Part shown: piece after piece, positions 1-64,000 of the stretch
How positions within the stretch are numbered: the first letter of the stretch is position 1
Layout: each line of letters begins with the position of its first letter
Source of the DNA: Macrostomum lignano
Taxonomy: Eukaryota
NCBI GenBank assembly: GCA_002269645.1
Contig: NIVC01002421.1
Span: forward strand, 1 to 64,000
DNA: 64,000 nt
Direction of reading: 5' to 3'
Made by a program: the position numbers and the translations under genes
The notes under the pieces: generated by a model
Database searches by the model: none
What the model was told of the DNA's origin: nothing
Seen by the model: the letters and a program-made list of their open reading frames with translations, nothing else

Positions 1-454
1 CTAACTAAATTCATGTACAATTAGGGGACCGAGTCCCAGTTTGTTATTGCTCAAAACCCCCCGCCGTTGCTAACAAAGCGAAGACACCCCACCGGCGGCG
101 GGGAGGCCAAAAATGCTAATTGGTACAAATAGACGCTCATCTCAAACTGGAGCGGCGCTTCGTTTTTCCTGCGCAGTTTTTCGATCTTGAATTGCTCCAT
201 TTGAATTAGTTTCTGGATTATCCAGTTGACAGAAATCCGAGTCTCAAATCGATTATTTGCCTTAACTGTGACATAGAGCAAATTTTAGAGAGACTCCAAC
301 TCAGATTAGATACTAGGAGATCCCGTCAGTTTATACGGTCTCCTTTGACGGCCTGATAGGAGAGACTAAGAGCTGTAAGAACCTTAGACCGCTAGACATC
401 TATCTTAGGAAAGTGAGAACACGAACTCAAAGGCCCCAGAGGAAGACGCGTATA
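1..454 (+). mobile_element. Y-family LTR-like unit, 3' part (GC-box palindrome, TATA-like TACAAATA at 124, R/U5-like end); truncated by window start
   Basis: Near-identical to 10140-10596 and similar to 4236-4684 and 18350-18810; all four copies end at ...CGCGTATA. Confidence 0.65.
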
Positions 455-744
455 GCCCCAGAGAAAGACGCATATAGTACGCACATCATAATAGACACCA
501 ATTAATACTCTTCCCGTTAAAACGTCGTCAGCAACGTCTTTTACGATACCTATCAACATGCGAATTACCATGCCTCCCATTTCATTGCGCTGTACTCCCA
601 TACTTATTAAGCGACATGCGGATCTAACTATGTTATTAAAGCACAGTGAATTGACAAATTGGCAGGGCGATATGTACGATGAAGATATAATTATAATTAT
701 ATCTTATAAGGCGATATAATTATAATGCTCCTAAAATTGCAGTT

Positions 745-1329
745 ATGGAATGTATCGTCTGCTGCGAAGAGGACATCGAGCCATTCGTTTACTGTCATAA
801 CGGCCATCAATTTTGCTATCACTGCTGTACGACAGATGCGATCGATAAATTCCCGTTATGTCGAGCGCCAGCCACCCGGTGCCAAGTATGTGCCACGACA
901 CCTCAAATAAAACTATGCCACAATCAACATTGGGTGTGCCGCGAATGTGCAAACAATATCCGGCGTACCAACAGTCCAAATTGCATCACTTGTGCGACAC
1001 CCATCACGACGGAATTCTGGGACCAAACACGAGACGACCTGCCGACGATACAGCTAACTAAAGAAGCTATGGACCACATGACCGCACGGGCGCTAGCACT
1101 GACAATAAAAACATGGCCGATACCGTTCAACCGTCAGAAACACAGAGAGTATTTGTTCGACCTAATGCGCCATTGTGTCATACACCCGGACAACACCACA
1201 ACCGAGGAAATCTACCTTGACTTCCTCTATGCGACAGAATGCACGGAATACGTGGCAATACAACATCTGATATGGCCCATGGCACGCCCCACACAAAAAA
1301 CACGAGAACTGACACGCGACATATTCTAA
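745..1329 (+). CDS. Tandem double RING-finger (C3HC4, CxxGH-type) protein, putative E3 ligase
   Basis: CIVC..CHNGHQFCYHC..FPLC then CQVC..CHNQHWVCREC..CITC; paralogous over full length to 1669-2268; intronless. Confidence 0.75.
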   Translation: MECIVCCEEDIEPFVYCHNGHQFCYHCCTTDAIDKFPLCRAPATRCQVCATTPQIKLCHNQHWVCRECANNIRRTNSPNCITCATPITTEFWDQTRDDLPTIQLTKEAMDHMTARALALTIKTWPIPFNRQKHREYLFDLMRHCVIHPDNTTTEEIYLDFLYATECTEYVAIQHLIWPMARPTQKTRELTRDIF

Positions 1330-1668
1330 CTAACACAACAAATCGGACGCTCACAATTAAAACCTTAGTATACTAGGAACATAGCTCCATAAAATTTAAA
1401 TGCTTACACTTACGTCTTCTTCTAACATACCATCCTACTACCTGCCAACCCCGAACAATATTCGAGACCAACACAGGCCGGCCCAAGAAGAGAATGCGCT
1501 ATTTTTCACCAATTAAAACTTAGTGACTACAAGCCAATTAAAACGCGATACGTATCCATATATATATACACGCGAAATTCACTTACGATTTATGCCTTCA
1601 CACATCTTTCTGTAATTCCTAAGAGTTCCATCTTCCATTGTTTTGCTTTTGCCTCTATTTATATCATC

Positions 1669-2268
1669 ATGTCTGAGTGCCCTATTTGCCTTGATCCGGC
1701 CCACGCCATGGTCTCCACCTGCGCCTGGGGCCATATGGCCTGCCGTACCTGCGCCGCCAGGGAGGAACTCCAACATTGCTCCATATGTCGACGGGACAGA
1801 GTGTGGTGTGTCCTGTGTGGACGGCTACCGCAGGTGAAGTTGTGCTCCGACGGCCATTGGGTCTGCAACAGCTGCTTGCGCAGTCTGGCTTGTCGGGCTA
1901 TCGGCTACTGTGTTCAATTTGGTTGGAATTTTCTTTCGACCACCACTGCCATTACGGCCACGATCCCGTATGAGCCTGCTCTATGGCTCGATGCTGACTC
2001 TATCCCGCGACTGACTACGCCGGAATTGGCGCGCGCCATCAAGTCATGGCCCGTTACGATGGCCCAAGCCAGGGCCCGGGACGATATGCTCAGGATCGGC
2101 CGGGACGTACTACTAGATGCGACAATTACGACCGAGATGGAGGCCTACCTCGCCATCCTGAACCGCACCGAGTCCACTGCATATACTCCACTGCAGATCA
2201 TGTTTGGGCCTCTGGCGGCGTTGATAATACGGCTGAAATCCGTTCTTGACGACATTTTCATTGCCTAA
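1669..2268 (+). CDS. Tandem double RING-finger protein, paralog 2
   Basis: CPIC..CAWGHMACRTC..CSIC then CVLC..CSDGHWVCNSC; shares C-terminal motifs (IKxWP, TTExExYL) with 745-1329. Confidence 0.75.
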   Translation: MSECPICLDPAHAMVSTCAWGHMACRTCAAREELQHCSICRRDRVWCVLCGRLPQVKLCSDGHWVCNSCLRSLACRAIGYCVQFGWNFLSTTTAITATIPYEPALWLDADSIPRLTTPELARAIKSWPVTMAQARARDDMLRIGRDVLLDATITTEMEAYLAILNRTESTAYTPLQIMFGPLAALIIRLKSVLDDIFIA

Positions 2269-3075
2269 CTACCGCACTCGTTATGTACTGCTTCTATTCT
2301 GCGACGTATTGACTTCACTAATTATTGCTCTTGCTTATTCTTGTTTAGTGCCTCTTGCGTGTTCTGTACACTACCTTACTTAACCTCTACTATATCTACG
2401 ACTATATACTCATCACCACTTTTCATTGTTCTGTACGTTCTATACTTACTTGCCACTGCAATAAATGAAAACCTCTGTCCGCTTTTACTTAATTTCGATT
2501 GAAATTCGAGACGAATTTTTCGTAAAAAAGGGAGATACTGTAGAGATCTCCAAACACAGTAGCCTACTAAAAGTAGTAACATAAAATTATGAACACAAAT
2601 TTAAAAATAGCTATGTGTCATACTCTATTTTTAGTAATACCAGTCATATCACGCAAACAGCGAGTGACTATGCTATTGTTCGAAAAAACCGGTTCTCGAC
2701 ATCTATTTTTAGAACTTCCAAATATGGTAAATGTTAACCTGAATGTAACCCAAGTCTCACCCTTTTCTATTCAAAAACCCCACCTGTCAAATAATAAAAT
2801 TCCTTTCGTGAACTCATAAAAAACGGTTTTGAGGCTTCCCAGGCTTAAGTGTCTGAAAGTGGAAGTTTTCGGGTGACTGATCACCACCCGATCAAACTCT
2901 TCACCCGCACGTTCCGCCGCACCCGCTACCCCATGTACGCAGAGGATAGAACCAATGTACAGTAGTCCCACTAAGGAATACGATGGGCAGCTGAGAACAC
3001 ACGCCAAACCCCAGACGCGATAATCAATGAATACTCTCGCTTATTTCTTTCCAGCACACACTCCGCACAAAGAAG

Positions 3076-3390
3076 ATGGCCGCCTACACACCAGAAAAGG
3101 CTTACACCCGGCGACCTGGCCAGGCTTTTGTGGACGGAGACCTCCACCTTCGGAAGTGCGTCAAGAAAGACGCACAAACACAGGTCGCCGAGTACGATAT
3201 CGATGGCGGCCACTCCATGGCTAAACAAACGGCCGCCGACTATAACGACTGGGGGGTGATCCTGGCCCCAAGAAAGACTCCATGAGACGGGGGCCCGTAT
3301 GAGGCCGCCGTCACCATTAGGCCACGGCCCTCACCGCAGGGCTACCGCCTATATCTATGGAAGATAGGCGACCGCCCGGTCAAGGACTAA
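3076..3390 (+). pseudogene. DAQTQ-family cargo protein, copy with one nonsense codon (TGG>TGA at 3283-3285)
   Basis: Reading through the stop gives DGGPYEAAVTIRPRPSPQGYRLYLW, matching the intact copy 17364-17693 (WEGGPYKAPVTIRPWPTPQGYRQYLW). Confidence 0.75.
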
Positions 3391-3537
3391 TATCAATAGT
3401 ACTAAATGGCCTCGGCGCAACATATACAAAACAAACTATACGCTTGAAACTTTTGCTCGAAGAATACCCATCCTCTGACACAACCACTTATCTAGCACAT
3501 CCTCTTCTACCCCTAATGCAACGTTCACTACCTTTTG

Positions 3538-3670
3538 CAGATTTCTAACCTCTTATATTTGATGAAATACGCACCGGCAACGCGATTTAGTCCCAGCATA
3601 AAGAACCCAAATCCTTGTTCGCACAAGGATTTCGAAAAAAAGGGGGAATTATATTAGAGTTAGAAATCTG
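3538..3670. other. Conserved stem-loop module D (long outer stem plus inner 10-bp hairpin)
   Basis: CAGATTTCTAAC..TATA / TATA..GTTAGAAATCTG outer arms; inner AAATCCTTGT-TCGC-ACAAGGATTT. Confidence 0.7.
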
Positions 3671-4684
3671 AAGTTTTACCTTAAGTTAGTAGATAGATAG
3701 AAATTTATGAAAAGTCCAGGCGCAGCAAAGGGCGAGGCAGAAGAGCACAATGGTACCCATAGATAGCTATTAGAAGGGCAAACAGAAGCAGCAATAAGGC
3801 AATAAATCAAGACAAATAAGAAGGACCGATTCTAATTAAGCCCCTCCCATTCCAGTGAGCAGCAACACCCCGCCGCAGGAACAACGGCACTCAAACCGGC
3901 CGGAGAAGTAAATTAAGTAGCAGCCCGACTTAGGGAACAACGCAGCACGCGGCACGCAGCAGATTTCTGGCGCACCCAGAGGGAGGAAAATGTGCGGCCC
4001 ACCCACGGACTCCAATCCAACCTGAAGAGGCCGAAGAAGGCGAGATCAACCCGAAGTAGTTGACAACCGAGGGAGAGAGAGAGGGCTGTTTAATCATCCA
4101 TGGACAGAGTTAAGAGACGGAAAATTAAGCTCGTTTTATATAACCTTTCTATCCTAGATTTTATCCAACTCAACACATAGATTTGCGAAACCCCGAATAA
4201 TCTCCAACCTTCACACTTAGCAACCTACTAGAACTAACTAAATCCATGTACAACTAGGGGACTGAGTCCCAGATTGTTATTGCTTAAAACTCCCCGCCGT
4301 TGCTAACCTCGCGAGACACATCACCGGCGGCGGGGGGGGCCAAAAATGCTAATTGGTATAAATAGACGCCCATCTCAAACTGGACCGGCGCTTCGTTTTT
4401 CTTGCGCATTTTCGATCTCGAATTGCTCCCTTTGAATTAGTCTCTGGATTATCCAGTTGGCACAAATCTAAGTCTTTAATACAGTTATTTGTCTTAATTG
4501 TCGCGCAGAGCAAATCCTAGAAAGAGTCAAACTCAGCTTAGATACTAGGAGATCCCGTCAGTTTATACGGTTTTCTCCGACGGCCTGATTGAAGAAGTTA
4601 GAGCTATACAAACCTTAGACCGCAAGACATCTATCTTACGAAAGTGAGAACAAAAACTCAAAGGCCCCAGAGACAGCGCGTATA

Positions 4685-4995
4685 CCCTTTGCAGATTTTT
4701 AACTGCTTATATTTGATGAAATAGGAACTGGCACCACGCCTTAGTCACCGCCTAGAGGAACCAAATTCTTGTTAGCACAAGGATTTCAAAAAAGGGGCAA
4801 TCATATGAGTTAGAAATCTGAACTTTTGCCCTAAGTTAGAAGATAGCTATAAATTTATGAAATGCCCAGGCGCATTGAAGGGCGAGGCAGAAAAGAACAA
4901 TGGAACCCCTAGATAGCTATTAGAAGGGCAGACAGAAGCAGCTTTAAGATAAGTGATCAACTGTCAAGTCACTTTAAATATCCGAATCTAATAAA
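4685..4995 (+). mobile_element. Fragment of a further Y unit (stem-loop D 4692-4820 plus downstream block), fused to Gypsy RT by a deletion
   Basis: Homology to 3531-3800 and 9612-9756; breaks at CCGAATCTAATAAA into RT sequence. Confidence 0.65.
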
Positions 4996-7083
4996 AAGAA
5001 GTGGCGAAACACGAGCTACACATCAAGCCCAACATAGAGATAAAGCTTTACAAAAGATATCCCATCCCATACCAATTAATGGGAGAACTACAGAAAACCA
5101 TCGATAGGATGGAAGCCCAAGGGATAATAAAGAAAGCGGCAACTCCATACATCTCGCCAATCTTACTGGTAAAAAAGAAAGCAGAATCGCCCAATGCTAA
5201 CCCTGTTTACCGTCTCTGCGTCGACTTTAGGGACCTCATTATATTCTAGTGCCTGAAAGACAGTCCATGCCCAGAATCCCCGACCTGCTAGCTAAGCTCA
5301 AAGGCTCCATGTACTTCACCACGTTGGATATGGCCCAAGCATTCTTCCAAGTAGCCCTAGAGGAGGAAAGCCAGAAATACTGCGGCATCTAAACCCCGGA
5401 TGGACAAACCTATGTGTTCACTAGAGCACCCATGGGGTTACAATCTTCGCCTGCGGCGCTATCAAGGGCAGTCAGCATAATCTTACAGGGCATACATTGA
5501 GTCTCCACCTACGTGGACGACCTATTAGTGTTTAATGAGACCTTTGAAGACCACCTCAACACGATAAAAACACGCTATCAGCACTCACTAAGCACGGAAT
5601 GAAACTCAGTTGCTGAAATGCAAATTTGCCAAACCGACACAATCAAGCATCCAATACCATGCCTCCAGGCACTGAAGGACGCACAGAAGGAGGATCCATT
5701 CTGCCAGTACATCAGAGCTATGTGGAACGAGCAACCTGGCGGAGAAGATTTGGACTCAAAATAGAAGCGCCATATTGAACGGCACCTAACAGATCATGCT
5801 GAAATTCTGGGCATTATCCACAGAACGGCAGAAAAAACGCAGCAGATAGTACTGCCATTTAAATATCGCGACACAATTTGCTACTCACTGCACGCCCTAC
5901 CCTTGGCCGCACATCTAGATGTCAAGAAGACCTTGGAGAGGATCCGGCGACATTACTTCTGGATCTCCATGGTCCGAGATATACAAGCATTCTGCGACAA
6001 CTGTATGGACTGTGCCAAAAGCAAGTCCGGCAGGATGCATCAAGGCCTCATTCAGATGTCGGAGATACCACTAAAACCGATGGACAAACTGTCAGTGGAT
6101 CTGGTCGGCCCTATGACACCGGCGAGGATAAGGAACGAGTCGGTAACACATTTTTAACCGTTTCGTGCTGCTTCTCCAAGTTTGCCTTAGCGTTCCCAAT
6201 ACCGGACTTGAAAGCCGAAACCACGGCCGAAACACTCTTCCAAGTGTTCTGTACCTTCGGGATACCCGTAGAACTCTCAACGGATAACATCACCAATTTC
6301 ACGGCGACACTACTCACAGATGCCCTAAATATTCTAGGGATACAGCACATTCTAACGTCACCTTACAACCCTCGAGCAAACCATGTGGAACGCCTTCACT
6401 CCACTCTCCACAATATGCTACGACATTACACGGCGGAGAACCCTCACAATTGGCACCAATACCTACAAGCTATAATCCACGCTTAAAACACAGCCAAACA
6501 AGCGTCCTCTAAATACTCACCATTCGAGATAGTGTTCGCCCGGAAGCCACTAATGCCCACAGAATTAACAACACAACTGCAATTCGTACGATACGCAGAC
6601 GAACCCGCATACGCGGAACGAATGCAAGAGGCTATAACCCTAGCCAGAGAAATAGCCCGTCACCACCTACAAGAAGCTCAAAAGAAAAACACAACAAGGG
6701 CAAACAACAGAAGAGTTCCGACCACGATAACAGTAGGAAGCAGGATAATGCTCCAAAATCCAATGAGACAAGCAAAACATCAATCTAAATTTTCTGGACC
6801 ATACGAGGTGGTTAAATGTAACAGTGCCACTTCGGTGCTGATAAAAAAGACAGATGAACCACCGCAAACAGCCTTCCAGGTACATGTGGACAGGCTGAAA
6901 CCGGTGGCCTCACCAGAAGCGCAAGTCTTCCTCCCCGACCTCCGGCCGTGTGATCCCAACCGCCTGCAAAGACAGCAGAAACAGAAGTTCTCGATGGATG
7001 TCGGCATCCAAGTAGAAGATGGAGCGCCGGCGGACACGGCCAGGAAGAAATACAACCTAAGGAGCAAGACCCACCTTCCGTGA
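4996..7083 (+). pseudogene. Decayed Ty3/Gypsy pol: RT (RNase H deleted) plus integrase
   Basis: SPILLVKKK..YRLCVDFRDL, TLDMAQAFFQV, YVDD (~5510), HHCC zinc finger, DLVGP / STDN / VERLH DDE core, GPY motif, VHVDRLKP, C-terminal YNLR; several stops and frameshifts. Confidence 0.93.
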
Positions 7084-7259
7084 CAATTGATGTCATGGGA
7101 AGGGGGGGGGAGAGTACAAAGACCAAAAACATTCATTTTATACTCGTATATGTACTCAGTTGGTATGCGCTGCACTTAACAGTAGAAACACTCACTATTA
7201 ATTACCAATACATACCTGATTAAAATAATTAAAGCACTGACTTATATCACACACAACAG

Positions 7260-7398
7260 ATGTACGACGCTCAGCTTGACTATTTGGACGATGTCTATAT
7301 CGGCGAGGAGACTTCCCCGAATGGAGACGATCGTCAGACCGCTGTTTCAAGACCCGGAGATTCAAGATGAATGGTCGTCAAAGCAGTGTCATCAGTAG
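7260..7398 (+). pseudogene. Internally deleted remnant of the X cargo ORF P (HNH-like)
   Basis: MYDAQLDYLDDVYIGEETSP start and SSKQCH end match the two ends of 13553-14561. Confidence 0.7.
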
Positions 7399-7768
7399 GT
7401 AAGAAAACACCCATAAAACCCAACCAAATAATCCAAATTTAACAATTAAGCGGACAAATTCACGCTTCACCTGACAATTTATTTTTGATTATTCGTACAC
7501 AGTAGTAGTATAACGTAGTAGTGCTATCAAAGATGGACAGAAACACCAGAAAGTAGCACGCATATGGCTTGTAGTATAAAGTAACATTAGTTCGCACGCA
7601 TGATTCTGCGCATAATAAATCATAGCTTAGACCTGTAGCATACGGCAGTTTTAAAAAAGAAAAGTTAAATAGAACAAATACTAAAAATGCTTATATATTT
7701 CCACAAAAAAAATGTTTTCGTCAATCCTTTCGCATAATAGTTACTTAATTCACTGGCAGGTTCCCATA

Positions 7769-8008
7769 TTAAGCAGATAGGGGCCGATAGCGGTACCGGC
7801 AGCAAAACGCCACAATTAAAACGCAGACAACGAGCAGGAGAAATCCGCCTCCGCCTACTCCGCCCAGCACACCTCGGAGCGCTCGGAGCCCAGAATCCGT
7901 CGCTAGAGCTTGATGGGATAGCTCCCTCACGCGCTCCTCCACGGCCAATAAGCGCCGATCCATCCTTGAGAGTAAGCTAGACAATTGCTCCACAGCATGC
8001 TGCGACAT
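7769..8008 (-). CDS. 79-aa coiled-coil + C-terminal transmembrane microprotein (X cargo)
   Basis: ATG at 8008; heptad-like N-terminus, hydrophobic FLLLVVCVLIVAF, then CC-RYRYR; intact paralog at 14952-15191 with mostly synonymous changes. Confidence 0.8.
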   Translation of the reverse strand: MSQHAVEQLSSLLSRMDRRLLAVEERVRELSHQALATDSGLRALRGVLGGVGGGGFLLLVVCVLIVAFCCRYRYRPLSA

Positions 8009-8296
8009 AGTGCCAACGTCAATCCCGTAAAAGCGTAGACAGTATAAGCAGTCAAATTCTATATCCAACACTCGCCAGCGCCGGGGACTCCCTCTCAATT
8101 AAAACTTATATCAGTCCCAGTGGAGGGAACCCCCCTAATAAAAAATCGATCAGTCCGCGGACCCCAAAACCCCCCAGTAGGGGCAAGAGCGGTAAACAAC
8201 CTCAGCGAAGGCCCGTAAAACCCAACCGCGTACATTGTAGCTAAGGATGTACATTGCCAAATAAGAACCAATACAGTTAAAAATCATTCCAGCACA

Positions 8297-8620
8297 ATGG
8301 CTGACCACGGGTGGCGTGCCTATACAGCACTCGATGCTTATCAGAGGCGACCAGGCACCCGTTTTACTGACGTCAACATACATGGGCGGCCCTGTTACAA
8401 GGCAGACGCCCAAACCCAGGCGACTCCGGAAATTATTGATGGGGGACGCTTAGTGGCCGCTGGAACATCGGACCCCGAAGGGGGAGTCATTAGACTCCCC
8501 AGAAGAGAATGGCCTGGGGGCGACTACGTCCCCGCCCCAGACTACGAATGGCCAACGCTCCAGACGCACCGCATGTTCGTCTGGCGCAACCCCAACAAAG
8601 CACCCCCAAATAACAACTGA
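8297..8620 (+). CDS. DAQTQ-family cargo protein (107 aa), unknown function
   Basis: Intact ORF; four paralogs share YxRRPGxxFxDxxxHxxxCxKxDxQTQxxxxxxDGG; synonymous-biased divergence versus 15476-15805. Confidence 0.8.
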   Translation: MADHGWRAYTALDAYQRRPGTRFTDVNIHGRPCYKADAQTQATPEIIDGGRLVAAGTSDPEGGVIRLPRREWPGGDYVPAPDYEWPTLQTHRMFVWRNPNKAPPNNN

Positions 8621-8679
8621 TCGTGCTAACTTAAATTCTAAATAACCTACATTAAATCAAGATATTACGTGACAAATAT

Positions 8680-8797
8680 TAATTTCTAACCCTATATCGT
8701 TCATATTCTTGCGCTATTTCATTTCAGATTCAGGAGATTAATCCTCGTTGCACAAGGATTTCAAAAAAAGGGGGAATAATATAGGGATTAGAAATTA
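8680..8797. other. Stem-loop module D, X-family version
   Basis: TAATTTCTAACCCTATAT / ATATAGGGATTAGAAATTA outer arms; inner AATCCTCGT-TGC-ACAAGGATT. Confidence 0.7.
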
Positions 8798-9300
8798 TGA
8801 AAGTTGGGACAAATAAGAGTTCGCTAAAGGGCAAAGTAAGAAGCAAAAAAAAGCAAGGGGCGAAAGTTCAATTTAAAGATAAGACACCTAAGTGAGAGAA
8901 ATTAAAGAACGGCAAGAAAGTGAAACAAGCTATAGATAAGAAACTAACTCTGACTTTCCCCCAAGATTTCAGACTAAAACCAGATGATATCAAATCGGCC
9001 GAGGTACCAGGCTGAGCCAGTCGGCGCGGTGCCAGGAGAAGCAATACGACACAAAGCCCGACTGGCGGGCGAGATAAAGCAATGGTCAACAGGCCAAGGT
9101 CAGCGGTGACGAACGACCCCAGGGAATAAGAGGACGACTCACCGAGGGACGCACGAGGGGTCTGACGTACGAATCGACTCGAACGATGAACCCTGAACTG
9201 ACCTTTAACCATCGCCTGATGCGACCAATTAACCGATAGCAGATTATCTCTCTCGCCCCGTAGCAACGCGCTAATCTAATGTTGCTGCGTCTGTTTTGGA

Positions 9301-9360
9301 CACCCCGCCGTTGCTAATCAGCGGCGGGGTATGACGTGTATCAAATAATCTATAAAATAG
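9301..9360 (+). promoter_or_regulatory. Putative Pol II core promoter of X: inverted GC boxes, CRE-like TGACGT, TATA
   Basis: ACCCCGCCG-TTGCTAATCAG-CGGCGGGGT-ATGACGTG..TATAAAATAG; repeated at ~16530-16590 and ~16975-17035. Confidence 0.6.
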
Positions 9361-9611
9361 ACACGGCCTTGGCCCCGAAATGGGCAACGGAGAAAAGAGT
9401 CAGAGTTAAGACTGGAAGTCCTGTGCACTTCACAAAACCTTGAGTTTACTTAATCTTCAGCATTTTTGCCGTAGGCGCGAGTAGTAAGCAGCCTCTAGCG
9501 ATCTCTAGTTGTAAGCCCTCTTAGGCTTCAAGGACAGCGAAAGCAATAGAACAAAACCGCTAGACGACCAAGGAGAGAAGCATAACCGAAGCCCGAGAGA
9601 GGAGTCTTACA

Positions 9612-10596
9612 GAAATTTATGAAAAGCCCAGGCGCAGTGAAGGGCGAGGCAGAAGAGTACAATGGAACCCCTAGATAGCTATTAGAAAAGCAAACAGAAG
9701 CAGCTTTACTATAATTAATCAACTGTCAAGTCAATGTGAATAGCCGAATCTAATAAAGCCTCTTTCAATTCCAGTTAGTAGCGTCACCCCGCCGCAGGCA
9801 CAATGGCGACTAAACCGGCCGGGAAAAGCAAACTGAGCAGCGGCCTGACTTAGAGAACAACGCGGCACGCGGCATCTTCTGGCGCACCCTGAGGGAGAAA
9901 ACGTGAGGCCCACCTAGAGACTCCTACCCAACCCGAAGCTGCCCAAGAAGGCGAGATCAACCCCAAGCTGCCTGACAACCGAGAGAAATAGAGGACTGTT
10001 TAATCATTCATGGACAGAGTGTAGAGACGGAAAACTATGCACTTTTTCTATAATCTTTCTATCCCAAATTTTATCCAACTCAACACAGATTTGCGAAAGC
10101 CCGAATAATCTCTAACCTTCACACTTAGCAACCTATTAGAACTAGCTAAATTCATGTACAATTGGGGGACTGAGTCCCAGTTTGTTATTTCTCAAAACCC
10201 CCCGCCGTTGCTAACAACGCGAAGACACCCCACCGGCGGCGGGGGAGGCTAAAAATGCTAATTGGTATAAATAGACGCTCCTCTCAAACTGGAGCGGCGC
10301 TTCGGTTTTCCTGCGCAGTTTTTCGATCTTGAATTGCTCCATTTGAATTAGTTTCTGGATTATCCAGTTGACAGAAATCCGAGTCTCAAATCGATTATTT
10401 GCCTTAACTGTGACATAGAGCAAATCTTAGAGAGACTCCAACTCAGCTTAGATACTAGGAGATCCCGTCAGTTTATACGGTCTCCTCTGACGGCCTGATA
10501 GGAGAGACTAAGAGCTGTAAGAACCTTAGACCGCTAGACATCTATCTTAAGAAAGTGAGAACACGAACTCAAAGGCCCCAGAGAAAGACGCGTATA
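9612..10596 (+). mobile_element. Y-family unit, right part (TATA at 10266), left side interrupted by X1
   Basis: Begins mid-block GAAATTTATGAAAAG (cf. 3702, 4853) and ends CGCGTATA. Confidence 0.65.
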
Positions 10597-10965
10597 CTCG
10601 GGCTTGCTACACTTATTTGCTTGCCTCGATTCTTATTACGCAGCTGTACATCGGATTGAGTTTCTTTGGAGAGGTTAGTAGATGAAAAATGGTCTTTTCT
10701 TTCGTTCTTTGTGAATTTCAATGTGGGTAGAATAGTTCCATATTCTACAGATGGTTCGGTACCTTACCCATTGATTCGTATTCGTAATGAAAAAAACGGC
10801 TCTTGTTCTTGTCTTGCCTTATCTTGTCTTGCTACAGGCACTTGTTCCCCAGTGTCTAGAAGCGGGAATTTGAGAGTGATTGATCACCAGTCTTAATCTC
10901 TTCAGTAGTTGTTATTAACTGTGACCGTATAAATAGTGACCCTGTTATATTTCAACATAACATTT

Positions 10966-11529
10966 GTCTACGAGTTTTTCTATTCAAGGATTCAATTCCA
11001 TCGGTCGCTTGCTTCTGCCCGCGTGCTTGGTGGAGATACGGATAGTTTGATCCTGGCATTGGTTATGGCCAACCCGGAGACGAGTCCTCAGGAGACATTG
11101 TTTAAAGACTTGGTGGAGTGCGGTTTGTTAGATACTAGTAATTATCCACCTTCTCATCCACTTTATACAACAAAGTATAAAGGGAAGTTAATGGCCTGGA
11201 AAGATGAAGTTTGCGGTTGTACGCCGTTGGAGTTTGCATTTCTACGCCCGAAAAACTATTCAATGGTGTATGCAAAGGAAAGCCTCTGTCAGATTGTGCG
11301 TTGCAAGGGCGTGTCGAAGTCAATTGTAAGAGGTATGAAGCACAATGTATTTTTGGGTGCGTTGAAGGATCGAGTTTTGGGGCATGTAACGATGCGGACG
11401 ATTACTTCGCGACGACAGAAGATTTATATTCTTGAGCAGCGCAAGCAGGCGCTTAGCTTTTTCGACACGAAGCGAGCCTGGCTCGATCCCTACTCATCCC
11501 TCCCATTTGGTCATTGGCGGTTGACTTGA
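10966..11529 (+). pseudogene. C-terminal fragment of Maverick/Polinton (adintovirus-like) protein-primed DNA polymerase B
   Basis: YEFFY, GDTDSL (motif C), DTSNYPPSHPLY, KDE, EFAFLRPKNYS, KGV, LSFFDTKR, LPFGH; homology appears to stop upstream of ~10966. Confidence 0.85.
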
Positions 11530-11798
11530 CTTGTTCTCTCTGTCTCTATTTTCTGTCTGTTTATGCTTTTTCTGCTCACAATATATGCGCGCAATTATCG
11601 AATGTATATACAAGAATCTGCCTTTCTTTCTTTCTCTTCGTATTTTTTCGTTTTTCTAGGCCAATGATAGCAGTGCAGGGGATTAGTACTAGGCTTAGTT
11701 TTTTTGATTGGGACGAGGATTACGAGGGTAGTACCAGACTTATTTTAGAGGACGACGATCCTGCTAAGCATAAGATGAACTATGATCCCGCAGCCACG

Positions 11799-12281
11799 AT
11801 GAGCTCCGACGCTTGAACGACGGTCCCGCTGCGCATAGTGCTCACGGATGCCGGGGCAGTAATGCCTCGGCGAGCTACGGCCGGGTCGGTGGGCTATGAC
11901 CTAGCCACGTGCGAAGACCGCACTGTGGAGGCCTTTGACACAGCCATCATTTGCACCGGCCTCCGGGTGATGCTGCCGCTAGGCACCTATAGTCAGATAG
12001 CGAGCCGGTCCAGTTGGGCCAACCCAGGCCTCAATGTGCAGGGTGGCGTGGTTGACCCGGACTATACCGGGGAACTCCGCGTGATCCTGCACAACACGTC
12101 AGATGAGAAAGTTCATCTACTGTGTGCCACCAGCGTGGTTCAACTGATTCTGGAGCGCTGCGTCAGGCCCCCGGTAGAAGTCGGCCGAGCTCGCAAGGGC
12201 CAGCTGCCGGGGGTTTGGCACCGACAACCGGAGCCGGTGGCGGTTCGCGAGACGGGCGGCATGGGCAGCACTAACATCTGA
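11799..12281 (+). pseudogene. dut: Trimeric dUTPase with an in-frame TGA at 11814-11816
   Basis: All five motifs recognisable (VGYDL, SRSS, GVVDPDYTGEL, QLI, RETGGMGSTN); ATG 11799 is in frame with the downstream ORF. Confidence 0.9.
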
Positions 12282-12381
12282 TGCTGCTCGCGCCCGGAGC
12301 CCGTCGGTCGGTGGTGGGAATTGGTGGTGGTTTTTAATACAATATACTGCTCGTGGATTTAACCGCTGTGTGTATAAGCAA

Positions 12382-12725
12382 ATGCAGTTGGTTCTTTTAG
12401 TACAATTAAGTGGGGTGGGAACACAAGGCCAACAGAAGAAGAAGCGAGTGCGTTTACCATCTTTCAGGGGAGCTTCATTTGCCGGGGGTTACCAATTCTG
12501 CGGCCCGGGACACGATTGAGAGAACGTTTGGCGAGGGGCGATACTGGGAAGAATCGGCTCGATAAATTGTGTCTCTTACATGACCTGGCATACGAGAAGC
12601 ACTCGGACGTGGCAGAGCGTAAAAGGCCGATCAACAACTCGAAGCAAGAGCTCGAGAGATTGCTACGGATCCTACAACTAAGTGGGGGGGACGTTTGGCC
12701 GCGAAACTGGTGTCCCGTGTTTTCT
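12382..12725 (+). pseudogene. Parvovirus-type phospholipase A2 domain protein (Maverick/adintovirus PLA2-like), two frameshifts
   Basis: GYQFCGPG / TRLRERLARGDTGKNRLDKLCLLHDLAYEK / ADQQLEARAREIATD across three frames; shifts fall in short homopolymer runs. Confidence 0.8.
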
Positions 12726-13552
12726 AGCATTTTTCTAGCGAGCATGATTAGTGGTGGTGGCGCTGAGAATCTGTTTAAGCGCTGTTATAATCGTTTGCGT
12801 TCTTTCGCGATGAATTATCTGCGTATTAGATTGCGGTAATTTGCTTACTCGTTTTTAATGCGTATGGACTTGCGGCGAATTCAGTCAAATATACTTTGCA
12901 GAGATAAATGGCCAAGGCTAAGGAAGAATTGGACTTTGCATTCAATATTTCTTTTAGGAGAGAGCTAGTGTTGGTTAGTGTGTCGTATAAGATAACTACA
13001 CTATACATACACTATACTTACATCTATAACTACATTTATAACTATTTCATTTCAGACCCAGGAGAATAATCCTCGTTGCACAAGGATTTCAAAAAGGGAA
13101 TAATATAGGGATTAGAAATTAGGACAAGCCTGAACAAAATAAAAGGTTCGCTAAAGGGCAAAGTAAGAAGCTAAAACCAGTGGGCGAAAGTTCAATTTAG
13201 AGATAAGACACTTAAGTGAGAAATTAGAAGAACGGCAAGAAAGCAAAAAAAATCATAGATATGATATGAACTTAATTGTCACTTTCCCCCAAAATTTCAG
13301 ACCAAACGAGATTTCAAAATCGGCCGAGGTACCAGGCAGAGTCAGTCGGCGCAGTGCCAGGAGAATCGAGACGACATGTCACAGAAAGCGGGGGGAGAGT
13401 AGAAAGACTAAAAAACATTCATTTTCATATATATGTACTCAGTTGGTATGCGCTGCACTTTACAATATAAAATATTTACTGTTAAGTACGGCTCGTATCT
13501 ATACATACCCGATTAAAATAACTTAAGCACAGACTCATATCACACACAACAG

Positions 13553-14561
13553 ATGTACGACGCTCAGCTCGACCACTTGGATGATGTCTATATCGGCGAG
13601 GAGACTTCCCCCCGAATGGAGACGATCGTCAGACCGCTGTTTTAAGAACCGGAGATTCAAGATGAATGGTCCAAAAATAGTCGTTTGCAACAAAAATATC
13701 AGCGGTTGCGGCGCGAATGGAAATCAAGAGGGCCACACATCCCCTACGAGATGGGTGACAACACGAAGTGGATGGCTCGATCCGATGACACAACGTACGT
13801 GATACGATTTCACCAAGCTAGTACAACAGACAGTAATCTCCAGCCGGCCAGGTCGGTACAATGATGTAAAATTGTTTGACATCCACCAGGAAATGCTAGA
13901 AATTCCGAGAACGACCAATATGGTGACACATCTGACATGCCAGCGTATCTGCAACAACCCGAGGGACCTCCGATGGTTAAGCGCCGATTAAAACATACTA
14001 GAGCGAAACGCGACTCTCATTTTTGATTACACAAACCAAGATGCCTTCACAGGTCACCATTTCATAGTAATGACAAGGTGGCTCCGCTCACTCATAACGC
14101 ACCCCTGGGGACCTGCAGAAAACCACATGGAACGCCACGTCACTCTGAGAACCTACTTGATAAGCACGCTGCACTATCACGGGATCCATATTTCCCGACA
14201 AGAAATAAGAAAACCGGTAACGCTAGCTTACTCACCGGCCACGTTCCAGTGGCCACAACTGAAAACAGCACTGCTAGCCACCGCACACCCAACCCGGAAA
14301 CAGACGGGTAGTAGAGGCGAAGTTCCCGTAAGGACCGAAAGGGGAGGGTACAGATGGTGAGATTTGACACGATGGTCGAGCGGTTACTCGTGTTCGTGGA
14401 CCAATCGTATTGTCGTACTATCGCACCAAAGTGCTCCCCACAACCCAACACCGGACGAGCTAGCCCTGTGTTTAGGGTTGGTTCAAAAGGTGAAGGGAAA
14501 AATAGGTCTAACGCACAATAGAGAAATTAACAGGTATGATTCGTCAAAGCAGTGTCATTAG
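13553..14561 (+). pseudogene. Decayed ~335-codon cargo ORF P with HNH/His-Me-finger-like motif
   Basis: One frameshift and three stops; HQEMLEIP..VTHLTCQRICNNPRDLRWLSAD*N resembles HxxCxxxxCxNPxHLx7N; the first stop is CAA in the 7260 copy. Confidence 0.5.
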
Positions 14562-14951
14562 TAGGTAAGAAAACACCCATAAAATCCAACAAGAATAATT
14601 TCATACTTAACATTAGCGGACAAACCCATGCTTCAACTAACGATTTATTTATGCTTACAAACGTAGTACGCGTAGCAGCGCCAAAAAAACATCGATTAGA
14701 AATAAAATAAAATGCGTCATACACATAGCCTATAGTAGGTAGCAATACCGTCGTTGAATGATTACGCATGCCCACGCGCTCTTGTGCATAATAATTCTTA
14801 GCTGCAGACCCTTAACATGCTAAAGTATTTTACGGTTACATAAAACAATACAAAACTACCTATATACCGTTATACTAAAACAAAGCAGTTTGTGTCAATC
14901 ATTTTCGCAGAATACAGCAGTCACCTAATAACTTCCCAACGGGTGCCATCG

Positions 14952-15191
14952 TTAAGCCGATAGGGGACGATAGCGATACTTGCAGCAGAACACCGCAATT
15001 AGAACACATAAGATGAGCAGGAGAAATCCACCGCCGCTAACGCCGCCCAGCACGCCTCGCAGCGCCCGTAGCCCAGAGTCAGTAGCCAGAGCCTGATGGG
15101 ATAGCCCTTCCACGCGCTTCTCCAAGACCGATAGTCGCCGTTCCATCTCCGAAAGTAATTTAGACAGTTGTTCAATAGCATGCTGCGACAT
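14952..15191 (-). CDS. 79-aa coiled-coil + TM microprotein, copy 2
   Basis: Intact, same length as 7769-8008. Confidence 0.8.
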   Translation of the reverse strand: MSQHAIEQLSKLLSEMERRLSVLEKRVEGLSHQALATDSGLRALRGVLGGVSGGGFLLLILCVLIAVFCCKYRYRPLSA

Positions 15192-15475
15192 AGTGCCAAG
15201 CCAAAAAAGTTGCAGACAGAATGGAACGAGCTAATCCAAGATAGTTGACTCTCGCCAGCGCCGGGGATACTTTCACAGTAGAACTTATACTAGGCCTAGA
15301 GACGGCCACCTTAATAAAATCGATCGCCCCGCGGACCCCAAACCCCCCCCCCAGTAGGGGTAAGAGCGGTAAATAACCTCAGCGAAGGCCCATAAACCCA
15401 CCCGCGTACATTGAGCTAGCTAAGGATGTACACTGCCAAATAAGAACTAACACAGACAAAAATCATTCCAGCGCA

Positions 15476-15805
15476 ATGGCTGACCGCGAGTGGCGTCCCT
15501 ATACAGCACTCGATGCCTATCAGAGGCGACCGGGCACCCGTTTTAGGGACGTTAATATACATGGGCAGCCCTGCATAAAAGCAGATGAGCAAACGCAAGT
15601 TACACCGGACGACCTCGATGGCGGACGGTCTGTGGCCTCCGGAACCTCGGACCCTGAAGGAGGAGTCATCCGACTCCCCAGAAGGGAATGGCCAGGGGGC
15701 GACTACGTTTCCACCCCTGACAACTCATGGCCAACACTTCAAACTCACCGCCTGTTTGTCTGGCGTAAACCCAACTGGGCGCCCCCGGATGAGGAAAATG
15801 ACTAA
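15476..15805 (+). CDS. DAQTQ-family cargo protein (109 aa)
   Basis: Intact paralog of 8297-8620. Confidence 0.8.
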   Translation: MADREWRPYTALDAYQRRPGTRFRDVNIHGQPCIKADEQTQVTPDDLDGGRSVASGTSDPEGGVIRLPRREWPGGDYVSTPDNSWPTLQTHRLFVWRKPNWAPPDEEND

Positions 15806-15907
15806 ATGCGAGGCTGCAACTGCTAATTAACTAATTGACACAATTCACATCTCACTATCAATTATTACGTTTAATAATTAATTAATCATTTAATTAATGG
15901 CTGCACT

Positions 15908-16023
15908 TAATTTCTAACCATATATCGTTAAAATTCTTACGCCATTTCATTCCAGATTCAGGAGATTAATCCTCGTTGCACAAGGATTTCAAAAAAAGGG
16001 GGAATAATATAGGGATTAGAAAT
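15908..16023. other. Stem-loop module D, X-family version
   Basis: Homologous to 8680-8797. Confidence 0.65.
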
Positions 16024-17363
16024 CAGAATAATCGGGACAAAATAAAGGTTCACTAAAGGACAAAATAAGAAGCTAAAAGCAGGGGGGCGAAAGTTCAATT
16101 TAAAGATAAGACACCTAAGTGAGATAAATTAAAGAACGTCAAGAAAGCGAAATAAATCATAGATATGATAAGAATTTAATTGTAACTTTCCCCCAAGATT
16201 TTAGACCAAACCCGATGACATCAAGTCGGCCGAGGTACCAGGCAGAGCCAGTCGGCGCGGTGCCAGGAGAATCGATACGACATGATACCCCGACTGGCGG
16301 GCGAGATAGAGCAATGGTCAACAGGCCAAGTCAGCGGTGGCGTACGGCCAGGGAGCAAGAGGACGATTCACCGAGGGACGCACGAGGGGTCTGACGTGCG
16401 AATCGACTCGAATAATGAACTCTGAACTGACCTTTAACCATCGCCTGATGTGACAAACTAATAGATATCAAATTATCTCTCTCGCCCCGTAGCAACGCGC
16501 CAATCTAATGTTGCTGCGTCTGTTTTGGCACCCCGCCGTTGCTAATCAGCGGCGGGTATGACGTGTACCTAAAATTCTATAAAATAGACACGGCCTCGGC
16601 CCCGAAATGGGCACTCCGGGAAGATTTAAGCTTCAGAACTGGAAGTCTTGTGCACTTCGCCAATAAATCTAAAAGGACTCATATTTGTTCTTTGTGCTAA
16701 AGGCACGAGTCATAGTCAGCCAAGTAGCGATCTCCTTTGTAAGCTCTCTTAGGCTTCGAGGACAGTGGAAGCAATAGAACAAAACCACTAGACGACCAAG
16801 AAGGAGAGAAGCATAGCCGAAGACCTAAGAGAAGTCTTACACGACATGATACCCCGACTGGCGGGCGAGATAGAGCAATTGTCAACAGGCCAGGGTCAGC
16901 GGTGACAGCTATCAAATTATCTCTCTCGCCTCGTAGCAACGCACTAATCTAATGTTGCTGCATCTGCTTTGGCACCCCGCTGTTGCTAATCAGCGGCGGG
17001 GGATGACGTGTACCTAAAATTCTATAAAAATAGACACGGCCTCGGCCCCGAAATGAGCAACCTGAGAAGAATCCAAGGGACAGCAAGAGTTCCAGTGCAA
17101 TTCACGGAAATCCCAAGATTACTGTTCGTTATTTGTGCTACAGGCACGAGTCTTGGCCAACAAATTGCGATCTCTGTTGTAAGATCTTTTAGGCTCAAGA
17201 TCGAGTGAAAAGCTATATTGATCAAGAACAGGAATTAAAAGGTCAGACTTAGTCAAAAATAGTTAGAGCCTAAGAGAATTCTTACACTACTAAGGGATAT
17301 TTTGGGCAGAGAAAAACACGAGCCAGGTCGCCGAGCTTACGAGCTTAATTTTAGCGCATACAC

Positions 17364-17693
17364 ATGGCCGCTTACACCAGCGATAAAGTCTACGCCCGGC
17401 GACCTGGCCAAGCTTTTGTGGACGTGGATATCCATGTCTACAGGTGCGTCAAAAAAGACGCACAAACGCAGGTCACCGAGTGTGACATAGATGGTGGCCA
17501 TTCAGTGTCCACCCAAACCGCCGAGTCGGACAACGATTGGGGACCCGTGTTGCCTCTCACGAAGATCCCATGGGAGGGAGGCCCCTACAAGGCCCCCGTG
17601 ACCATCCGGCCGTGGCCCACGCCGCAGGGCTACCGCCAATATTTATGGGCCAAAGGTGCCCGCCCAGAGACCGAGGAAGGCGGCGATAATTAA
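17364..17693 (+). CDS. DAQTQ-family cargo protein (109 aa), Y type
   Basis: Intact ORF, paralog of 3076-3390. Confidence 0.8.
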   Translation: MAAYTSDKVYARRPGQAFVDVDIHVYRCVKKDAQTQVTECDIDGGHSVSTQTAESDNDWGPVLPLTKIPWEGGPYKAPVTIRPWPTPQGYRQYLWAKGARPETEEGGDN

Positions 17694-17814
17694 AGCGGCC
17701 CCTAGCTATAACTATGAATTATCTCTTTTTAACTAACTATTTTCCATTTTATCTATCTATATACCTCAGCCAGCATATCTTCCCTACCTCAATATAACGC
17801 TTAATTACCTTTTA

Positions 17815-17944
17815 CAGATTTCTAAGTCTTATATTTGATGACATACGCAACCGCAATGCGATTTTAGTCCAAGCATAGAGGACCCAAATCCTTGTTAGCA
17901 CAAGGATTTGAAAAAGGGGCAATCGTATAAGAGTTAGAAATCTG
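17815..17944. other. Stem-loop module D, Y-family version
   Basis: 18/19 complementary outer arms (17815-17833 / 17926-17944); perfect 10-bp inner stem 17886-17909. Confidence 0.75.
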
Positions 17945-20375
17945 AAGTTTATCTTAAGTTAGAAGAAGATAGTTAAGTCCCTTTCCATTCCAGTCAGTAG
18001 GGACAACCCGCCGCAGGAACAATGGCGATTAAACTGGCTGGGAGAAGCGGCCCAGCTTAAAGAACAACGCGGCACGCGGCATCTTCTGGCGCACCCTGAG
18101 GGAGAAAACGTGAGGCCCACCTACAGACTCCTATCCAACCTGAAGTGGCCCAAGAAGGCGAGATCAACCCCAAGCTGCCTGACAACCGAGAGAAACAGAG
18201 GACTGTTTAATCTTCAATGGACGGAGTTAAGAGACGGAAAATTAAGCTCTTTTCCTGTTATTTGTCTATCCCAAATTTTGTCCAATGCAACACATAGATT
18301 TCCAAAAAACCCGAATAATCTCTAACCTTCACACTTAGCAACCTACTAGAACTAACTCGATTCATGTACAACTAGGGGACTGAGTCCCAGATTTTTATTG
18401 CTTAAAACCCCCCGCCGTTGCTAACCACGCACGCGAAGACACCTCACCGGCGGCGGGAGACGCAAAAATGCTAATTGGTATAAAATAGACGCCCATCTCA
18501 AACTGGAGCGGCGCTTCGTTTTTCCTGCGCAGTTTCCGATCTTAAATTGCTCCATTTGAATTGGTCTCTGGACTGTTCCAGTTGGCACAAACCAAAGCCT
18601 TAAATCAATCATTTGTCTTAATTGTTGCGCAGAGCAAATACCAGAGAGAGTTACCCTCAGTCTAGATACTAGGAGATCCCGTCAGTTTATACGGTTCTTC
18701 TCTGACGGCTTGATAGGAGAGATTAAGAGCTGCACGAACCTTAGACCGCTAGACACCTATCTTAGAAAGTGAGAACATCAACTCAAAGGCCCCAGAGAAA
18801 AACGCGTATAAAGATTTTTCGGTCCCGAGCGGCGCTACCTCGGATCTTGGAAAAGACCTGTCTTCGAACAGCTGAACTTGTGTTTCACAGTTTCTTTGTG
18901 TTATCAGACGAACACGCGCGCCAACCGCTATCTCCGTTGTAATTTGCGAGTTAAGCTAGAACCGATAAGGAGGGTCTTAAAATGGGGGCAATTATAGAGG
19001 GCTCGGAAATTCACTAGCATAGGAAGTTCTTTCGAGACGCGTTTAAGCTGGACGAAGCAAAGAATTATCAGTATAGGCAGAGGAAAGACAAATAAGACAG
19101 ATAAGATGGTAGAAGGCCGAATGCGGGCAAACAACAGTGACCCATAGCAGCATATGACAAATTCACAGCAGCCCCCAAACCCAAATCTGGCAATCAATCC
19201 CGAAGGGCGTGGGAACCGAAGAGTGGACGCGCGATCCGATGTATGCGGAAATGCAGTGGAAAGACTCAAAAACTGACCTCCACCTCCCCCGCTCGATCGC
19301 TCGAACTCAACCAACGTAACCCGCAAGTTTAGCGTCAAAACCGTAAAAAGTGGTTTGTTTCGGCCCTAAGGCGCTTAACTTGTTTTACTCAGAGCTTGGC
19401 CTCGTAAAAATAACCGTTTTACTATTAAACACTATTCTGTGATTTATACGGTCATCGTATGTAGCAATAACAACTGCCTTTAGTTTAAGGCTAGTAATTT
19501 TTATACTTGGTTAATTCAAAATATATTACTCTACCAGAACAAAACGAATGGTCCTAATGCAAAGTTATTATCCATAAATCTATGAAATTAAAGACATTAA
19601 AATCAATCCACACAAATTGAAATGATGTTTTTTAATTGATAGCGCTAGTTGCTGTCAATGCCGAAGCATCAACGATAACCAGCTGTGCGTTTAAACTCAC
19701 CAAACAGAGCCGTAGAATTTAAAGAATTCCAGCCCGTCTAGCTCGTAAAAGCCATGGCGAGGGAGAGACGACAAGACTGTCGAGCAGCGCGTGTGCTGAT
19801 ATATTATAGAAAGGCCGCTTGTGCATGCACAGGGGTTGCTGGACACCCGGGCATGTGTGGGCAATCCAGATTGGCCGAGAGGGAGAGGGAGACAAGGGGA
19901 GAGAGAGAAGAGAGAGACTCAGTTTTCTGTACAGGCCCAAGGCTTCCGTTCTGGGTTTCAAGACCTTGTCAAGGCCGAAGAGCCTCGTTTCCGCGGCCCC
20001 TCTTCCGAGTGGGGGGGGGCTTGGGGTTGGTGTTGCGTCTGTTGGCTGATGGCTGAGTTCGTAAATGTGCACATGACTCCACCCTACGTTTTTCAATTCG
20101 TCTATTAGGGCAGAAAAGCTAGGACGGGTAAAAGATAGGACGTGCTTGAAATTGGTCTTCTGCTTTTCGTGGCGGACCCTGATAAGTGAAAATTCATACT
20201 TTTTTCGTGTGCTCAAGGTTCTAAGGAATTAGATTCGGCTTCGGGATAAGTCTGCTTCGAGCTAGAATGTTCATTTATCTGTCCAACCAAAACCAAACAA
20301 CATTTTTACTCCTGTATCTGTATCGGATGGCAATAGGATTACAGATGCTCTGCTCTGCCTTCGACTTCGATCATG

Positions 20376-21290
20376 GCCCCAAATGAGAATCACGGCGTAA
20401 AATGAGAATCATGGCCCTAAAATGAGAATCATGGCCCTAAAATGAGAATCATGGCCCTAAAATGAGAATCATGGCCCTAAAATGAGAATCATGGCCCTAA
20501 AATGAGAATCATGGCCCTAAAATGAGAATCATGGCCCTAAAATGAGAATCATGGCCCTAAAATGAGAATCATGGCCCTAAAATGAGAATCATGGCCCTAA
20601 AATGAGAATCACGGCGTCAAAATGAGAATCGTGGCGTAAAAATGAGAATCATGGCCCCAAAATGAGAATCACAGCGTTAAAATGAGAATCATGGAGCCAA
20701 AATGAGAATCATAGAACCAAAACGAGAATCATGGAACCAAAATGAGAATCATGGAACCAAAATGAGAATCATGGAGCCAAAATGAGAATCATAGAACCAA
20801 AACGAGAATCATGGAACCAAAATGAGAATCATGGAACCAAAATGAGAATCATAGCCCCAAAATGAGAATCACAGCGTTAAAATGAGAATCATGGAGCCAA
20901 AATGAGAATCATAGAACCAAAACGAGAATCATGGAACCAAAATGAGAATCATGGAACCAAAATGAGAATCATGGAGCCAAAATGAGAATCATAGAACCAA
21001 AACGAGAATCATGGAACCAAAATGAGAATCATGGAACCAAAATGAGAATCATGGAACCAAAATGAGAATCATAGCCCCAAAATGAGAATCACGGCGTCAA
21101 AATGAGAATCATGGCCCTAAAATGAGAATCATGCCCCAAAAATGAGAATAATGACCCCAAAATGAGAATCACAGCGTCAGAATGAGATTCATGGCCCTAA
21201 AATGAGAATCACGGCATCAAAATGGGAATCATTTAACAAAATGAAAATCATGGCCCCAAAAGGAGAATCACAGCGTCAGAATGAGAATTA
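20376..21290. repeat. 20-bp minisatellite (AAAATGAGAATCATGGCCCT) with a homogeneous 5' block and variant 3' block
   Basis: Direct inspection. Confidence 0.95.
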
Positions 21291-22159
21291 TGGCGCTAGA
21301 CAGAGGTTCACTGAACTACATAACAGCAACTACGAGGTAAATATTAGAGACTTTAACAAAACCCATTTTCAGTAGAATTCAAACAGCCCTATCCGTTCAC
21401 ACTGGAGATTTCAGCTTCTGTTACCTGTAGCAAGCAATTCCTGAATTAGCCACTGATTAAACTCAGCGCAAGTTAACCCACACCAGACAGAGCCAGAACT
21501 CGCAAACCCCTTCCAAGCCCTAGCGCGAGAGGCAGTCGGGCGCAGAAGGACTACTGTACAGTTAACCCTTCTACCATATCTAGAAACTAGATTATAAAAT
21601 GCAGAGCGCACCACACTATGAAAGGGTTAGAGAAATGACAGGTCGCAAGACGCTAGATAGGGTGAGGGAGAGACGCAGAGAGAGTTCGGGCAGTTATGAT
21701 CTGCAAGCAGTGCCAAACCCAAAGCTGAACTAAGCTGCAAATAAACCCTTTTTTCTCTTGCATGGCATTTGCTTGCTAGAAATGGCCAGGTTGGAGAGCA
21801 ATTGTTAGCATATTATTAATGCAGTACCGCCACTATGAGCATGTTAAATTCAGATCTGTTTTTGCAAATAAACTCAATTTAACATAAAAATTAGGCGAAT
21901 ACAGTCCTGAGTTACAATAGATAAAAACTCACCAAATGATTCGCAATTACTACCATATAGAAATCTGTTATATTGTAAGTAATTAGGATTCTAGAAAGAG
22001 ATAAAAATTAAGATAATCGTCTCGTATTGCGCTTTCTCAGTTTTCTGTGTGCTCAATGATCTCTCTTGCCCTCTCTATGTAGTGGAATGGGCGACGCCCG
22101 AATCCCCACTGCGTCTTCGGATCGCCCTGCAGCTAAGTCAAGCCCCCTCTACGAGTATT

Positions 22160-22810
22160 ATTGATCTCTTTTCCCTTCTATGTTCTCTCTCCTGCCCTCT
22201 ATGTGATCTCTCTATGGCCCTCTCTATGATCATTATTGCCCTCTCTATGAACAATATTGCCTCTCTATGATCTCTCTATTGCCCTCTCTATGATCAATAT
22301 TGCCCTCTCTATGATCTCTCTATTGCCCTCTCTATGATCTCTCTTGTCCCTCTTTATGATCACTATTGCCCTGTCTATGATCACTATTGCCCTGTCTATG
22401 ATCACTATTGCCCTCTTTATGATCACTATTGCCCTCTTTATGATCACTATTGTGCTCTCTATGATCGCCATTACCCTCTTTATGATCACTATTGCCCTCT
22501 CTATGATCACTCTTGTCCCTCAATGATCTCTCTTGCCCTCTATATAATCTCTTCTGGCCTCTATGATCTCTTTTGCCTTTTCTGTGATCTCTCTTGCCCT
22601 CTCTAATCTCTTTCCACTCTATGATCTCTCTTTCATTCTCTATGATCTCTGTTTCCCTCTATGATCTCTCTTGCACCTCAATGATCTTCTATTTCCCTCT
22701 ATGATCTCTATTTCCCTCTATGATCTCTGTTTCCCTCTATGATAGATATTTCCCTCTATGATCTCTCTTTCCCCTCTATGATCTCTGTTTCCCTCTATGA
22801 TCTCTCTTGC
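22160..22810. repeat. ~21-bp degenerate minisatellite (CTCTATGATCACTATTGCC core)
   Basis: Direct inspection; explains the low-complexity ORFs here. Confidence 0.9.
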
Positions 22811-23635
22811 CCTAGGTCTCAGGGCTACATATGGCTTCATATGTTTCTTGACGTGATTTCTACTCGGGGGTTGCATGTACCGGTTGCATTTCTTCTTGCA
22901 CTGGTATTTGCTTTTGTACAATTGAACGTAGTAGGAGCTTGTTGAGACAACTGGAAACATTTTTATTCCAAATTATTGTACTTTTAAGAGGCTGAAGACC
23001 CTGAACTGATTATTACTGAGGATTACTGAGGATCTGGTTTTGGGAAAAAAACTGAATGACGCTTAAAGAATGCGTATTGAAAATGGATAATTCTAAGATT
23101 AAGCAGTAGTAATTAAAAGTAGTAAGTTTGGATTTTTAGATCTGATTACCTTGTTAATTTTGCGATTTCGTTGGCAAAAATACAGATAGAATTAATGGGC
23201 TTAAGGAGCAAGATTTTCGAACTAAGTTGACTCCCCTTTTATTAACTTCTACGGGACGTAACCAATGTAGAGATAATGGCATTGTGGAAGAATTAGAAAA
23301 AATTTCCCCAGAAGCACCTCATGCCTAATTAAGTAAGTACCTTTTTCAGGTTAAAAATGGAAGTCGATAGTCGAAAGATTAAATAATTTTGTTTCAAACC
23401 CTAAGGAAAGCATTCCCATCACTACTGTTGGAAGAATGACCGAATCTGAGGCAAATGCTGGCGAAAAAAACTTGTTTTAAAACGAATAATAATTTACTTA
23501 CATTTCGCAATAATTTCTATTTCTAAACTTGTCCGTTTCCAAATCGCTGTCACTCCCGTATGCGGAAGCGCTGCGATTATCTCGCTGGTTTTATTTTGAG
23601 CTGAGAAACCAAGGTTAGACAGCGAATGAACTCAC

Positions 23636-24480
23636 TGGCACAGGCGCAGCATGATGCCTGCGTACCCAGCGCACACGCAGAGCCGGTTCTTCAGCACCGA
23701 CTCCGCATCGCAGGGGGCCATCGGTCTCTTTCCGGCTATTCCTTCGGCGCCGTATCTGTTCAATTTGCAGCGGGTGTCACGAATGAACACGTCAGTTTGC
23801 CGGTTAAACTACTGGTTACTGCATGCAAAGCAATTCAATCTTGGGCGGACCGGAACCAAAGATAAGAACGAAGCCCTCTCGTCTGGGCACCCGACCCCAA
23901 CTCCGAGGGCACCCGACCCCCACTCGGAGGGCACCCGATCCCCACTCGGGGGGCAACGCAGAATGCATTTAGTCGTAAAAATGATCGGTTGGTAGAGTGA
24001 ACTCACTCGATATTAGTAGTGATCCACTTGTAAGCAGCGCGAGCCTTCTCCAAGTCCGAGCTGGCAGCCGAGCAGAGGTAGGTGGCCAAGGCTTGAAGCG
24101 TCTTCGTAGCCACTGGCGGGGTCTGCAAAGTTTTAGCGAGAAAATCGTTTGCAAATTTTGCTTAAAGCTTCTAATTGAAATGTACCTGAGATGTATTACA
24201 CACAGCGTACAAGAAATCCATATAAAATAGCTCTATCTATTACCGAGGTGGTCCGAGGACTTTGGCAGAATGAATAGCACTCTGCTCTAATGCTTTGATT
24301 GCGGACTCCATCATATTTTAATTAACTAATCATTTAATTCTCAAACATCAATAAGATATTTAAATGTTAGTAAATTCACAAGGAATCTGCAAAACTTACA
24401 TTGTGTGAGTGTTCATCAATGCGCTTCAGCTTGGACAGGTGGACACCCACATTTGGCGGTCTTTTCGGCGACCTTTTGAC
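23636..24480 (-). pseudogene. Partial KY/hillarin-like transglutaminase-fold gene (exons ~24400+, 24007-24122, 23636-23755); large final exon not found
   Basis: LKRIDEH, LATYLCSAASSDLEKARAAYKWIT, SVLKNRLCVCAGYA; same 116/120-nt exon sizes as the paralogs. Confidence 0.75.
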
Positions 24481-26103
24481 AGGAGTTCTTCACCGGCGTC
24501 GGCACTCCAGCATGGTTGAGGTCCCACGGCGCGGCCAGAACTTCTCCTGGAGCGGAACACCTTCTGTGTTGCGCTGGGAGCGTTGCCCATTCCGAGTGTG
24601 TTGCACTTGACTTGGCTGGTTGACCTTCAAGTGTGCTGACTCGTTTCACTTCTCTCCGCTCACACCAGCACACAGAATATTCTGTGCACCAGTCTGTGCA
24701 TTCTTAGTGCATGGAATTGGGGTGGGGCTGCACCCATCCCCCCAACTTCACACCATAAGGGGGTTTTGGGGTTTGGTACGGTCGTCACGTGGGCCGTCTG
24801 CTCCGCCCAAGGCTTACAGCCTAGTACCCACTAGTCAGCAGGGGTGATAACACAACACGATATTATTGATCGGAGGAGTGTCTAGCGAGAAAATGTTTAT
24901 CCATTGTTGTAGCAAATTTTAGAGAGTACTTAGTATAGTGCGCCCTTAGTATAGCTGGAGTTCTCTTTGTTTACTTAAGGTAGATTAGCTCAGCCGCGTG
25001 TACATTCATACGTAAGAGTACATCATTCTAACACTGGGGTCAGCCAATCAGCGCAAAGGCTTGTAAATCTTAATTTTATGGCTTGTTATTGATTTTTTAA
25101 ACGACAGCAAGGTACCAGCCATTTTATTAAGTAATATACGTAGGCTCCAACTTAAATACCTTGATTGTTTTGTTAAGTCACTGTACTACCAAAAGCAAAG
25201 TACAGTAGCGGCTAGTGTACACGACTATCGATTAGCATCAAATCGTCCAAACCGATGCACCAAGTGGAATCACACAAAAATTGCCTTCATTTTATGTGTT
25301 TCAGCGGTTCAGCCTTAGAAAAGCTAGCCAACATTAGATCCAGTGCAACTGAGCGACTATATCAAAGCCTTCTTAAATAAGGCTTCAGCAAGATCAGTTT
25401 TAATTTTGAAATTTTCTAAAATCGCTACTTATTGTGCTGACCGTTTCTTGGAAAAGGCGTACGAGGTGATGCCGGACTGTACGAGAGTCATCAGTGGCGA
25501 GGGGAGTGTCGTATGGGGACTGAAAGATCAGAACTGTTTTATACGAGTAGTCTAAAAAGTTAAGACTTTCGATAACAAGTTTATAATATGGAAACTACGT
25601 CAAAAGTGCTCTTTGAGCCAATTGTTTTACAGCTAGATTTTGTTCATGAATGTTCCTCGTTCGTCTGTACCGTTATCGAAGCCCATCAACTCAACACTGC
25701 TATGTAAATTCGTCGATTAAGTAATTCTTAATTATCGGTTGCAAGATTAGCGGGCCTCTAAAGTTAAAGAGCCTTCTTTGATAAAATTAGTTAACGCCAG
25801 TCGACCTGAGTAAACCTGATCAAATATAGTCACCTGATTATCGGGAAAGCTTTAATAAAATAAAGTACAAAAAGCAAAGTTCAATACAATGTGAGCGTGT
25901 TACCATGAAAGGTAGTTTTTAAAGTCAGAAGTTAAAGGAGATCAACAGAGTTACAAAGTTCGGAAGGAAGCATGCTTTTTATTAAAAATCCTGCACTGCA
26001 GTACAAAAAATTGTACAGTAAAATCAGTGTTTTCTGAATAAAATCAAGTGGGTCCATTTTCAATCGATATTTCTGTCAATCAAAGTGTAGTTATTAGAAT
26101 CAG

Positions 26104-28315
26104 TCAAATGATTTTGAACGCGTAGAGTCCCGTAAAGGACGCAGCATTTGCGTCAGCAGTGCCGAACACCGACAAGTCGCTACCAGCAGAGCCAGTTTTC
26201 TCAACGATGTCAAAGCCGTCCTTAGTCGCGTCGTAAACTTTCTTATTCACCATCAGCTTCTTCAGCCTTGGCGATGACAGCTTGAATCGGATCTCGGAGT
26301 TGGCAGGCAGGTTGCCATCACGAGGACAGACCAGCGTGACCTGCTCTTCAATAACACTGGTGTAGGAAGTCGGAAACGGTTTCGGTTGCTTCATGGGCTT
26401 CACGCACTCAACCAGGAAATTTGCCAGCATCGGAAGTGAGTTGCTCTTTGATCCACTTTCCTTACAAAACAGCTTTAGCTGATAAAAACCAGCGTGACCC
26501 ATTCTAAGACTGATTTTAAGAAAGCCTTCATTGTATTCAACGAAGCTGAAGCTTTCTTCTCTCGCGCTTTTATCAGCACTAAGCAATTCTGCCGACGCTG
26601 AAAGTGAAGTAGAAGCGGGAATTTTCAGTTGGAACTCACTTTGAGCACCGCTGTCAACTTGCAGCCAAAAACCTTCCTTAGAACAGAAATTATGTTTTGA
26701 AAAGCCGAACTTCTCTGGACTCTCGTGTAGTCCGTAGTATCCCAGACTGTCGTCAGGAAATTCGGGAAGACTGCGGTCAGACTTGGACTGAAGGTGGTAC
26801 GAGACGATGCAGTCGGATGTCTTTGCAGCTTCATTCGTTTTTCCAAACACGTCCAGTTTCCAGTAGATGCCACTCGATGGAGGTCGTGCAGTCACCGTGA
26901 CCTCGTTTTTGTGGTGATTGAGCACTGTAGCAACGTACTTGTCACTGCTCAGTCTCTCGCCTGTGCTCGGGTTTACAAACTTTGCACTGAATGACGTCAG
27001 TGGTTTTCCGGTTCCTCTGAACTTCAGCGTCACCTCGCCGTCTACATCAACGAGAGCTTTTTTGTGAGACATGAGCTCGACCTGGTGCTCAATGCAAGCT
27101 TTTTCGCGCTTTACTCGGTTGGTAAAAGTGTCCAGATCGATCGGGTTCTTCAGCAGTTGCCACTTCTTGCTCTCAGCCATGTCGGAGTTCATATAGGGAA
27201 AGTGCGCTTCGATGAACACCTCGGGATCTGTGAGAAAGTAAAAGTCAGTCTCTTCTCTTTCAAACTTGTGATCGGAATTGACGTGACCAGCGCCCCAGGT
27301 TGTCTCAATGAATCGCCATTCGCCATTCAATTTCACAGCGTTCCATGCATGATCGGTGTCCTTGTCAGTCGTAAGTGGTTTAGTCGGATTGTAGCCAAAT
27401 CCTTTCGAGTAGCCGCTGATCTTGACGCACTCGATGCCCAAGAGTCTGAAAATGTTTAAGTAAAGTGTTTCGCTATTTCATAATATATTTTGCCTGTCGA
27501 ACTCAGGAAACGTATTAAATATTTCAAAGAAGTTCACAATGCTTTATGTATTGACTAAAGAAATTAACTAAAGAAATTTGCTTTATACTACTTACTGAAG
27601 TAGACTGAGGCTGATTGAAGCGTATCCTTCGCACACCGAAGTCCCATTCTTGAGGACTGATTGCGGATCGTTGGGAGACTTTTCTTTTTTCCCGAAGTAT
27701 CCGTCAATATCGTAACTGCAGCATGGGGATGCGAAAAATAATGGTGTTCTCACGTCTGAAAGTGCTCAACAGGAAGAGAGCAGCTTATCACCTACCTGAT
27801 GTTAGCTGTGACCCATTTGTAAACAGCTCGAATTTTTTCTAAATCAGTGCTTGCTGCCGAGCCGAGGTAGGTGGCCAGGGACTCAAGCGACTGCTTAGCG
27901 GCCGGCGGAGTCTGAGGGGAAATATATGGAATGCTTTTGAAGCCTGTTCGACGCTTGAAAGAGATTAAATATTGGAAAAATAGGCAAATAAATTTATTTT
28001 TAATAGCCTAGTTTCACGAGACCATTTCTTTCGACCCAAAGCACCTTCTGCCAACAATGAAACATTCCAATTAAATCATTTTGATAACGGGCCTGAATTA
28101 TGAGCCAATTAGCAAAATCGCATTTCGCATTGCTGGACTATTACAGTTTTGTAGCTGAAACTGCGCCTAATTTCATAATAAATTCGCTTCTCTTTACTCA
28201 CTTTTCTAACGTGCTCGTCGATTTTCTTGAGCGCCGAGAAATCCGCAGTCGTCCTGGCCGACTGTTTGGCCGCCGGGGTAGGCGCCACCGCTCTTTTGCT
28301 CGGGGCGCAGCCCAT
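26104..28315 (-). CDS. KY/hillarin-like transglutaminase-fold protein, 563 aa (exons 28202-28315, 27796-27911, 27596-27715, 26104-27445)
   Basis: GT-AG junctions in phase; VCEGYA (Cys), HAWNAV (His), FIETTWG (Asp position is Glu); N-terminus MGCAPS. Confidence 0.88.
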
Positions 28316-29329
28316 TGCTCAGTGCTCTGCAGTTGAGTATTGATAATTAAGTTGCTTTTGGCTTGAAAATGAAATCAGAAATTATTTCGGTTCTCAAGTT
28401 CGCGCAAACAGCTTTAATAAAAACAACTATTAGTACTTAGAGAGCTCATCTCATTGGACAGTTTTATAAAACCATCCGCATCGGCAGTTGCAAGCATACT
28501 CAGATGCCCAGCTGCCTAGGAACTCAAAGTGAAAAAAAAACTTTAGTTTGTACTGAGTTTGGCCAGAATCTCTATCCCATATTCAAGTCTTCCTGCAGTG
28601 CGCAATGGACAATGCACTTGTTTGGATGGCGCCACCCACGCCACTTCAGGATATGCTGCAATGGGTCTCAGCTACCCCTCCCCGTACTCAGTAAACTATT
28701 CTCGCCGGTTACTCGTCTCTTGTTAAACCTAAGCAGCTCTCATTTCAATGATAATTTTGAAGAGTTTCTCTGCCACTGAGTGCTACAGAAATAGATTATA
28801 TCGTCGTGAGAAGCGAAGCAGCTCTATTTGTGTATTCATCATTCTAAAATTAATTACAAGCCAGAAATTTATGAGCGCGGCTCACTGTATCTCCCCTGTT
28901 CTCTTTCTTAATTCTGTACGATTCTTCTGTGCCTTTCAGTGTTGCATCGGGTTTCATTCTTCATTTTCTTTCAATTCAGGTCTCTAATTGTTGCTAGAGA
29001 TGCAAAATTAGCGCAAGTAGATGGTCTCTCTGCTCATGGCTTGTTTTATCTCTCAATGGATTTTATAGCAACAGCATAGATTTTTCATTACAAAACGCAG
29101 AATTTTCGGAATAAAAATCATTTTGCGAATCATTCTAATTAATTTTCATTTCATTTTCTGCCTCGCAACTTTCTAATAACATATAAAGGTTTCAGTTTTT
29201 CTGCAAGGTGTCCAGCAAAAAAATGATGCTGCTGTGCTTTGATTTTCATAAAACTGAGGTCTGTTGTGAAGGATTTAGCAGATAATCGAGTACTCGTATT
29301 TTGTGAATAAGACTTTGCCCAATTTGCTG

Positions 29330-29850
29330 AGTGCTGACTTTGCTGACATTGCCGACTTTGCTGACTTTGCTGACTTTGCTGGCTTTGCTGACATTGCCGA
29401 CTTTGCTGACTTTGCTGACTTTGCCGACTTTGCCGACTTTGCTGACTTTGCTGACTTTGCTGACTTTGCCGACTTTGCTGACTTTGTTGACTTTGCTGAC
29501 TTTGCTGACTTTGCTGACTTTGCTGACTTTGCTGACTTTGCCGACTTTGCTGACTTTGTTGACTTTGCTGACTTTGCTGACTTTGCTGACTTTGTTGACT
29601 TTGCCGACTTTGCTGACTTTGCTGACTTTGCCGACTTTGCTGACTTTGCCGACTTTGCTGACTTTGCTGACTTTGCTGACTTTGCTGACTTTGCTGACTT
29701 TGCCGACTTTGCTGACTTTGCTGACTTTGCTGACTTTGCTGACTTTGCTGACTTTGCTGACTTTGCTGATTCTCTTCTCTTTACTCACTATTCTGACGTG
29801 TTCGTCGATATTCTTCAGCTTTGCGCCATGCTCGTATTGGTAGCACAAGA
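29330..29850 (-). repeat. 9-bp microsatellite (GACTTTGCT)n (~29330-29770) next to an orphan copy of the KY-like exon-1 end (~29788-29850)
   Basis: KLKNIDEHVRI|GTGAGTAAAGAGA matches the exon1/intron1 junction at 28202. Confidence 0.8.
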
Positions 29851-31032
29851 AGATCAGTTCTCTGCTCAATGCTGATTGTCCATGTTTTTCTATCTTTCAC
29901 CGGATTCAAAAGCAATAGCTATCCGGTTTTTAGGTCGTAACTTTATATAGGATCTACGAGTACTGAGGTTTTTATTTTTTGCGATAATGTCATAAATAAT
30001 ATTGCTGATGTTCACAAAACTAAGGCCCGTTGTGAAGGATAGGACGCTGGCCTTTGATCTGACTATTTTCCCAAGTTCTTTTTCCAATAATCTATCTAGG
30101 TTTTTGGTGTCACTTCCACATCCCCAGTGTTCGCTGCACTGTCGCAACTCTAGCCGTCTGCATAAGTGTATCAATAATAATAATAATACGTTAATATAAA
30201 TATATAATATATAAAATATTTAGGTTTATAATCATTTCCCACTGTTTAAAATTACCCTGAGGTCTTTGAAATCAACAATAGCTATTCGAAGGTTTCAAAC
30301 CTCTACGTAAATAATAAAACTGACAATATGACAAACCAAATTTCAGAAATCGATCGAGCTTGTACACGAAGTCTTGCCTGGATAAAAATATTACGAAATT
30401 TTGTCAGTAAAACTATGTGTAAATTTGACTTTCAAATATCACTGGGACAACTATGTTTTAAATAATTACATTAAAAATTTGCTAAGTTGAAATTATCTAA
30501 AACACAAACGGGAAAAGGAAAAAAACAAAATAAATGGCGATAGCATCACGTTTTCTTGCAATTTTGGTATTGTTATATGTATTTCAATTGACAAAAGATT
30601 TGGTAGCTGGTGGCCTGTAAGGTGAAATGGGAATTTCAATGGAGCATCTTCCTCCTCCGTCAGTTAAAAGTACATCTAAAGATACAAAAAGTGCAAGGAA
30701 ACATGAAGCTACCGCCATTTTTTAGCTTTTTATTTCTTTCATCTCGAGGTGTCCAAAAAAGACGAAAAGTTCAATTGACTGTTTCGTACTTTTTTCTCCC
30801 TAAAATCGATCTCCTGGGTGCTGTGATCTGGGACAATCAGGCGGACAAGATCAGACGATTAACTATTCATAGAAAGCTTTGCATGAACAAAAGCGGAGAC
30901 GACTCTAGACAACCTCTGAATTTTATCCAATACACCAATGCAAAGCTTAGCTTGGACACAACTATCATTTAGGAAGTCATAAAAAGTACAGAGTGGATAC
31001 GCAAATTATTTTAGTGTAAGTTTGTTACGCCG

Positions 31033-33939
31033 TCACACGACACGGTATTTGCAGATTCCGACATATGAGTTGGCACTCTTGTCAGCGGACCCGTACACCG
31101 TCAGGTCGCTGCCAGCTGGTCCAGTTCTCACTACGAATTCAAAGCCTGCCTCAGTCCTGCTGTGAACGCTGCTATTCACCATCAGCTTCTTCAGCGTCGG
31201 AGAGGTCAATTTGAACACAACTTCAGAGTTTGCTGACAGCTCACCATCGCGCGGACTCTCTAAGGACACTTGTTCTTTGGAGAAACTTGCATAGGTCTCT
31301 GGGAACTGCCTCGGTTGATCAAGTGGCCGTGTGCACTCGATTAGGAAATTCGCAAGTAGCTTATACCTTTCCCTGTTTGAGTTACTAGGCTTGCAAAAAA
31401 GTTGAAGTTTATAAAAAAAATTTCGGCTCATTCTGATGTTGACTTTCAAATAGTCTTTCTTGGTCTCCACAAGGCTGAATTCTCGTATGTCTGCGCTATC
31501 ATCGGCACTGCAGAGCGAAACCACGGCGTAGACGAGCTCAGTCGTTGGAAATTTTAGTTCGCACTGCCCGTCAGAATCTTTTATGAAGAACTCGGTTTCG
31601 GTAACAAATTGGTGTGCAAAACTGAAATCCTTCGGATTCAATTGAATCCCGTAGAAGCCATTATAGTCAGGAAACATCTCTAGGGCGCTCAACGCCGTCG
31701 TACATTCAATAAGAAAAACAGCCAGGCAGGAAAACGCACTATCCTGTGCGTTAAATTCCTTAAAAAACAGTTGCAACACGTAATACCCAATCCGACGCAT
31801 TCGTAGGTTGATCCTCAGACAATTGTTAGTCACTTCAACGGCACACGCTCGCTTATCCGGCTTTGAGTCATTAGCGAAAATAAGCTTCGCCAAAGCTTGC
31901 TGCGGCTTTGTAAATGGAATTTCCAAAGCATGAACTCCACCTTGATTTTTAATAAAAAAACCACAATTAACGCAGTCTTTTGTGAATCCAGCCTTCTCTG
32001 GACTCTCGTGCAGTCCGTAGTATCCCAGACTGTTGTCAGGAAATTCGGGTAGATGGCGGTCAGACTTGGACTGAAGGTGGTACGACACGATGCAGTCGGA
32101 TGTCTTTGCAGCTTCATTCGTTTTTCCAAACACATCCAGTTTCCAGTAGACGCCACTCGATGGAGGTCGTGCAGTCACCGTGACCTCGTTTTTGTGGTGA
32201 TCGAGCACTGTAGCAACGTACTTGTCACTGCTCAGTCTCTCGCCTGTGCTCGGGTTTACAAACTTTGCACTGAATGACGTCAGTGGTTTTCCGTTTCCTC
32301 TGAACTTCAGCGTCACCTCGCCGTCTACATCAACGAGAGCTTTGTTGTGAGACACGAGCTCGACCTGGTGCTCAATGCAAGCTTTTTCTCGCTTTACTCG
32401 GCTGCTGAAAGTGCTCAGATCGATCGGGTTCTTCAGCAGTTGCCACTTCTTGCTCTCAGCCATGTCGGAGTTGATATAGGGAAAGTGCGCTTCGATGAAC
32501 ACCTCGGGATCTGTGAGAAAGTAAAAGTCAGTCTCGTTTCTTTCAAACTTGTGATCGGAATTGACGGGACCAGCGCCCCAGGTGGTGTCAATGAGTCGCC
32601 ATTGGCCGTTCAGTTTCACAGCGTTCCATGCGTGACTGGTGTCCTTGTCAGTCGTAAGCGGTTTAGTCGGATTATAGCTAAATCCTTTTGAGTAGCCACT
32701 GATCTTGACGCACTCGATGCCTAAGAGTCTACAATTGGTTTTAATGACTGAAGCCTTCATTTTACAGGCGAATTAAAAGTTCTGCGGTAGCAGTGTACGA
32801 ATATTTAGTTCTTTAATTTGGCTGTGCACTTTACTTGACTCCTGAAACTTACTGACACAGACTGAGGCATATCGTGGCGTATCCTTCGCACACAGACTTT
32901 CCCGTCCGCAGAACAGACGCGGCGTCGTTCGGTGACTTATCTTTCTTTCCGAAGTAGCCATCCACATCGTAGCTAAAATAAAAAATAATAATTTTTCTTT
33001 AGATTTTTATTAAGTCTTAAGAAGGGTTGAGGGCCAGGCAAAATTATTTATAGTTTGCTGCACATGCGCGCATTGACAAGGCATGTCACGCCTCCTTTCG
33101 AAAAATTCCATAACTGCATGCACATCAATACTTGGTCTGCTATGAATCTTGAAATAGATTGTAAAAGAACCGACCTGATATTTCCAGTGATCCATTTGTA
33201 GACAGCACGAATTTTCTCCAGATCAGAAGTGGCAGCTGAGCCCAGGTAGGCAGCCAGAGACTCCAGGGACCTCCTTGCTGCTAGGGGAGTCTGAAAATTT
33301 CAAATTAGTCGAATGCTCATGCGAGCTTTTCCACTCTCCTTATCGAAGCGCAACGCACCCTTTTGACATGCTCATCGATATGCTTGAGTGCTGCAATATC
33401 CGGCTTAAAAATTATGGACTGCGGCTCGACCTTGGGCTCGACCTTGGGCTTGACCTTGGGCTCGACCTTGGGCTCGACCTTGGGCTCGACCTTGGGCTCG
33501 ACCTTGGGCTCGACCTTGGGCTCGACCTTGGGCTCGACCTTGGGCTCGACCTTGGGCTCGACCTTGGGCTTGACCTTGGGCTCGACCTTGGGCTCGACCT
33601 TGGGCTCGACCTTGGGCTCGACCTTGGGCTTGACCTTGAGCAAGTGAAAAAATTTTCATGCTTTTTTTATGAAACTTACAATAAACTAATTTATTACACT
33701 TATTTAAACTCAGAAATGATTAATCGTCCTTTTAATCGTTTGCTTACGTCATCATTGCTCCATTTAGTCTGGATTTTTGGCACCGCTGATGCATTTACGC
33801 TCCGAGGCTGGAAAAGCCATGGCTCTGTTTTGTCCTGAGTCCTGAGCTCCGACAGCGCCTGCACTTGCGCTTTGCCATTTCTTGGGTCAGCCTGACCCAG
33901 AGGAGCAACGCTGGAAGACTTGCTGCAGCAGCAACCCAT
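31033..33939 (-). CDS. KY/hillarin-like transglutaminase-fold protein, 799 aa (exons 33748-33939, 33359-33634, 33175-33290, 32853-32972, 31033-32728)
   Basis: In-phase GT-AG junctions; VCEGYA, HAWNAV, LIDTTWG triad; MGCCCS N-terminus; extra C-terminal repeat. Confidence 0.88.
33420..33634 (-). repeat. Coding 12-bp repeat encoding (KVEP)n
   Basis: Lies inside the 276-nt phase-0 exon 33359-33634. Confidence 0.85.
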
Positions 33940-34810
33940 GTGTGCGCGGCTGTCCTGTGCAAACTTGCCTGAGACTCCCGGCAAGTTCTTTTAAGCCGCA
34001 GCGGTGCGATAAGATACGAGCACTGGCAGCAGGCAGCATCCTGCTGCTGTAGTTTTTATTCTACTAAAAGAAGAGTTGATATCAGTGCTTCACGTAGTCG
34101 TTTGCACTGAAAATTTGCGTGTCCTACAGTGTATTCTCGCTGCCTATACTAGTTGGTATGGCAACCAGAATATCAAATAGGTCAGCTCTCTTTCCCTACT
34201 CAGTCTGCGCCCAGAGGTTGAGCCCTTGGCTACGAACAGTACGGAGCAGCGCATGCTGATAAAGTCGCGGGTGAAACCGCCGGCTTTATGCAAACTTCTT
34301 TACTCTCAAGCTGATCGTTGCGTTTCCATTCGCAGCGATAGAACTATTATAACACAGGTGATTTGAAGCACTTTTAAATATTTAATTAATTTAATTCTAA
34401 ATTAAACAAAAATTGTGAGCAAATTAGGTGGAGCTCATTTATTTTATTTTGAAGCAATTGTGAGTTCTTTAGAGACATCTAGTTTGAGTGTAGAAACTGT
34501 GGCACAGTGTCTGGATTTCAAGTTAATGAAAGGCATCGAAAAGTTTTGCACCCTGATTTCAAACTTGTTCAAACAGTTTCCTTGGTCAAATTAATGCAAA
34601 TTAATTTTGAGAGTAAAATTCAATTTTAACAAAGATAGCATAAAGTTTGAATTGAATCGGAAAATTACCTGAGATGTGGAAAAAGCATGGTAAATCTGAA
34701 TAGACATTTAAAACCTCGAAATTTGCATTTGCACATGATACTACTATGTCAATTTGAGTTTTAAGTAGCATTGTAGGTTTGTGAAATTCTAGAACCATAC
34801 GCTCACAAGT

Positions 34811-36691
34811 TTACAAGATTTTATACTTGTACAGACAGTAGAACTTTTTATCTTCCTCTCCGTGAGCTCCGTACAGTGCAAGGTCGGCCCCCGGCGGTCC
34901 GGTCCTCACGCTGAAGCTGAACCCGGAGCCCGTCCTGCGGTGCACAGTCTGACTTCCGTCCTGCACCATCACCACTCGGAGGCTGGGGCTGCTCAGCCTG
35001 AAATGGACGTCGCTGTTGGCCCGCAGCTCGCCGTCTCTCGGACCGTCCAGCGTCACCCGCTCCGCCAGCGACCGGGGAAGGAACTCGGGGAACGGCCTTC
35101 GCCGCTCCATCGGCCTGGCGCACTCGATCAGGAAGTTCGCGAGCTCCGGAATGGACCCGCTGTCGGAGCCGACATCCTTGCAGAACAAGGTCAGCCTGTG
35201 GAACCCGCGTCGGTACATCCTGACGCTAACTTTCAGAGCCTTCTTGTCCATCTCGAGTAGCACCGCCTGCTTCTGAGGCTCGCTGTCTTCAGCAAAGTGC
35301 AGGAGCGCGGATGCGGAGACCGGCTGCTGTACAGGCAGCTTCAGCTGCAGCTCACCGGAACTCGCTCTGAGACGGAAGGCTTGCCGGCCTCTGAGCTCAC
35401 TTGAGAAGCCGCATCGTTGCGGGCATCTCAGCAGTCCATAAAAGCCATCAAAGAATTGCGGGAAAGGTCTGAGATCTACCGCTCGTGTTGACCGCAGCTT
35501 GTAAGACACGAAGCCAATGAGATGAGTGGGGTTATCCTCCGTCGTTCCTTGCACTCTGAGCTCCCAGTAGGCTCCACAGGTTGGCGGTCTTGCGGTCACG
35601 GTAACTTCGTTTTTGCGATGATTTAACACAGTGGCAATATACTGGCCACTGCTGATGCTCTCACCTGTACCTGGATTGACGAACTTGGCGCTGAATGCCG
35701 TTAGTGGTCTTCCAGTTCCTTTGAACTTCAGCGTCACCTCACTGTCCACATCAATGAGAGCCTGTTTGTGGGACACAAGCTGCACCTGGTGCTCAATGCC
35801 GGCCTTTTGCCGGCGCACTCGAGAGTGAAAGGTGGCCAGGTCAATCGGCTTCTTCAGCAGCTGCCACTTCTTGCTTCCAGCCATGTCAGAGTTCATGAAG
35901 GGAAAATGATCCTCGATGAACACCTTGGGGTTCGGGAGAAAGTACAAGTCGTTCTCCTGTCTCACAAAATTATTTTTGTCTTTGACAAAACCGGCTCCCC
36001 AGGTGCAATCGATGAGTTTCCATCGGCCGTCGAGCCGCACTGCGTTCCATGCGTGAAATTCAGTGGGGTCGAATGCAGCCTGCTGGTCCCCGGTGACGCC
36101 TGAGTCGTTTTCCTTTGAGTAGCCAGAAATAACTTTGCAGGTAACTCCAAGGATTCTAAAATGTCAGCAAAGTAAGTCTTTGAAGTTGGTTTTACTAATT
36201 CAGACAATAACAAGATGAGCTTACGAGCAGAGCTCAAGCATCAGGTTGGCATAGCCCTCGCAGACGCCGGCTCTGTTCTTCAGCACGGACTCTGCATCGT
36301 TGGGGAGTCTGGCCCGCCGTCCGTAGCGGCCGTCCACGTCAAACCTGCCAAGGCGGCAGTCGATTCTGGTAGACTCTTGACTCATGATTGAAACTAACAG
36401 AAAGCAACCCCTCTTACTCAATGTGAGCAGTGATCCACCTGTACACTGAGCGCACTCTCTCAAGGTCGCTGTTGGCGACTGAGCCGAGATGAGCAGCCAA
36501 GGACTCGAGCGATCGAGTGGCTGCGTATGGAGTCTGCGGGTTTACAAGACCATTGCAGGTAAAAGCAGCTCCACAACAGTGGCCAAACTTCAACATGATG
36601 GCCTTATTTGACTCACCCAGCCGGCTCCGTGGCGGTCAATCAACTTTAACTGCGCTGCCGATTCGAGCTGCGAATCACCAAGACACCTCAT
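34811..36691 (-). CDS. KY/hillarin-like transglutaminase-fold protein (exons 36617-36691?, 36418-36533, 36225-36344, 34811-36155); start uncertain
   Basis: VCEGYA, HAWNAV, LIDCTWG; conserved exon sizes. Confidence 0.85.
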
Positions 36692-39600
36692 TACTTGAAA
36701 TAGCGATTGACTTAGCAACAGGTCTACTCGAAAATGTGTTACTCGTAAAATTACCTAGATACTTCTTAGGTTTTTAAATTATTTATAATCATAATTTTAG
36801 TTCCTTGTTAAAACATTCCAACGTGGATTTATTGTAGAGTTTCCTGTGGCGCCCTCGAGCCCTGCTGTCAGTCTGAGACAAACGCAATGCCTATTTTTAA
36901 AATTATGTCAGAAATTATGTCTGCTAATTTTAGCTACTGACATTTTGTTCACTGCTCCTATTGTGCTTAAGACCCTGTTGCAAAACAGCCTGTACATTGC
37001 CAGCTTGTGCATTCCCTTATCTATACCGCTAGTGAACTCTGCGATGTGTTAAAGCGACCGGCCGCCCTGCCGCTAAATTTTCTCACGTCTAGGAATATCG
37101 CTGCACTTTTTAGCCGTGTGCGATTATGGTCCTGAATATTCGTTTTGGCGCCCTAATGTATAGATGTTGTCCCAGTTAGTGAGGCATTGCTCAAAGTTTT
37201 GACAACAATTAAGCAGAGGTTGTTAAGCAGAACACGTTCGAGTCGAATTGAGCATCTTTTTAACAAAGCACACAGGAAAATAGCTCGGCAGATGCTGGAG
37301 CCACGCGTGCACTGCACAGCCAGGGTAAATCATGGCGCTGGGCAAACACGGGTGGCGAAGTCGGTCGGTCTTGCCCCCCCCTTCCCCGTCTGTATTCAGT
37401 CTGCAGTCCGAGCCTCCACAAAAGCAAGCGAATGCAAATAATGAAGCAAAAAATGAGCGCCGAGGAAAAGGGCGGCCCCGCTCTACAGGCAGCTCATTTT
37501 GTGTGTTCCAAGAAGACCGAATGCGATAGGCCGTCTGACAGCCTGCCTGTCAGGCGGTGAAAGCCACAGTGTTCAGTCGTCTCTCGAGTCAACACGCAAG
37601 CCTCCCTTCTCCATATCTGTGTGCGTCTCAGCATCTGCAAGATGGAGGGGATGAGCTGAGCACATAGAGGGGGGGGGCGTGTATGCAGCGAAAGTAGTTG
37701 CCGGGTGTTTGCGCAGGAACTCACAGATGCTGCTCTCCGGTTTCCCCCGGACGTGACCAAGCAGCGCCGCTCGCTGCCTGCCCCGCAGTCTTCCAAAAAA
37801 CTCCAAAGCCCCTCGCCATCGTGTCACCCCGGAGACTGGGGAGAAACTCCCAGTAGCCTCCAGCGAGAGTGAAACCGAACGCCTGAGAGCAAACATGCAC
37901 CCACCCACCCTGAGCCGGGCTACAGTCTGCAGGCAATCAGGGCCGATGAGACGTCCCAGAATCTCTCGCACTTCATGAAGCCGCATCGGGCTCCGATTTC
38001 TATTGAGATCTGGAGTACTCAGTTTAAAGTTCTGCTTCATCCGTTAATTTCAAGTCTTAAGCTCTGCGTTATTCACGATTCTGGATGAGTTCGCTTGCCG
38101 CCTCAATTTCCTGCTTCAAGCCCGGCTATCTGGCAAGGCTCAAGCGTTCTTCTTCCATAGGTAAAGCAAAAGCTTTCGGCAGGGCTGATCGAGACGGCTC
38201 TCAACCCCCCCTCTTACCTCCGAGTCAACACTGGGCCAAGTTTGCCTCGGCAAATTCTGCCTCTCCTCGCTGCTCCGTGTTTGCCCACCGCCTCCCTTCC
38301 CCGGCCCGTGTTTGCAGTTTGCGAATGTACAACTGCACTGCGGAGCAACAGCTGCTCAGATCGACGTCGCTCAGTCGAAATCGGAGTGTTTGACCGGGCG
38401 GGGGGGGGCGCTGGGGTTGCTGGCCGCGGGCTTTTGTCTCCCTCCAGGCTTGAGGTGAGCAACCAAGGCCATCCAGTCGTCAGGTGCTCAAAGAACGGCC
38501 GATGCAGATAAGATTAGTCAAAAAAGTCATCAAAATTCATGCAAATTTTCACTGGAATACCCAGCAACAAATTTATTTATGACTTAAGAGCTGCAGGTGA
38601 AAATGAGAAAAAAGGAGCCTAGTGAACAGAGTCTTCAGTCTGGTCTTTGCCGGACTGCTGAAAGTGCGAGCGATTCGCAATACTCGTAGTGAAGCAGATT
38701 ATTGCTACAGTAAGCCAAAGCGCAGAGTGCAGGGGGGGGGGGTCAGACACGTTGCTCAGTGGACTGGCTTATGGTAAGACTCGGCACAGCTGATGCTCTA
38801 AGCAGCGAACCAATTAAGCGGCATTCGAAATGCCTGTTCGCTTTGCGCACTGTGTGGAATTTCAGCTATGCCAAAATCTTGCCTTATGCGCCTGTACGAG
38901 TAACACCTGAGTGTGTCACCTGCTTTAGTCCACAGAATTAGTTCGGGCGGGACGGTGAGGCGCATCTCAGCCTCCGCAAATTGACTTGGCCTGCAGTCAG
39001 TTTACGGATTTCGGCGGCGCGAGAGAGGAGGCTGGACAGCTAGGCCAGATGAAGAGTGAGTTGCTAGCTTACCGCACAATAACGATGCAGACAGCTGGGA
39101 TGACGCTGCGCCGAGTCGGACGGCCGCCTGGCCAGGCATTTTATACTCCACCGGACCCTGATGGCCCGCCGGGCTCTAGGAGTGCCGGTTTGGGCCGGGG
39201 CCCGCCGGCTTTTTTTCTGCATTTCCGTCTTCTGCAGTCCGGGGCGCTGTATTAATAGCCTATTAGTAGGCGAGCGCAGGCCCGCAGCGCCACCCTCAGA
39301 CGCGGACCCGAAATCGGGACACGGGCGGCGGGACTTGGCTTTCCTCCGTTTAGCTCGCTTTATTTATGGGGGCCACAACTGGAGGGAGGGCGGCTGCAAG
39401 GGGTGGGCGATGTGGCCCAGTTCTGTGCCTGAGGGAGGCCACACACACACATTTGCAATACACACTGGGGTTCTGAGCACCCCTGCCTCCCCTCTTGCTT
39501 GCGAGAAGGTAAACTTGCGGAGACTGCCTGCACGGGGGGAGGGGTTCGTCCAGTTGGGTCAGGATGGAAGAAGAGGAAAGGCCTGGGGCTTTCAAACTGA

Positions 39601-42300
39601 TTGGAGGCACCGTGCAATGAACGCGACGAGTTCCCGATACGCGGGGCGAGCCAGTTCTTGTGTTTGCCAAAAGAAAACAGTCTTGCCTGGGTGCCATTTT
39701 TTCTTCTTCTGCCTGGCTTCTAGCAGCACTGCGTAGAGTTGGAAGAGGCGGCTTTGGGAGGCTGAATGGGACGCGGATCCCGGCTCTCAGGCTCTGAGGC
39801 CAGCACAGCGGAGCAGGCGGTGGGAACCTGTGTTGATTAGCCCAGCGAGCCAGTTGAAAATATATTGCCTGCCCGACAGCCAGACCGATTTAATTTGCAA
39901 TTACCTGCGCTGCGCGGCCACTCCAGGTAGCCGGGAGTCGGGGGAAGGGGGGGCTGCGGTCGAGCCATTGCGCTGGGTTGGGGAAGAAATGCGAATGGGG
40001 AAAATTACTGCGCAGTCCCGATTTAAAATCCCCTGCCGGGAGTCAGGAAGTTGGGGTGGCGCGCAGTCAGTCGGACCCTATTGGGCCTCGAGTCACAGGG
40101 AGGGTCACAGGCCCACGAAGCCTCGCGGTCACCGGTGTTGACTCGCGAGACACGAGAGGACTTAATGGATTCGGAACGGCCTCCAGTGCGCCAGGCTGAG
40201 TGGTGGCCGGCGGCTTGTCAGAGATCGGCAAACAGAAATGTTGAGGTGGGTCAGGCGAGCCCCAAGTCAAACAGCACTTGAACCGCAGCGGTAAGGCTTG
40301 TGATGCTGTGGCTGGGGGCACGGGACCCCCCACGGCGGCCGGGCGCCACCCCCACGGGTCGGAAATTAACGGAGATAGAGGCTGGGAGCTGCGGCGTCTT
40401 TGGACGACTCGGCACTGCAGAACGCAGAAGCTTGCAGCAAAATTGGGCCGTCCATTATCTTGGATTCGCCGCTGCTCTCCCCTTGTTCTGGATTCTGGTC
40501 TCCGCGGGAATTAATCAGAATTAGCATTGCCAGGCCCGACTTGCACACTTTCCCGTTTGAAACAATCTAGAATAAACTGCTTTCAGACACAAAATATCGC
40601 TTTATAGCCGGCGGCAAGCCCAGCGGCTGCCCCCCTCCGAATATCCGCTCGCGTGTAGCGGGCCTTCCCAATCGCGCTTTTATAGGCAAGGCGTTTTTCG
40701 CATCGAAAAAATGCATTAGGACCCAGCCGGAGCGGGTGAGGATCTGAAAAAAGCCCACCTGTCGTAACTGAAAGAGAGAGAGAGGAAAATACAGACGAAA
40801 TTGGAACCGGGGGCCCAGGAGGCAGAGGTGATGCAGCTCCTCGGCTTCTTCTGCCCCATTCTCTCCTCTCCCTATCGGCCCCGTGTTGTCCGTATAAACA
40901 CTGCAGCATGCGTGCGTGGAGGGCCCACAGAGGAGGGAGAGAAGCAGAGCTAAGAGAAACACTGAGAGAGAGGCGCTCGAAGTCGCGCACAAAGCGGAGA
41001 GCAGGCCGGCCAGCCAGCAGCCATCTGGTAAAACAGGCTTGGGGGCGGCGACAGCGTTTGAATAAACAGCGCGGGCCTTCGAGAGGCGGCAGAGTCGCTG
41101 CGCTGTGTGTGTGCAGTGCGTGCGGCCGCTCAGCCTGTTTGCCCTGCAGCCCGCCAGCCAATTCATTGCAACTTTCCCCTCCAACCAGCAGTTTTTTGCT
41201 AGTCAGCGCCCCCCCCCTGAGGCGGAACACACATGGCTGGCAACTGCAAAAGAGCCGCGAGGAAGCAGCAGGGACGACTGACTTGTTTGGCACTGGGCGG
41301 CCTCACATCCGCCTACCTTTCAATTGCTGGCGGGATGACACCCTGCGCCGGAGGGCCCGGAATCGCTAATCGCTTTCGACGCGCAGGAGGCTGGGGGGAT
41401 GCGACCTGCAGCCGCTCCCACATCTTTATCTGCCATTTTGGGTTTTTAACGGGAATGGCAGAAATACACTACAACTCCCACCGGCAGCTTCAAGTGCCGC
41501 CATCTGCTGAATGCCGGCTGGCCTGCCCGGGCAGAACACGAGACGGCCCATCGTGCAGCAGGTCAAGTGACAGCGCCCTGTGCACGGGGGAGGCAGGGTG
41601 CGTTGATTGACAGGCCTGGCTTTCACTCTCCCAGTGAACTGTCCTCGCGCCTCAAGAGGCTCGAGAAGCGCGTTGCTGCCGGCCCAGGCGGATGCGGAAT
41701 TGGCAGCGGCGCCCGGGGCCACTCCGCACCCCAATGCAGGCCCAGGTTGCCCGGCACTGGGGGGAGACTCTCCCAAGCCGGCCAATCAATGCAATCGATC
41801 GCAGGCCTCCCCCCAGCTCCGCCCTCTCCCTCAGGCTGGCGACCGTCTTGCGAAGCTGCAGCGCCCACCCAGCCGGCCGCTTAATGCGCATTAAAAAAGG
41901 CGCCCCACCCCCATCAATCCAATCTCTGCGAGGCATCATCGATGCGGACTCGCCGGGAAAGGCCTGCAGCTGCAACTGCAGCTCGGCCCGGCTCTAACAT
42001 AGCTGAGACTGAGTCCTCCGTGCACTTTAATGTAAGTATGCGCCAGAGAAGATGGCCTAACGCTGGCGGACTGGAACTCTTGAAATTAATAATAAGATAA
42101 ACTAAATCTAGCTCTATACCTGCAATGAACCCTGTCCAAGTACGTGTGGGGTGTACAGAAGTCTGCACACGGAAGGCTGATAGATTTCTTTACTGAATAA
42201 AATAAGCGTATTCTATCCTATGACCTATGCCATCATTCTAAGTACAGTCACTCCTAAGTCATTCATTCATTAAATTTGATCGCTGACCCCCACGGTTCAC

Positions 42301-42531
42301 TTGGGAGGACAACACCAACACGCTTACCCTCACAGGTCACTTTCTTCGGAGGATAACACGCTACCCGCACCGGTCACTTCGGAGGACAACACGCTACCCC
42401 CACCGGTCACTTCGGAGGACAACACGCTTACCCCCACCGGTCACTTCGGAGGACAACACGCTACCCCCACCGGTCACTTCGGAGGGCAACACGCTACCCC
42501 CACCGGTCACTTTGGAGGGCAACACGCTACC
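42301..42531. repeat. 33-bp tandem repeat, ~6 copies
   Basis: CGGAGGACAACACGCTACCCCCACCGGTCACTT. Confidence 0.9.
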
Positions 42532-43159
42532 TGACCTCGACTTTCTTATCTTCAGCAGGTACACATGCTCTGCGCCATGTGGTCGGCCTTCAGGGCAGCG
42601 AGTCGCACGACTCATCCGGGCCAATTTCCGTGAGCCAGCTCGATTTGCTCGATTTTAAAATCTGCCAGTTAACAAATTCTTTTTAATTACGTAACAACAG
42701 CTTTTCAAGCCTGGTTGCTAAGTGTGGAAACTCAATGAGCTCGGCCGGTTGTGTACACTGTATTTAAAACCAACAAGCGCTGGAATAAAAATATGAATAA
42801 TGCAGGAACACACGAATAATGATAAAGGTATATTTTGTCTGATAAGGCGCACATAAAACACTGAGGCCTGACAGTCCCGAGGGCAGAGAGAAAATATCTC
42901 AAACGGAGAACTGCGCAAAACCATCAATAAAATAATGACTTAGGCCTGGGTAACCATGGCAACCGTCAGGCTGGCAAACTGGAAATATTAATAATTTGAA
43001 AAAAAATCAGGAACTCAGAAGAACTGCATAGTTAAAAGGCTGGCAAAATTGCGAAAGCGTTGAAATACCGAAAAAAATGACAAAGAAAAACATTCAGACC
43101 AATGACTAAAAACCTACGGTTGATAGCAGTGCAACGATTAGTTACTTCTCTTGGAAGAG

Positions 43160-43817
43160 GGTCAAGTGACCCCAACAGTCCCTTAATCACCTTGGCAGTA
43201 GGGGTCAAGTGACCCCAACAGTCCCTTAATCACCTTGGCAGTAGGGGTCAGGTGACCCCAACAGTCCCTCAATCACCTTGGCGGGAGGGGTCAGGTGACC
43301 CCAACAGTCCCTCAATTACCTTGGACGGAGGGGTCAGGTGACCCCAACAGTCCCTCAATCACCTTGGACGGAGAGGTCAGGTGACCCCAACAGTCCCTCA
43401 ATCACCTTGGCGGGAGGGGTCAGGTGACCCCAACAGTCCCTCAATTACCTTGGACGGAGGGGTCAGGTGACCCCAACAGTCCCTCAATTACCTTGGACGG
43501 AGAGGTCAGGTGACCTCAACAGTCCCTCAATCACCTTGGCGGGAGGGGTCAGGTGACCCCAACAGTAACTCAATCAGCTTGGCGGGAGGGGTCAGGTGAC
43601 CCCAACAGTAACTCAAACAGCTTGGCGGGAGGGGTCAGGTGACCCCAACAGTAACTCAATCAGCTTGGCGGGAGGGGTCAGGTGACCCCAACAGTCCCTC
43701 AATCACCTTGGACGGAGGGGTCAGGTGACCCCAACAGTAACTCAATCAGCTTGGCGGGAGGGGTCAGTTGACCCCAACAGTCCCTCAATCACCTTGGACG
43801 GAGGGGTCAGGTGACCA
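43160..43817. repeat. 43-bp tandem repeat with internal palindrome GGGGTCA-NN-TGACCCC
   Basis: Direct inspection, ~15 copies. Confidence 0.92.
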
Positions 43818-43895
43818 CAATCCCCTCTCTGCGAAGCCCGAGAAGAATCAAGAATAGAAAAATGAAATAAAAATCAGAAACCGGCCAGCAGTGAA

Positions 43896-46800
43896 TCAAT
43901 AGTCCTGCAGATCCGTCATGGCGGCGAAGTGGTCCAGCGCCTCCGGGTTGGCCACTGCGTTCCGGTTCAGCACCGGCTCCGACTGCAGCAGCTGGCGCAC
44001 CGCCAGCTCCACCTTCTTGCCCGAGAAAGTGTACGGCACCAGCTCGGCGGCGCGGACAACCGCGGGCACGTGGCGCGGCGACAGCTGGGCCCGGATCGCC
44101 GACTTGATGCGCGACTCCAGCTCGGGCGTCAGCGCGGACGGGCCGTCAGCCAGCCGCAGGAACAGCAGCACCCGCTCGTCAGAGGAACGCCGGCTGGTCT
44201 GGGCCACACACAGCGAGTCGGCGACTTCAGGGAAGGCATCTACGACCTGGGGATCGGGTGGGAGGTTCGCGGGTCAATGAAGGTCAGCTCTTCTGCTAGA
44301 TCCCCCCGTTCATCTGGTAGATCCCCCCGCCAGCTCACCTGGTAGATCCCCCCAGCTCATCTGGTAGATCCCCCCAGCTCACCTGGTAGATCCCCCAGCT
44401 CACCTGGTAAATCCCCCCCAGCTCACCTGGTAGATCCCCCCAGCTCACCTGGTAGATCCCCCCAGCTCACCTGGTAGATCCCCCCAGCTCACCTGGTAAA
44501 TCCCCCCAGCTCACCTAGTAGATCCCCCCAGCTCATCTGGTAGATCCCCCCAGCTCACCTGGTAGATCCCCCAGCTCACCTGGTAGATCCCCCCAGCTCA
44601 CCTGGTAAATCCCCCCCAGCTCACCTGGTAGATCCCCCCAGCTCACCTGGTAAATCCCCCAGCTCACCTGGTAGATCTCCGCGCTGCCGAAGCGGACCCC
44701 ATTGGGGTTGAGGGTGCCGTCAGACCGGCCGAGCATTCGAATGCCGCGAGTCCGCGGGTTCACCGCACAGAAGTCGCCGTGTGTCCAGACTCCGCCACCG
44801 AAGCCGCTGAAGTAGGCGGCCCGGTACTTCCGGCCGTCCGGCTCGTCCGCCCAGAACCGGACAGGCTGGCTGGGGAACGGCCGGACGCAGACAAGCTCGC
44901 CGCGCTCGCCGGACACTGGCCGGCCGGAGCCATCCCAGCACTGGACGGCCATGCCGAGGTTGGGGGACTGGATCTCGCCAGCGTGCACCGGCAGGGTCGG
45001 GTTGCTGCCGGCGAAGCAGCCGACGATGTCGGTGCCTCCAGTGATGCTGCCGAGCAGCAGGTCGGAGCCGAGGCGGCTGTACACGTAGCGGAAGGTGGAG
45101 GCGGCCAGCGGCGAGCCGGTGCTCAGCAGGCAGCGAAGGCGGCGCGGCGGCTCCGGCGGCTGAAAGTCGGCGGCCTCCAGCACGGCGAGCCACTTGGCGC
45201 TGGCGCCGAGAACGGTGGTGCCGCAGGCCTCGACGAGGCGCCAGACGGCCTCCCGGCTGGGCAGCAGCGGCGAGCCGTCGTAGAGGACGAGAGCGGCGCC
45301 GGCGGCCAGGCCAGAAACTGCCCAGTTCCACATCATCCAGCCGGTGGAGGTGAAGTAGAACAGGGTGTCAGCCGGGCCGAGGTCCGCGTGCAGCCGGTGC
45401 TCCTTGGCGTGCTGCAGGAGGCTGCCGCCGGCGCCGTGCACCAGGCACTTGGGCGGCCCGGTGGTGCCGGAGCTGTACAGGATGTACAGCGGCTGTTCGA
45501 ACGGCAGCGGCGTCAGCTGCAGCTGCGGCGGCTGCTGCTGGCCAGAGGGACTGGCAGCGGCCTCGACAGCGTCGTCGTACCAGACGAACCGCGGATCGCC
45601 GTCCGGCAGGCCGCCGGCAGAGCCGGGCTCGCCGGGAAGGCCGCGGACAACCAGCACTTGGCGAAGGCTGGGCAGCTTGACGGCTGCCTGTTAAATATAA
45701 AAGTACATTTTCGGCTTAATTGCTTTCATAATGACATGGCAGTACAAGGCCAAGAAATATAGCAGTTATGATTGATTGCAGGAGCTGGGGTTGCCGGCAC
45801 CCTGGCGCAACGTCTTCGGCGACGCAAAAGGTCACTATCGGGCATAGAAAAAGTGTCATTTTCGGCACAAAAATAGCATAGACACAGATCACATGCTCAT
45901 ATTTTAATCTTAGAAATAGAAACGATTTCTAAAGTTAGCGAATGCTCTTGGATTTCGGAAATGACGTAATATAACTTTTTTATTTGATTCCTCTTTAATC
46001 AATCTCATGTTAGGCATGAGACTACTGATAAGTTAGTAAGTAAGTAGTACCGGCGCATTTTAAGACTACATGTAAATTAGCGATCCAATCTACATTTTAT
46101 CAGATGATGGACTTTCTGGTGCCAGCCTCATATGGTTTTGAAGTAATTAAAACCCAAAAAACTCTAACCATCCTACTTGAGTAAGTAGAAAGTTAAGCAG
46201 TAGTACAATTACTTTTCTTTAACACTGTCTGTCAAGTTACAACGTGATGATCAATGGGGCGCAACCATAGATCTTATATATGATTTTTGGGCGCAACCAG
46301 TTTCCAAATTCTTTGCTTGACTAATACTCCATAGCGACTACTGATGACTCAATAAGTAGTAGCTTTGGCTCATTTGAATAAGAAATTTACTCAAGTTAAA
46401 ATTAGGTTTGCCTGTGTTGGCTGGAGGCATCACAAACACGAAAAATCACAACTCCGAAAATCGCTTTCCGAAATATCAACCGAAATATAAATCCGAAATA
46501 TCACAAACCCGAAATATCACAAACCCGAAATATCACAAACCCGAAATATCAAAAACCCGAAATATCATAAATCCAAAATTGCTAGCAATGCACATAACAA
46601 ACCGGAAAAATCACAACTCCGAAACCCAAAATAGCATTTCCCATCATAAACCCGAAAAATCACAGTTTTCGGAGTTTCGGAGTTATGACATTTCGGATTT
46701 ATGATGGGAAATTTTGGGTTTCGGAGTTGTGATTTTTCCGGTTTGTGATGGCGACCCGTTACGACCCGGGGACAGAGAGAGTACTCAGGTTTAAGGGCCA

Positions 46801-47451
46801 ACACACGAGGCACATAGCATGAGCACTGCCTGATGATCTAAGTGTCGGGGGCCGCTCCCTTGATAGCTTTGAAGCCTTTGAAGCTCACCTGAGCAGCCTT
46901 GGCCAGGCCGTCGTGCACCTTGCCGCCGTAGCGCACCCGGTCGACAGCCAGCAGCACGGCGGGCTCCACCTGGCCGAACCTGTCCAGCACGGCTTGCACG
47001 CCGAAGTCCGGCGAGGCGGAGGTCCAGATGGCGCCCAGCCCGGCGCAGGCCAGCAGGCCGACCACCGCCTCGGCGCCGTTGGGCAGCCAGCCGGCCACGC
47101 GGTCGCCTCGACTGACGCCGGCGGCCAGCAGCGCTGCCTGCAGGTTGGCGGTCCGCTGGCGCAGCTGGCCGAAGGTGACGACCTCCGTGGGCGCGGCGTC
47201 GCCCTCGCGGCAGGTCAGCAGGGCGGGCTTGTCGGCGGGCCAGTCGGCCAGCAGGTTATCGGCGTAGTTGAGCTCGGCGCCGGGGAACCAGCGCGGCAGG
47301 TCGGCCGGCCGGCTGTCCGGATCTACAACTGGCGGCTGGCCGGAGTCGGACGGGCCGCCGCGAGCGAAGCAAAGTCCGCAGTGGCGGGCGAGGGCGGCCC
47401 AGAAGACGGTCGGCTTGGTGACAGACCAGTTGTGCAGAGCCCAGTAGTTGG
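43896..47451 (-). CDS. AACS: Acetoacetyl-CoA synthetase (exons 46889-47451, 44668-45687, 43896-44246; first exon not located)
   Basis: RWFPGAELNYADNLL, LYILYSSGTTGPPKCLVH, GSITGGTDI, WTHGDF, GRSDGTLNPNGVRFGSAEIY, PYTFSGKKVELAV. Confidence 0.92.
44300..44667 (-). repeat. 21-23 bp tandem repeat made of the AACS exon end plus 5' splice site (TACCAG|GTGAGCTGGGGG)
   Basis: ~16 units, about 13 retaining AG|GTGAGC. Confidence 0.9.
46426..46752. mobile_element. Small foldback/MITE-like element in an AACS intron
   Basis: ~33-bp imperfect terminal inverted repeats (CATCACAAAC..GAAAAATCACAACTCCGAAA) and internal AAACCCGAAATATCAC repeats; TSD not identified. Confidence 0.55.
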
Positions 47452-48513
47452 CTGCGGTTAAAAATCAGATTTTGCTATTGATAAACTTTATTGGTTGAAC
47501 ATTTCTAATTCTTGGAAAAAAATGGAGGCTCAAAATCGCCTGGAGACCCCAGCAAGTCAGCTGGTCGTGCCAAACAGGTAGCTTCTCTAGCATGGGATTT
47601 CCAATATTCACCAAGCCTCACTATAGAATCATGCCCTTGGAAGGGCATTACACATGCTGCATCCTAAAAGATTGAGCTTGGAAGAAGCAAGACAACATCT
47701 AAGTTCAAAGAAACTCTGAGACCACAACCAATTTGTTCATGAGCAATCCTGTCATTACCTCAATCTAAAGCTTAATTTACCTTTAATGGGCAGATTAATT
47801 TTATTTATAATAATCTAGTAAATGACCTGATACTGGTAGTTAGGAATAAAAACTTACTAAATGATTTTCCATATTGTTCTTCAACAAATTTAGCAAACTT
47901 TCCAATGTTAGTTTCAGCAAATGGTTTAGTAGGTGTCCAAAGACACTCATCTGAGGTCATGTCCAATGCATCTGCCATGGCTAAAAATTAGCATTGGCTT
48001 AATGGCTGCTAGAGCTGCAAGGTAAAAGTATACTCAAGATAGTTATTTTTAATTAAAGCAAATAAATTCATTTTGTACAAAAAAACAATATATGAATAAA
48101 TTGTAATAAATTGTAATAAATACAAAACATTTATTTGCCAATGTATTAAATAAAAACCAATAGGCAATAGTTCAATCATAAAATTTTATATTTAAGTATA
48201 ATTATAATATATCATGAGCAATATTTTATCTTCTTTGGAAAAGGCAAGAAAGTTACTCAAATTTTACAAATTTACCCTATATAGAAAGTCATGTATAGTC
48301 ACTATTGGTAATTTCTAGGATTCTAACAGTTTTATTGTTACATGTCTATATAGAAGCCTAATTTCATAGAACTTCTAAAATTGAATCATAAAAACTTTAG
48401 AAAAAAATGCAAATTTAGTGAAAGTCAATTATTTTTTTTATAAAGTCCATTTTATATTGTTGAAAACATAATATATATCAATATATGGTTAGTCAACTAT
48501 CTTAATAAACTAT

Positions 48514-49230
48514 TAGTGATGGATCAAAATTCGATTTTGATTTTGATATTCCAAATTTCGAAACTAATTTTGCATCGAAATAATTTCGACTTCAATTTCG
48601 AATTTTGACACCATTCATCAAAAGTCATTTTAAAATTTTGGTTATATTTTAACTTAGACATTGATGATCATGCTACATGAGTAAGAAAATCTATAGGAAG
48701 TGAAAGGAAGTGCAGTTCAAAGACTCAGTGGGGAGGTGAGAATCGCCTTTTCTACAAGAAAAGATTGTGCGGGGCACACACTGTTCCAGGCCTTGTGCTG
48801 CACCCACCTCAACCTCCACAAGCCCACGGGCTGAACTCATTGGCATGGATTTTAATTGGCTAAAGACTTAAAGCCTTAATGTAATGGATATAGGCTACTC
48901 ATATCTAGATCTTCAGCTTAAATAGTGGTGAAGTATAATACAACTTCTACTATATTTCTATGTATGAGTGTATAATACATAATACATCAGCATTTTCTAT
49001 TTTGTATTTTTAAAGTAAGTTAAATCTTAAGTATTCTGGTTTAAACATATCAAAGATACTTTTTATAAAACATGTAAGCTCATACATGCAGAGGCAAGGT
49101 GTTAACCTTTTTGCATGATTAGCGAAAAGAAGTAAAAATTTGTTAAGCTCAAAAATTTCAATTTCAATTTTGATTCTAAGGAACCGAAAATTTCGATTTC
49201 GATTTGAAAAATAATTTCGATCCATCACTA
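48514..49230. mobile_element. hAT-type MITE, 717 bp
   Basis: TAGTGATGGATC...GATCCATCACTA termini with a perfect 8-bp TSD TAAACTAT. Confidence 0.85.
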
Positions 49231-50720
49231 TAAACTATATCTAAAAATGTTATAAACAGTAATAAGAATATTTATAGAATATATAGAATAGTTTCTATAA
49301 AAAAATATTACATTATGACAAAGTTTCTATAAATATAAAAATAAAAATATTTTATATGAATATGTTTGTAATTAAGCAATTAAGGCATGAAAAAATAAAT
49401 ATAATATCAATAATTCAGAGAAAAACAAATACACTTAAGCTTTAAAAAACTAGCCTGGAAAAGTATACATGTAACTAGTGCAATTTTTCCTTTTAATAAT
49501 TATATACAGTGTATAGCTTTTTATTACCTAGTATAATTTGATGAATTTTTTTAGATTTTATATTATACATTTACAACTAAACTACTTAATCTTATAATCT
49601 ATTATCGCACTGTGTAAAGCATTGTTGAACTTTTAAATGTATTTAGAGATTCAAATTTTACATTTAAAAGTGAATTACGATAGTCATCTAAAAAATACAT
49701 TGCTCTTTTATTTTTCTACCAATTGCCACTAGATACTAGTCGGGATTGAAACGTTGAACCGAGCTCACTTTCTTAGAAAAGGGGTTGTTTGAAGTTATGA
49801 AATTAAATTATTTTAACAAAGCTAGTGTCTCGAGTGTGTATCTGAAATTCTTTAAGGCTAATGTAGATATTTTCTCATAAAATAATGCAATTGTCTGACG
49901 AACTGAGTAGACTTTAACCAATATTAATGTTTACTTTAGGAAAGCAAACCCATAGGTTTGTTACATTCGCAATAATTAATACCCTTTTTAGTCGAGCTTG
50001 ATTAATTGAATTTCATTTAATATCGTACGTAAGAAAATTTAACAAATAAATAAACTGCTGTAGCAACCTATCAAGACTAGCTTGCTTGCCATGGGATTGA
50101 GGGACCCTGCTTCAATTACTTAGTTTCAATTAGTTTTACCAAATTTGCGATACAATTGAGACCATCAGAATAAAAGTATCAAATTGTAGCTTACGCTAAT
50201 TTGAATAAAAACTATTGTATATAGCAACAGAAACAAGGCAACGTCTGCAAGTTCGCAATAACTCCAAAATGCTAGAAGGCTTTTCCACGGCAATTCCATG
50301 GGACTGCCTTTCGCTTTGAGGCGTGTACACGGGAAAGAGGTTTCAACGCGCATAGAAATTTTATGGACCAATTGCAATTAGTAGTGTACGCAGAGGAAAG
50401 GGGACCCGTGGAAGGACTTAATTTTCGTATCCGTATGTGTATATACAATTCAAGCTGTACGCTCATGAAAAATGTAATGCAACTTAAGCAAGCTACCATG
50501 ACCAATAGATATAAAGCAAGTTCTCCTGTTTTTTCCAAGCAAGCAAAAACAGCAGACAGAAACGAAAAGCGTATTTAGTACAGCTTGTTTTTATTTTGCT
50601 TTAGTTTCAACTCTGCACAGCCAGCCTGAGGTTTGGAGTTGTTGGGATTTTCCTCACTATACAATTGGCCTCGCTCTTGCGAGGCTCCCAACAAAAGCCA
50701 GCGAGTGAATAGCCAAAATC

Positions 50721-52210
50721 ATGGCAGACGAAGATCGCTTACCGGAGATCTCAGAGCAGCCGGCAGTGACTCCAGAGGCAGCCGCGTTTCAAAAGCTGTC
50801 CCCGGCTGTCCAGCGTCAAATTCTCAACGATTATCCGGGCCAGCTGGCCCGAGCGGCCCACAGCTACAGCCTCGGCGCTGATTGCGAAACCGTGCTGCGC
50901 ATCATGCTGGAGGGCGCCGCGCCAATGCTGCGAGTACGCAGCGTACAGGTGAGCAGCTCGGGCGCCAGGGTTCTGAGCGTTGGCAAATGTCTGGGCAAAC
51001 CCGGATGGGGTGGCTGTAGGGTAGCACCAAGGTGGTAGCAACAGGGGGTAGCACATAGGTGGTATAGCAACAGGGGGTAGCACATAGGTGGTAGCAAGAG
51101 GGGGTAGCACATGGGTGGTAGCAACAGGGGGTAGCACAGGGAAGCAACAAAGTAGCAACGGGCCGCTGCTATCAAAACTGCCGACTACCCCGCACACCGC
51201 AGGGAGACTCGCCCATCGCCAGTGCGCTACTCCGAGACCAGCCGGCCCGCGCCACCTGGCTGGCGGAACTCGCGACAGAAAAAAATCCCAAGGCGCTGAC
51301 AGACCGGGCCCGGTACGGCGAGACGCTCGTTATGCTGAGCACGGGCGCCCAGGCAGCCGGCCTGCTCGAGAAGTTGCTGGACCGCGACCCCACCCAGCTG
51401 CATCGGCTCTACGATGTCGATGGTAGGAACCTGCTGCACCACTGCTCGCTGGAGGACTCGGCCGCGGCGCTGGAGGCGGCATTGCGCTGTGCAGCCCGCC
51501 AGGTGCGGCAGGGCGAGCTGCAGGCGGCTCAGCTGGCTCAGGCGGTGCACATGAATGACCGGCGCGGCGACACCCCGCTGCACCTCATGGCCGGCCGCAA
51601 CCGAGTCGACATGCTGCGGCTGCTGCTCCGCTTCTGCGCCGAGACCGGCATCGACATCAACTTGAACACGCAGCGGCACGTCGGCGACCGCCGGACACCC
51701 CTGATGGTCGCCGCCGCCGCCGGCGCCACTGACTTCGCGCAGCTGCTGCTGGACGAAGGCGCCGACCTGGACGAAATCGACGCCGATGACTGCTCGGCCG
51801 TCCAGCTGGCCCGGCAGCCGGGGGTGGCGGCGCTGTTTGCCGGTCTGTCGGATCCCGGAGGTCCCGAGCTGGAGGCCACAGCCTGTGGCTCCGTGCAGTC
51901 AGCGCCGTCCTTGGTTGACAGCGGCGTCCAGTCCGCGCCGAGCCATGAGCAGCAGCAGCGGCGGGAGCACCCAGGCCAGTTGCTGGAGGAGCTGGAGGCC
52001 CGGTTGTCTTCCAGCGAGAAGTCGGACGCATTTCTGGAGGCAGTCAGCCGGCTGTCCAACGGCCAGTTCCCGCCTGAGGTCCTGCTGGCGACCGAGAAGC
52101 CCTTGACAACGGCCTTCAGCCTGTGGTCGCACAGCGGCCCGGTACCGCTGCGGCTGGTGCTGCGCGCGCTTAGAGAGGTCGGCGAGCCCACCGACTGGAT
52201 CAGGACTTGA
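50721..52210 (+). CDS. Ankyrin-repeat protein with possible C-terminal death-domain-like region (exons 50721-50948, 51203-52210)
   Basis: GRNLLHHC, GDTPLHLMA, RRTPLMVAA ankyrin motifs; phase-0 intron; C-terminal FSLW..LRLVLRALREVG pattern. Confidence 0.8.
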
Positions 52211-52625
52211 GCTGCTGAACTCAGCTGGCTGAAGAGATTAGCAAATGCTTATCTAAGGCCGACACGGCGTACTTGAACTGTATATTATTTGTATCATACG
52301 CGCTAGACCCCTGCTGGATTAGCGTACGAAATATTAGGGTAGAGAATTAGGGTACAGCAGTAGGGTAGCGCATTAGGGTACATGTTAAGCAGGGCCACAT
52401 TGACTTTGATTTGAACTTACCATCAAGCGGATCTTAAAAAATTCTAATAGCGTTGCTGCTTTTGCAGGATAGAATTTTCTTTGCCATTTAAAAGTAACCC
52501 TTCTCTGCTTCTGCCAAACAGCTCCCCAACCTTTAATAATTAAAAGATTAATAACTTACAAAAATTCTAGACCAATTACATATGTTTTTTTCAGTAGAGC
52601 CTTGGATTTTGACTTCATTTTTAAT

Positions 52626-54547
52626 AGATTAGCAATCCATTCTATTCCTGCATCCGTGATAGGCTAGATTAGCAATCCATTCTATTCCTGCATCCATGAT
52701 AGGCTACATTAGCAATCCATTCTATTCCTGCACCCATGATAGGCTAGATTAGCAATCCATTCTATTCCTGCACCCATGATAGGCTAGATTAGCAATCCAT
52801 TCTATTCCTGCATCCATGATAGGCTAGATTAGCAATCCATTCTATTCCTGCATCCATGATAGGCTAGATTAGCAATCCATTCTATTCCTGCACCCATGAT
52901 AGGCTAGATTAGCAATCCATTCTATTCCTGCACCCATGATAGGCTAGATTAGCAATCCATTCTATTCCTGCATCCATGATAGGCTAGATTAGCAATCCAT
53001 TCTATTCCTGCATCCATGATAGGCTAGATTAGCAATCCATTCTATTCCTGCAGCCATGATAGGCTAGATTAGCAATCCATTCTATTCCTGCACCCATGAT
53101 AGGCTGGATTAGCAATCCATTCTATTCCTGCACCCATGATAGGCTAGATTAGCAATCCATTCTATTCCTGCACCCATGATAGGCTAGATTAGCAATCCAT
53201 TCTATTCCTGCACCCATGATAGGCTAGATTAGCAATCCATTCTATTCCTGCACCCATGATAGGCTAGATTAGCAATCCATTCTATTCCTGAACCCATGAT
53301 AGGCTAGATTAGCAATCCATTCTATTCCTGCACCCATGATAGGCTAGATTAGCAATCCATTCTATTCCTGCATCCATGATAGGCTAGATTAGCAATCCAT
53401 TCTATTCCTGCACCCATGATAGGCTAGATTAGCAATCCATTCTATTCCTGCATCCATGATAGGCTAGATTAGCAATCCATTCTATTCCTGCACCTATGAT
53501 AGGCTAGATTAGCAATCCATTCTATTCCTGCACCTATGATAGGCTAGATTAGCAATCCATTCTATTCCTGCACCTATGATAGGCTAGATTAGCAATCCAT
53601 TCTATTCCTGCACCTATGATAGGCTAGATTAGCAATCCATTCTATTCCTGCATCCATGATAGGCTAGATTAGCAATCCATTCTATTCCTGCATCCATGAT
53701 AGGCTAGATTAGCAATCCATTCTATTCCTGCAGCCATGATAGGCTAGATTAGCAATCCATTTTATTCCTGCACCCATGATAGGCTAGATTAGCAATCCAT
53801 TCTATTCCTGCATCCATGATAGGCTAGATTAGCAATCCATTCTATTCCTGCATCCATGATAGGCTAGATTAGCAATCCATTCTATTCCTGCACCTATGAT
53901 AGGCTAGATTAGCAATCCATTCTATTCCTGCACCCATGATAGGCTAGATTAGCAATCCATTCTATTCCTGCACCCATGATAGGCTAGATTAGCAATCCAT
54001 TCTATTCCTGCATCCATGATAGGCTAGATTAGCAATCCATTCTATTCCTGCAGCCATGAAAGGCTAGATTAGCAATCCATTCTATTCCTGCATCTATGAT
54101 AGGCTAGATTAGCAATCCATTCTATTCCTGCATCCATGATAGGCTAGATTAGCAATCCATTCTATTCCTGCACCCATGATAGGCTAGATTAGCAATCCAT
54201 TCTATTCCTGCACCCATGATAGGCTAGATTAGCAATCCATTCTATTCCTGCACCCATGATAGGCTAGATTAGCAATCCATTCTATTCCTGCATCCATGAT
54301 AGGCTAGATTAGCAATCCATTCTATTCCTGCACCTATGATAGGCTAGATTAGCAATCCATTCTATTCCTGCACCCATGATAGGCTAGATTAGCAATCCAT
54401 TCTATTCCTGCACCTATGATAGGCTAGATTAGCAATCCATTCTATTCCTGCATCCATGATAGGCTAGATTAGTAATCCATTCTATTCCTGCATCCATGAT
54501 AGGCTAGATTAGCAATCCATTCTACTCCTGCATCTATGATAGGCTAG
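52626..54547. repeat. 40-bp satellite, ~48 copies
   Basis: AGATTAGCAATCCATTCTATTCCTGCA(T/C/G)C(C/T)ATGATAGGCT. Confidence 0.97.
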
Positions 54548-54549
54548 AC

Positions 54550-55037
54550 AATACAATATGCGGGCCTTTAAGAAGCGGTCGCTTATCCCGCACTCTGACC
54601 TCTGCCTCAAGACTCTCGAGGATTGTGGCGGGCTGAACATCCTCACGGATTCGATCCCAGCCACCCTTTTCCTGAGCAGGCAATCCCGTGCTGCCGTCCC
54701 CTGTCCGTCCCCCTCCTGCGCGGAGCCCTCCTCAGGCTTAACCGCAGAGACCCCAGAGCAGTCAGCATGGCCCTCTCCGGGCATGGCTGCTTCTCTCGCC
54801 ACCGTTTCCTTCAGGGCTAGGTACCCGAGGAGCGGTGCCCCTTCTGCCGCTCAGGTAGTGAAAACGCCGATCACTTTATCTGCCACTGCCCGGTCTTCAC
54901 CGGGGCCAGACTCACTCGCCTCGGGCCAAACCCGGTTCTCTCCGACGTTTGCAGGCCCGAGAGCATCCCGCTGCTTGCCCAGCACCTCAGGGACCGGGAC
55001 GAGCTGAGTTGTTCTTCTCTACGCCCCCCCCCCCTAG
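54550..55037 (+). mobile_element. 3' fragment of a non-LTR retrotransposon ORF2 (CCHC zinc knuckle)
   Basis: LLRLNRRDPRAVSMALSGHGCFSRH then RCPFCRSGSENADHFICHCPVF; internal stop. Confidence 0.7.
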
Positions 55038-55405
55038 AGACGTCCCTTCTATGAAGTCATTGGTCGCCAGGGGCTAGCGGAATGGGCGGTCTCCGCCGCC
55101 TCCTTGCTGCAAAGTTAAAGTCAAGAGGAATATTATACCTGTATACACATCCTTAAGCCGGCAGCTTCCCAGTGTCTTCACAAGATACCAAATCTGCCAT
55201 TTGCCGAACTGTCTATGACCAGAACGCAAAAATGAAGAAGTTTGAGGCGAACCGCATGCAAAATTATATACTTGCTTAGCAGCTGGTGAATATACAGATT
55301 ATAGATTAAACCTGAGTAGTCAACACAGTCGGTTGCGGCATCTGCCAATTCGGGTTGCGGATTCCGCGAGTTCGAGTCGCCAGCTGCGACTCCCCATCAG
55401 TTATA

Positions 55406-58400
55406 ATGGAATCCCCGCGCTGTCCAATGGCCCGGCGCGTCCCGGCGCCCGACGGCGGCTGGAGCTGGCTGGTGCTGGCCGGCGCCTTCTCGGTGTACTT
55501 CGTCTGCGAAGGCATCGAGAACTCGTTCGGCCTGGTGTCGGCGGAGATCATCCAGCAGCTGGGTGCCAGCAGGCAGAGCATCGGCTGGATCGTGTCGCTG
55601 AAGTGCGCCTGCATGTTCTTCGTGTGTGAGCGACCGGGCTGCTGATGAACATGCGCGATTCCCTGTGACTCATCTTGCACTACCCTCATCTTCTTATTAT
55701 ATGCACCACAACCGCACGTCACTCGCACCGCAATGGCACATCACTCGCACCTCAATCGCACATCACTCGCACCCCAATGGCACATCACTCGCACCCCAAT
55801 CGCACATCACTCATACCCCAATCGCACATCACTCGCCACCCCAATCGCACATCACTCGCACCCCAACTGTACACCACTCGCACTCCAATCGCACATCACT
55901 CGCACTCCAGGCCCGCTCTCCGCCTTGGTCTGCCGACTCGTAGACGTTCGGCTCGTTGGCGCAGCTGCCGGCTGTCTGACCTTTTTGGGCTTCTTCGCCG
56001 CCTCCTTCGCCAGCCAGACCTGGCACCTGTTCCTCACGGTTGGCATGGTAACCGGTCAGTTTAGACGCTTTTATATTAGTGACAGTTGTCTGCCGCAGAA
56101 AAACATTAGATCGATATTTCGTATTTTGACACTCAGGTCCCGGCGTTGGCACCTGCTTCCTCATCTGCATGGTCACAATTTGCACGTACTTTGACCGGCT
56201 GCGGGCCACAGCAAGCGGCATCGCCCTGTGCGGCTCGGGACTCGGTGAGCTGCTGGATTGGTGGAATGAATTTCCATTGCAAATACTCGTAATTGCGCTC
56301 CAAGTGGCTTTAATTATATGGTTTGTATGCGTGTGGTTGCTATGGGTGAGGTTGCCATGGGTGTGGTTGCCATGGGTGTGGTTGCTATGGGTGTGGTTGC
56401 TATGAGTGTGGTTGCTATGGGTGTGGTTGCTATGGGTGTGGTTGCTATGGGTGTGGTTGCTATGGGTGTGGTTGCTAAGGCTGTGGTTCCTATGGGTGTG
56501 GTTGCTATGCGTACGGTTGCTATGTGTGTGGTTGCTATGGGTGTTGTTTATGCGTGTGGTTGTTATCATTGTGGTTGCTATGCGTGTGGTTGCTATGGGT
56601 GTGGTTGCTATGCGTATGGTTGCTTGCGTGTTGCTGCTATGGCTTTGGTTGCTATGGCTGTGGTTGCTATGGCTGTGGTTGCTATGGGTGTGGTTGCTAT
56701 GGGTGTGGTTGCTATGGGTGTGGTTGCTATGGGTGTGGTTGTTATGCATGTGTTTGCTATGCATGTGGTTGCTATGCCTGTGGCTGCTATGCCTGTGGCT
56801 GCTACATGCATGTTGTTACTACATGCATGTGGTTGTTGTGTTTGGTTGCTGAGCTCATGCTTACTATAACACACTGATGCCATAAAATACGAGTAGACTG
56901 GAGTCATTCATGATCGCAAAACTCCGTCTAGCGAAATTTTATTAATAATTACGGGACATTTGTTAAATGAAAAAGCTAAGAAGGTCAAAGCTACATGTAG
57001 TATAACCAAAGCCATAAAACCCATATAGCAACCAAAAACAGTTCAAACTTGTCAATCAACGCAGGCGGTCTCGCTCTGAGCCCCCTAGTGGCGCACCTGA
57101 TTAACAGGTACGGGTGGCAGGGCACCCTGCTGTTGTCAAGCGCCATCTACCTGCACACGGTGCCCTGCTGCCTGCTCATGCGGCCCCTGCAGCCGCAGCC
57201 GGAGCAGCAGGCTGACCAGTCGCCGGAGCAGCCGAAGACTTCGACCAGCGAGAGCCGCGTGCTCAACGGGGACTCGCCAATTTCCAGGCATAACCCGGCC
57301 GAAGCAGCCGACGCTGCGGTGACTGCAGCGGCCACGAACGGCGCCAATCCAGGCAGCGTCTCATCCGCTGGCTGGCTGGCCGACTCGCTGCTCGGCCCCT
57401 TGCCCTGCCTGCCCGCGCTGCCCTTCCCCACCTGCCTGCCGCCCAGCGCCGAGCACAACGTCGGAGCCGCGGCAGCAGCGGCCGCCACCACCGTCTGTCG
57501 GCAACTTCGCCGATGCCGAAACCCCGCCTTGCTGGCCTTCCACGCGTCCCGATTCCTGCTGGCCTCGGCGGCGCCAGCCTTCTTCGCCTACACGGCCGAC
57601 CGCTGCCTTCACCTCGGCTTCGGCCAGGGCCGCGCCGCCGCCCTGCTGGCCGTCCTGTCCGCCTGCAGCATGGCCGGCCGGCTCGGCTTCGGCTGCCTCG
57701 GCGACCGCGGCCTGGCATCGCCGCTGGCCATCTACGGGCTGGCGCTGCTGGCCGGCGGCTGCCTGGTCGGTGCCAGCCTGGCAGCGAAGGGCTTCGCAGC
57801 TCTGGCAGCCTGCTTGGGCGCCGCCTGGTGCTTTGTTGGTGAGCGGTGTAGGTCTGGGTGCCTAGTTTTGGATTTTTAACAGACTACTTCATGCATATGT
57901 AGTGAGTAGTATGCCAAGCATAAGCTAGTAATAAATTTTAGCCCGCATTTAACAGGCGGAGCGGTCTCCTTGACAACGCTGATTACAGTTTATCTGGATG
58001 GAACAAGACGCTTGTTTTATGTATTTGCTCGCCAATCAATTTTCCAAGGGTTCGGCGTTCTGCTTGGTCCACCTTTGGCCGGTGAGTGTCATATATACGC
58101 GCCGATCGCTGATTGGTCCACTGTGAGTGCACAGTGACTTCTGATGGGTCTACTTTGAGTGCACACTTATGTCTGATTGGTCCACAATGAGCTGTGCACA
58201 CTGATTTCTGATTGGTCCACAATGAGTGTACAGTGACTTCTGATGGGTCTACTTTGAGTGCACACTGATGTCTGATTGGTCCACCAATGAGTACACAGTG
58301 ACTTGATGGGTCTACTTTGAGTGCACACTGATGTCTGATTGGTCCACCAATGAGTACACAGTGACTTGATGGGTCTACTTTGAGTGCACACTGATTTCTG

Positions 58401-60431
58401 ATTGGTCCACAATGAGTGCACACTGATTTCTGATTGGTCCACAATGAGATAGTGCGACTGATTTCTGATTGGTCCACAATGAGTGCACACTGATTTCTGA
58501 TTGGTTCACAATGAGTGCACACTGATTTCTGATTGGTCCCCTATTGAGTGCACACTGATGTCTGATTGGTCCACAATGAGTGCACACTGATGTCTGATTG
58601 GTCCACAATGAGTGCACACTGATGTCTGATTGGTCCACAATGAGTGCTCACTGATTTCTGATTGGTCCACTGGGTGTGCACTGATTTCTGATTGGTCCAC
58701 AGTGAGTGCACACTGATTTCTGATTGGTTCACAATGATTGCACACTGATTTCTGATTGGTCCACAATGATTGCACACTGATTTCTGATTGGTCCACAATG
58801 AGTGCACACTGGTTTCTGATTGGTTCACAAAGAGTGCACACTGATTTCTGATTGGTTCACAATGATTGCACACTGGTTTCTGATTGGTCCACAATGAGTG
58901 CACACTGATTTCTGATTGGTCCACAATGAGTGCACACTGGTTTCTGATTGGTTCACAATGATTGCACACTGGTTTCTGATTGGTTCACAATGATTGCACA
59001 CTGGTTTCTGATTGGTTCACAATGATTGCACACTGATTTCTGATTGGTTCACAATGAGTGCACACTGATTTCTGATTGGTCCACAATGAGTGCACACTGA
59101 TTTCTGATTGGTCCACAATGAGTGCGGACAGATTTCTGATTGGTTTACAATGAGTGCGACTGATTTCTGATTGGTCCACAATGAGTGCACACTGATTTCT
59201 GATTGGTCCACAATGAGATAGTGCGACTGATTTCTGATTGGTCCACAATGAGATAGTGCGACTGATTTCTGATTGGTCCACAATGAGTGCACACTGATTT
59301 CTGATTGGTCCACAATGAGATAGTGCGACTGATTTCTGATTGGTCCACAATGAGTGCACACTGATTTCTGATTGGTTCACAATGAGTGCACACTGATTTC
59401 TGATTGGTCCCCTATTGAGTGCACACTGATGTCTGATTGGTCCACAATGAGTGCACACTGATGTCTGATTGGTCCACAATGAGTGCACACTGATTTCTGA
59501 TTGGTCCACAATGAGTGCACACTGATTTCTGATTGGTTCACAATGAGTGCACACTGATTTCTGATTGGTCCACAATGAGTGCACACTGATTTCTGATTGG
59601 TTCACAATGAGTGCGACTGATTTCTGATTGGTCCACAATGAGTGCACACTGATTTCTGATTGGTTCACAATGAGTGCGACTGATTTCTGATTGGTCCACA
59701 ATGAGTGCACACTGATTTCTGATTGGTTCACAATGAGTGCACACTGATTTCTGATTGGTCCCCTATTGAGTGCACACTGATTTCTGATTGGTCCACAAAG
59801 AGTGCACACTGATTTCTGATTGGTCCACTGGGTGTGCACTGATTTCTGATTGGTTCACAATGATTGCACACTGATTTCTGATTGGTCCACAATGAGTGCA
59901 CACTGATTTCTGATTGGTCCACAATGAGTGCACACTGGTTTCTGATTGGTCCACAAAGAGTGCACACTGATTTCTGATTGGTCCACAATGATTGCACACT
60001 GATTTCTGATTGGTCCACAATGAGTGCACACTGGTTTCTGATTGGTCCACAAAGAGTGCACACTGATTTCTGATTGGTCCACAATGAGTGCACACTGATT
60101 TCTGATTGGTCCACAATGAGTGCACACTGATTTCTGATTGGTCCACAATGAGTGCGGACAGATTTCTGATTGGTCCACAAAGAGTGCACACTGGTTTCTG
60201 ATTGGTCCACAAAGAGTGCACACTGATTTCTGATTGGTCCACAATGGGTGCGGACTTTTGTGCAAAACTTGACTAGAACGGGGAATTGTCATCCCCCCAA
60301 CTGCAGGCGCAGTGTTCGACAAGACAGGCAGTTACAACGCCACCTTCATGCTGATCGGAGCTTCGCTGGCCACCTCCGGGCTGCTGGTGCTGGGGATTTA
60401 CCTGCTGCTGCCAGCACGGACAGTTGGCTAA
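55406..60431 (+). CDS. SLC16/monocarboxylate transporter family MFS protein, 498 aa (exons 55406-55625, 55911-56054, 56137-56244, 57065-57838, 57956-58081, 60307-60431)
   Basis: PDGGWSW, YFDRLRATASGIALCGSGLG and GPPLAG family motifs; all junctions GT-AG and in phase. Confidence 0.9.
55700..55905. repeat. ~23-bp intronic repeat (CCCCAATCGCACATCACTCGCA)
   Basis: Direct inspection. Confidence 0.85.
56320..56800. repeat. 15-bp intronic repeat (GTTGCTATGGGTGTG)
   Basis: Direct inspection. Confidence 0.9.
58110..60245. repeat. 32-bp intronic satellite (CTGATTTCTGATTGGTCCACAATGAGTGCACA)
   Basis: Fills almost all of the last MCT intron. Confidence 0.95.
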
Positions 60432-60899
60432 GGCTTAGTTGCGCCTTAATTACAGCTGACTAGAACTGTTTACCAGCTGCGCTCAAATATATTTCTAGCT
60501 GTTTGGTTGCAGTACAAAGTTTCCATTTTGCCCCAGAGCATTCGTTTTGCCTGCTTGCTTGTTTCGAGACTGGGAATTTGGAGAAAAATAGTTTCAATCG
60601 CATCAGCATCACTATTTGGCTCTTTAAGCACCGGGCCATTCCAAATCCAAATCATAGGACAATTATATCTGAAATCATAGGGCGGCTGGTTATATCTAAA
60701 AACCGCCCTCTACCTCTCACTCGCTACTCTGGTAATAGAGAAGGGACTCATAAGAGCTGCTAGAAGCCGGCTTCAGAAGCAGATTTTCAGTCAGTTTTCA
60801 TGTCGAACAGACGAACAAAGAATTGAAAGTCAAAAAGGCAAACCAATTTTGCTGCAGTTTTAGCTGGCTAATGGTGCTTGCCAAATTAAAAGCTGGACG

Positions 60900-61430
60900 C
60901 GGACACAAAGACACAGACACACGGACACAAAGACGACGCATGGACACAAAGACACACAAACAAAGACGCGCGGACACAAAAAACACTGACAAAGACACAC
61001 GGACACAAAGACACACGGACACAAAGACACACAAAGACACACGGACACAAAGACGACGCATGGACACAAAGACTCACGGACACAAATACGCATAGACAAA
61101 GACACACGGACACAAAAAAGACGCATAGACAAAGACACACGGACACAAAGACACACAGACAAAGACACACGGACACAAAAAAGACGCATAGACAAAGACA
61201 CACGGACACAAAAAAGACGCATAGACAAAGACACACGGACACAAAGACACACAGACAAAGACACACGGACACAAAGACGCACAGACAAAGAAACACGGAC
61301 ACAAAGACGCACAGACAAAGACACACGGACACAAAGACGCACAGAGAAAGACACACGGACACAAAGACGCACAGACAAAGAAACACGGACACAAAGACAC
61401 TGACACAAAGACGTGCGGACACAAAGACGT
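60900..61430. repeat. GACACACGGACACAAA-type low-complexity repeat
   Basis: Direct inspection. Confidence 0.9.
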
Positions 61431-61904
61431 TCAATTAGAGAGGGGCAAACTGAACGCTAAATCAGGAGAGTCTGGCTTGTTCCTGGCTAGTCTGGGTGAC
61501 AGATGGAGAGTTTATTGGTTGGAGGTGAAACTCTGTTTAAATGCAGACGCGGAACGCGTGACACACATTCGTAAAATAGATTTTTAACCGCCTGCTAATG
61601 CAATAAATTTGATACATAATAAACAGAGACGCGCAAGATTAGCTGGTAATTTAGCGTTAATATTATGGCTAAATGGCAGACACATTTATAAATCAATTGC
61701 GAAAGTCAGAACAAAAATTAAAGTATAGCTTTATATACGCTTATATTATATTATAGATATACTACTGACGTTAGCGGAAAAGGTTGAATAGATTGATAAA
61801 TTAAGTAGCGAAAATCAATTAAATAAATAATAAATAATTGTATGCGAATTCGAGACAGCAGCTTAAAACGTCAACACTTAATAATTCCATAAAATACTTC
61901 AACC

Positions 61905-62480
61905 AGGGCGATTCTGGGGTTGATTCTCGGGGCGATTCTCAAGGATATTATCAGGGCGATTCTCAGGGCGATTCTCGGGGCGATTCTCAGGGCAATTCTC
62001 AAGGATATTATCAGGGCGATTCTCAGGGCGATTCTCAGGGCAATTCTCAAGGATATTATTAGGGCGATTCTCAGGGCGATTCTCGAGGCGATTCTCAGGG
62101 CAATTCTCAAGGATATTATTAGGGCGATTCTCAGGGCGATTCTCGGGGTGATTCTCGGGGCGATTCTCGGGGTGATTCTCAAGGATATTATCAGGGCGAT
62201 TCTCAGGGCGATTCTCGGGGCGATTATCAGGGCGATTCTCGGGGCGATTCTCGGGGTGATTCTCAAGGATATTATCAGGGCGATTCTCAGGGCAATTCTC
62301 GGGGCGATTCTCAGGGCGATTCTCGGGTGATTCTCGGGGCGATTCTCAAGGCGATTCTCAAGGATATTATTAGGGCGATTCTCAGGGCGATTCTCGGGGC
62401 GATTCTCAGGGCAACTCTCAAGGATATTATTAGGGCGATTCTCGGGGTGATTCTCGGGGCGATTCTCTGGGCGATTCTCA
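61905..62480. repeat. 12-bp repeat (CAGGGCGATTCT with CAAGGATATTAT variants)
   Basis: Direct inspection. Confidence 0.9.
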
Positions 62481-63104
62481 GGGCGATTTTGATGCGATTC
62501 CCAGGGCAATTGCTAGGACTATTTCACGGGAACGAAGGTCAACGTACGAGCGTAGCAGAAGTCAATTTCTAAACCGGGGTTTGAATCAATTAAAGGCCAG
62601 AGAAACACAGGATTCGAATAATAAATAAACGAACAACAGCTAAAAACGAACCGCAAAACAGACAAAATGCAACCTACAAAAATATCCTATTAAAAAAGTT
62701 CTTAGGCTACTCCAAACTGAGAAGCACTCAGCAGGCGCGCTTCTACGAGTAGTCACGAATTAAATTGGAAATTGAAACAAACAGTGACGCCAAAACCGCT
62801 GGGGCAGAGAGTGATAAACAATACGGTTTATTATAGCGCATCTGGAGCGGTGATCCGAGCCGAGTGGGGCTCAGAAATAAAAGCAAAGGCCTATTTAATG
62901 CACAAGATCTCGTTAGGGCACAGGGATGGGTTCAAACGAGGACAAGGGATCAGTAGGCTCACTTCAGGACATCAGTCAAGGACAGGAAAGACTGGGCTAC
63001 TCGATAACTCACGAGACGGAGTCACTCGAAGAAACTGAAGGCATAGTTTTTCAAGATCACGAGATGGGGTCAAATAAGGACACAGGAGAGGGAGATCAAT
63101 CCCG

Positions 63105-63310
63105 GACATGGGAGATGTAGGTCAATCCCGGACAAGGGAGATGGAGGTCAATCCCAGACAAGGGAGATGGAGGTCAATCCCGGACAAGGGAGATGGAGGT
63201 CAATCCCGGACAAGGGAGATGGAGGTCAATCCCGGACAAGGGAGATGGAGGTCAATCCCGGACACAGGATATGGAGGTCAATCCCGGACACAGGAGATGG
63301 TCAATGCCGG
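63105..63310. repeat. 26-bp repeat (GGGAGATGGAGGTCAATCCCGGACAA)
   Basis: Direct inspection. Confidence 0.85.
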
Positions 63311-63440
63311 ACACAGAAGATGGATGCTAACCAAGGGGACACAGGAGATTTGGGTCACTCGAGTCCACTCGGTGACCCGTGAAAAAGGCTGGGTTAATCG
63401 CTAGAAAGAAAGTGCATAAAATCCGGAATAGTTTTGGTGA

Positions 63441-64000
63441 TCACTCAGCCGAGTACTCGGCCGCAGCCTCCGAGTCCAGCAGGAAGAACAGCCTGCCTCT
63501 GGACGGCCGGACCAGCGAGGCTGGCGCCCGGGTGCTCGGCGGCAGCGGGCAGCCGTCACCGTCCGCGCTGTCCGCCTTGCCAAGCAGGCGGGCAACGGCG
63601 GCTGCTTTGCCCCGGCCGGTCAGCGCGAAGATAACGGCGCCGGACCGGTTGATGAGCGGCAGAGTGCAAGTGACTCGGGCTGGCGGCGGCTTCGGCGAGT
63701 CGAGCACCGCGGCAACGCCGGGCCGCTGCTCGCTGAGGGCGATGTGGTCGGGGAACAGGGAGCAGGTGTGGCCGTCGGGCCCGAGCCCCAGCAGCATGAG
63801 GTCCGGCCCGTCGTCCAGGATGCCAGCGGCCCGGAGCTGCTCCTCGTAGTCCTTGGCGGCCGCCTCGGGTGCCAGGCTGGCGTCGACAACGAGGACGCGG
63901 GCGGCGGAGGCGCCGGTGCCTGGCGCCAGCAGGGACTTGGCGAACTGGGCGTGCGTCCGCTCGGGATCGTCCAGGGGGACGAGCCGCTCGTCGCAGTAGA
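63441..64000 (-). CDS. PGLS: 6-phosphogluconolactonase, 3' portion (continues beyond the window)
   Basis: YCDERLVP, DLMLLGLGPDGHTCSLFP, SPKPPPARVT, TGRGKA, FLLDSEAA. Confidence 0.92.
   Translation of the reverse strand, partial: YCDERLVPLDDPERTHAQFAKSLLAPGTGASAARVLVVDASLAPEAAAKDYEEQLRAAGILDDGPDLMLLGLGPDGHTCSLFPDHIALSEQRPGVAAVLDSPKPPPARVTCTLPLINRSGAVIFALTGRGKAAAVARLLGKADSADGDGCPLPPSTRAPASLVRPSRGRLFFLLDSEAAAEYSAE

Follow-up and report, generated by a model that had tools for sequence, protein, structure and literature searches.

A nested one-strand pile of env-carrying Ty3/gypsy 3' ends with accessory genes, including likely ubiquitin ligases, in Macrostomum lignano

The first 18,810 nucleotides of Macrostomum lignano contig NIVC01002421.1 (GCA_002269645.1) raise the question whether a retroelement lineage has captured virus-like genes in its terminal repeats and amplifies them, which is what a first-pass annotation of this DNA proposed, or whether elements of different origin lie nested in one another. 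We analysed the window, that is, the whole 64,000-nucleotide stretch (1-64,000, forward strand), and relatives were sought in genome G000. The answer, in which we have high confidence, is that 1-18810 is a nested pile on one strand, made of the 3' ends of three env-carrying Ty3/gypsy families (X, Y and Z) and one deleted Maverick, and that, in each family, accessory genes under selection lie between integrase and 3' LTR; they include genes for double-RING proteins, which are likely ubiquitin ligases. The features are as follows.

1..454, +: 3' part of a Y LTR (3' LTR of a Y copy extending upstream in C272), 96% to the full-length Y LTR, ending CGCGTATA
745..1329, +: RING_b, Z accessory gene, 194 aa, two RING-like fingers and a helical domain (Pfam Sina_RING; 60% match with the second RING gene of the full-length Z copy C717)
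1669..2268, +: RING_c, Z accessory gene, 199 aa (Sina_RING, E 1.3e-9; model pLDDT 92; 48-49% to the second RING gene of C583/C262)
2524..2903, +: Z-subfamily polypurine tract followed by an LTR (TGTAGAG..CTCTTCA) with an internal deletion, start and end 83-89% to Z LTRs
2904..3651, +: Y1 internal 3' region with DAQTQ gene 3076-3390 (one internal stop), hairpin D and polypurine tract
3652..4684, +: Y1 LTR, complete, 84.7% to the full-length Y LTR over 1-1038
4685..4995, +: piece left from a further Y copy, with DNA from before the tract, the tract itself and LTR bp 1-195
4991..7083, +: broken X1 pol (RT piece, deletion, integrase); amino-acid identity to Y 71-89% for RT pieces and 76-80% for integrase; contiguous with the X-type ORF-A start
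7099..8779, +: X1 internal 3' region with ORF-A start, DAQTQ gene 8297-8620, hairpin D and tract, 77-86% to the X2 region
7772..8008, -: X1 antisense single-pass membrane ORF, 79 aa
8780..9611, +: X1 LTR, complete (TATAGGG..CTTACA), 83% to the X2 LTR, with the same ends as solo X LTRs that have 5-bp duplications
9612..10596, +: Y2 LTR from position 49 to its end, 96.8% to the full-length Y LTR 49-1038
10597..10958, +: remnant with a Z LTR end (10836-10904), common to C273 and C1391 at 97-99%
10959..12995, +: Maverick/Polinton piece with an internal deletion (3' end of PolB, dUTPase, PLA2-like gene with a frameshift, 3' end of the protease, some of the terminal repeat); both true ends are missing
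13042..13378, +: hairpin D and tract of X3, then LTR bp 1-275
13379..16841, +: X2 3' half, nested in the X3 LTR, with ORF-A 13553-14360 (frameshifted), DAQTQ 15476-15805 and LTR 16008-16841; CGACA on both flanks
14955..15191, -: X2 antisense single-pass membrane ORF, 79 aa
16842..17195, +: X3 LTR remainder, two pieces matching X LTR 272-334 and 458-750
17343..18810, +: Y3 3' end with DAQTQ gene 17364-17693, hairpin D, tract and LTR 17926-18810 with an internal deletion

X and Y are indeed two diverged LTR families, with no DNA-level alignment to each other and short motifs in common. In 1-19000, CCCCGCCGTTGCTAA has six copies, all on the + strand, the TATA-TAGAC motif seven and hairpin D six, while none of the three is found in 19001-64000; DAQTQ-type genes start at 3076, 8297, 15476 and 17364. 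These counts confirm the common motifs and DAQTQ genes of the first-pass annotation, and the dUTPase, PolB and PLA2 pieces and the RING ORFs are also present as it described them (Pfam; Maverick matches); what it overlooked is the broken pol of X1 (4991-7083) and the env gene carried by the full-length elements. The first 295 bp of the Z-subfamily segment at 2524..2903 are high copy (587 candidates). It can also be seen from the list that X2 is inserted in an X LTR and Y1 in a Y 3' region. Window positions 1-6342 match C272:363001-369345 at 99.9%.

Full-length Y copies elsewhere in the genome are 13.8-kb Ty3/gypsy elements with the order gag, class III-type env, protease, RT, RNase H, integrase, ORF-A, antisense membrane protein, DAQTQ and polypurine tract, identical in all three Y regions with paired LTRs; in these three copies the LTR pairs are 99.9-100% identical and the target duplications are TATCC, AAGTA and CCAAT. 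Solo LTRs are flanked by 5-bp duplications (4/4 Y and 3/3 X, one duplication mismatched). Z, a third family of 11.3 kb, has the layout of Y with two or three double-RING genes, so that a single 2480-aa frame (zinc knuckle, env, PR, RT, RH and integrase; Pfam) is followed by the RING genes, and 4-bp target duplications flank three of the four copies examined. W is a sister family, and the RT tree covers 13 copies, from G000 only. A full-length X copy was looked for in G000 and none was found, the X interior being known from broken pieces only. The order PR-RT-RNase H-integrase after gag, present in Z (Pfam) and in Y (Pfam and markers), is that of Ty3/gypsy (Metaviridae), and the full-length relatives further have two LTRs, a primer site, a polypurine tract and a 4-5 bp target duplication. 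The usual LTR termini of Ty3/gypsy elements are TG..CA, which here only Z has; those of Y and W are TATA..TATA and those of X TATA..TACA, and the TG..CA bounds first proposed for X and Y were thus mistaken.

Between gag and protease lies an env-like gene, for which PF24664 (Monjiviricetes_fusion) is above cut-off in Y (29.1 bits) and W (34) and under cut-off in Z (19.8). Y env has a furin-type site and a membrane segment, the Y and Z env sequences align at about 28-31%, and a PDB sequence search with env gave no match. Env is in frame between gag and pol in the 2480-aa frame of Z; for Y we infer a single polyprotein, since all three full-length copies are frameshifted, each at different places. 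Env would be cut out of one polyprotein and may let particles pass between cells.

Since hairpin D immediately precedes the polypurine tract, after which the LTR begins, the DAQTQ gene and hairpin D are outside the LTR and do not form part of the terminal repeat, where they had at first been placed. The 5' LTR is gene-free in all three full-length Y copies mapped, and the extra genes sit in the internal 3' region. The RING pair, first read as Y cargo, is followed by the tract and LTR of family Z; RING genes do recur inside LTR-bounded copies with target duplications, these copies being of family Z. For ORF-A, which had been called HNH-like, no HNH match was found in Pfam, PHROGs, PDB sequences or Atlas. 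The cargo genes are under purifying selection, with dN/dS of 0.07-0.40 in 33 of 41 pairs (the other eight being saturated), as measured between subfamilies. Judging by the sequences, accessory genes are exchanged between sister copies: the Z copy C262 is a clear recombinant, which resembles C717 (96-100%) as far as the first RING gene, pol included, and then C583 (97-99%) over the second, and W copies with near-identical RT differ in cargo, carrying ORF-A with either the membrane ORF or DAQTQ. Such modules may be exchanged by template switching between co-packaged RNAs. A viral source was sought for every cargo gene and none was found. The original idea of a retroelement lineage with exchangeable extra genes is therefore upheld in the exchange, and fails in the place of these genes (internal 3' region, not LTR) and in their viral source.

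In 19 RING proteins the Cys/His columns of the C3HC4 ligand pattern are invariant or near-invariant, and 16 of them match Sina_RING. In the RING model (pLDDT 92), residues 1-46 superpose on E3 RING domains (about 45 residues, 1.4-2.5 A), whereas Foldseek on the model gave no match at E 0.001 or better and the helical domain showed no clear fold match (best Z score 6.0, not to be confused with family Z). From sequence and model, the double-RING proteins are likely ubiquitin ligases. Accessory genes would help the element against the host, with RING proteins tagging host proteins for ubiquitination, and the antisense protein, which in an alignment of five has a single membrane segment and a basic patch, would sit in a membrane as a further aid. 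The RING genes are dispensable in cis, because the dispersed Z copies C106, C1006 and C29 have a truncated RING gene only and LTRs that are 99-100% identical.

Intact LTR ends lie on one strand in the window (8/8), C272 (7/7) and C87 (15/15), and pairs 15-100 kb apart are on the same versus opposite strands in a ratio of 100 to 6 in pile contigs and 7 to 4 elsewhere; the pile contigs were chosen after the data were seen, and several versions of one locus are among them. At least two piles, of which this locus is one, have nearly all copies on one strand, and this dense env-gypsy content on one strand is a flamenco-like trait. The pile may have grown by repeated insertion and deletion between direct repeats, while a filter after insertion would have removed opposite-strand copies. 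A pile holds just one young insertion of Y, at C1405 (LTRs 99.9%), and its orientation is opposite, so the bias arises after insertion.

Two explanations of this filter deserve serious consideration. The pile could be a flamenco-like piRNA source, in which one long transcript reads trapped env-carrying elements antisense and selection keeps that strand, a reading that we hold quite possible, short of probable. The C1405 insertion agrees with it, the content is mostly env-carrying gypsy, and X/Y and Z, which have no DNA likeness, share one strand. According to the available text of the sources, gypsy elements drive strand bias in flam-like clusters (PMC10643416), and unidirectional piRNA clusters of up to 94 kb exist in a free-living flatworm (PMC4604429). 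Versions of the locus differ by large indels, and two runs, which by a guess are RNA, have unstranded contigs that reach into 29 of 30 bins and span junctions in non-coding DNA. However, that these runs are RNA is a guess, they were picked for holding part of the locus, sense transcripts could come from LTR promoters, unrelated elements in piles are about 5 same-strand versus 4 opposite, and the C87 pile is almost one subfamily.

The filter could equally lack a host function, if elements insert into relatives of their own or recombine with them, recombination collapses direct repeats, and inverted copies lying close together disappear because they are unstable; this we regard as a real contender that falls somewhat below likely. 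Head-to-tail Z copies with a common LTR at C669 point to it, as do the nested X2 and Y1 and the C87 repeat pairs of at least 250 bp (107 direct, 0 inverted), and same-family nesting is known in plants, as far as the available part of PMC6911290 goes. On the other hand, insertion sites are scattered, with six of seven young mapped Y insertions (3 full-length, 4 solo) away from any relative, the median identity of the C87 pairs is only 80%, and the common strand of X/Y and Z is left unexplained.

It seems very unlikely that the RING, DAQTQ and membrane genes of the pile are domesticated host genes kept for host use: several accessory genes are still open beside broken pol, but near-identical genes are carried in young dispersed elements, many pile copies have stops, and the selection measured is that between subfamilies.

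Mavericks/Polintons are marked by PolB, integrase, long terminal inverted repeats and a 6-bp target duplication. The element at C1668:27365-42967 has 1.6-kb inverted repeats with AGTAGT ends, PolB, an integrase with chromodomain, and PLA2-like and pX-like genes, a 6-bp target duplication not being evident at its ends. The piece in the window, with its dUTPase at 11862 (PF00692, E 9e-22), matches it in three blocks at 94-97% with a 6.5-kb gap and stops 162 bp short of the element's end; for the PolB and PLA2 pieces, DNA identity to the genes of a full Maverick is 92-97%. A Maverick/Polinton was thus the source of the PolB, dUTPase and PLA2 block, of which the window has a 2-kb deleted piece with neither end. 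Among 40 scored of 252 candidates, this block recurs in Maverick context, which is the outcome that the first-pass annotation had itself named as refuting its idea, and its junction to X (about 13000) turned up nowhere but here and in C272, where the same locus exists in a second version. The alternative offered at the time, a decayed Maverick with repeated LTR hits, accounts for no more than about 2 kb of the 18.8 kb. That viral-type genes (RING, PolB, dUTPase, PLA2) are taken up by an LTR lineage into its terminal repeat and amplified is highly improbable: the Maverick piece does adjoin X pre-tract DNA, at a junction common to two locus versions, but solo and 5' LTRs are gene-free, the RING genes are Z genes, and the Maverick piece ends at deletions, none of the scored candidates being a dispersed copy of it within LTR bounds. 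We give hardly any credence to the idea that the pile is an artefact of assembly, with reads wrongly linked via the repeated LTRs: the first base of the contig is also that of the window, and versions that overlap are not alike, but junctions lie at LTR ends and lead into diverged sequence, copies differ by 3-24%, and junctions 2903, 4684, 4995, 7376 and 17199-17343 are bridged by contigs of other, independent runs.

The usual picture of an invertebrate env-carrying retrotransposon has gag, pol and env and nothing else. In the X/Y/Z families, accessory genes that are under selection and exchangeable come on top, as in complex retroviruses, and with the double-RING genes there is a concrete, assayable candidate for element-encoded counter-defence. 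If the piles yield antisense piRNAs, the flamenco strategy extends beyond insects. Tentatively, and with more doubt than belief, we suggest a retrovirus-host arms race outside insects, in which complex env-carrying gypsy elements would be armed with exchangeable double-RING ligase arrays and an antisense membrane protein, and the host would trap their 3' ends in flamenco-like one-strand piRNA loci, the window being one edge of such a locus.

The gag-env-pol layout itself is already published for flatworm errantiviruses and Burro; for the accessory genes behind integrase, our literature search found no report. In the available text of Chary and Hayashi (PMC13524379), GAG-ENV-POL Ty3/gypsy errantiviruses with HSV gB-type env are described from Platyhelminthes, Nematoda and Bryozoa, and they resemble X/Y/Z in gag-env-pol order, class III-type env and multiple copies. 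One listed flatworm errantivirus has a primer-site 12-mer that is the complement of that of family Z (TGGTGATCTCGC) and an LTR call of 864 bp versus 861 bp in a Z subfamily; judged by primer site and LTR length, Z or a near relative is therefore probably already catalogued there. The X/Y primer site is in none of the nine flatworm rows seen in that source, eight of which list no primer site, and its main text, where available, does not mention 'RING', 'accessory' or 'target site'.

Burro/GYPSM1, giant gypsy elements of planarians, are also alike, since the accessible part of Arkhipova and Yushenova (PMC6431247) describes a mononegavirus-fusion-like env in frame between gag and pol and extra domains linked to ubiquitination and apoptosis, including a RING-type AIR1 motif. 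However, Burro exceeds 30 kb and holds its extra domains inside a 4873-aa polyprotein, while X/Y/Z, at 11-14 kb, have small genes of their own downstream of integrase, and Pfam found no BIR, MATH, BCL2 or ankyrin domain in Y and Z, unlike Burro as described there. The bdelloid rotifer LTR elements with diverse ORF3 (Rodriguez et al., PMC5408684, as far as available) likewise have family-specific non-env genes after pol that are gained and lost between lineages; their cargo is a GDSL esterase, DEDDy exonuclease, coiled-coil or TM protein, with no mention of 'RING' in the available text, whereas the X/Y/Z cargo comes on top of env. The membrane ORF resembles the sORF2/FAST-like proteins of MDG1-group elements (PMC11952523, in the part available) in being short and single-pass with a basic patch after the membrane segment, but it is antisense, while all 105 published sORF2 candidates are sense, it starts with MS and lacks the MG myristoylation start, its N-terminal part has about 55 residues versus an ectodomain of about 30, and it occurs in elements that already have env. 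Finally, in its DNA content the pile is like the flamenco and flam-like unistrand piRNA clusters of Drosophila in the available text of van Lopik et al. (PMC10643416), which are long loci of one-strand env-gypsy fragments with a bias that is weak or absent for other elements.

In self-comparison, window 1-18810 is a patchwork of repeats, every one of them direct, and another version of this locus, on contig C272 of the same genome, matches it at 99.9% identity over window 1-6342 and reaches further upstream. The first-pass annotation had seen here an LTR lineage capturing viral-type genes (RING and PolB/dUTPase/PLA2) into its terminal repeat; the observation was partly confirmed and the interpretation partly supported, the motifs it listed being real and restricted to window 1-18810. 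The families concerned (X, Y, Z and a sister family, W) are env-carrying Ty3/gypsy elements with accessory genes behind the integrase. The Y repeat was matched by all 40 scored candidates of 154, and three sites held two copies 12.7-12.9 kb apart, each site being a complete element, about 13.8 kb long, whose LTRs measure 1036-1038 bp (pair identity 99.9-100%), with termini TATA..TATA and a target duplication of 5 bp; four solo Y LTRs have the same termini and, as in the full elements, 5-bp duplications.

Gene order of the full-length Y element
gag with zinc knuckles
env-like region
protease
reverse transcriptase (RT)
RNase H
integrase
ORF-A (260 aa)
membrane ORF, antisense (86 aa)
DAQTQ gene (105 aa)
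hairpin D, a stem-loop
polypurine tract
LTR

Since this order places the DAQTQ gene and hairpin D outside the LTR, neither belongs to the terminal repeat, contrary to what had been proposed. The three full Y copies carry frameshifts, their position differing in each; as one copy has 2458 open codons and another keeps gag and env in one frame, we infer a single Y polyprotein. The Y primer site is TGGTTCCCTGAC, which we take to match tRNA-Glu. The env-like region matches PF24664 (E 3.4e-7), and none of 5519 candidates was an env homolog in a search of near-length proteins. Within the genome, the 104 scored of 210 candidates gave at least 105 Y env matches, many in frames of 2400-2900 codons, and these make up a large radiation of gag-env-pol elements.

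The X LTR (about 834 bp) ends in TATA..TACA, solo copies have 5-bp duplications in 3/3 cases (one with a mismatch), and there is no DNA alignment between X and Y LTRs. A broken pol at window 4991-7083 runs into X-type ORF-A, membrane ORF, DAQTQ gene and LTR, and the RT pieces of this pol share 71-89% identity with Y, which makes X a sister of Y; searches with the X 3' region and X integrase turned up no full-length X. Full copies of W exist, and two of them, with ORF-A plus membrane ORF (C4628) and ORF-A plus DAQTQ (C1674), have near-identical RT.

The RING genes belong to family Z. With the second RING protein as query, 150 of 199 candidates were scored and yielded 145 matches; the dispersed ones sit in elements 11.3-11.5 kb long that are bounded by LTRs, with termini TG..CA, 4-bp target duplications (3/4 examined) and the primer site TGGTGATCTCGC. 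In the C717 copy, a single frame of 2480 aa holds a zinc knuckle, an env-like region scoring under the Pfam cut-off, protease, RT, RNase H and integrase, and two RING genes follow; integrase identity between Z and Y is just 42%. A Z subfamily is represented in window 745-2903 by its 3' end, and a relative in C272 has an integrase and three RING genes; window 2539-2833, considered as a SINE, is the start of a Z LTR. Elsewhere, Z elements stand head-to-tail with a common LTR (LTR-body-LTR-body-LTR, C669:1-22427), an arrangement that may be resembled in C2447, where env matches lie 9.7 kb apart on one strand. Besides gag and half of env, an internally deleted Z copy with identical LTRs (C352:528234-535107) retains both RING genes, and its deletion junction has a short shared motif and no splice sites.

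Each RING protein combines two RING-like fingers with a helical domain, and 16/19 match Sina_RING. In a predicted model (pLDDT 92), the first finger superposes on E3 RING domains at 1.4-2.5 A, while the helical domain has no clear structural match (the best is middling, Z up to 6.0); an alignment query found no whole-length relatives outside this genome at E 1e-5 among 1378 near-length candidates. For DAQTQ, near-length proteins gave one candidate and none at E 0.001, and the alignment profile gave five weak matches in 1.84 billion representatives, of which four were inspected: one chimeric gene model with a DAQTQ-like piece and three unrelated repeats. The predicted DAQTQ structure has a pLDDT of 37, and neither DAQTQ nor ORF-A had a usable match in the Atlas; neither could be assigned to a family. 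The antisense membrane protein ends C-terminally in Cys, basic residues and a Tyr-x-x-hydrophobic motif (five aligned). A very Cys-rich small membrane ORF also lies antisense behind the integrase of a distant env-carrying family (C247:287807-288058).

Natural cargo genes showed dN/dS of 0.07-0.40 in 33/41 pairs, the other 8/41 being saturated. The Z copy C262 resembles C717 at 96-100% from RT up to and including the first RING gene, C583 at 97-99% over the second, and C717 again in the LTR; on this alignment it is a recombinant, which template switching would explain. Three dispersed Z copies with LTRs 99-100% identical have their sole RING gene truncated, which counts against a vital role of RING in cis.

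The PolB/dUTPase/PLA2 block, proposed as LTR cargo, is instead a deleted Maverick piece and a passenger. Window 10959-12995 matches C1668:27365-42967 at 94-97% identity in three blocks interrupted by a 6.5-kb gap, ending 162 bp before the end of an element with 1.6-kb inverted repeats, PolB, a chromodomain integrase and PLA2-like and pX-like genes; of 252 candidates 40 were scored, and among these C272 was the sole one to continue into X DNA. Contigs of two runs connect window 10960 directly to 19643, so the block is absent from some versions of the locus. Two complete Mavericks, both with a dUTPase and PLA2-like genes, lie at C1668:27365-42967 and C272:384103-399951; the latter is nested in the pile in opposite orientation and has a deoxynucleoside kinase match (PF01712).

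The pile is a nested, one-strand stack of element 3' ends. X2 interrupts the X3 LTR between two copies of CGACA, its 5' part being absent, and its left junction is about 1 bp off the target duplication, a single candidate case (n=1) of one-ended integration; other LTR ends abut the interior of related copies. All intact LTR ends share one strand in the window (8/8), C272 (7/7), C87 (15/15), C273 (5/5) and C1391 (2/2), as do most of those in C1405 (9/11, the remaining two being LTRs of one young Y copy). C87:225900-280100 is a second, unrelated pile, almost all diverged Z3-type copies with RING genes; C87 has no long match in common with other piles, and its repeat pairs are 107 direct and 0 inverted (median identity 80%). 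In match lists C2121, C1130 and C3033 show the pattern of C87, of which they could be further versions. The idea of piles without gag and env was wrong, both being present in C87 and C272:423-430 kb. Just past the pile's right edge lies a tandem repeat array (window 20370-21311), followed by three minus-strand pieces of host genes in tandem (26104-35896), whose C272 counterpart matches a KY-like Ig domain (PF23265).

From 261 match positions genome-wide, pairs 15-100 kb apart agreed in strand 100 versus 6 times in 10 pile contigs (chosen post hoc, not all independent) and 7 versus 4 elsewhere; unrelated elements within piles lay about 5 same-strand versus 4 opposite (111 frames scanned). The bias likely arises after insertion, and as its source a piRNA trap is roughly as probable as a neutral filter by recombination. 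Contigs of two presumed-RNA runs touch 29/30 bins and bridge junctions, and those of a third touch 17/30, contigs carrying neither strand nor level. A flamenco-like reading, in which a host piRNA trap faces elements armed with RING ligases and an antisense membrane protein, we consider rather unlikely. Antisense read-through from the downstream KY-like genes is not supported, one run having no cover at 19344-20000.

Given their anatomy, the elements replicate by an ordinary Ty3/gypsy cycle; Env would be cleaved and particles would be transferred, RING proteins may act as ligases and the antisense protein may have a membrane role. A gag-env-pol order with a gB-type env has already been described in flatworms, nematodes and bryozoans (PMC13524379). 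Among the papers listed, none dealt, by title or abstract opening, with a RING or ubiquitin-ligase gene as an accessory of LTR elements, and the main text of PMC12801592 does not mention RING; ORF-A, membrane ORF, DAQTQ and RING as accessory genes were likewise not found in the literature searched. The antisense membrane protein differs from sORF2 on three sORF2 criteria. One element of the errantivirus catalogue (PMC13524379) has a primer site in common with Z, Burro (PMC6431247) carries env in frame and ubiquitin-related domains, and rotifer LTR elements (PMC5408684) carry diverse ORF3 genes.

What the first reader, a model, noticed from the sequence alone, without database searches (positions are those of the whole stretch)
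3076..17693. Novel ~105-aa protein family (4 copies) under purifying selection, with a possible LC8-binding motif
Seen: copies at 3076, 8297, 15476 and 17364 share YxRRPGxxFxD, HxxxCxKxDxQTQ, DGG and WxGGxY..WP(S/T)xQ. Between 8297 and 15476 the 22 codons GTSDPEGGVIRLPRREWPGGDY differ by 7 synonymous and 0 replacement changes (hand count). It is the one cargo gene common to X and Y. Inference: the conserved D-x-Q-T-Q-(V/A) resembles dynein light chain LC8 anchors (DxxTQT/IQV) used by several viruses for transport. I recognise no domain.
Basis: partly seen in the sequence, partly recalled or inferred. Interest (0 to 1): 0.75.

Follow-up and report, generated by a model that had tools for sequence, protein, structure and literature searches.

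The report
Orphan accessory gene of flatworm retroelements
A small protein gene with no known relatives sits in four copies (three intact, one broken) at the tail end of retrotransposon-like repeats in the flatworm Macrostomum lignano; selection clearly keeps it as a protein, but the proposed dynein light-chain (LC8) binding is an untested guess.

Summary
The four copies are real. Three are intact (107-109 aa) and one carries 3 in-frame stops. They fall into two subfamilies: alpha (3076, 17364) and beta (8297, 15476).

The window comes from Macrostomum lignano. The family has no Pfam, PDB or PHROG match. Among billions of proteins, the only relative found is a partial copy inside one chimeric M. 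lignano gene model. AlphaFold gives pLDDT 33-37, so there is no usable fold.

Each copy is the last plus-strand ORF before a conserved hairpin plus polypurine tract and an LTR-like repeat. One copy lies downstream of a Ty3-type RT/integrase remnant.

My reading is a lineage-specific additional ORF of LTR retroelements: a hydrophilic, probably disordered protein that likely works through short conserved motifs.

It is not the only shared cargo. A minus-strand tail-anchored membrane ORF is also shared and is equally constrained.

The LC8 idea rests on a 3-residue core. One copy has a disfavoured residue after it, and three copies have one before it. It is neither supported nor excluded.

The parts
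3076..3402 (+). Copy c1 (alpha subfamily), a pseudogene with 3 in-frame stops and no frameshift
   Evidence: 67% protein identity to c4 over 101 residues
8297..8620 (+). Copy c2 (beta subfamily), intact, 107 aa
15476..15805 (+). Copy c3 (beta subfamily), intact, 109 aa
17364..17693 (+). Copy c4 (alpha subfamily), intact, 109 aa. It is the closest copy to the partial one inside M. lignano UniRef A0A1I8IVR3.
7769..8098 (-). Partner ORF of c2, transcribed divergently. It has a coiled-coil, a Gly-rich linker and one C-terminal membrane helix (tail-anchored type). The part conserved between the two units is 79 aa.
   Evidence: dN/dS 0.20
14952..15191 (-). Partner ORF of c3, the same family as 7769-8098
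3610..3650 (+). Hairpin (9-bp stem) plus polypurine run, 208 nt after the end of c1. Further copies of this module lie at about 4764-4802, 8740-8776 (120 nt after c2), 13068-13100, 15968-16005 (163 nt after c3) and 17887-17925 (194 nt after c4).
   Evidence: alignment A5
1..454 (+). LTR-like direct repeat, copy a, cut by the window start. It is 96.7% identical to copy c.
3673..4685 (+). LTR-like direct repeat, copy b, directly after the c1 hairpin/polypurine module. It contains a palindrome and a TATA box.
9611..10597 (+). LTR-like direct repeat, copy c
17947..18810 (+). LTR-like direct repeat, copy d, directly after the c4 hairpin/polypurine module
8796..9611 (+). Module S1 between c2 and LTR-like copy c. 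It carries a second palindrome plus TATA promoter-like site. Homologous blocks lie at 16029-16841, with a partial duplicate at 16841-17199 just upstream of c4.
4995..7083 (+). Ty3/Mdg4-type pol remnant upstream of the membrane ORF and c2. Only an N-terminal RT piece remains and most of RT/RNase H is absent. The integrase (H2C2, core, C-terminal) has one frame change and one in-frame stop.
   Evidence: Pfam Integrase_H2C2 3e-17 and rve 2e-9; PDB Ty3 RT 4ol8 E 0.0012 and PFV integrase 2e-7
745..2268 (+). Two Sina-type RING-finger ORFs (745-1329 and 1669-2268) upstream of c1. In locus L001 a near-identical RING gene lies directly downstream of a Ty3-type integrase.
10933..12836 (+). Diverged, truncated fragment of a PolB-type DNA element (PolB C-terminal part, dUTPase, remnant of a parvovirus-type PLA2 domain). 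It is a neighbour of the finding, not part of the c gene module.

Best explanation
The ~108-aa ORF is a lineage-specific additional ORF (aORF/ORF3-type accessory gene) of Ty3/Mdg4-type LTR retroelements of Macrostomum lignano.

Shown:
- It is a real coding sequence kept by purifying selection.
- It exists in two paralogous subfamilies.
- In every copy it is the last plus-strand ORF before a conserved hairpin plus polypurine tract and an LTR-like repeat.
- In one unit it lies downstream of an RT/integrase remnant.
- Beta copies are paired head-to-head with an equally constrained tail-anchored membrane ORF.
- Alpha copies follow RING-finger genes, which elsewhere in the genome sit directly after an integrase.

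Inferred:
- The selection acts in the element lineages, because the copies are embedded in repeats, one copy is decaying, and the neighbouring pol is broken.
- The protein is hydrophilic, rich in Pro, Gly and Trp, and probably largely disordered.
- It works as a small adaptor, binding host or element proteins through its few invariant short motifs. The partner is unknown; LC8 is one candidate among many.
- It is expressed from a subgenomic message, either from the internal palindrome/TATA site upstream of c4 and the divergent promoter upstream of c2/c3, or through the AG acceptor-like site 4-21 nt before each ATG.
For: Coding and selection: (dN/dS 0.15-0.28, specific to one frame, third-position bias 35 of 56 differences). 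The Thr of the invariant Q-T-Q uses three different codons among the four copies.

Host identity: the only relative in 1.84 billion representative proteins is a partial copy inside M. lignano A0A1I8IVR3. Window 477-1344 is 97.5% identical to M. lignano contig NIVC01000272.1.

Retroelement context:
- RT and integrase remnants lie upstream of c2 in the same orientation.
- There are four direct LTR-like repeats, 85-97% identical.
- A hairpin/polypurine module lies 120-208 nt after every copy.
- The block 7099-9611 begins 16 nt after the integrase stop and recurs at 13384-16841.
- In L001 the order integrase, RING, RING holds on one strand, matching RING, RING, c1, LTR in the window.

Absence from the PolB element: the complete PolB-type DNA element in L001 has no c copy, no membrane-ORF copy and no LTR module.

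Physical character: mean hydropathy is below the charge-hydropathy boundary in all three intact copies, Pro+Gly is 18-21%, and there is no hydrophobic segment. AlphaFold pLDDT is 33 and 37.

Known kind: additional ORFs between pol and the 3' LTR, in sense or antisense orientation, are described in plants and bdelloid rotifers (PMC7264820 and PMC5408684).
Against: - No gag, protease, primer-binding site or target-site duplication was found in the window.
- The sequence after each of the four LTR-like repeats is different, so none behaves as a 5' LTR of an intact element.
- The repeat ends are not the usual TG...CA.
- Only four copies plus one outside fragment could be examined, because the M. 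lignano genome could not be searched as a whole.
- Each gene has its own promoter-like module, which would also fit a cassette array of another kind of element.
- Low pLDDT may only reflect the 4-sequence alignment, so disorder is not shown.
- A weak similarity to a bacterial Ig-like repeat (hhalign probability 34%) could mean a small beta fold instead.
- No expression data were available.
Confidence: 0.6

Rival explanations
1. LC8 hijacker. The invariant segment around Q-T-Q, in a disordered region, docks as a beta-strand into the dynein light chain LC8 dimer. This would give the element's complexes transport or dimerisation, or titrate LC8 away from host complexes.
For: Asp at -4, Thr at -1 and Gln at 0 are present in all four copies and maintained through synonymous codon changes. 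Val at +1 is present in three copies. Hydropathy and pLDDT are compatible with disorder. The motif definition comes from PMC3078936 and PMC6607443.
Against: Position +1 is Ala in c2. Position -3 is Ala in three copies, a residue that is depleted among binders. Position +2 is not acidic. Many peptides with a perfect anchor do not bind, and 12 of 19 predicted sequences failed. The core pattern is common by chance. The motif directly follows the invariant His and Cys and may be part of a fold. In the weak alignment to an Ig-like repeat it falls in a strand. No binding evidence of any kind exists.
Confidence: 0.07
2. Gene cassette of a non-retroviral (DNA virus-like) element. The repeated ~0.8-1 kb modules would be promoter/terminator regions between cassettes of a large endogenous DNA element. 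That element would also carry the RING genes, PolB and dUTPase, and the RT/integrase pieces would be unrelated insertions.
For: Seven palindrome plus TATA modules precede genes. A hairpin follows each gene. No primer-binding site or gag is present. A PolB/dUTPase/PLA2 fragment lies between two of the repeats.
Against: The one complete PolB element available (L001, 4.4-kb terminal inverted repeats) has none of c, the membrane ORF, the hairpin module or the palindrome module. The polypurine run directly before the repeat and the contiguity of the integrase stop with the shared block point to a retroelement. RING genes follow an integrase in L001.
Confidence: 0.15
3. Host gene family (domesticated or native) that merely lies in a repeat-rich region. 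Selection would then act for the worm, not for an element.
For: ORFs are intact while the neighbouring pol is broken. dN/dS is well below 1.
Against: All copies are embedded in the same repeated modules, four within 15 kb, and one is decaying. No stand-alone annotated protein of this family exists in the searched collections; only a chimeric model was found. Two diverged subfamilies sit side by side with different partner genes.
Confidence: 0.1
4. Small beta-sandwich (Ig-like) domain protein, distantly related to bacterial Y_Y_Y/PKD-type repeats, acting as a folded binding module.
For: The profile search lists two bacterial repeat proteins at E 3e-6 and 2e-5. c4 against one repeat unit gives 19/54 identities and 33.9 bits. 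Pfam calls those repeats Y_Y_Y/PKD-like. hhalign gives E 4e-4 and probability 34%.
Against: The library E-values come from adding 5-7 near-identical repeats. A single 34-bit match is far from significant in a library of 2.4e11 residues. The similarity is carried by c4-specific residues that the beta copies lack. AlphaFold gives no confident fold and Foldseek's best E is 3.
Confidence: 0.08

Closest known systems
Additional ORFs (aORF / ORF3) of LTR retrotransposons: plant Grande, RIRE2 and Retand antisense aORFs, and the varied ORF3s of bdelloid rotifer elements (PMC7264820, PMC5408684)
   Same: Located between pol and the 3' LTR. Both sense and antisense ORFs occur. They are lineage-specific, mostly of unknown function, and include small ORFs with a membrane helix. 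The same ORF type is shared between different element lineages.
   Different: No sequence similarity to any of them. Here there are two paralogous subfamilies, in one unit both in tandem, combined with RING-finger genes or a tail-anchored membrane ORF. The copies seen lack gag, a primer-binding site and intact pol, so the element type rests on remnants.
Small accessory proteins of complex retroviruses (the class that includes lentiviral Vpr/Vpu/Nef and foamy-virus accessory genes driven by an internal promoter); from general knowledge
   Same: The size (~80-110 aa), the position in the 3' part of the element, likely expression from a subgenomic message or internal promoter, and action by binding host proteins rather than by catalysis (inferred here).
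   Different: No homology was found by sequence or fold search. The host is a flatworm and the carrier is a Ty3/Mdg4-type element. No function has been shown.
   Same: A Thr-Gln core with Asp four residues before it, in a hydrophilic protein.
   Different: The third anchor residue is Val or Ala rather than Thr. Positions -3 and +2 do not fit the published preferences. No named LC8 partner came back from any search with the family's own proteins.
Bacterial Y_Y_Y / PKD-like Ig repeats (protein P0003)
   Same: About 50 alignable residues, with 19 identities to c4.
   Different: Not significant once the repeat summation is removed. The similarity is not shared by the beta copies.

Membership tests
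LTR-retrotransposon additional ORF (aORF/ORF3) | Lies between pol and the 3' LTR of the element | tested here: met
   c2 lies 1.2 kb downstream of the integrase remnant and upstream of the LTR-like repeat. The shared block starts 16 nt after the integrase stop.
LTR-retrotransposon additional ORF (aORF/ORF3) | A polypurine tract and then the LTR follow the last internal ORF | tested here: met
   A hairpin plus polypurine module lies 120-208 nt after every copy. For c1 and c4 it is followed at once by the LTR-like repeat.
LTR-retrotransposon additional ORF (aORF/ORF3) | The carrier is a bona fide LTR retrotransposon (paired LTRs, primer-binding site, gag-pol, target-site duplication) | tested here: inconclusive
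   RT and integrase remnants and four direct repeats are present. No gag, primer-binding site or duplication was found, and each repeat is followed by different sequence.
LTR-retrotransposon additional ORF (aORF/ORF3) | Present in most copies of the element family, not a one-off transduction | not testable with these tools
   Four copies in the window and one fragment elsewhere in M. lignano. The genome could not be scanned as a whole.
LC8-binding linear motif | Anchor [T/V/I]-Q-[T/V] at positions -1, 0 and +1 | tested here: inconclusive
   T-Q-V in three copies and T-Q-A in c2. Motif from PMC3078936.
LC8-binding linear motif | Favourable flanks: a polar residue or Asp at -4, a large or basic side chain at -3, D/E or a strand breaker at +2 | tested here: not met
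   Position -4 is Asp in all copies, which fits. Position -3 is Ala in three copies and Glu in one. Position +2 is Thr or Ala (rules in PMC6607443).
LC8-binding linear motif | The motif lies in an intrinsically disordered segment | tested here: inconclusive
   Hydropathy is below the charge-hydropathy boundary and pLDDT is below 50 throughout. The alignment has only four sequences.
LC8-binding linear motif | Physical binding to LC8 | not testable with these tools
   No tool for complexes or binding was available.
Retroviral / errantiviral Env | Signal peptide, large ectodomain and membrane anchor | tested here: not met
   107-109 aa with no hydrophobic segment; the maximum 9-residue hydropathy is 1.3. 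No Pfam match.
Gene of the PolB-type (Polinton/Maverick-like) DNA element | Present in complete copies of that element | tested here: not met
   The complete element in L001 (terminal inverted repeats, PolB, dNK, dUTPase, PLA2) has no c copy at E<=1, apart from a chance-level match in the flanking RING gene.
Any curated protein family (Pfam, PHROGs) or solved structure | A significant profile or sequence match | tested here: not met
   No family at E<=0.1. The best PDB sequence hit has E 0.95. Foldseek's best E is 3.

The most novel reading that the evidence does not exclude
The protein is a retroelement-encoded LC8 binder. It could couple the element's complexes to dynein or LC8-driven dimerisation. 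Alternatively it could act as a decoy that withdraws LC8 from host complexes. In Drosophila the transposon-silencing PICTS complex depends on LC8 (PMC7861614, title), so a transposon-encoded LC8 decoy would be a new kind of counter-defence.
Probability: 0.05. Interest if true: 0.75.

Novelty: new member of a known kind. Interest (0 to 1): 0.35.

Why it matters
Accessory genes of LTR retrotransposons are widespread but almost none has a known role. Here a flatworm model organism carries element lineages with a multi-gene accessory region. It holds RING-finger genes, a tail-anchored membrane protein and this small protein in two paralogous forms, all still under selection although pol is broken in the copies seen.

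If a genome-wide census confirms this, it would document retrovirus-like genetic complexity and module exchange between element lineages in Platyhelminthes. It would also give M. lignano, which has transgenesis and expression resources, a tractable case for studying what such accessory proteins bind.

On present evidence it is an orphan gene of a mobile element, which is a common kind of finding.

Tried and rejected
1. Homology searches found nothing usable.
- Pfam and PHROGs gave no family.
- A PDB sequence profile gave a best E of 0.95.
- The 5.8-billion-protein search, with the alignment and with c4 alone, gave nothing.
- Scans of prokaryotic genome contigs, viral contigs and metagenome contigs gave nothing.
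- Exact look-ups of c3, c4 and the two RING ORFs were not on record.

2. The exhaustive profile search gave three hits. One is a partial copy in a chimeric M. lignano model fused to a P2X receptor. The other two are bacterial repeat proteins. Their significance comes from summing near-identical repeats, so I rejected them as homologues.

3. AlphaFold2 was run twice, with c3 first and with c4 first. pLDDT was 33 and 37, so there is no usable model. Foldseek on the better model gave a best E of 3 and TM-score at most 0.25.

4. Similarity of c4 to the RING proteins gave 26.6 bits pairwise, but the profile-profile probability was 0.6%. Rejected.

5. The idea that module S1 is a diverged LTR was rejected. 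Only a 21-nt palindrome is shared with the LTR-like repeat.

6. Rfam found no family anywhere in the window.

7. An N-terminal extension of the ORF was rejected. In-frame stops lie within 33 codons upstream in three of the four copies.

8. I looked for a primer-binding site or TG...CA termini at the repeat ends by eye on alignment A3 and found none.


Full report
**What is there**

ORF listing and tblastn show exactly four related plus-strand reading frames in the window, at 3076, 8297, 15476 and 17364.
- Three are intact: 107, 109 and 109 aa.
- The one at 3076-3402 has 3 in-frame stops and no frameshift.
- They form two subfamilies. Alpha is 3076 and 17364, at 67% protein identity. Beta is 8297 and 15476, at 80%. 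Identity between subfamilies is 39-44%.
- Over the 69 residues shared by all four there are 23 invariant columns.

**Is it more than chance, and is it coding?**

Yes to both.
- Nei-Gojobori dN/dS is 0.185 for the beta pair (dS 0.75), 0.178 for the alpha pair, and 0.22-0.28 between subfamilies.
- Fisher p values run from 1e-9 to 3e-5.
- The signal is frame-specific. Only the annotated frame has a low ratio (0.15) and no stops. The other five frames give 0.36-2.4 with 1-6 stops.
- Differences by codon position are 11/10/35.
- The Thr of the invariant Q-T-Q block is encoded by three different codons among the copies.
- In-frame stops lie shortly upstream of the ATG in three of the four copies, so the ATG is the start.

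**Source organism**

The exhaustive profile search of 1.84 billion representative proteins returned one true relative. It is a partial c4-like stretch inside UniRef A0A1I8IVR3 of Macrostomum lignano, a chimeric gene model that runs into a P2X receptor.

A search with the neighbouring PolB fragment found M. lignano protein BOX15_Mlig002880g1. Its locus, L001 (NIVC01000272.1), is 97.5% identical to window 477-1344. The window is therefore M. lignano DNA or a very close relative.

The rest of the window carries ordinary host genes and satellites: three KY-like genes, an AMP-binding enzyme, an ankyrin protein and an MFS transporter.

**No known family**

Every search came back empty.
- Pfam and PHROGs: nothing.
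- PDB sequences: best E 0.95.
- The word-indexed search of 5.8 billion proteins: nothing, twice.
- Viral, metagenome and prokaryotic contigs: nothing.
- Two bacterial Ig-like repeat proteins appear in the profile search, but only because 5-7 near-identical repeats add up. One repeat gives 34 bits and hhalign probability 34%. I do not accept this as homology.
- AlphaFold2 with the four-sequence alignment gave pLDDT 33 and 37, and Foldseek found nothing.

The intact proteins are hydrophilic. Mean hydropathy is below the charge-hydropathy boundary, Pro+Gly is 18-21%, and there is no hydrophobic segment. They are either largely disordered or a small fold that cannot be predicted from so few sequences.

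**Surroundings**

The first 19 kb is a nest of related repeats.
- Four direct LTR-like repeats lie at 1-454, 3673-4685, 9611-10597 and 17947-18810. They are 85-97% identical, and each holds a palindrome and a TATA box.
- Every copy of the family is followed within 120-208 nt by a conserved module: a 9-bp-stem hairpin and a polypurine run. After c1 and c4 the LTR-like repeat follows at once.
- After c2 and c3 comes an ~0.8-kb module, S1, with a second palindrome/TATA site. In the third unit S1 is partly duplicated and followed by c4.
- Upstream of c2, in the same orientation, is a Ty3/Mdg4-type pol remnant. It has an N-terminal RT piece whose best PDB match is Ty3 RT, and an integrase (Pfam Integrase_H2C2 3e-17, rve 2e-9). 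Most of RT/RNase H is missing, and the integrase has one frame change and one stop.
- The block that starts 16 nt after the integrase stop (7099-9611) recurs at 13384-16841. It holds a minus-strand ORF for a coiled-coil, tail-anchored membrane protein, then c2 or c3 transcribed divergently from it.
- That membrane ORF is as constrained as the family itself, with dN/dS 0.20. So the family is not the only shared cargo.
- Alpha copy c1 instead follows two Sina-type RING-finger ORFs. In L001 a 97%-identical RING gene and a second one lie directly downstream of a Ty3-type integrase on the same strand. The RING genes therefore also belong to a post-pol accessory region.

**The PolB and dUTPase 'cargo'**

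Window 10933-12836 is a diverged, truncated piece of a different element. L001 holds a complete one of about 15.8 kb with 4.4-kb terminal inverted repeats that are 99-100% identical. It encodes protein-primed PolB, an endonuclease VII domain, deoxynucleoside kinase, dUTPase, a parvovirus-type PLA2 domain and a Walker-A protein. That element has no c copy, no membrane-ORF copy, no hairpin module and no palindrome module. The family does not belong to it.

**Interpretation**

The position matches the known class of additional ORFs of LTR retrotransposons. That position is the last sense ORF before a polypurine tract and LTR, downstream of pol, with an antisense partner or RING genes. Such ORFs are described between pol and the 3' LTR in sense or antisense orientation, including small membrane ORFs, and are shared between element lineages (PMC7264820 and PMC5408684). 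M. lignano is known to carry many Ty3/Mdg4 families (PMC12801592).

I therefore read the family as a lineage-specific accessory gene of these elements. It is kept by selection in the element lineages and probably acts as a small adaptor through its invariant short motifs. These last steps are inference.

Weak points:
- No gag, primer-binding site or target-site duplication was found.
- Each LTR-like repeat is followed by different sequence.
- Only five copies are known.

A cassette array of another element type and a host gene family remain as rivals.

**LC8**

The published motif is [D/S]-4 K-3 X-2 [T/V/I]-1 Q0 [T/V]+1 [D/E]+2 (PMC3078936).
- The copies fit at -4, -1 and 0.
- They fit at +1 in three of the four copies.
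- They do not fit at -3, which is Ala in three copies and is a depleted residue, or at +2.
- Many perfect anchors do not bind, and the core pattern is frequent by chance.

The idea is not excluded, but nothing supports it beyond the pattern.

**Verdict**

This is a real, selected, orphan protein family. It is most likely an accessory gene of flatworm LTR retroelements, which makes it a new member of a known kind. The specific LC8 mechanism is unsupported.

One observation is only partly explained. Synonymous divergence between c2 and c3 (pS 0.47) exceeds the divergence of the adjacent non-coding modules (16-23%), while a spacer further upstream differs by 35% with many gaps. This suggests the promoter, hairpin and S1 modules are constrained as well.

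Noticed in passing
window 7769-8098 (-) and 14952-15191 (-): A minus-strand ORF encodes a coiled-coil, Gly-rich linker, single C-terminal membrane helix and a Cys-Cys/basic tail. It is transcribed divergently from c2 and c3. The two copies are 79% identical in protein, with dN/dS 0.20.
   Followed up: partly
L001 3312-19160 (M. lignano NIVC01000272.1); fragment at window 10933-12836: A young PolB-type DNA element of ~15.8 kb with 4.4-kb terminal inverted repeats that are 99-100% identical. It encodes protein-primed PolB with an endonuclease VII domain, deoxynucleoside kinase, dUTPase, a parvovirus-type PLA2 domain and a Walker-A protein. No capsid gene was recognised. It is flanked on both sides by Ty3-type integrase genes in the same orientation.
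   Followed up: partly
window 745-1329 and 1669-2268 (+); L001 60-647 and 909-1358 (-): Sina-type RING-finger ORFs, 28% identical to each other. In L001 they lie directly downstream of a Ty3-type integrase, which suggests E3-ligase-like accessory genes in an LTR retroelement lineage.
   Followed up: partly
window 60, 4293, 9304, 10201, 16532, 16976, 18411: Seven copies of a promoter-like module: a GC-rich palindrome around a 14-nt core, followed by a TATA box about 40-60 nt downstream. Four copies are in the LTR-like repeats and three are in module S1. About 0.4 copies are expected by chance.
   Followed up: partly
window 4683-4995: Directly after LTR-like copy b, the sequence that normally precedes and begins the repeat recurs (pre-hairpin region, hairpin/polypurine module, first ~185 nt of the repeat). 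It then abuts the RT remnant. This is a rearrangement junction and was not resolved.
   Followed up: no
window 13671-14541: About 870 nt are present in the third unit but absent from the homologous block of the second unit. The content was not identified.
   Followed up: no
window 26104-36040 (-): Three tandem paralogous host genes with KY-like Ig domains (Pfam Ig-like_KY, E 1e-24 to 1e-40).
   Followed up: partly
window 20370-21294, 22162-22813, 52625-54548, 58109-60251, 61904-62511: Several long satellite arrays with periods of 20, 21/42, 40, 32 and 12/24 nt. They create long spurious ORFs.
   Followed up: no
window 8005-9520 vs 15188-16750: The non-coding modules around c2 and c3 are more alike (77-84%) than the synonymous sites of the genes (pS 0.47). 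This suggests constraint on the intergenic promoter, the hairpin and module S1.
   Followed up: partly

Follow-up and report, generated by a model that had tools for sequence, protein, structure and literature searches.

Inverted repeats that enclose the polypurine tract (PPT) have already been described in Sireviruses, other copia elements and HIV, and how RNase H chooses the PPT is not fully explained. According to the part of the Sirevirus study consulted (Bousios et al. 2010, PMC2829016), the terminal PPT and also the attachment site are enclosed by an inverted repeat in Sireviruses and in roughly half of the classic Ty1/copia elements; its arms, of ~19–28 bp, lie in the linker and in the 3' LTR. 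PPTs further upstream lack the repeat, and it was proposed to guide RNase H. PPT structure is conserved in HIV and SIV, as described in the excerpt consulted of PMC4439019, and a 2013 survey, again in the excerpt consulted, asked that PPT-containing hairpins be sought systematically outside Sireviruses and HIV (PMC3601003). Here we describe a short module, D, in which an inverted repeat encloses the PPT across the linker/LTR junction in all five complete copies, with a geometry that differs from those described.

Results

Module D is the junction of the internal region and the 3' LTR

The window analysed is a 64-kb (64,000-nucleotide) stretch of Macrostomum lignano contig NIVC01002421.1, for which an initial annotation had reported six copies of a conserved stem-loop of ~120–130 nt. 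All six were confirmed, five of them complete: a 12-nt core has six exact matches in the 64 kb (3621, 4775, 8750, 13078, 15978 and 17898), and a covariance model built on the five complete copies found the same six and no seventh at E<0.05. The single extra core match, with one mismatch, is the partner arm of copy Y1 (chance expectation with at most one mismatch, 0.46).

3538–3670, + strand: D copy Y1; arm 3538–3558, inner hairpin 3609–3632, PPT 3635–3646, inferred LTR start 3652
4692–4822, + strand: D copy Y2; arm 4692–4713, hairpin 4763–4786, PPT 4788–4797, inferred LTR start 4804
8680–8798, + strand: D copy X1; arm 8680–8702, hairpin 8740–8760, PPT 8763–8774, LTR start 8780
13042–13124, + strand: D copy X3, 5' side cut; hairpin 13068–13088, PPT 13091–13098 (shortened), LTR start 13104
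15907–16026, + strand: D copy X2, stem decayed; arm 15907–15929, hairpin 15968–15988, PPT 15991–16002, LTR start 16008
17815–17944, + strand: D copy Y3, best stem; arm 17815–17833, hairpin 17885–17910, PPT 17911–17919, inferred LTR start 17926

D joins the internal region to the 3' LTR in two related Ty3/gypsy LTR-retrotransposon families, X and Y. Its A-run/G-run is the PPT, and the LTR's first ~19 nt make up the 3' arm of D. The order within D is almost certainly internal arm, 9–11 bp hairpin, PPT, a spacer of 5–6 nt and the ~19 nt with which the 3' LTR begins; this makes D a plus-strand priming junction whose internal arm is complementary to that LTR start. An A/G run of 8–12 nt lies 5–6 nt before the LTR start in 6/6 copies; as a PPT we accepted an A/G run of <20 nt just upstream of U3. 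The internal arm is an inverted copy of the LTR start located 60–77 nt upstream of the PPT, and its distance to the A-run is similar in both families (60–61 nt and 74–77 nt).

3652–4684, + strand: Y-family LTR, 1033 nt, TATA-like box at 4357; left end inferred by alignment to X
8780–9611, + strand: X-family LTR, 832 nt, TATA-like box at 9351; right end inferred from three coinciding homology breaks
16008–16841, + strand: X-family LTR, 834 nt, TATA-like box at 16578
17926–18810, + strand: Y-family LTR, 885 nt, internal deletion near 17965

The left LTR end is marked by a 1770-nt contig (run X5; 1491 bases unmatched) and an 841-nt contig (run X6; 562 bases unmatched), both of which begin to fit exactly at 13104, five bases past the G-run. 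This support, from two of four runs, represents one X-type locus that is probably identical in both, and the left ends of the Y family were placed by alignment to X. At the right end, contigs with mixed flanks leave at 18810 (six in run X6, four in run X14), while one contig of run X1 goes past 18810 into a Y-family tRNA-Glu primer site, 13 nt of which are identical to the published antisense primer for the 3' end of tRNA-Glu(CUC). No primer site was seen for the X family or within the 64-kb window, and ARAGORN found no tRNA. Summed contig depth in run X6 rises across D from 336–835 to 2200–15600, a weak hint only. The inferred LTR ends form imperfect inverted repeats (4–6 of 8), with termini TA..TA in Y and TA..CA in X instead of the canonical TG..CA, which is usual but not universal, as the Zam clade differs.

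4995–7083, + strand: broken Ty3/gypsy pol with an RT piece and integrase, preceding the X1 accessory region

This pol, 71–76% identical to M. lignano P0007, was seen upstream of X1 only, on the same strand, and may not belong to the X family because the array is rearranged. The window holds 3' LTRs only, and neither gag nor a complete element was seen in it. A 2.5-kb LTR beginning at the purine run after pol (7115) was also considered and is disfavoured by the 13104 boundary and by low depth over 13384–15900. Among viral contigs no relatives of P0007 were found, and a pattern scan of such contigs returned 65 loci, which are chance matches since 0/65 had the partner arm or the 3' arm. Five X/Y-family motifs were absent from the supplements of PMC12801592 (six family consensuses seen), in which line breaks can hide matches.

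Several breakpoints fall at D. Copy Y2 is joined 7 nt past the right end (4684) of the preceding Y LTR, and a join resembling it (18798 back to 17876, intervening letters not known) occurs in contigs of two of the four runs. In a contig of another copy, also from two of four runs, likeness resumes at 15910, the first base of the X2 arm core.

The outer stem and its variation

The outer stems comprise 18–23 Watson-Crick pairs in the five complete copies and score 32–43, compared with maxima of 32–36 when the same 3' arms were set against 300 random windows; the scores of X2 (32) and Y2 (36) do no more than reach or slightly exceed that range, and copy X3 at 13042, which has no internal arm, scores 18. 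The arm sequences quoted in the annotation are exact for Y3 (17815) and X1 (8680), but Y1, Y2 and X2 carry mismatches. Folding z-scores on the + strand were −3.4 (Y1), −2.4 (Y2), −7.0 (Y3), −3.4 (X1), −0.4 (X2) and +0.9 (X3), X2 folding no better than shuffles. Within ~440 nt of context at 20 °C, the pairing probability of the outer core was 0.0 in Y2 and 0.39 in X2, and for the inner stem it was 0.01 (X1) and 0.38 (X2). An ungapped inverted-repeat scan placed Y3 alone clearly above shuffles because the other stems carry bulges.

The inner AATCCT..AGGATT hairpin is present with the loops originally given, but with a fixed C-A mismatch in 3/3 X copies and a C>T change in Y2. Compensatory changes between the families, as the annotation had claimed, do exist but are few: 2/21 pairs on a MAFFT alignment, or, by our reading of an alignment anchored on invariant cores, 4/6 of the X1/Y3 differences in the first 19 LTR bases. 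With 21/500 shuffles reaching the observed score and 15/21 pairs never varying, the covariation between these two lineages is suggestive, not significant. Wobble versus mismatch changes pick no strand, Y2 favouring the + strand and the X inner stem the − strand. An Rfam search gave no match at the gathering score in the 64 kb and none on D up to E=5 in 1–19000. A kissing interaction between the D loop and its own LTR was rejected, the 6–7 nt matches being at non-homologous sites and at chance level.

Conservation of D and the adjacent ORF

The hairpin and purine run (52 nt) are 73–81% identical between families X and Y, while segments just outside show 43–63% identity and divergence at synonymous sites of the neighbouring ORF is almost saturated (dS 1.5–2.5, or undefined). 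This contrast supports a selected cis-element within D, as judged from divergence, and to that extent the functional RNA element originally proposed stands. The outer arm is also kept while neighbouring synonymous sites approach saturation. The adjacent ORF is of the DAQTQ type and precedes D in four of the six copies, as the annotation had it, with D lying 59–147 nt past the ORF end; two of the four depart from the gene as described.

3076–3390, + strand: DAQTQ ORF, Y1 copy, with an in-frame stop at 3283–3285
8297–8620, + strand: DAQTQ ORF, X1 copy, 107 aa, with a splice-acceptor-like site just before the ATG
15476–15805, + strand: DAQTQ-type ORF, X2 copy, 109 aa, reading DEQTQ
17364–17693, + strand: DAQTQ ORF, Y3 copy, 109 aa

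By its substitution pattern the ORF is under purifying selection (dN/dS 0.18–0.19 within families), and an acceptor-like site precedes the ATG in 4/4 ORFs. Its product has no Pfam match, no evident arginine-rich motif and no usable Atlas match, and its AlphaFold model (pLDDT 32) was useless. One homology search gave no homologue and another gave six matches; of the four examined, three are repeat proteins and the fourth is an M. lignano gene model, beyond which no relatives were present among the matches examined. In runs presumed to be RNA, all 30 bins have coverage, which carries no strand, end or level information. The same elements also encode a small membrane protein in antisense orientation and contain other captured genes.

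Control junctions and upstream purine runs

In 12 of 14 unrelated control Ty3/gypsy junctions a hairpin (stem score ≥14) ends 11–19 nt before the LTR start, against a background of 20%; these controls were hand-picked from 23 contigs (nine dropped) after hairpin output had been seen for some, and amount to ~11 independent junctions, contigs L077-79 and L081-82 being kin. They replaced a first automatic control set that had miscalled many junctions. In having an inner hairpin ahead of the PPT, D is an ordinary Ty3/gypsy junction; only the outer arm is special. Outer-arm scores in this comparison were 25–38 in the five complete D copies and 15–29 in the controls (0/14 reach 30), with X2 (25) and Y2 (28) inside the background range (95th percentile 26.5, maximum 36). 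Since the controls are without it, the outer arm is not needed by Ty3/gypsy elements in general. Arm scores were 12–20 at three purine runs upstream (near 2535, 7113 and 13395), and the 25 nt bordering the PPT score 13–23 against the LTR (background median 18).

2502–2535, + strand: upstream hairpin and purine run before the Y1 accessory region, no outer arm
7076–7114, + strand: upstream hairpin and purine run at the pol stop, no outer arm; second PPT-like site

Discussion

The most likely job of the outer stem at this plus-strand priming junction is probably to guide RNase H to the terminal PPT. In genomic RNA the stem would keep the terminal PPT single-stranded within a loop and would distinguish it from upstream PPT-like runs. 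Reverse transcriptase would open the stem from the LTR side, copy the PPT and then pause at the inner hairpin, 14–19 nt before the LTR start. Such a pause could help RNase H to cut near the PPT/U3 border, and the cut would set both the plus-strand primer and the left DNA end used by integrase. Pause-related RNase H cuts do occur at hairpins (PMC5399748).

It is unlikely that D contains the PPT but has kept its outer stem as an RNA export, stability or packaging element resembling a CTE or Rem-response element, in which case the product of the DAQTQ ORF immediately upstream may bind it. The position of D fits, as CTE and RmRE overlap the env/3' LTR junction in the part of PMC12789967 consulted, and the selected ORF ahead of four D copies, with its acceptor-like sites, is what a spliced accessory gene would be expected to look like. 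Set against this are the absence of an Rfam match for D, its length (120–130 nt, compared with 234 nt for the CTE in the text consulted), the lack of a Pfam match, evident arginine-rich motif or wider relatives for DAQTQ, and the best-conserved part of D being the hairpin and PPT, already accounted for by reverse transcription. The fuller version, in which a DAQTQ protein made from spliced RNA would bind D to export or package the unspliced genome as in complex retroviruses, is quite improbable. If D were a DAQTQ response element the finding would be much larger: a Rev/Rem-like system outside vertebrate retroviruses, in flatworm Ty3/gypsy families.

We are also very doubtful that function is confined to the hairpin and PPT, with fold-back template switching during reverse transcription having created and renewed the outer arm as an incidental inverted copy of the LTR start. 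Matched changes would then arise without selection on the fold, and the arm does mirror the LTR start of its own family. The breakpoints located at D or within it (4685, 13042 and, in a different copy, 15910) are what stalling of reverse transcriptase would give, control junctions have no arm, and X2 and Y2 tolerate broken pairs. Yet the arm distance is similar in both families, an 8-nt arm core is kept in 5/5 complete copies (one C>T) despite near-saturated divergence, and Y1, Y3 and X2 retain mismatches that have not been corrected.

That D controls RNA processing, by masking a splice acceptor, forming the 3' end of DAQTQ mRNA or yielding small RNAs, is highly improbable: a pyrimidine-rich CAG site resembling an acceptor marks the start of the Y arm in 3/3 Y copies, and in X copies an acceptor-like site is found inside the loop, but these lie at non-homologous places in X and Y and 0/15 of the joints listed (15 of 33) have GT..AG ends; the promoter-like TATA box is 553–705 nt downstream of D's 3' arm, so that genomic RNA should run well past D and the 3'-end formation suggested by the annotation is unlikely; and the predicted fold, a stem of 18–23 bp closing a multiloop, is not the long simple hairpin from which the precisely cut small RNAs of a microRNA precursor come, a role likewise suggested and for which we found no evidence.

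Guidance of RNase H by the outer stem can be approached in vitro, as D is short, sharply bounded and available in natural sequence variants; it exemplifies a new geometry in a Ty3/gypsy lineage of animals. Should the finding stand in a curated set, the hairpin 11–19 nt before the LTR start could also aid the annotation of LTR ends; we found no description of such a pre-LTR hairpin in the limited collection of literature searched, and the parts of PMC6486637 and PMC5408684 consulted contain nothing on D.

Among known systems, the Conserved Hairpin Site of fungal GalEa copia elements, as described in the part of PMC5445492 consulted, is likewise a conserved hairpin at an LTR/internal junction, with a presumed part in reverse transcription; it takes the place of the primer site at the 5' LTR, whereas D belongs to the 3' LTR, and a tRNA primer site is present in the Y family. 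With the MPMV CTE and MMTV RmRE (PMC12789967, part consulted) D shares a structured RNA, predicted in its case, at the internal/3' LTR junction, and with the RmRE an accessory gene within the same element, but D is shorter, has no sequence or Rfam match to them and would have an export role only by analogy. Other Ty3/gypsy elements (control contigs L066-L091 and, by eye, the Mlig-id38 consensus in supplement 5 of PMC12801592) have a short stem that ends 11–19 nt ahead of the LTR start, the PPT lying in the interval, and the controls differ from D in having no long outer arm; the M. lignano Ty3/gypsy consensuses id55 and id115 show no clear hairpin by eye.

As in the HIV-1/SIV PPT and cPPT, for which the excerpts consulted also suggest pause-linked RNase H cleavage (PMC4439019, PMC3601003), the predicted fold of D has a helix closing a region with the A-rich part of the PPT and short helices inside. 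The 3' end of the HIV G-run lies inside a SHAPE-backed helix in those excerpts, whereas the PPT of D is predicted to be unpaired. With the Sirevirus/copia repeat D shares a terminal PPT enclosed by a linker arm and a 3' LTR arm, and upstream PPT-like runs without the repeat. In the part of PMC2829016 consulted, the left arm of the Sirevirus/copia repeat borders the PPT and the right arm starts ~18–28 nt inside the LTR. In D the left arm is well upstream and a separate hairpin borders the PPT, while the right arm starts 1–6 nt before the LTR start and consists of the first bases of the LTR, in an animal Ty3/gypsy element rather than Ty1/copia.

Copies of module D and their fold

The six positions that the initial annotation gave for module D (3538, 4692, 8680, 13042, 15908 and 17815) hold up: the 12-nt core, an invariant stretch of its hairpin, occurs exactly six times, where 0.46 matches with at most one mismatch are expected, and a covariance model of D found no seventh copy. 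Five copies are complete (Y1, Y2, Y3, X1 and X2, named after the two Ty3/gypsy families) and that at 13042 is partial. The outer stem is present, with 18–23 Watson-Crick pairs in the five complete copies, and the arm sequences quoted for it are exact only in Y3 and X1. Folding is well above that of shuffled sequences for Y1 (z −3.4), Y3 (−7.0) and X1 (−3.4) and modestly so for Y2 (−2.4); X2 and the partial copy fold no better than shuffles. Once more flanking sequence is included, other folds compete with the stems of Y2, X1 and X2; wobble pairs do not tell which strand folds. An Rfam search gave no match to D.

Module D at the PPT/3′ LTR junction

Contigs from four public sequencing runs were aligned to 12900–19400. 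At 18810, six contigs in run X6 and four in run X14 diverge from the reference into mixed flanks; past this position, 13 nt in one contig of run X1 exactly match an antisense primer published for the tRNA-Glu(CUC) 3′ end (available text of bioRxiv 10.1101/2024.01.30.575011). The mixed flanks and this identity mark 18810 as an LTR right end followed by a primer-binding site. The fit of a 1770-nt contig (run X5; 1491 unaligned bases) and of an 841-nt contig (run X6; 562) starts exactly at 13104, five bases past the G-run of D; this is the LTR left end, at probably one locus. Summed depth in run X6 rises from 336–835 just upstream of D to 2200–15600 downstream, which weakly points to the excess that LTRs usually show. 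From the contig boundaries and the depth, the A-run/G-run is the PPT and the 3′ arm of D the start of U3, and D is very probably the PPT/3′ LTR junction.

With the Y left end and X right end placed by homology, the LTRs measure 832–834 nt in X and 885–1033 nt in Y. Their termini are imperfect (TA..CA or TA..TA) and TATA-like boxes lie 553–705 nt into them. A GC-rich hairpin-like motif 20–50 nt before the box (9302–9330, 16531–16557, 4292–4335 and 18411–18457) is the main stretch common to X and Y LTRs.

Hairpin and outer arm in control junctions

Two viral-collection scans provided 23 integrase-bearing contigs, of which nine were dropped and 14 served as control PPT/LTR junctions. In 12 of these 14 unrelated Ty3/gypsy junctions (L066–L091), called by a purine-run plus TG pattern rather than by paired LTRs and chosen after some hairpin output had been seen, a stem scoring at least 14 ends 11–19 nt before the inferred LTR start, versus 20% of random positions (binomial 2e-7; 2e-5 on 9 of about 11 independent junctions). 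Such a hairpin is possibly a general Ty3/gypsy feature. In D, the 12-nt core ends 14–19 nt ahead of the LTR start. By eye, the M. lignano Gmr1/Osvaldo consensus has the same hairpin/PPT layout, which is not clear in the CsRN1 and Mag consensuses (available text of PMC12801592). Outer-arm scores are 25–38 in complete D copies and 15–29 in controls, the background 95th percentile being 26.5. Hairpin and PPT are thus nothing unusual, and the outer arm is a property of the X and Y families that is clear in Y1, Y3 and X1. A further hairpin with a purine run lies upstream in each family (2502–2535, 7076–7114) and lacks the outer arm.

Conservation, proposed mechanism and alternatives

The dS of the DAQTQ ORF, which lies just upstream of D in four copies, served as a clock for the divergence of the neighbouring D. 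The ORFs considered here are:

3076–3390, DAQTQ ORF
8297–8620, DAQTQ ORF
15476–15805, DAQTQ ORF
17364–17693, DAQTQ ORF
7769–8005, minus strand, antisense 79-aa ORF of an X copy
14952–15194, minus strand, antisense 79-aa ORF of the other X copy

DAQTQ dS is 0.75 for X1/X2, 1.2 for Y1/Y3 and 1.5–2.5 or undefined between families (dN/dS within families 0.18–0.19). Over the 52 nt of hairpin and PPT, identity is 98% for X1/X2, 79% for Y1/Y3 and 73–81% between families; the segments just outside are 43–63% identical between families, the Y1 and X2 anchors being one base off.

With the position, boundaries, complementarity and conservation of D in hand, we propose that outer stem and inner hairpin together guide RNase H, a mechanism that as a whole we consider somewhat more probable than its negation. 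The outer stem would keep the terminal PPT unpaired within a loop, setting it apart from upstream purine runs, and the inner hairpin would make reverse transcriptase stall, placing the RNase H cut near the PPT/U3 border. The two active sites of reverse transcriptase/RNase H lie roughly 18 nt apart. Hairpin-induced pausing and cleavage are established for retroviral enzymes (available text of PMC5399748).

That D is instead an export or response element is unlikely; with CTE, the MPMV export element, and RmRE, the MMTV Rem-response element, it shares position only. That a flatworm retrotransposon carries a Rem-like protein together with a response element is quite doubtful. Improbable, too, is an outer arm that is a passive fold-back copy, and an RNA processing element or small RNA is very unlikely.

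Integrase recognition, as is established, can account for a conserved LTR start; the internal 8-nt core complementary to that start is kept in five of five complete copies, which integrase recognition does not explain. In the contig of another X copy, likeness resumes at 15910, the first base of this core. The compensatory changes that the initial annotation saw between families survive in part: 2 of 21 pairs are altered on both sides, and the covariation is thin, since 21 of 500 shuffles attain the observed score, which two lineages could yield without structure. The MAFFT alignment puts the inner part of the outer stem out of register; in a hand-anchored alignment, X1 and Y3 show six differences over the first 19 LTR bases, four of them compensated. 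We conclude that D is a real, selected element.

Accessory ORFs and the array at 1–18810

Purifying selection acts on the DAQTQ protein, for which no family is known. Both its QTQ stretch and a GIQV stretch close to the C-terminus of pol may resemble dynein light-chain binding motifs. Inverted repeats of 13–18 nt (17322–17408, 3106–3193) pair the Y-type DAQTQ ORF start with upstream or internal sequence. The antisense ORF (dN 0.13 versus dS 0.66) encodes a coiled coil, a glycine linker, a hydrophobic helix and a basic tail, a layout reminiscent of sORF2/FAST-like small membrane proteins (available text of bioRxiv 10.1101/2025.03.14.642691); Pfam and Atlas searches gave weak matches only.

The window is animal DNA, with satellites and host-type genes in its right part; the pol and DAQTQ proteins have their closest named relatives among Macrostomum lignano gene models. 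Region 1–18810 is a mosaic of X and Y repeats, all on one strand, with two RING-like ORFs, a broken Ty3/gypsy pol, and dUTPase and PLA2-like pieces between them. All seven LTR right ends (454, 4684, 9611, 10596, 16841, about 17286 and 18810) point in one direction, and no primer site follows any of them in this region; the array therefore contains 3′ parts of elements alone. It could have arisen by nested insertion, as a one-strand small-RNA cluster or from rearranged cDNA.

The two RING-like ORFs (745–1329 and 1669–2268) are related; flanked by a Y LTR end and the Y1 accessory region, they are possible cargo of a Y element. The stretch 10597–13041, which abuts the partial D at 13042, is DNA-virus- or Polinton-like and contains a dUTPase (E 5e-22), a PLA2-like piece (E 0.02) and a piece resembling, by eye, a family B DNA polymerase C-terminus, for which Pfam gave no match. 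A further, broken ORF (13553–14540; shortened form at 7260) begins directly behind an acceptor-like site. X1-type copies lack an 871-nt part of this ORF, the corresponding join is present in three of four runs, and a family search of two pieces found none. A tandem copy of the final ~22 nt of the first Y LTR, altered in two places, lies at 455–477. Three of some eleven array breakpoints (4685, 13042, 13377) lie at or in hairpin/PPT sites, a count that would be in keeping with stalling.

Comparison with known PPT-enclosing repeats

An inverted repeat encloses the terminal PPT in Sireviruses and in roughly half of the classic copia elements; upstream PPTs lack it, and it was proposed to guide RNase H (Bousios et al., available text of PMC2829016). 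Benachenhou et al. made the same observation for HIV and called for a wider search (available text of PMC3601003), and PPT structure is conserved in HIV/SIV (available text of PMC4439019). D would be alike in its proposed working. The left arm of the Sirevirus/copia repeat borders the PPT and its right arm lies inside the LTR; D has neither position and sits in a Ty3/gypsy rather than a Ty1/copia element, so we do not class it with that repeat. The GalEa hairpin, unlike D, lies at the other LTR junction. Our literature search, with most subscription journals outside its reach, found no such outer arm described in Ty3/gypsy elements. We regard D as a variation on known PPT-enclosing repeats.

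What the first reader, a model, noticed from the sequence alone, without database searches (positions are those of the whole stretch)
7769..15191. 79-aa antisense coiled-coil/TM microprotein with CC and polybasic tail, reminiscent of a minimal fusogen or decoy
Seen: two intact copies of identical length. The 21 codons SHQALATDSGLRALRGVLGGV differ by 11 synonymous and 0 replacement changes (hand count). Layout: heptad helix, Gly-rich linker, TM, then CC(R/K)YRYR. It is transcribed divergently from the DAQTQ gene across ~290 bp. Known: reovirus p10 FAST fusogens are small with a TM, palmitoylated di-Cys and basic tail; SNAREs are coiled-coil + C-terminal TM. Inference: a cell-cell spread factor or membrane-traffic/entry interference protein in an env-less element.
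Basis: partly seen in the sequence, partly recalled or inferred. Interest (0 to 1): 0.7.

Follow-up and report, generated by a model that had tools for sequence, protein, structure and literature searches.

The report
Retrotransposon antisense coiled-coil membrane microprotein
A 79-codon gene on the reverse strand of a flatworm-type LTR retrotransposon is real and under selection, and it encodes a one-helix membrane protein that resembles, without matching, the tiny fusion-like proteins some envelope-less insect retrotransposons use to pass between cells.

Summary
Two intact 79-codon ATG ORFs lie on the minus strand (7769-8008 and 14952-15191), inside a 2.2-kb repeated module. Each sits 288 or 284 bp from a divergent 107-109-codon gene. 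The 21-codon block shows 11 synonymous and 0 replacement changes, as claimed. Over the whole ORF dN/dS is 0.20 (Fisher p=1e-6), and every plus-strand frame is closed by stops.

A search of 1.84 billion representative proteins gave one hit: an 85-aa Macrostomum lignano protein (E=6e-7). It aligns without gaps and occupies the same antisense position downstream of a homologous Ty3/mdg4-type RNase H-integrase and a shared extra ORF. The ORF is therefore a conserved accessory gene of a flatworm LTR-retrotransposon lineage.

The product is predicted as one helix: six heptads, an invariant GxxxGxxxG, a hydrophobic span, an invariant Cys-Cys and a polybasic end. No Pfam, PDB or Foldseek relative was found. 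It fails several defining features of reovirus p10 FAST proteins, SNAREs and insect sORF2.

Its closest functional analogue is the sORF2/FAST-like protein of envelope-less insect mdg1 elements. That role is my leading inference, at about 0.3, because topology is unresolved. A cytosol-facing tail-anchored protein is nearly as likely. I rate it a new variant of a known kind.

The parts
7769..8008 (-). Microprotein gene, copy A (79 codons plus stop)
   Evidence: Intact ATG ORF. dN/dS against copy B is 0.20. The plus-strand frames are closed by stops.
14952..15191 (-). Microprotein gene, copy B (79 codons plus stop)
   Evidence: Intact ATG ORF, 80% identical to copy A. 36% identical to the M. lignano homologue P0001 in a gapless alignment.
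7865..7993 (-). Copy A, residues 6-48: six-heptad amphipathic coiled-coil segment
   Evidence: 12 of 13 a/d positions are hydrophobic; 2 of 20000 shuffles reach this. AlphaFold2 predicts a single helix over residues 3-73.
15048..15176 (-). Copy B, residues 6-48: six-heptad amphipathic coiled-coil segment
   Evidence: 12 of 13 a/d positions are hydrophobic; 0 of 20000 shuffles reach this.
7847..7873 (-). Copy A, residues 46-54: GxxxGxxxG glycine zipper
   Evidence: G46, G50 and G54 are invariant in all three homologues. It lies inside the block with dN/dS 0.02.
15030..15056 (-). Copy B, residues 46-54: GxxxGxxxG glycine zipper
7799..7843 (-). Copy A, residues 56-70: hydrophobic membrane span ending in Cys-Cys
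   Evidence: Mean Kyte-Doolittle hydropathy 3.4; summed Hessa free energy -5.0 kcal/mol.
14982..15026 (-). Copy B, residues 56-70: hydrophobic membrane span ending in Cys-Cys
   Evidence: Mean Kyte-Doolittle hydropathy 3.4; summed Hessa free energy -5.5 kcal/mol.
7784..7804 (-). Copy A, residues 69-75: CCRYRYR (invariant di-Cys plus polybasic stretch)
   Evidence: C69, C70 and R73 are invariant in all three homologues; tail net charge is +3.
14967..14987 (-). Copy B, residues 69-75: CCKYRYR
8009..8296 (.). 288-bp spacer between the divergent microprotein and DAQTQ genes, copy A (candidate bidirectional internal promoter)
   Evidence: 79% identical to copy B overall, and 92% in the 96 bp next to the DAQTQ ATG, which is higher than in the coding sequences. 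A promoter role is inferred, not shown.
15192..15475 (.). 284-bp spacer, copy B
8105..8110 (-). TATAAG, 102 nt upstream of the copy A ATG
   Evidence: Conserved in copy B at -98. A sequence motif only.
15284..15289 (-). TATAAG, 98 nt upstream of the copy B ATG
7478..7483 (-). AATAAA, 285 nt after the copy A stop
   Evidence: At the same offset within the repeat module as in copy B. The M. lignano gene has AATAAA 141 nt after its stop.
14644..14649 (-). AATAAA, 302 nt after the copy B stop
8297..8620 (+). DAQTQ gene, copy A (107 codons), divergent partner
   Evidence: dN/dS against copy B is 0.16, with differences by codon position of 13/11/39. No Pfam family. AlphaFold2 mean pLDDT 31.
15476..15805 (+). 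DAQTQ gene, copy B (109 codons)
17364..17693 (+). DAQTQ paralogue C (109 codons, intact; 41-44% identical to A and B)
3076..3390 (+). DAQTQ paralogue D, broken by one in-frame stop (67% identical to C)
5639..7083 (+). End of RNase H plus integrase of element A (H2C2 zinc finger, rve core, C-terminal module). Broken by one frameshift and one in-frame stop. gag, protease and reverse transcriptase are absent upstream (5' truncation).
   Evidence: Pfam PF17921 at 3e-17 and PF00665 at 2e-9. 62-77% amino-acid identity to the M. lignano locus.
13806..14360 (+). ORFx of element B, a sense-strand ORF between pol and the microprotein. Broken by one in-frame stop and lacks about 90 N-terminal codons relative to the M. 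lignano ORFx. Copy A lacks ORFx altogether (one deletion).
   Evidence: 46% identical to L001 ORFx, E=1e-38. No Pfam or PDB relative.
7375..9611 (.). Repeat module A (microprotein gene, spacer, DAQTQ gene, 3' non-coding part)
   Evidence: 77% identical to 14541-16841 over 2.3 kb.
14541..16841 (.). Repeat module B
9611..10597 (.). LTR-like repeat of about 1 kb closing element A. Its 3' part is 96.7% identical to 1-454.
   Evidence: LTR status is inferred; no canonical TG..CA ends or primer-binding site were seen.
1..454 (.). Tail of an LTR-like repeat, cut by the window start
3699..4685 (.). LTR-like repeat (84% identical to 9611-10597), directly downstream of DAQTQ-D
17970..18810 (.). LTR-like repeat closing element B, downstream of DAQTQ-C

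Best explanation
Shown: the 79-codon ORF is a protein-coding accessory gene of a Ty3/mdg4-type LTR-retrotransposon lineage found in macrostomid flatworms.

It lies between pol (followed by a further sense ORF, ORFx) and the 3' LTR-like repeat, on the strand opposite to pol. Its 3' end therefore converges on pol/ORFx, and its 5' end faces a divergent 107-109-codon gene across about 285 bp.

The product is predicted as one continuous helix. Six heptads (residues 6-48) run through an invariant GxxxGxxxG (46-54) into a very hydrophobic span (56-70). The span ends in an invariant Cys-Cys followed by 3-4 Arg/Lys.

Inferred: the gene is transcribed from an internal promoter in the spacer. Candidate signals are a conserved TATAAG about 100 nt upstream and an AATAAA about 290 nt downstream. 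The protein forms parallel homo-oligomers held in a membrane by its C-terminal end.

Inferred, about 0.3: the short Cys-Cys/polybasic/Tyr tail faces the cytosol and is S-acylated, and the helical N-domain faces outward. The protein would then serve the element as its membrane factor for envelope-independent passage between cells. This is the role proposed for sORF2/FAST-like proteins of envelope-less insect mdg1-group elements. Here the element would use the transmembrane-glycine, di-Cys and basic triad known from reovirus p10 instead of N-myristoylation.
For: Gene reality:
- dN/dS is 0.20 overall and 0.02 for residues 31-55. Third-position excess gives p=5e-4 and Fisher gives p=1e-6. The opposite strand is closed by stops.
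- The only hit among 1.84 billion representative proteins is an 85-aa M. lignano protein (E=6e-7). It aligns without gaps over 79 columns, with 23 invariant positions including G46, G50, G54, C69, C70 and R73.

Element membership:
- In M. lignano locus L001 the homologue sits antisense, 448 bp from the stop of ORFx. ORFx follows an RNase H-integrase that is 62-77% identical to the window's.

Expression hint:
- The M. lignano gene model comes from a transcriptome-derived annotation (PMC5730564).
- TATAAG and AATAAA sit at conserved offsets in both window copies.

Structure:
- AlphaFold2 gives a single helix over residues 3-73 with pLDDT 70. Heptad and hydropathy statistics agree.

Functional analogy:
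- Envelope-less insect Ty3/mdg4 elements carry a roughly 70-aa transmembrane protein with a juxtamembrane polybasic patch and a Tyr just after the span, next to a second small ORF of about 110 aa. That protein localises with capsids at cell-cell contacts (PMC11952523; PMC13486581). Its authors state that palmitoylated variants were outside their search.
- In reovirus p10, the transmembrane glycines, the palmitoylated di-Cys and the membrane-proximal basic residues are all essential for syncytium formation (title of a paper in the reference list of PMC7830690).
- The K+R count is higher on the C-side of the span (3-4 against 2), and copies A and B have Tyr two residues after Cys-Cys.
- The pol-to-LTR interval holds no envelope-sized ORF.
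Against: - Only 9-15 residues follow the span. By established knowledge of tail-anchored proteins the span is still inside the ribosome at termination, which favours post-translational insertion with the N-terminus in the cytosol.
- The would-be ectodomain is 45-55 residues, against about 30 in sORF2 and 20-40 in FAST proteins. It has no N-myristoylation motif (the second residue is Ser), no hydrophobic patch and no cystine loop.
- There is no endodomain amphipathic helix, which FAST proteins need for pore formation.
- All 105 insect sORF2-like genes are in forward orientation; this one is antisense.
- The Tyr after the span is absent in the M. lignano homologue.
- The PF07204 match is below threshold and not reproduced in copy A or P0001.
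- The authors of the sORF2 study could not reproduce fusion in heterologous assays.
- Only three sequences are known, and all three host elements are 5'-truncated and degraded. Neither 'env-less' nor presence in autonomous copies is shown.
Confidence: 0.32

Rival explanations
1. Tail-anchored protein facing the cytosol. The protein inserts post-translationally with its N-terminal coiled coil in the cytosol and its 9-15-residue basic tail in the lumen or intermembrane space. It would then act inside the cell. It could dock or concentrate the element's capsids or RNA on an organelle membrane, or bind a host coiled-coil or SNARE-like partner. The Cys-Cys could form interchain disulfides rather than be acylated.
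For: - The span ends 9 residues (window copies) or 15 residues (M. lignano) from the C-terminus. This is the defining geometry of tail-anchored proteins by established knowledge.
- There is no signal peptide.
- A coiled coil running straight into the span is the SNARE and golgin layout.
- The charge bias across the span is weak: 2 against 3-4 K+R.
Against: - An invariant Cys-Cys with polybasic residues on the luminal side would be unusual, because juxtamembrane acylation and the positive-inside rule point to a cytosolic tail.
- By established knowledge a strongly basic tail disfavours ER insertion, while the very hydrophobic span (mean Kyte-Doolittle 3.4) disfavours mitochondria.
- There is no SNARE or other tail-anchored-family Pfam hit, and no polar zero-layer in the a/d positions.
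Confidence: 0.3
2. Viroporin-like oligomeric channel. The coiled coil drives assembly of a bundle whose glycine-zipper and hydrophobic helices form a pore that alters ion balance or membrane permeability for the element's benefit.
For: - Small size, a single span and an invariant GxxxGxxxG directly before the hydrophobic core.
- An oligomerising heptad domain and a basic stretch beside the span.
Against: - The span has no polar or charged pore-lining residues.
- No retrotransposon is known to need a channel.
- There is no sequence or fold relative among viral proteins.
Confidence: 0.08
3. Captured host fragment or host-directed factor. The ORF would be a transduced piece of a host coiled-coil membrane protein that persists as a passenger. 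Alternatively it acts on the host, for example as a decoy or interference with trafficking or defence, rather than in the element's own transfer.
For: - Accessory ORFs of LTR elements sometimes arise by transduction (PMC11963269).
- The architecture is generic for cellular membrane proteins.
Against: - Transduced ORFs are typically confined to one or a few copies. This one is kept in the same antisense position in lineages that have diverged to 35% amino-acid identity, and it is under purifying selection.
- No cellular homologue appeared among 1.84 billion representatives apart from the element-borne M. lignano copy.
Confidence: 0.1
4. Not a gene. The ORF is open by chance, and the conservation reflects a cis-acting nucleic-acid element such as a promoter or an RNA structure.
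For: - Short ORFs are common here: 44 ORFs of at least 50 codons in 9 kb.
- Neighbouring non-coding stretches are as conserved or more so, reaching 92%.
Against: - Synonymous sites diverge freely (pS 0.44-0.53) while replacements are rare, so the constraint is on the protein.
- Length, start and stop are identical in the two copies.
- There is a gapless remote homologue in another genome.
Confidence: 0.03

Closest known systems
sORF2 / FAST-like small transmembrane proteins of insect mdg1-group Ty3/mdg4 retrotransposons (412, Mdg1, Stalker, Blood, Tabor; Voichek et al. 2025, PMC11952523; PMC13486581)
   Same: - An accessory microprotein (63-107 aa there, 79-85 aa here) of a Ty3/mdg4-type element with no envelope-sized ORF in the interval seen.
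- A single hydrophobic span and an amphipathic helical N-domain.
- A polybasic patch right after the span, with a Tyr near the end of the span in the window copies.
- Under purifying selection.
- Accompanied by a second small ORF of about 110 codons.
   Different: - Antisense with its own presumed promoter; all 105 insect cases are forward.
- Located downstream of pol rather than upstream of gag.
- No N-myristoylation motif; it has an invariant Cys-Cys instead.
- The N-domain is 45-55 residues with a strict heptad repeat, against about 30.
- The tail is only 9-15 residues, with no amphipathic motif.
- Flatworm host. Per PMC12801592, M. lignano elements fall in the Mag, CsRN1, Gmr1/Osvaldo and Mdg3 clades, not mdg1.
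Orthoreovirus p10 FAST protein (Pfam PF07204)
   Same: - Under 100 aa, with a single span containing glycines.
- A di-Cys directly after the span, followed by membrane-proximal basic residues. This is the triad reported as essential for p10 (reference).
- A sub-threshold Pfam match covers exactly this stretch in copy B.
   Different: - The match scores 13.6 bits against a cut-off of 21.4, and is absent in copy A and the M. lignano homologue.
- No cystine-loop fusion peptide in the N-domain.
- No endodomain beyond the basic stretch.
- Encoded by a retroelement of an invertebrate, not a dsRNA virus.
- No Foldseek match in BFVD.
Antisense additional ORFs between pol and the 3' LTR of plant Ty3/gypsy elements (Grande, RIRE2, Retand/TRP28; PMC11963269)
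   Same: The same genomic position and orientation (antisense, between pol and the 3' LTR). Conserved across family members. Function unknown.
   Different: The plant ORFs are long (over 200 codons) and nuclear or DNA-binding (TRP28), with no membrane span. This one is a 79-codon membrane protein in an animal element.
Tail-anchored coiled-coil proteins such as SNAREs
   Same: A heptad helix running without a break into a C-terminal span, with a very short segment after the span.
   Different: - No SNARE-family Pfam hit.
- 13 hydrophobic layers rather than 16, and no central Gln/Arg layer.
- The basic residues and Cys-Cys lie on the C-terminal side of the span, not the N-terminal side.
Antisense proteins of retroelements (HTLV-1 HBZ, HIV-1 ASP, LINE-1 ORF0; from general knowledge)
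   Same: Encoded on the strand opposite to gag-pol and expressed from an internal or 3' promoter. ASP is hydrophobic and membrane-associated, and ORF0 is a microprotein of similar size.
   Different: No sequence relation was detected. HBZ is a nuclear bZIP protein. ASP is longer, with a different layout. ORF0 has no membrane span and lies in a 5' UTR.

Membership tests
sORF2/FAST-like proteins of LTR retrotransposons (criteria of PMC11952523) | Short ORF (63-107 aa) with one predicted transmembrane domain, inside a Ty3/mdg4 element | tested here: met
   79-85 aa. Span at residues 56-70 with mean Kyte-Doolittle 3.4. Adjacent RNase H and integrase domains.
sORF2/FAST-like proteins of LTR retrotransposons (criteria of PMC11952523) | N-terminal myristoylation motif MGxxxS/T (a search criterion; present in 4 of 6 Drosophila sORF2) | tested here: not met
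   All three homologues start with Met-Ser.
sORF2/FAST-like proteins of LTR retrotransposons (criteria of PMC11952523) | Juxtamembrane polybasic region C-terminal of the span | tested here: met
   (R/K)YRYR in the window copies and RRRR in M. lignano; tail net charge +3.
sORF2/FAST-like proteins of LTR retrotransposons (criteria of PMC11952523) | Ectodomain of about 30 residues with an amphipathic motif | tested here: inconclusive
   The N-domain is amphipathic (hydrophobic moment up to 0.56) but 45-55 residues long.
sORF2/FAST-like proteins of LTR retrotransposons (criteria of PMC11952523) | Amphipathic motif in the cytoplasmic tail after the polybasic patch | tested here: not met
   Only 9-15 residues follow the span.
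sORF2/FAST-like proteins of LTR retrotransposons (criteria of PMC11952523) | Forward orientation relative to gag-pol | tested here: not met
   Antisense to the integrase in all three loci.
sORF2/FAST-like proteins of LTR retrotransposons (criteria of PMC11952523) | N-out/C-in topology, plasma-membrane localisation with capsids | not testable with these tools
   The charge bias is weak (2 against 3-4 K+R) and the tail-anchor geometry points the other way.
sORF2/FAST-like proteins of LTR retrotransposons (criteria of PMC11952523) | Match to the published sORF2 HMM profiles | not tested
Orthoreovirus p10 FAST (PF07204) | Pfam profile match above the gathering score | tested here: not met
   Copy B scores 13.6 bits against 21.4, over residues 52-74 only. 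Copy A and P0001 give no hit.
Orthoreovirus p10 FAST (PF07204) | Ectodomain cystine-loop hydrophobic fusion peptide | tested here: not met
   No Cys before residue 62, and no hydrophobic patch in residues 1-45.
Orthoreovirus p10 FAST (PF07204) | Transmembrane glycines, juxtamembrane di-Cys and basic residues | tested here: met
   G46/49/50/54/55, C69, C70 and R73 are invariant. Acylation itself is not testable here.
SNARE proteins | SNARE-motif profile match, 16 layers with a central Gln/Arg zero-layer | tested here: not met
   No SNARE-family hit at E<=0.1. The a/d residues are VLLMLVVLATLLL, giving 13 layers and no Gln/Arg.
Tail-anchored membrane proteins (topological class) | Single span within about 30 residues of the C-terminus and no signal peptide | tested here: met
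   The span ends 9 or 15 residues from the C-terminus, and the N-terminus is hydrophilic.
Tail-anchored membrane proteins (topological class) | N-terminus cytosolic, post-translational insertion | not testable with these tools
   No topology predictor or experimental data were available.
Antisense additional ORFs of LTR retrotransposons (positional class) | Conserved ORF antisense to gag-pol, between pol and the 3' LTR, present in divergent family members | tested here: met
   Three loci in two genomes. LTR status of the 1-kb repeat is inferred.

The most novel reading that the evidence does not exclude
A flatworm Ty3/mdg4 lineage has independently evolved an antisense-encoded micro-fusogen with its own promoter. 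It would be of the acylated type, with a di-Cys as in reovirus p10 rather than N-myristoylation. It would let capsids pass directly between cells, for example from soma or stem cells into the germ line. [quoted passage not shown]
Probability: 0.2. Interest if true: 0.85.

Novelty: new variant of a known kind. Interest (0 to 1): 0.55.

Why it matters
Small FAST-like membrane proteins were recently proposed as the way envelope-less insect retrotransposons move from soma to germ line. The known cases are all forward-oriented, found in insect retrotransposons and a few vertebrate virus groups, and were mostly found through a myristoylation filter.

A conserved, selected, antisense membrane microprotein in a flatworm element would widen the search space in three ways: other phyla, the other strand, and acyl-Cys variants. 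It also offers a candidate in Macrostomum, a model with stem cells, regeneration and public stranded and end-mapped RNA-seq data.

Even if it proves to be a cytosol-facing tail-anchored protein, it would be, as far as my searches show, the first membrane-anchored antisense accessory protein described in an animal LTR retrotransposon. It is also a protein family with no annotated relatives.

Tried and rejected
Searches that found nothing:
- The word-indexed protein search found nothing for the microprotein or for the DAQTQ protein.
- My third and last search of that kind used the M. lignano RNase H-integrase ORF with too strict a cut-off (1e-20). It returned nothing, so I could not fetch further family loci.
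- Exact look-ups of ten window ORFs found none in the collection, so the window's genome is not held there.
- The PDB sequence search and Foldseek against BFVD and PDB gave nothing. A single long helix is uninformative for fold search in any case.
- Pfam gave only sub-threshold coiled-coil or membrane-span matches: DUF7310, Cast, Matrilin, Orthoreo_P10 and DAP10.
- HMMs built from the three microproteins and the four DAQTQ copies found no further copies in the window. They also found no DAQTQ gene in the M. lignano locus.
- AlphaFold2 on DAQTQ failed (pLDDT 31), so the idea that DAQTQ matches the helix-turn-helix sORF1 rests on size alone.

Readings considered and rejected:
- A last exon of a larger spliced gene. 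The sequence upstream of the ATG is not conserved between copies.
- A coding frame on the plus strand. All frames there carry stops.
- A remnant of an envelope transmembrane subunit. The strand is wrong and the ORF has its own ATG.

Left unresolved: the exact ends of the LTR-like repeat. I saw no TG..CA termini or primer-binding site.

Deliberately not done: I did not copy published sORF2 sequences into a script for comparison, because they derive from element consensus sequences.

Full report
**1. The observation**

The minus strand carries two 79-codon ATG ORFs, at 7769-8008 (copy A) and 14952-15191 (copy B). They are 80% identical at both the nucleotide and protein level. 25 codons differ synonymously and 16 non-synonymously.

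Nei-Gojobori dN/dS is 0.20 (dS 0.66), and 0.02 for residues 31-55. Differences fall 12/9/28 on codon positions 1/2/3 (binomial p=5e-4). Synonymous versus non-synonymous change gives Fisher p=1e-6. The antiparallel frame that shares the wobble position shows the same ratio. It and the other plus-strand frames are interrupted by 1-7 stops in both copies, so the coding strand is the minus strand. Because synonymous sites diverge freely, the constraint is on the protein and not on a nucleic-acid element.

The divergent 'DAQTQ' gene (8297-8620 and 15476-15805) begins 288 and 284 bp from the microprotein ATG. It is itself under purifying selection, with dN/dS 0.16.

**2. Context in the window**

The first 19 kb is a cluster of rearranged retroelement copies. 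The rest of the window holds host genes: three KY-like genes, an AMP-binding enzyme, an ankyrin protein and an MFS transporter. It also holds many satellite arrays.

Both microprotein genes lie in a 2.2-kb module, 7375-9611 and 14541-16841, that is 77% identical between copies.

- Upstream of module A on the plus strand is the end of an RNase H domain and an integrase (5639-7083), with H2C2 zinc-finger and rve core domains. It is broken by one frameshift and one in-frame stop. No gag, protease or reverse transcriptase lies ahead of it.
- Upstream of module B is a further sense ORF, ORFx (13806-14360). It is broken by one in-frame stop and is N-terminally incomplete. Copy A lacks ORFx altogether (one deletion).
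- Each module is followed by an LTR-like repeat of about 1 kb (9611-10597 and 17970-18810; other copies at 3699-4685 and 1-454). The pair 1-454 and 10142-10596 is 96.7% identical.

I could not see canonical LTR termini or a primer-binding site, so 'LTR' is an inference. No ORF longer than 142 codons lies between pol/ORFx and these repeats, so there is no envelope-sized gene in that interval.

**3. Relatives elsewhere**

Word-indexed searches, exact look-ups, IMG/VR and metagenome scans found nothing.

The exhaustive HMMER search of 1.84 billion representative proteins gave a single hit, P0001 (E=6e-7). It is an 85-aa 'hypothetical protein BOX15_Mlig017149g9' of the flatworm Macrostomum lignano.

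P0001 aligns with both window proteins without a gap over 79 columns, at 33-36% identity. The 23 invariant positions include M1, S2, L9, L12, L13, S39-G40-L41, R45-G46, G49-G50, G54-G55, C69-C70, R73 and P76-L77.

In its genomic locus (L001) the gene lies antisense to, and converges on, an RNase H-integrase that is 62-77% identical to the window's. It also converges on a 253-codon ORFx that is 46% identical to the window's ORFx. That integrase is degraded too, with two frame changes, one of them carrying an internal deletion of about 110 codons. L001 has no DAQTQ gene.

The order pol, ORFx, antisense microprotein is therefore conserved between lineages that have diverged to about 35% protein identity. 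That argues against a recent transduced passenger. It makes the ORF an accessory gene of the element lineage.

The M. lignano annotation is transcriptome-derived (PMC5730564). The existence of that gene model is indirect evidence that the strand is transcribed.

The window probably comes from a macrostomid or related flatworm. This is inference only, from 68-74% nucleotide identity in the integrase and a satellite-rich genome.

**4. The protein**

AlphaFold2, run on the three-sequence alignment, predicts one helix over residues 3-73 with mean pLDDT 70.

- Residues 6-48 follow a strict 3-4 heptad pattern. The a/d residues are I/V-L-L-M-L-L/V-V-L-A-T-L-L-L, with 12 of 13 hydrophobic. At most 2 of 20000 shuffles reach this in the window copies. 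The M. lignano protein has 10 of 13, which 5.5% of shuffles reach.
- An invariant G46xxxG50xxxG54 glycine zipper leads into a very hydrophobic core at residues 56-70, with mean Kyte-Doolittle hydropathy 3.4.
- The core ends in an invariant Cys-Cys followed by (R/K)YRYRPLSA, or RRRRSPLAESTVVTI in M. lignano.

This points to a parallel homo-oligomer anchored by its C-terminal end.

Topology is ambiguous. K+R counts (2 on the N-side against 3-4 on the C-side), the di-Cys with basic and Tyr context, and a YxxΦ-like YRPL in copies A and B all suggest a cytosolic tail. Against that, only 9-15 residues follow the span. That is tail-anchor geometry, which by established knowledge gives a cytosolic N-terminus.

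**5. Expression signals (sequence only)**

A TATAAG lies 102 and 98 nt upstream of the ATG in the two copies. An AATAAA lies 285 and 302 nt after the stop, at the same module offset in both. M. lignano has an AATAAA 141 nt after its stop.

The part of the spacer next to the DAQTQ ATG is 92% identical between copies, which is higher than the coding sequences. An internal bidirectional promoter is a reasonable inference, but it is not shown.

**6. Comparison with known families**

No Pfam, PDB or Foldseek relative exists.

The reovirus p10 profile (PF07204) matches copy B only, at 13.6 bits against a cut-off of 21.4, over the span, Cys-Cys and basic stretch alone. The p10 ectodomain fusion loop and its endodomain are absent. 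Membership is therefore rejected, although the local triad of transmembrane glycines, di-Cys and basic residues is the one reported as essential in p10.

SNARE membership is rejected as well. There is no profile hit, there are 13 layers, and there is no polar zero-layer.

The closest functional analogue turned up in the literature search. Envelope-less mdg1-group Ty3/mdg4 elements of Drosophila and many other insects encode sORF2. It is a 63-107-aa FAST-like transmembrane protein with an amphipathic ectodomain, a juxtamembrane polybasic patch and a Tyr after the span. It sits next to a second small ORF of about 110 aa. It localises with capsids at somatic protrusions that enter the oocyte.

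The window's pair (79 aa with a membrane span, 107-109 aa without) echoes this. It differs in these respects:

- orientation (antisense; all 105 insect cases are forward)
- position (after pol)
- absence of an N-myristoylation motif
- a longer heptad N-domain
- a minimal tail without an amphipathic motif
- the host phylum

The authors of that study note that palmitoylated variants were outside their search, and that fusion could not be reproduced heterologously.

Antisense ORFs between pol and the 3' LTR are known in plant Ty3/gypsy elements. Those are long nuclear proteins.

**7. Verdict**

The gene is real; I put this at about 0.9. It is a new protein family and a new variant of the known class of retrotransposon accessory ORFs.

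Its mechanism is inferred. The leading reading, at about 0.3, is an sORF2/FAST-like membrane factor with a cytosolic acylated tail. A cytosol-facing tail-anchored coiled-coil protein is nearly as likely, also at about 0.3. A viroporin-like pore (0.08), a host-directed or captured fragment (0.1) and a non-gene (0.03) follow.

The evidence base is thin: three sequences, all in degraded elements. The decisive functional test cannot be proposed here.

Noticed in passing
window 10933-12836 (+): A fragment of a different element lies between the LTR-like repeat and element B. It holds an ORF with a DTDS-type motif that looks like a DNA polymerase B to the eye but has no Pfam or PDB support. It also holds a clear dUTPase (11817-12278, PF00692, E=5e-22) and an ORF (12378-12836) with a sub-threshold parvovirus-type phospholipase A2-like match (PF08398, E=0.021). 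It may be a remnant of a DNA-virus-like or Polinton-like insertion.
   Followed up: partly
window 697-1326 and 1426-2265 (+): Two paralogous ORFs with Sina-type RING fingers (PF21362, E=2.5e-4 and 2.3e-9) lie directly after the LTR-like repeat tail, where gag would be expected. They may be further accessory or captured genes of the same element group.
   Followed up: partly
window 3076-3390, 8297-8620, 15476-15805, 17364-17693 (+): The DAQTQ gene occurs four times in two types. A and B are 80% identical to each other, C and D 67%, and identity between the types is about 41-44%. Each complete LTR-like repeat has a DAQTQ gene upstream of it. Element B carries both types in tandem. There is no Pfam family and AlphaFold2 gives no confident fold (pLDDT 31). 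It is absent from the M. lignano locus.
   Followed up: partly
window 9001-9300 (also 16907-17195, 16463-16755, 13042-13376): A non-coding stretch of the module is 92% identical between copies A and B, against 80% for the coding sequences. Parts of the module's 3' region are also re-duplicated nearby. No ORF is shared by both copies here. It may be a cis-acting element or the result of recent gene conversion.
   Followed up: no
window 26104-27441, 31033-32760, 34811-36040 (-): Three tandem long ORFs with KY-like immunoglobulin-like domains (PF23265, E down to 2e-40). One also has a weak transglutaminase-core match. This looks like a local host gene family expansion.
   Followed up: no
window 20370-21294, 22162-22813, 29332-29769, 43159-43820, 52625-54548, 58109-60251, 61904-62511: Many satellite arrays with periods from 9 to 43 bp, up to 67 copies. 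Examples are 48 copies of a 40-bp unit at 97% identity and 67 copies of a 32-bp unit. Several long 'ORFs' in these regions are repeat artefacts.
   Followed up: no
window 48001-50000: A 2-kb island of 27% G+C sits between blocks of 48-64% G+C.
   Followed up: no
L001 10706-11467 (-) and window 13806-14360 (+): ORFx is a 253-codon sense ORF between integrase and the microprotein gene. Its C-terminal part is conserved at 46-50% identity and includes the shared peptides HPWGP and QWPQLKTAL. It has no Pfam or PDB relative and is another uncharacterised accessory gene of this lineage.
   Followed up: partly

Follow-up and report, generated by a model that had tools for sequence, protein, structure and literature searches.

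A broken piece of about 2 kb of a virus-like Maverick element lies amid Gypsy retrotransposon ends in the Macrostomum lignano contig NIVC01002421.1. The reading that we favour, with a probability of about 0.75, is that the piece is a Maverick copy trimmed by deletions and lying within the right half of a pile of Gypsy 3' ends that is both nested and recombined. Coordinates are those of the window, i.e. the whole 64,000-nt stretch of DNA that was analysed. X and Y designate two LTR families recognized by self-comparison of the window, and X2 and Y2 are our own labels. Contigs of four public runs from four studies (runs X1, X5, X6 and X9) were compared with 9400-14540; one run is possibly the source sample, and runs X1 and X5 are RNA by our guess. 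The features are, from left to right:

9611-10596, plus strand: Gypsy LTR Y2, about 50 nt short at its 5' end and intact at its 3' end (self-comparison)
10597-10959/10960, no strand assigned: 363-nt piece of a third dispersed repeat (contigs and self-comparison)
10960-11529, plus strand: 3' end of pPolB, the last 189 codons, 94-98% identical to P0001, P0027, P0028 and P0030
11530-11663, plus strand: native intergenic spacer, in which a pyrimidine tract and an AG immediately precede the dUTPase start (sequence, and contigs bridging the pPolB end and dUTPase)
11664-12281, plus strand: dUTPase with a 50-codon N-terminal extension (ATG at 11664, stop at 12279-12281; PF00692, E 4.7e-22)
12382-12727, plus strand: parvovirus-like PLA2 in three frames, its 3' end cut off (profile match)
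12720-12739, no strand assigned: junction left by a deletion, where a direct repeat of 9 nt occupies 12720-12728 and 12731-12739 (contigs of public runs)
12731-12839, plus strand: 3' end of a further donor ORF, 35 codons, with a Gly-Gly-Gly motif (open frame)
12992-13044, no strand assigned: G-free array of a 12-nt unit in 4.6 copies, ending in ACT (TRF score 53; G-free run)
13042-13383, plus strand: Gypsy X2 piece that starts in the middle of the 3' UTR and includes a hairpin, a polypurine-tract-like run at about 13091-13098 and the first 280 nt of the LTR (90% to both other X modules)

The three damaged plus-strand genes described in the initial annotation are indeed at this place: the pPolB piece, a dUTPase gene with a TGA, and PLA2 in three frames. 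Its starting point, 10597, has to be moved, as the viral sequence begins at 10960 and 10597-10959 is another repeat. In tblastn with five sibling pPolB proteins, 10960-11526 corresponds to residues 1234-1422 of P0030 (1,422 aa) and to residues 804-992 of P0001 (992 aa) at 95% identity, and the sequence upstream of 10960 matches none of the five. The PF03175 family is recognized in P0001 (E 7e-21) and in P0030 (E 3e-20); a Pfam scan of the window piece alone matched no family. Loose contig ends before 10959 in runs X5 and X9, when translated by eye, give the ten P0030 residues that precede the window piece. The native pPolB therefore continues before 10959 in two of the four runs, among the loose ends listed. 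Run X6 has no cover over 11120-11291, which carries no weight as evidence. The sibling pPolBs contain an endonuclease VII domain. An OTU-like N-terminal domain, which is a trait of the Alpha adintovirus pPolB, was not detected by a Pfam scan of P0030, and the first 470 aa of this protein match three related loci weakly (E 3e-5).

Close relatives of the piece occur in the same animal. Six named M. lignano gene models are close to it, at 94-98% identity except for one short model at 87%. Its sequence cluster has five members, filed under six accessions that all bear the name M. lignano. The best database match is likewise an M. lignano protein (95%); the remaining 25 of the 26 matches are only 31-43% identical. 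Since the M. lignano assembly is described as redundant in a passage of PMC12801592, the six pPolB models may represent fewer loci.

Contigs of run X5 (11429-11705) and run X6 (11452-12344) bridge the end of pPolB and dUTPase, and a run X5 contig bridges dUTPase and PLA2. The dUTPase gene is broken by an in-frame TGA at 11814-11816, beyond which the catalytic domain is open and the PF00692 match is found. Its product is 92% identical to P0048, and its best relatives with solved structures are dUTPases (E 3e-28). The only protein found when homologs of it were sought at E<=1e-20 was that of the window itself, a weak blank. The TGA is missing from the listed contigs of all four runs, bearing in mind that contigs drop rare variants, and two sibling dUTPase gene models read through the site, indicating that the TGA is either specific to the window copy or an assembly error.

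The accessions of the two dUTPase siblings, PAA65277 and PAA84794, directly adjoin those of the pPolB proteins PAA65278 and PAA84795. Locus names are shared as well, and the contigs that hold the dUTPase and the pPolB models have the same lengths, 253,392 and 652,882 nt. This record numbering suggests that polymerase-dUTPase is the native order of the donor. The presence of dUTPase beside the polymerase is thus a trait of the Maverick family, not of the locus. It is uncommon but has a precedent. BLAST queries from three loci with a related polymerase found dUTPase in none of 110 such loci, and the gene is not mentioned in main-text passages of PMC10748475 and PMC8097293. It does label one adintovirus map, in Fig. 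S2 of PMC8502044.

The 110 related loci have a pPolB of matching type and come from alignment scans, the second being represented by the best 80 of its 331 loci; a single-protein scan of viral contigs gave no matches, whereas the alignment scans did. A profile of seven PLA2 proteins from related loci aligns with three collinear pieces at 12487-12513, 12504-12632 and 12623-12718 (E 2e-4, 2e-15 and 1e-3, respectively), the frame breaks lying near 12504-12513 and 12620-12632. Plain BLASTP missed the third piece (E 40), the score of which was reached in one of 300 shuffles. The middle piece is 59% identical over 39 aa to the PLA2 of two related loci, L014 and L023, both of which look like complete elements; among longer proteins, 0 of 19 candidates were found for it, which is again a weak blank. 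A run X6 contig over 12315-13015 spans both breaks and has only one gap, so that at least one PLA2 break is real outside this assembly.

The PLA2 gene is cut at 12721/12731, and the pX part of PLA2X is absent from the window. This deletion junction and the 3' end of the fourth ORF that follows it had been missed in the three-gene inventory. The 35-codon tail at 12731-12839 belongs to no Pfam family and had 0 matches in 1.84 billion representatives (a weak blank); it may resemble a protease-cleaved core protein. A run X5 contig departs from the window after 12721, and contigs of runs X5 and X9 have 461 and 1,008 other nt before 12731. Because the contigs of other copies leave the window after 12721 and hold other sequence before 12731, the window copy appears to have been deleted at this point, by over 1 kb if the two sides are collinear. 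The joined form is present in a run X6 contig. A repeat-flanked deletion is a signature of templated repair by polymerase theta. The 9-nt repeat found here fits templated end-joining (compare PMC4032859, in part), and could also be obtained in reverse transcription. A comparable direct repeat is found near 0.27% of the positions in 100-20100, a figure obtained post hoc.

Capsid, ATPase and protease genes had been reported as absent from the window. In agreement with this, 13 queries for core genes, taken from three related loci and in part labelled penton and core by us, matched only the Gypsy integrase at 6004-6531 (E<1e-4). This is the only rve integrase within the window, and the fragment itself has none. 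Similarly, 1,760 ORFs from the 110 related loci matched the window only at the Gypsy integrase, pPolB and PLA2. Of 92 inverted pairs of at least 14 nt, the 25 longest include none that surrounds the cassette, in line with the reported lack of a TIR. That core genes are missing from the window is no surprise in a fragment that has suffered an internal deletion. This copy is unable to make a polymerase or a particle. The description of the plus strand as T/G-rich applies to the whole cassette when compared with the LTR modules (G over C, Fisher p 5e-9; T over A, Fisher p 3e-19), but the T-richness does not extend to the dUTPase and PLA2 parts (AT skew +0.04).

Among the 110 related loci, integrase was found in 46, ATPase in 25, PLA2 in 11, the major capsid protein in 10 and dUTPase in none; only 37 of them are at least 10 kb long, and the genes were called by BLAST queries from three of them. 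The 11 loci with PLA2 include nine with ATPase, eight with integrase and six with the major capsid protein. In L014 and L023, the PLA2 gene sits with integrase, ATPase, protease and major capsid genes, and a Pfam search of L014 bears out its capsid, integrase, ATPase and PLA2. A passage of PMC8502044 gives the pairing of PF03175 pPolB and parvovirus-like PLA2 as that of Alpha adintoviruses. The siblings, the PF03175 family and this pairing uphold the Maverick/adintovirus origin proposed for the cassette. To judge from its genes, the donor would be a resident multi-copy Maverick family of the Alpha-adintovirus type, not a stray virus. It is very improbable that the donor was an integrated DNA virus of another kind, or a pPolB element without a capsid, and not a Maverick: the lack of dUTPase in all related loci, the low identity of the nearest outside pPolB relatives (31-43%) and a donor known from three genes without core genes would all agree with such an origin, but the PF03175-PLA2 pairing is that of Alpha adintoviruses (PMC8502044, in part), related loci with both genes have integrase, ATPase, protease and capsid, and dUTPase is on the adintovirus map of Fig. 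S2.

Like the Alpha adintoviruses and Mavericks treated in the relevant part of PMC8502044, the family has a PF03175 pPolB, a parvovirus-like PLA2 and several genomic copies in an animal host. The locus differs from them as a fragment that lacks integrase, ATPase, protease, penton, hexon, a TIR pair and the pX tail, and the donor differs by the dUTPase directly after pPolB and by the endonuclease VII domain of the sibling pPolBs. A decayed copy is ordinary, erosion being the rule for Mavericks: 96% of vertebrate Maverick loci are eroded, as stated in a part of PMC8097293. A Maverick is expected to have TIRs, a 6-bp TSD and the end motif (AGT)2//(ACT)2 or (AG)3//(CT)3, whose right half, (ACT)2 or (CT)3, the same source gives for vertebrate Mavericks. 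The left end of the window copy has been lost. With these eroded loci the present one shares stops, frameshifts, truncation and the lack of a discernible TIR pair; it differs in its flatworm host and in the ACT and 12-nt array without (ACT)2 or (CT)3. A literature search that lay outside subscription journals and Repbase found nothing on a Macrostomum Maverick or Polinton family in titles or opening lines of abstracts, and the portions consulted of the supplements contain no Macrostomum row (PMC10748475, PMC8502044) and no Maverick or Polinton (PMC5730564). What is gained is a pointer to a Maverick family of a laboratory flatworm, with a full-length pPolB model of 1,422 aa and a dUTPase directly behind it.

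On the left, the Y2 LTR is 97% identical to 1-454 and 87-89% to the other Y LTRs, and has a TATA-like box at 10266. A TGG-led primer-binding site was not found after 10596 or after any LTR end in 1-20200. Because no such site lies next to it, Y2 is a 3' or solo LTR. In contrast, a TGG-led motif that resembles a primer site follows native X and Y LTR ends in runs X5 and X6, the native Y end being in run X5. This motif may match tRNA-Glu; the window has no tRNA gene for comparison with it. A hairpin and a purine run precede six LTRs in 1-20200. The lack of primer sites, together with these six purine-tract-preceded LTRs, indicates that the window has 3' LTR ends only.

Between Y2 and pPolB lies the piece of the third repeat. 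Contigs of runs X5 and X6 match it to 10960 and then continue with 280 and 314 nt unlike the window, while other upstream letters appear at 10836 in run X5 and in four contigs of run X9. The repeat has a short likeness to 2848-2903, the score of which was reached in 0 of 200 shuffles, and an inverted short likeness to 19442-19475, outside the LTR stack. The first likeness had made 10597-10959 a candidate for an accessory region of the X and Y elements; this proposal is weakened by the inverted one. Linked contigs overlap by 30 nt, and a contig of run X1 starts exactly at 10596, not 30 nt inside the LTR. The lack of the usual overlap suggests that the third repeat also occurs without the Y2 LTR.

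On the right, the tail-to-X junction lies about 50 nt upstream of the purine run. The first half of the array is joined to the viral tail in run X6; a contig of run X1, 189 nt long, spans the junction completely and shows 0 differences. The array ends in ACT, without the (ACT)2 or (CT)3 motif of vertebrate Mavericks, and may be a remnant Maverick terminus or repair filler. Among the termini of related loci of at least 8 kb, distant inverted repeats were detected in five, none of which resembles the 12-nt array. Native X sequence extends upstream of 13042 in run X1. Two other candidates were dropped. The end of a run X6 contig at 13015 is weak as the inner edge of a TIR, for the contig has two more unmatched letters. 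Similarly, LTRs might have been thought to start at a pyrimidine-AG block (4683, 13042), with 13042 as a clean insertion boundary, but X homology extends upstream of it and the two junctions are offset by about 35 nt in register.

The bridging contigs also bear on the idea that the whole arrangement is a chimera, produced when repeats were collapsed during assembly. In its favour would count the TGA, present in no listed contig of the four runs, the redundancy of the assembly (PMC12801592, in part) and the junctions at 10596 and 10960, both unbridged among the contigs listed. Yet the tail-to-X junction is bridged by the run X1 contig without a difference and the PLA2-to-tail junction by the run X6 contig, in two studies, one of them possibly that of the source sample. 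A chimera is thus hardly credible.

Under the favoured reading of a trimmed Maverick copy, the events may have been as follows. The host would carry a Maverick family of low copy number and Alpha-adintovirus type, with the order pPolB, dUTPase, PLA2 and further genes. By analogy with what is known of such families, the donor's pPolB would copy linear DNA, dUTPase would clear dUTP and PLA2 would be the presumed entry enzyme. A copy would have settled inside a Gypsy X element or next to it, a short way upstream of the polypurine tract, possibly by means of the Maverick's own integrase, with the 12-nt array as a remnant terminus. Trimming at the DNA level would have produced the 5' break, which fused the copy to the third repeat, and an internal deletion (over 1 kb if collinear) would have taken out the genes after PLA2. 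A Y-family LTR element would have inserted on the left. The 5' halves of the nest would lie beyond the window, and the Y1b LTR overlaps Y2 by 145 nt at 90%; clean nesting alone therefore does not fit, and extra deletions or recombination are needed. In this account the gene identities, the siblings, the native order, the three breaks and the LTR families come from the data, whereas the sequence of events, the repair pathway and the nature of the array are deduced.

The initial annotation had the cassette captured into, or overrun by, the LTR system, possibly as cargo of an element termed X3. Overrunning is supported by the present data; X3 cargo is not. The left LTR is devoid of the primer-binding site that native ends have in runs X5 and X6, and the third repeat intervenes between this LTR and pPolB. 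Moreover, the flanking LTRs belong to different families, Y on the left and X on the right, with fewer than 20 alignable nt in common; the best local match between the left Y LTR and the right X piece is 17 nt, and a matching partner could lie upstream of the window. A polypurine tract and an LTR start are present downstream of the cassette, as in cargo-carrying LTR elements. All features of known sense in 1-18810 are on the plus strand, which cargo capture would give too. Co-orientation was discarded as evidence for capture, since it is not significant when only the cassette and a RING pair count as independent draws. As to full Maverick flanks in other haplotypes, which by the initial annotation would make this simple nesting, that prospect is half borne out: native sequence does extend past the pPolB break and past PLA2, but in other copies of the family, which may not be haplotypes of the locus.

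An alternative model, copy-choice capture, keeps some chance because the right junction is just upstream of the polypurine tract. It assumes that read-through or polycistronic Maverick RNA was co-packaged with Gypsy X RNA, and that a template switch by reverse transcriptase placed it upstream of the purine tract, where accessory genes have their slot; this chimera would then have integrated and been overlaid by other LTRs. The junction about 50 nt before the purine tract, where the hairpin, the tract and the LTR start are kept, would suit this model, as would the sense of the cassette, which is that of the LTR modules, and the small accessory ORFs of the X and Y elements, which occupy the slot between pol and the 3' LTR. 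Precedents exist, in the parts of the sources concerned, in the virus-LTR hybrids that form in Aedes cells (PMC6797480) and in rotifer LTR elements that acquire extra ORFs (PMC5408684, PMC6431247). However, the LTRs do not form a matched pair, the left one has no primer site, the left neighbour of pPolB is the third repeat, which is also found inverted outside the stack, intergenic spacers are retained, no break follows a splice AG, and a single copy of the chimera is known here. The X LTRs that flank the cassette differ by 10%, whereas the cassette differs by about 2% from the contigs of other copies; this is a weak argument against capture. On balance, we regard capture as unlikely.

Bolder, and in our estimate improbable, is a proposal in which Gypsy would have taken up a polycistronic Maverick transcript by template switching and the 1-18810 stack would be a unistrand small-RNA cluster that archives genes of DNA viruses, much as clusters in Aedes do for RNA viruses. 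Capture, if true, would mean that an LTR element has transduced genes of a DNA virus-like element, which would surprise a specialist. The non-retroviral Aedes EVEs that lie among Ty3/gypsy LTRs in piRNA clusters (PMC6797480, in part) are similar in that a viral fragment is found between Gypsy LTR pieces in an LTR-dense stretch. The Aedes donor, however, is an RNA virus that requires a retrotransposon to become DNA, whereas the DNA element considered here was already genomic. The X and Y elements resemble the LTR elements that carry captured ORFs (PMC5408684, in part) in having room for accessory genes between pol and the 3' LTR. dUTPase is known in LTR elements. In the elements with captured ORFs these are intact across whole families; here the genes are broken and have no matching LTR pair, and the dUTPase accompanies pPolB at other loci. 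The stack at 1-18810, all on one strand, includes two virus-like RING genes.

The first part of the window (1-18810) is a stack of co-oriented Gypsy 3' ends belonging to two LTR families, X and Y, whose LTRs end in TACA and TATA, respectively. It holds six blocks of hairpin plus purine tract and seven LTR 3' ends, four of which are fused straight to mid-element X or Y sequence. Neither a primer site nor gag was found in this stack. The features within it are as follows.

433-477, 22-nt tandem duplication, at a Y LTR end
745-1329, plus strand, RING-finger ORF 1, intact (Sina_RING)
1669-2268, plus strand, RING-finger ORF 2, intact (Sina_RING)
3076-3390, plus strand, accessory ORF ahead of purine tract
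7769-8098, antisense, X ORF with a hydrophobic stretch
8297-8620, plus strand, accessory ORF ahead of purine tract
10801-10831, six copies of a 5-nt unit, immediately ahead of 10836
15476-15805, plus strand, accessory ORF ahead of purine tract
17364-17693, plus strand, accessory ORF ahead of purine tract

The accessory ORF (107-109 aa) lies 5' of the purine tract in both families, with 44% identity between the X and Y versions, and matches no Pfam family and nothing in the Atlas protein clusters. X has a further ORF upstream, near 13553. The two short duplications, both beside junctions, resemble the repeats at 12720-12739 and 12992-13044.

The RING-finger ORFs are paralogues (195 aa at 26% identity, E 7e-25). 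A Y LTR end, at 454, is directly 5' of the pair, and no primer site precedes them. Their closest Atlas clusters are viral RING or SAP proteins (score 0.82), which we take as a lead only. No counterparts were found among the 110 Maverick-like loci searched.

Sequencing run X6, labelled with a second organism, carries the dUTPase-PLA2-tail portion of the Maverick cassette (window 11452-13015) in the deleted, joined form. It is near-identical to the window over 12315-13015, and additionally contains a more divergent PLA2 copy. The label may denote a sister species or be a mislabel. An endonuclease VII domain (PF02945) lies within pPolB of the M. lignano sibling polymerases P0001 and P0030.

Elsewhere, the window contains host-type genes and other repeats.

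from 20279, tandem array, 20-nt unit
26104-36163, minus strand, tandem array of three host genes that encode transglutaminase-like and KY-like Ig domains
from 29242, tandem array, 9-nt unit
44533-47464, minus strand, acyl-CoA synthetase-like (AMP-binding) gene
51122-52210, plus strand, ankyrin-repeat gene
from 52465, tandem array, 40-nt unit
57001-57879, plus strand, MFS transporter gene

Follow-up and report, generated by a model that had tools for sequence, protein, structure and literature searches.

The 3,465-bp unit X_b, located at positions 13377-16841 of the 64,000-nt stretch of Macrostomum lignano DNA analysed here (the window), is probably a solo long terminal repeat (LTR) of a flatworm Ty3/Mdg4 (Gypsy) retrotransposon carrying its post-pol accessory genes inside U3. 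All features described below lie on the plus strand unless stated otherwise.

The original prediction had described a discrete unit with TGT...ACA ends and a 5-bp target-site duplication (TSD). Both junctions can be read directly: the left one (13376/13377) consists of ...GAGACGACA followed by TGTCACAG..., and the right one (16841/16842) of ...GTCTTACA followed by CGACATGATACC.... The CGACA duplication at 13372-13376 and 16842-16846 is perfect. The chance of a bare 5-mer match is 1/1024, and CGACA is regarded as a genuine TSD and not a chance 5-mer because two uninterrupted paralogous sites carry it only once. One of these sites lies inside X_b itself (about 16255-16290, ...GGAGAATCGATACGACATGATACCCCGACTGG...) and the other, of similar sequence, at the counterpart position of the second copy X_a (about 9030-9065). 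The empty site can thus be reconstructed, as had been proposed. The 5' terminus of X_b, TGTCA followed by a purine-rich tract (13377-13408), is conserved in X_a (7091-7122). Both copies have TGTCA...TTACA ends and the ...TTACA end is also found in a third copy, X_c. The ends and the duplication, which falls within the 4-6 bp range of LTR elements, conform to the integrase-type signature initially recognized.

Internal repeats of X_b do not exceed 21 nt (76% identity) in direct and 26 nt (73%) in inverted orientation, in agreement with the anticipated absence of long internal repeats. X therefore does not represent a small element bearing LTRs or terminal inverted repeats (TIRs) of its own. Terminal inverted identity is limited to 3-4 nt, and long inverted repeats are absent from X and from the whole window. 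DNA transposons with TIRs and an integrase-like transposase (Ginger) and Maverick/Polinton elements were rejected since their TIRs of tens to hundreds of bp are absent.

The flanks of X_b (13042-13376 and 16842 onward) are the two halves of X_c, a copy of part of the X 3' region, older than X_b and split by it. The right half ends with ...TTCTTACA at 17285 and is followed by unrelated sequence. These flanks are 13-19% diverged from the paralog inside X_b; this divergence and the order of the pieces do not fit a tandem duplication as the origin of the arrangement. The second copy X_a (7091-9611, 2,521 bp) has both X termini and is 77-86% identical to X_b, from which it differs by one deletion of ~0.87 kb in the ORF-A region. 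A retro-processed intron was rejected as the source of this difference: the junction is unlike GT..AG removal and fits a deletion at a 3-nt microhomology. The 3' terminus of X is identical in the three copies, each followed by a different unrelated sequence, and the 5' terminus is identical in X_a and X_b, with unrelated DNA upstream. No further X copies were retrieved from IMG/VR and two metagenome scans.

The position of X_a links X to a retrotransposon. X_a starts 7 nt past the stop codon of a degraded Ty3/Mdg4-type pol (4996-7090), a position proper to a 3' LTR. In this gene the reverse transcriptase precedes the integrase, with Pfam matches to RVT_1 (2e-14), Integrase_H2C2 (1e-16) and rve (1.5e-9). 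The gene is 5'-truncated, gag and protease being absent, and has lost most of RNase H through a single internal deletion; it also contains at least two frameshifts and at least five in-frame stops. X and pol share an A-rich strand, with an AT skew of +0.21 to +0.26, versus -0.11 for the neighbouring DNA (10598-13041). A distant relative was found on the metagenome contig L001, whose integrase is 54% identical. Its integrase is followed by 9 nt, TGTCGTTATGG..., a 243-aa sense ORF and an antisense coiled-coil/transmembrane (TM) ORF, an order collinear with X, and the start of the 243-aa ORF resembles that of the MYD... ORF of X. A search for relatives of this L001 ORF-A recovered only L001 ORF-A itself.

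The LTR status of X is inferred, not directly shown. In the 64-kb window, no copy of X preceded a primer-binding site and gag as a 5' LTR would, and no direct pair of X flanked gag-pol: X_a occupies only the 3' position of an element devoid of its 5' part. No tRNA genes were found. No clear polypurine tract (PPT) lies just upstream of an X start in the window, and the last 20 nt before X_a show no purine enrichment; L001 has GATAGAGGAA at the corresponding upstream position. Purine tracts are found just inside X (13383-13408) and, together with a hairpin, downstream of ORF109 (15968-16028).

Two ORFs of X_b stand out. ORF109 (15476-15805) codes for a 109-aa orphan protein with a dN/dS of 0.19-0.28 and is intact in three of its four window copies, namely those of X_b, X_a (107 aa, 8297-8620) and unit W3 (109 aa, 17364-17693, 43% identical to that of X_b); the paralog of unit W1 (3076-3402) has one in-frame stop. 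A splice-acceptor-like YAG|CRCA motif lies just 5' of its ATG. The second ORF, on the minus strand (14952-15191), codes for 79 aa with a predicted N-terminal coiled coil, a Gly-rich linker, one TM helix with a Cys and a short basic tail. It is intact in both X copies (ATG-started form at 7769-8008 of the minus strand in X_a), with a dN/dS of 0.20 between them. Judged from these ratios, both ORFs are real genes that were under purifying selection during the divergence of the element lineages. The ORF-A-like region (13553-14285, the 3' bound being approximate, chosen to match the length of the 243-aa ORF of L001) is, from its reading frame, a remnant only: ~17-30 codons are recognizable at its start in X_b, several breaks leave no intact frame, and ORF-A is mostly deleted in X_a. 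The ORF at 14070-14360 has no support as a gene. Three protein genes had been announced in the first ~2.4 kb of the unit; two of them hold, one on the minus strand, whereas the third, at 13553, lacks an intact frame.

A word search of 5.8 billion proteins yielded no relative of ORF109. The only true match of an ORF109 profile was a Macrostomum lignano gene model holding a W-type ORF109 fragment; the other matches were bacterial repeat proteins, rejected as spurious with scores spread over many short stretches. Exact-sequence look-ups were empty for ORF109 (from X_b and W3), RING2, a host ORF and P0009. Neither ORF109 nor ORF-A nor the membrane ORF had a significant match in Pfam, PHROGs or PDB: the best ones, DUF7310 (E 0.003) and Orthoreo_P10 (E 0.07), do not reach the cut-off, ORF109 had no match of any kind in Pfam or PDB and the membrane ORF non-significant ones only. 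The AlphaFold model of ORF109 has a pLDDT of 31 and no usable fold.

Downstream of these ORFs, a promoter block (16470-16615) contains a GC palindrome, TGACGT and TATAAAA. The expected TATA promoter ~260 bp from the 3' end was indeed located: TATAAAA occupies 16578-16584, 263 bp before the X_b end, and the surrounding ~150 nt are nearly invariant among X_a, X_b and X_c. The R/U5-like part that follows varies among the three copies, the last ~15 nt being conserved again, and AATAAA at 16663, in the putative R, is not conserved in X_a or X_c. Upstream of the promoter block, the conserved palindrome AATCCTCGTTGCACAAGGATT followed by AAAAAAAGGGGGAAT (15968-16028) is common to the X and W units. 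The related W units share with X the order ORF109-hairpin-promoter, upstream of which two Sina-like RING ORFs in W take the place that other genes have in X. The 5' parts of W1 and X have no significant DNA similarity. A dUTPase ORF lies nearby; the RING and dUTPase ORFs are separate and belong to units other than X. Finally, a discrete unit of ~145 bp, Y5, brackets pol and X_a, with a left copy at 4853-4995 and a right copy at 9611-9757 that adjoins the 3' end of X_a and is 89.7% identical to the left one. In W1, Y5 stands alone; from W3 it is missing precisely. Y5 has neither TG..CA ends nor a TSD, and no Y5-like sequence follows X_c, where scores remained at shuffle level.

Several of these features could be read differently. 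In a conventional layout, which we consider unlikely although it accounts for a number of observations, the ORFs would be internal as in the plant Retand elements and X would combine an internal 3' region with a short LTR, either the ~0.8 kb past the hairpin and purine tract (about 16030-16841) or the 145-bp Y5. The diverged X and W families both retain the hairpin and AAAAAAAGGGGGAAT, at the very place expected of a conventional 3' PPT if the ORFs were internal. The starts of X_c and of one W fragment are both 25-80 nt 5' of this hairpin. The Y5 direct repeats around pol and X_a, which the solo-LTR reading of X leaves unexplained, resemble together with the solitary Y5 of W1 and its absence from W3 an LTR, solo-LTR and empty-site series, and internal post-pol antisense ORFs are a known arrangement elsewhere (PMC11963269). 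Nevertheless, such a layout cannot yield X_b, which begins at the nucleotide adjoining pol in X_a, ends with TTACA and is surrounded by a perfect 5-bp TSD with intact empty-site paralogs. No TG occurs within ~100 nt past the purine tract of 15968-16028, Y5 lacks LTR-type ends and duplication, and X_b and X_c terminate at TTACA without Y5. The 5 nt on either side of X_a differ (ATTGA versus GAAAT); X_a as an independent insertion beside pol was rejected on this ground, which also argues against its separate insertion into an element with Y5 as LTR. In Retand-like elements the accessory region would occur once and be followed by a PPT and a TG-starting LTR; here it is part of the TSD-flanked unit.

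That X is an independent non-autonomous cassette which a Gypsy-type integrase mobilized in trans, and that it came to lie after pol by capture or fusion, is very unlikely. X does carry its own genes and promoter, has integrase-type ends and is seen as single copies only. However, its sole strong promoter lies 263 bp from the 3' end and points outward, and a lone X could therefore not transcribe itself fully; terminal direct repeats for strand transfer are absent; and L001, in spite of an integrase only 54% identical, keeps the linkage to the pol end. A segmental rearrangement or mis-assembly is highly improbable, although pieces of X, W and Y are intermixed over the first 19 kb of the window, several of their junctions being unexplained, and the M. 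lignano assembly, repeat-rich and polyploid, is described as redundant (PMC12801592). Neither rearrangement nor a chimeric join creates canonical TGT/ACA termini along with the same duplicated 5 bp on either side, and the 13-19% divergence of the flanks from the internal paralog speaks against a recent tandem duplication. Because a conserved hairpin and purine tract lie downstream of the ORFs, the solo LTR with genes in U3 is held as the best explanation and not as proven.

According to this solo-LTR explanation, a full element (X, internal region, X) would have been inserted by its own integrase into the older X_c LTR, a 5-bp staggered cut giving rise to the CGACA duplication. Later recombination between the two LTRs would have removed the internal part and left X_b. 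Plus-strand priming, which sets the start of U3, would take place at the very end of pol in the family of X_b; the X LTR would be long because priming at this point turns everything from pol to R into U3. From the position of the TATA box, U3 may extend over about 13377-16607 and R/U5 over about 16608-16841. U3 would then hold the sense ORF-A, decayed in both X copies, the antisense coiled-coil/membrane ORF and ORF109, all duplicated at both ends of the element. The TATAAAA block would serve as the promoter of the element, with transcription running outward across about 230 nt of R-U5. The acceptor-like motif suggests a subgenomic RNA, spliced or SL-trans-spliced, as the possible messenger of ORF109, and an antisense transcript would serve the membrane ORF. 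The oversized LTR with a multi-gene U3 put forward at the outset hence gains from the ends and TSD, the location of X_a 7 nt past a reverse transcriptase/integrase gene, the pol-like strand composition, the placing of the promoter and the invertebrate host. It loses from the lack of an LTR pair or 5' LTR in the window and of a clear PPT at the X start, from the unconserved AATAAA and from the count of two genes instead of three.

The suggestion that U3 serves as a cargo bay receives some support from the W unit, whose two Sina-like RING ORFs occupy the gene slot of X. A more speculative extension, to which we give little credence, would have the priming site moved from the hairpin and purine tract to the end of pol, making of the LTR a modular gene-acquisition site with exchangeable cargo and of solo LTRs scattered gene-plus-promoter cassettes. 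The antisense tail-anchored coiled-coil protein, with its TM helix, membrane-proximal Cys and basic tail, might in that case be a minimal membrane-active env substitute. The cargo so defined would be ORF-A and the antisense membrane ORF in X, and the two Sina-like RING E3-type ORFs in W.

Retroviruses have accessory genes in or overlapping U3, such as MMTV sag, HIV nef and the foamy-virus bel/bet region. These genes lie downstream of the plus-strand priming site, are duplicated with the LTR and are expressed from subgenomic or spliced RNA. The coding sequence of X would likewise lie downstream of its proposed priming site. Unlike these retroviral cases, X has several whole genes, one of them antisense, in an invertebrate Gypsy-type context, and its proteins have no sequence similarity to the retroviral ones. 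The TG...CA ends, 5-bp TSD, TATA promoter near the 3' end, linkage to reverse transcriptase and integrase and repeat-rich nesting of X are those of Ty3/Mdg4 solo LTRs, from which X_b differs by its 3.5-kb size and two conserved ORFs, one antisense. Most likely, X_b is of this kind, unusual for the two small conserved genes inside. The Mag, CsRN1 and Gmr1/Osvaldo families of Ty3/Mdg4 elements were described in Macrostomum lignano with no mention of ORFs in LTRs (PMC12801592). In plant Retand/Tat Gypsy elements, pol is followed by 2.9-6.6 kb that include antisense ORFs, possibly regulatory in function (PMC11963269); each of these elements has the region once, in an internal position, whereas in X the whole region behaves as part of the integrating terminal unit, and the proteins are unrelated. 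The LTRs of the plant Ogre elements reach 1.9-6.5 kb, their extra ORFs being internal, and LTRs are treated as non-coding in the same review (PMC6431247). Burro, a Gypsy-like giant of planarian flatworms, has accessory RING, TRAF-like and dUTPase modules within its giant polyprotein or in internal ORFs (PMC6431247). The Sina-like RING ORFs of W and the nearby dUTPase recall this element; by contrast, no giant gag-pol polyprotein was seen in the window, only the 2.1-kb degraded reverse transcriptase-integrase remnant. LTR retrotransposons of bdelloid rotifers carry diverse ORF3s, including small TM ORFs proposed to be env-like (PMC5408684). They share with X the modular capture of extra post-pol ORFs, but their ORF3s are internal and sense while the membrane ORF of X is antisense and inside an LTR-like unit.

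If X is not an LTR, X_b is no more than a common nested fragment amid transposon remains. If it is one, it represents a rare non-retroviral case of complete genes kept by selection inside an LTR. Each insertion would then deliver two copies of the accessory genes, and each solo LTR would retain these genes together with an outward-firing promoter. The length and content of an LTR could grow merely by shifting the priming site. Two orphan proteins, ORF109 and the antisense membrane protein, would moreover join the poorly known accessory set of flatworm retroelements.

The unit under study, X_b (13377-16841), is joined to its surroundings as ...GAGACGACA|TGTCACAG... at 13376/13377 and as ...GTCTTACA|CGACATGATACC... 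at 16841/16842, and direct reading of both junctions agrees with the original prediction. In a self-comparison of the window, the left flank (13042-13376) pairs with 15944-16275 inside X_b at 87% identity and the right flank, from 16842 onward, with the sequence from 16271 onward. Because the flanks match the unit's own 3' region, they represent the two halves of an older partial copy, X_c (13042-13376 and 16842-17285), interrupted by X_b. CGACA is present only once in each of the uninterrupted paralogous sites, inside X_b (...GGAGAATCGATACGACATGATACCCC...) and inside the second copy X_a (7091-9611). The predicted 5-bp target-site duplication (TSD) with a reconstructable empty site was thus recovered and, judged from the sequence, CGACA is a true TSD whose empty sites are preserved. 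The prediction also held that X_b has no long internal repeats, and neither a direct repeat above 21 nt nor an inverted repeat above 26 nt was found within it. A TATA promoter had been placed about 260 bp before the 3' end; TATAAAA lies at 16578-16584, 263 bp from that end.

X_a opens (TGTCATGG...) and closes (...GTCTTACA) with bases identical to those of X_b, while its flanks are unrelated. The two copies are 77-86% identical, and a deletion whose junction displays a 3-nt microhomology has removed about 0.87 kb from the ORF-A region of X_a (the region starts at 13553 in X_b). X_c likewise terminates in ...TTCTTACA (17285), beyond which lies a third unrelated sequence. Between them the copies so define the 5' terminus in two instances and the 3' terminus in three. 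The promoter block is almost invariant across the three copies, the sequence beyond it is variable and the final ~15 nt are conserved again, a pattern that appears consistent with the end of U3, R/U5 and the integrase attachment end.

Immediately upstream of X_a and on the same strand lies a degraded pol (4996-7090), whose stop codon is located 7 nt before the start of X_a. Its domains were identified with Pfam (RVT_1, 2e-14; Integrase_H2C2, 1e-16; rve, 1.5e-9), reverse transcriptase preceding integrase. The gene is truncated at its 5' side, gag and protease being gone, has lost most of RNase H to a single internal deletion and carries at least two frameshifts and at least five in-frame stops. 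The A-rich strand bias of pol extends to X_a and X_b (AT skew +0.21 to +0.26). The nearest integrase in the protein collection is P0001 (54% identity), from a 3-kb JGI metagenome contig, L001. In this distant relative the integrase frame runs on beyond the end of the called gene into a second ORF. The integrase is followed by 9 nt, TGTCGTTATGG... and a 243-aa ORF starting MYSLEFDYVDD..., whose 3' end is overlapped by an antisense ORF combining a coiled coil, a transmembrane helix and a basic tail. The same order is found in X, where an ORF begins MYDAQLDHLDD... at 13553 and an antisense ORF occupies 14952-15191. Although weak (E 0.005-0.04 in a tiny database), the similarities between these ORFs are collinear. 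Going by this shared order, the attachment of the X start to the end of pol is ancestral, not accidental.

The original prediction assigned three protein genes to X_b, two of which are upheld. ORF109 (15476-15805, plus strand), encoding 109 residues, exists in four copies in the window: in X_b, in X_a and in two related units, W1 (3076-3402) and W3 (17364-17693). It is intact in all except W1, which has one in-frame stop. Identity is 79% between X_b and X_a and 43% between X_b and the intact W copy. For ORF109, dN/dS comes to 0.19 in the X_a/X_b comparison (dS 0.75) and to 0.22-0.28 in comparisons with the W copy; for the antisense 79-aa ORF (14952-15191) it is 0.20. These values indicate that both were under purifying selection as the element lineages diverged. 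No intact frame was found in the ORF-A region of X_b, nor any support for an ORF at 14070-14360. A pyrimidine-rich YAG|CRCA motif located 4-22 nt ahead of the ATG in every ORF109 copy may mark a site of 3' splicing or trans-splicing. Searches of protein collections, Pfam, PHROGs and PDB returned no family or solved relative for ORF109, and AlphaFold gave no confident fold. In a profile search of 1.84 billion representatives, the sole true match was a Macrostomum lignano UniRef gene model carrying a W-type ORF109 fragment (pairwise E 4e-23), which makes Macrostomum the very probable host.

The first 19 kb form a same-orientation nest of Y repeats, W units, the degraded pol, X_a, X_b and X_c, together with a compositionally foreign dUTPase segment, a layout reminiscent of unistrand piRNA clusters. 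The Y repeat (987 bp) occurs at 1-454, 3699-4685, 9611-10597 and 17975-18810. Every copy terminates ...GCGTATA, and the last 22 nt are in tandem at 433-476. Copies Y0 and Y2 are 96.7% identical, other pairs 84-86%. The Y promoter module shares the grammar of X (GC palindrome ... TATAAATAGAC). The W units carry two Sina-like RING ORFs besides ORF109; in W1 these paralogs (745-1329 and 1669-2268; 194 and 199 aa; PF21362, best E 1e-9) lie upstream of the ORF109 copy and parallel the RING/TRAF-type accessory domains that have been reported for planarian Burro elements. The foreign segment (10598-13041) has an AT skew of -0.11, opposite to the surrounding retroelement pieces. It contains a clear dUTPase (11838-12281; Pfam 4e-22), a PLA2-like region (12370-12839; YQFCGPG...HDLAY; one frameshift; Pfam E 0.024 only) and, at 10936-11529, an ORF that has a GDTDS motif of its own and is possibly the C-terminal piece of a family-B DNA polymerase, although Pfam, PDB and PHROG gave no match for it. 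As a whole the segment may represent part of a DNA-virus-like or Maverick-like element, or part of another retroelement. Elsewhere in the window, three tandem paralogous minus-strand ORFs (26104-27441, 31033-32760 and 34811-36040; 409-575 aa; DNA identity 76-95%) look, on inspection, like kyphoscoliosis-peptidase/transglutaminase-like host genes. Large minisatellite arrays occupy 20280-21300, 29240-29870, 52465-54550 and 58100-60260 (units of 20, 9, 40 and about 32 bp), and GC ranges from 27% to 64% over the host part.

X_b is best read, with somewhat better than even confidence, as a solo LTR, given its integrase-type ends, its 5-bp TSD, the lack of internal repeats and the other copy at the position of a 3' LTR. 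The oversized LTR originally proposed is retained in this form, although the window contains neither an LTR pair nor a 5' copy of X with a primer-binding site, and the external collections searched yielded no additional copies. If the U3 boundary lay at the end of pol, the accessory genes would fall within U3 and the length of X would follow. A conventional short LTR would instead be either the ~0.8 kb after the hairpin and purine tract (about 16030-16841, apparently "Z") or the discrete Y5 repeat (~145 bp; 4853-4995, 9611-9757 and 3699-3845). The best-conserved non-coding motif common to X and W, located 3' of ORF109, is a palindrome with an 8-bp stem (AATCCTYG...CAAGGATT) that leads into a run of A, a run of G and then AAT (3610-3631, 4764-4785, 8740-8795, 13068-13119, 15968-16028 and 17887-17908). 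With internal ORFs, the arrangement of plant Retand elements (PMC11963269), a polypurine tract (PPT) would be expected at the position of this palindrome and the AAAAAAAGGGGGAAT that follows it. Candidate roles for the motif are those of a PPT or central-PPT-like site, of a 3'-end signal serving ORF109 and of a binding site. The sequence immediately upstream of X_a is not purine-rich. Two directly repeated Y5 copies, 89.7% identical, bracket the pol and X_a block, whereas Y5 is single in W1 and exactly missing in W3 (absent at 17972/17975). A short LTR, either Z or Y5, would account for these observations.

Nevertheless, no TG follows the purine tract, and Y5 lacks both TG..CA ends and a clear TSD. 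A short LTR is also unable to generate X_b, since a deletion or rearrangement would need two independent breakpoints overlapping by exactly the 5 nt CGACA at canonical TGT/ACA ends. For these three reasons the solo LTR remains preferred and the short LTR is considered unlikely. A hybrid history, with an ancestral short LTR and a priming site later moved to the end of pol, would reconcile both sets of observations.

Genes within U3 are already known in retroviruses. Macrostomum LTR retrotransposons are mostly Ty3/Mdg4 elements of the Mag, CsRN1 and Gmr1/Osvaldo clades (PMC12801592). Long LTRs have been described in Ogre (1.9-6.5 kb; PMC6431247) and accessory ORFs after pol in Retand (PMC11963269), in bdelloid elements as ORF3s (PMC5408684) and in planarian Burro (PMC6431247). 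Novelty would lie in the combination of an invertebrate Gypsy-type element with an integrating terminal unit that carries complete genes under selection, one of which is antisense.
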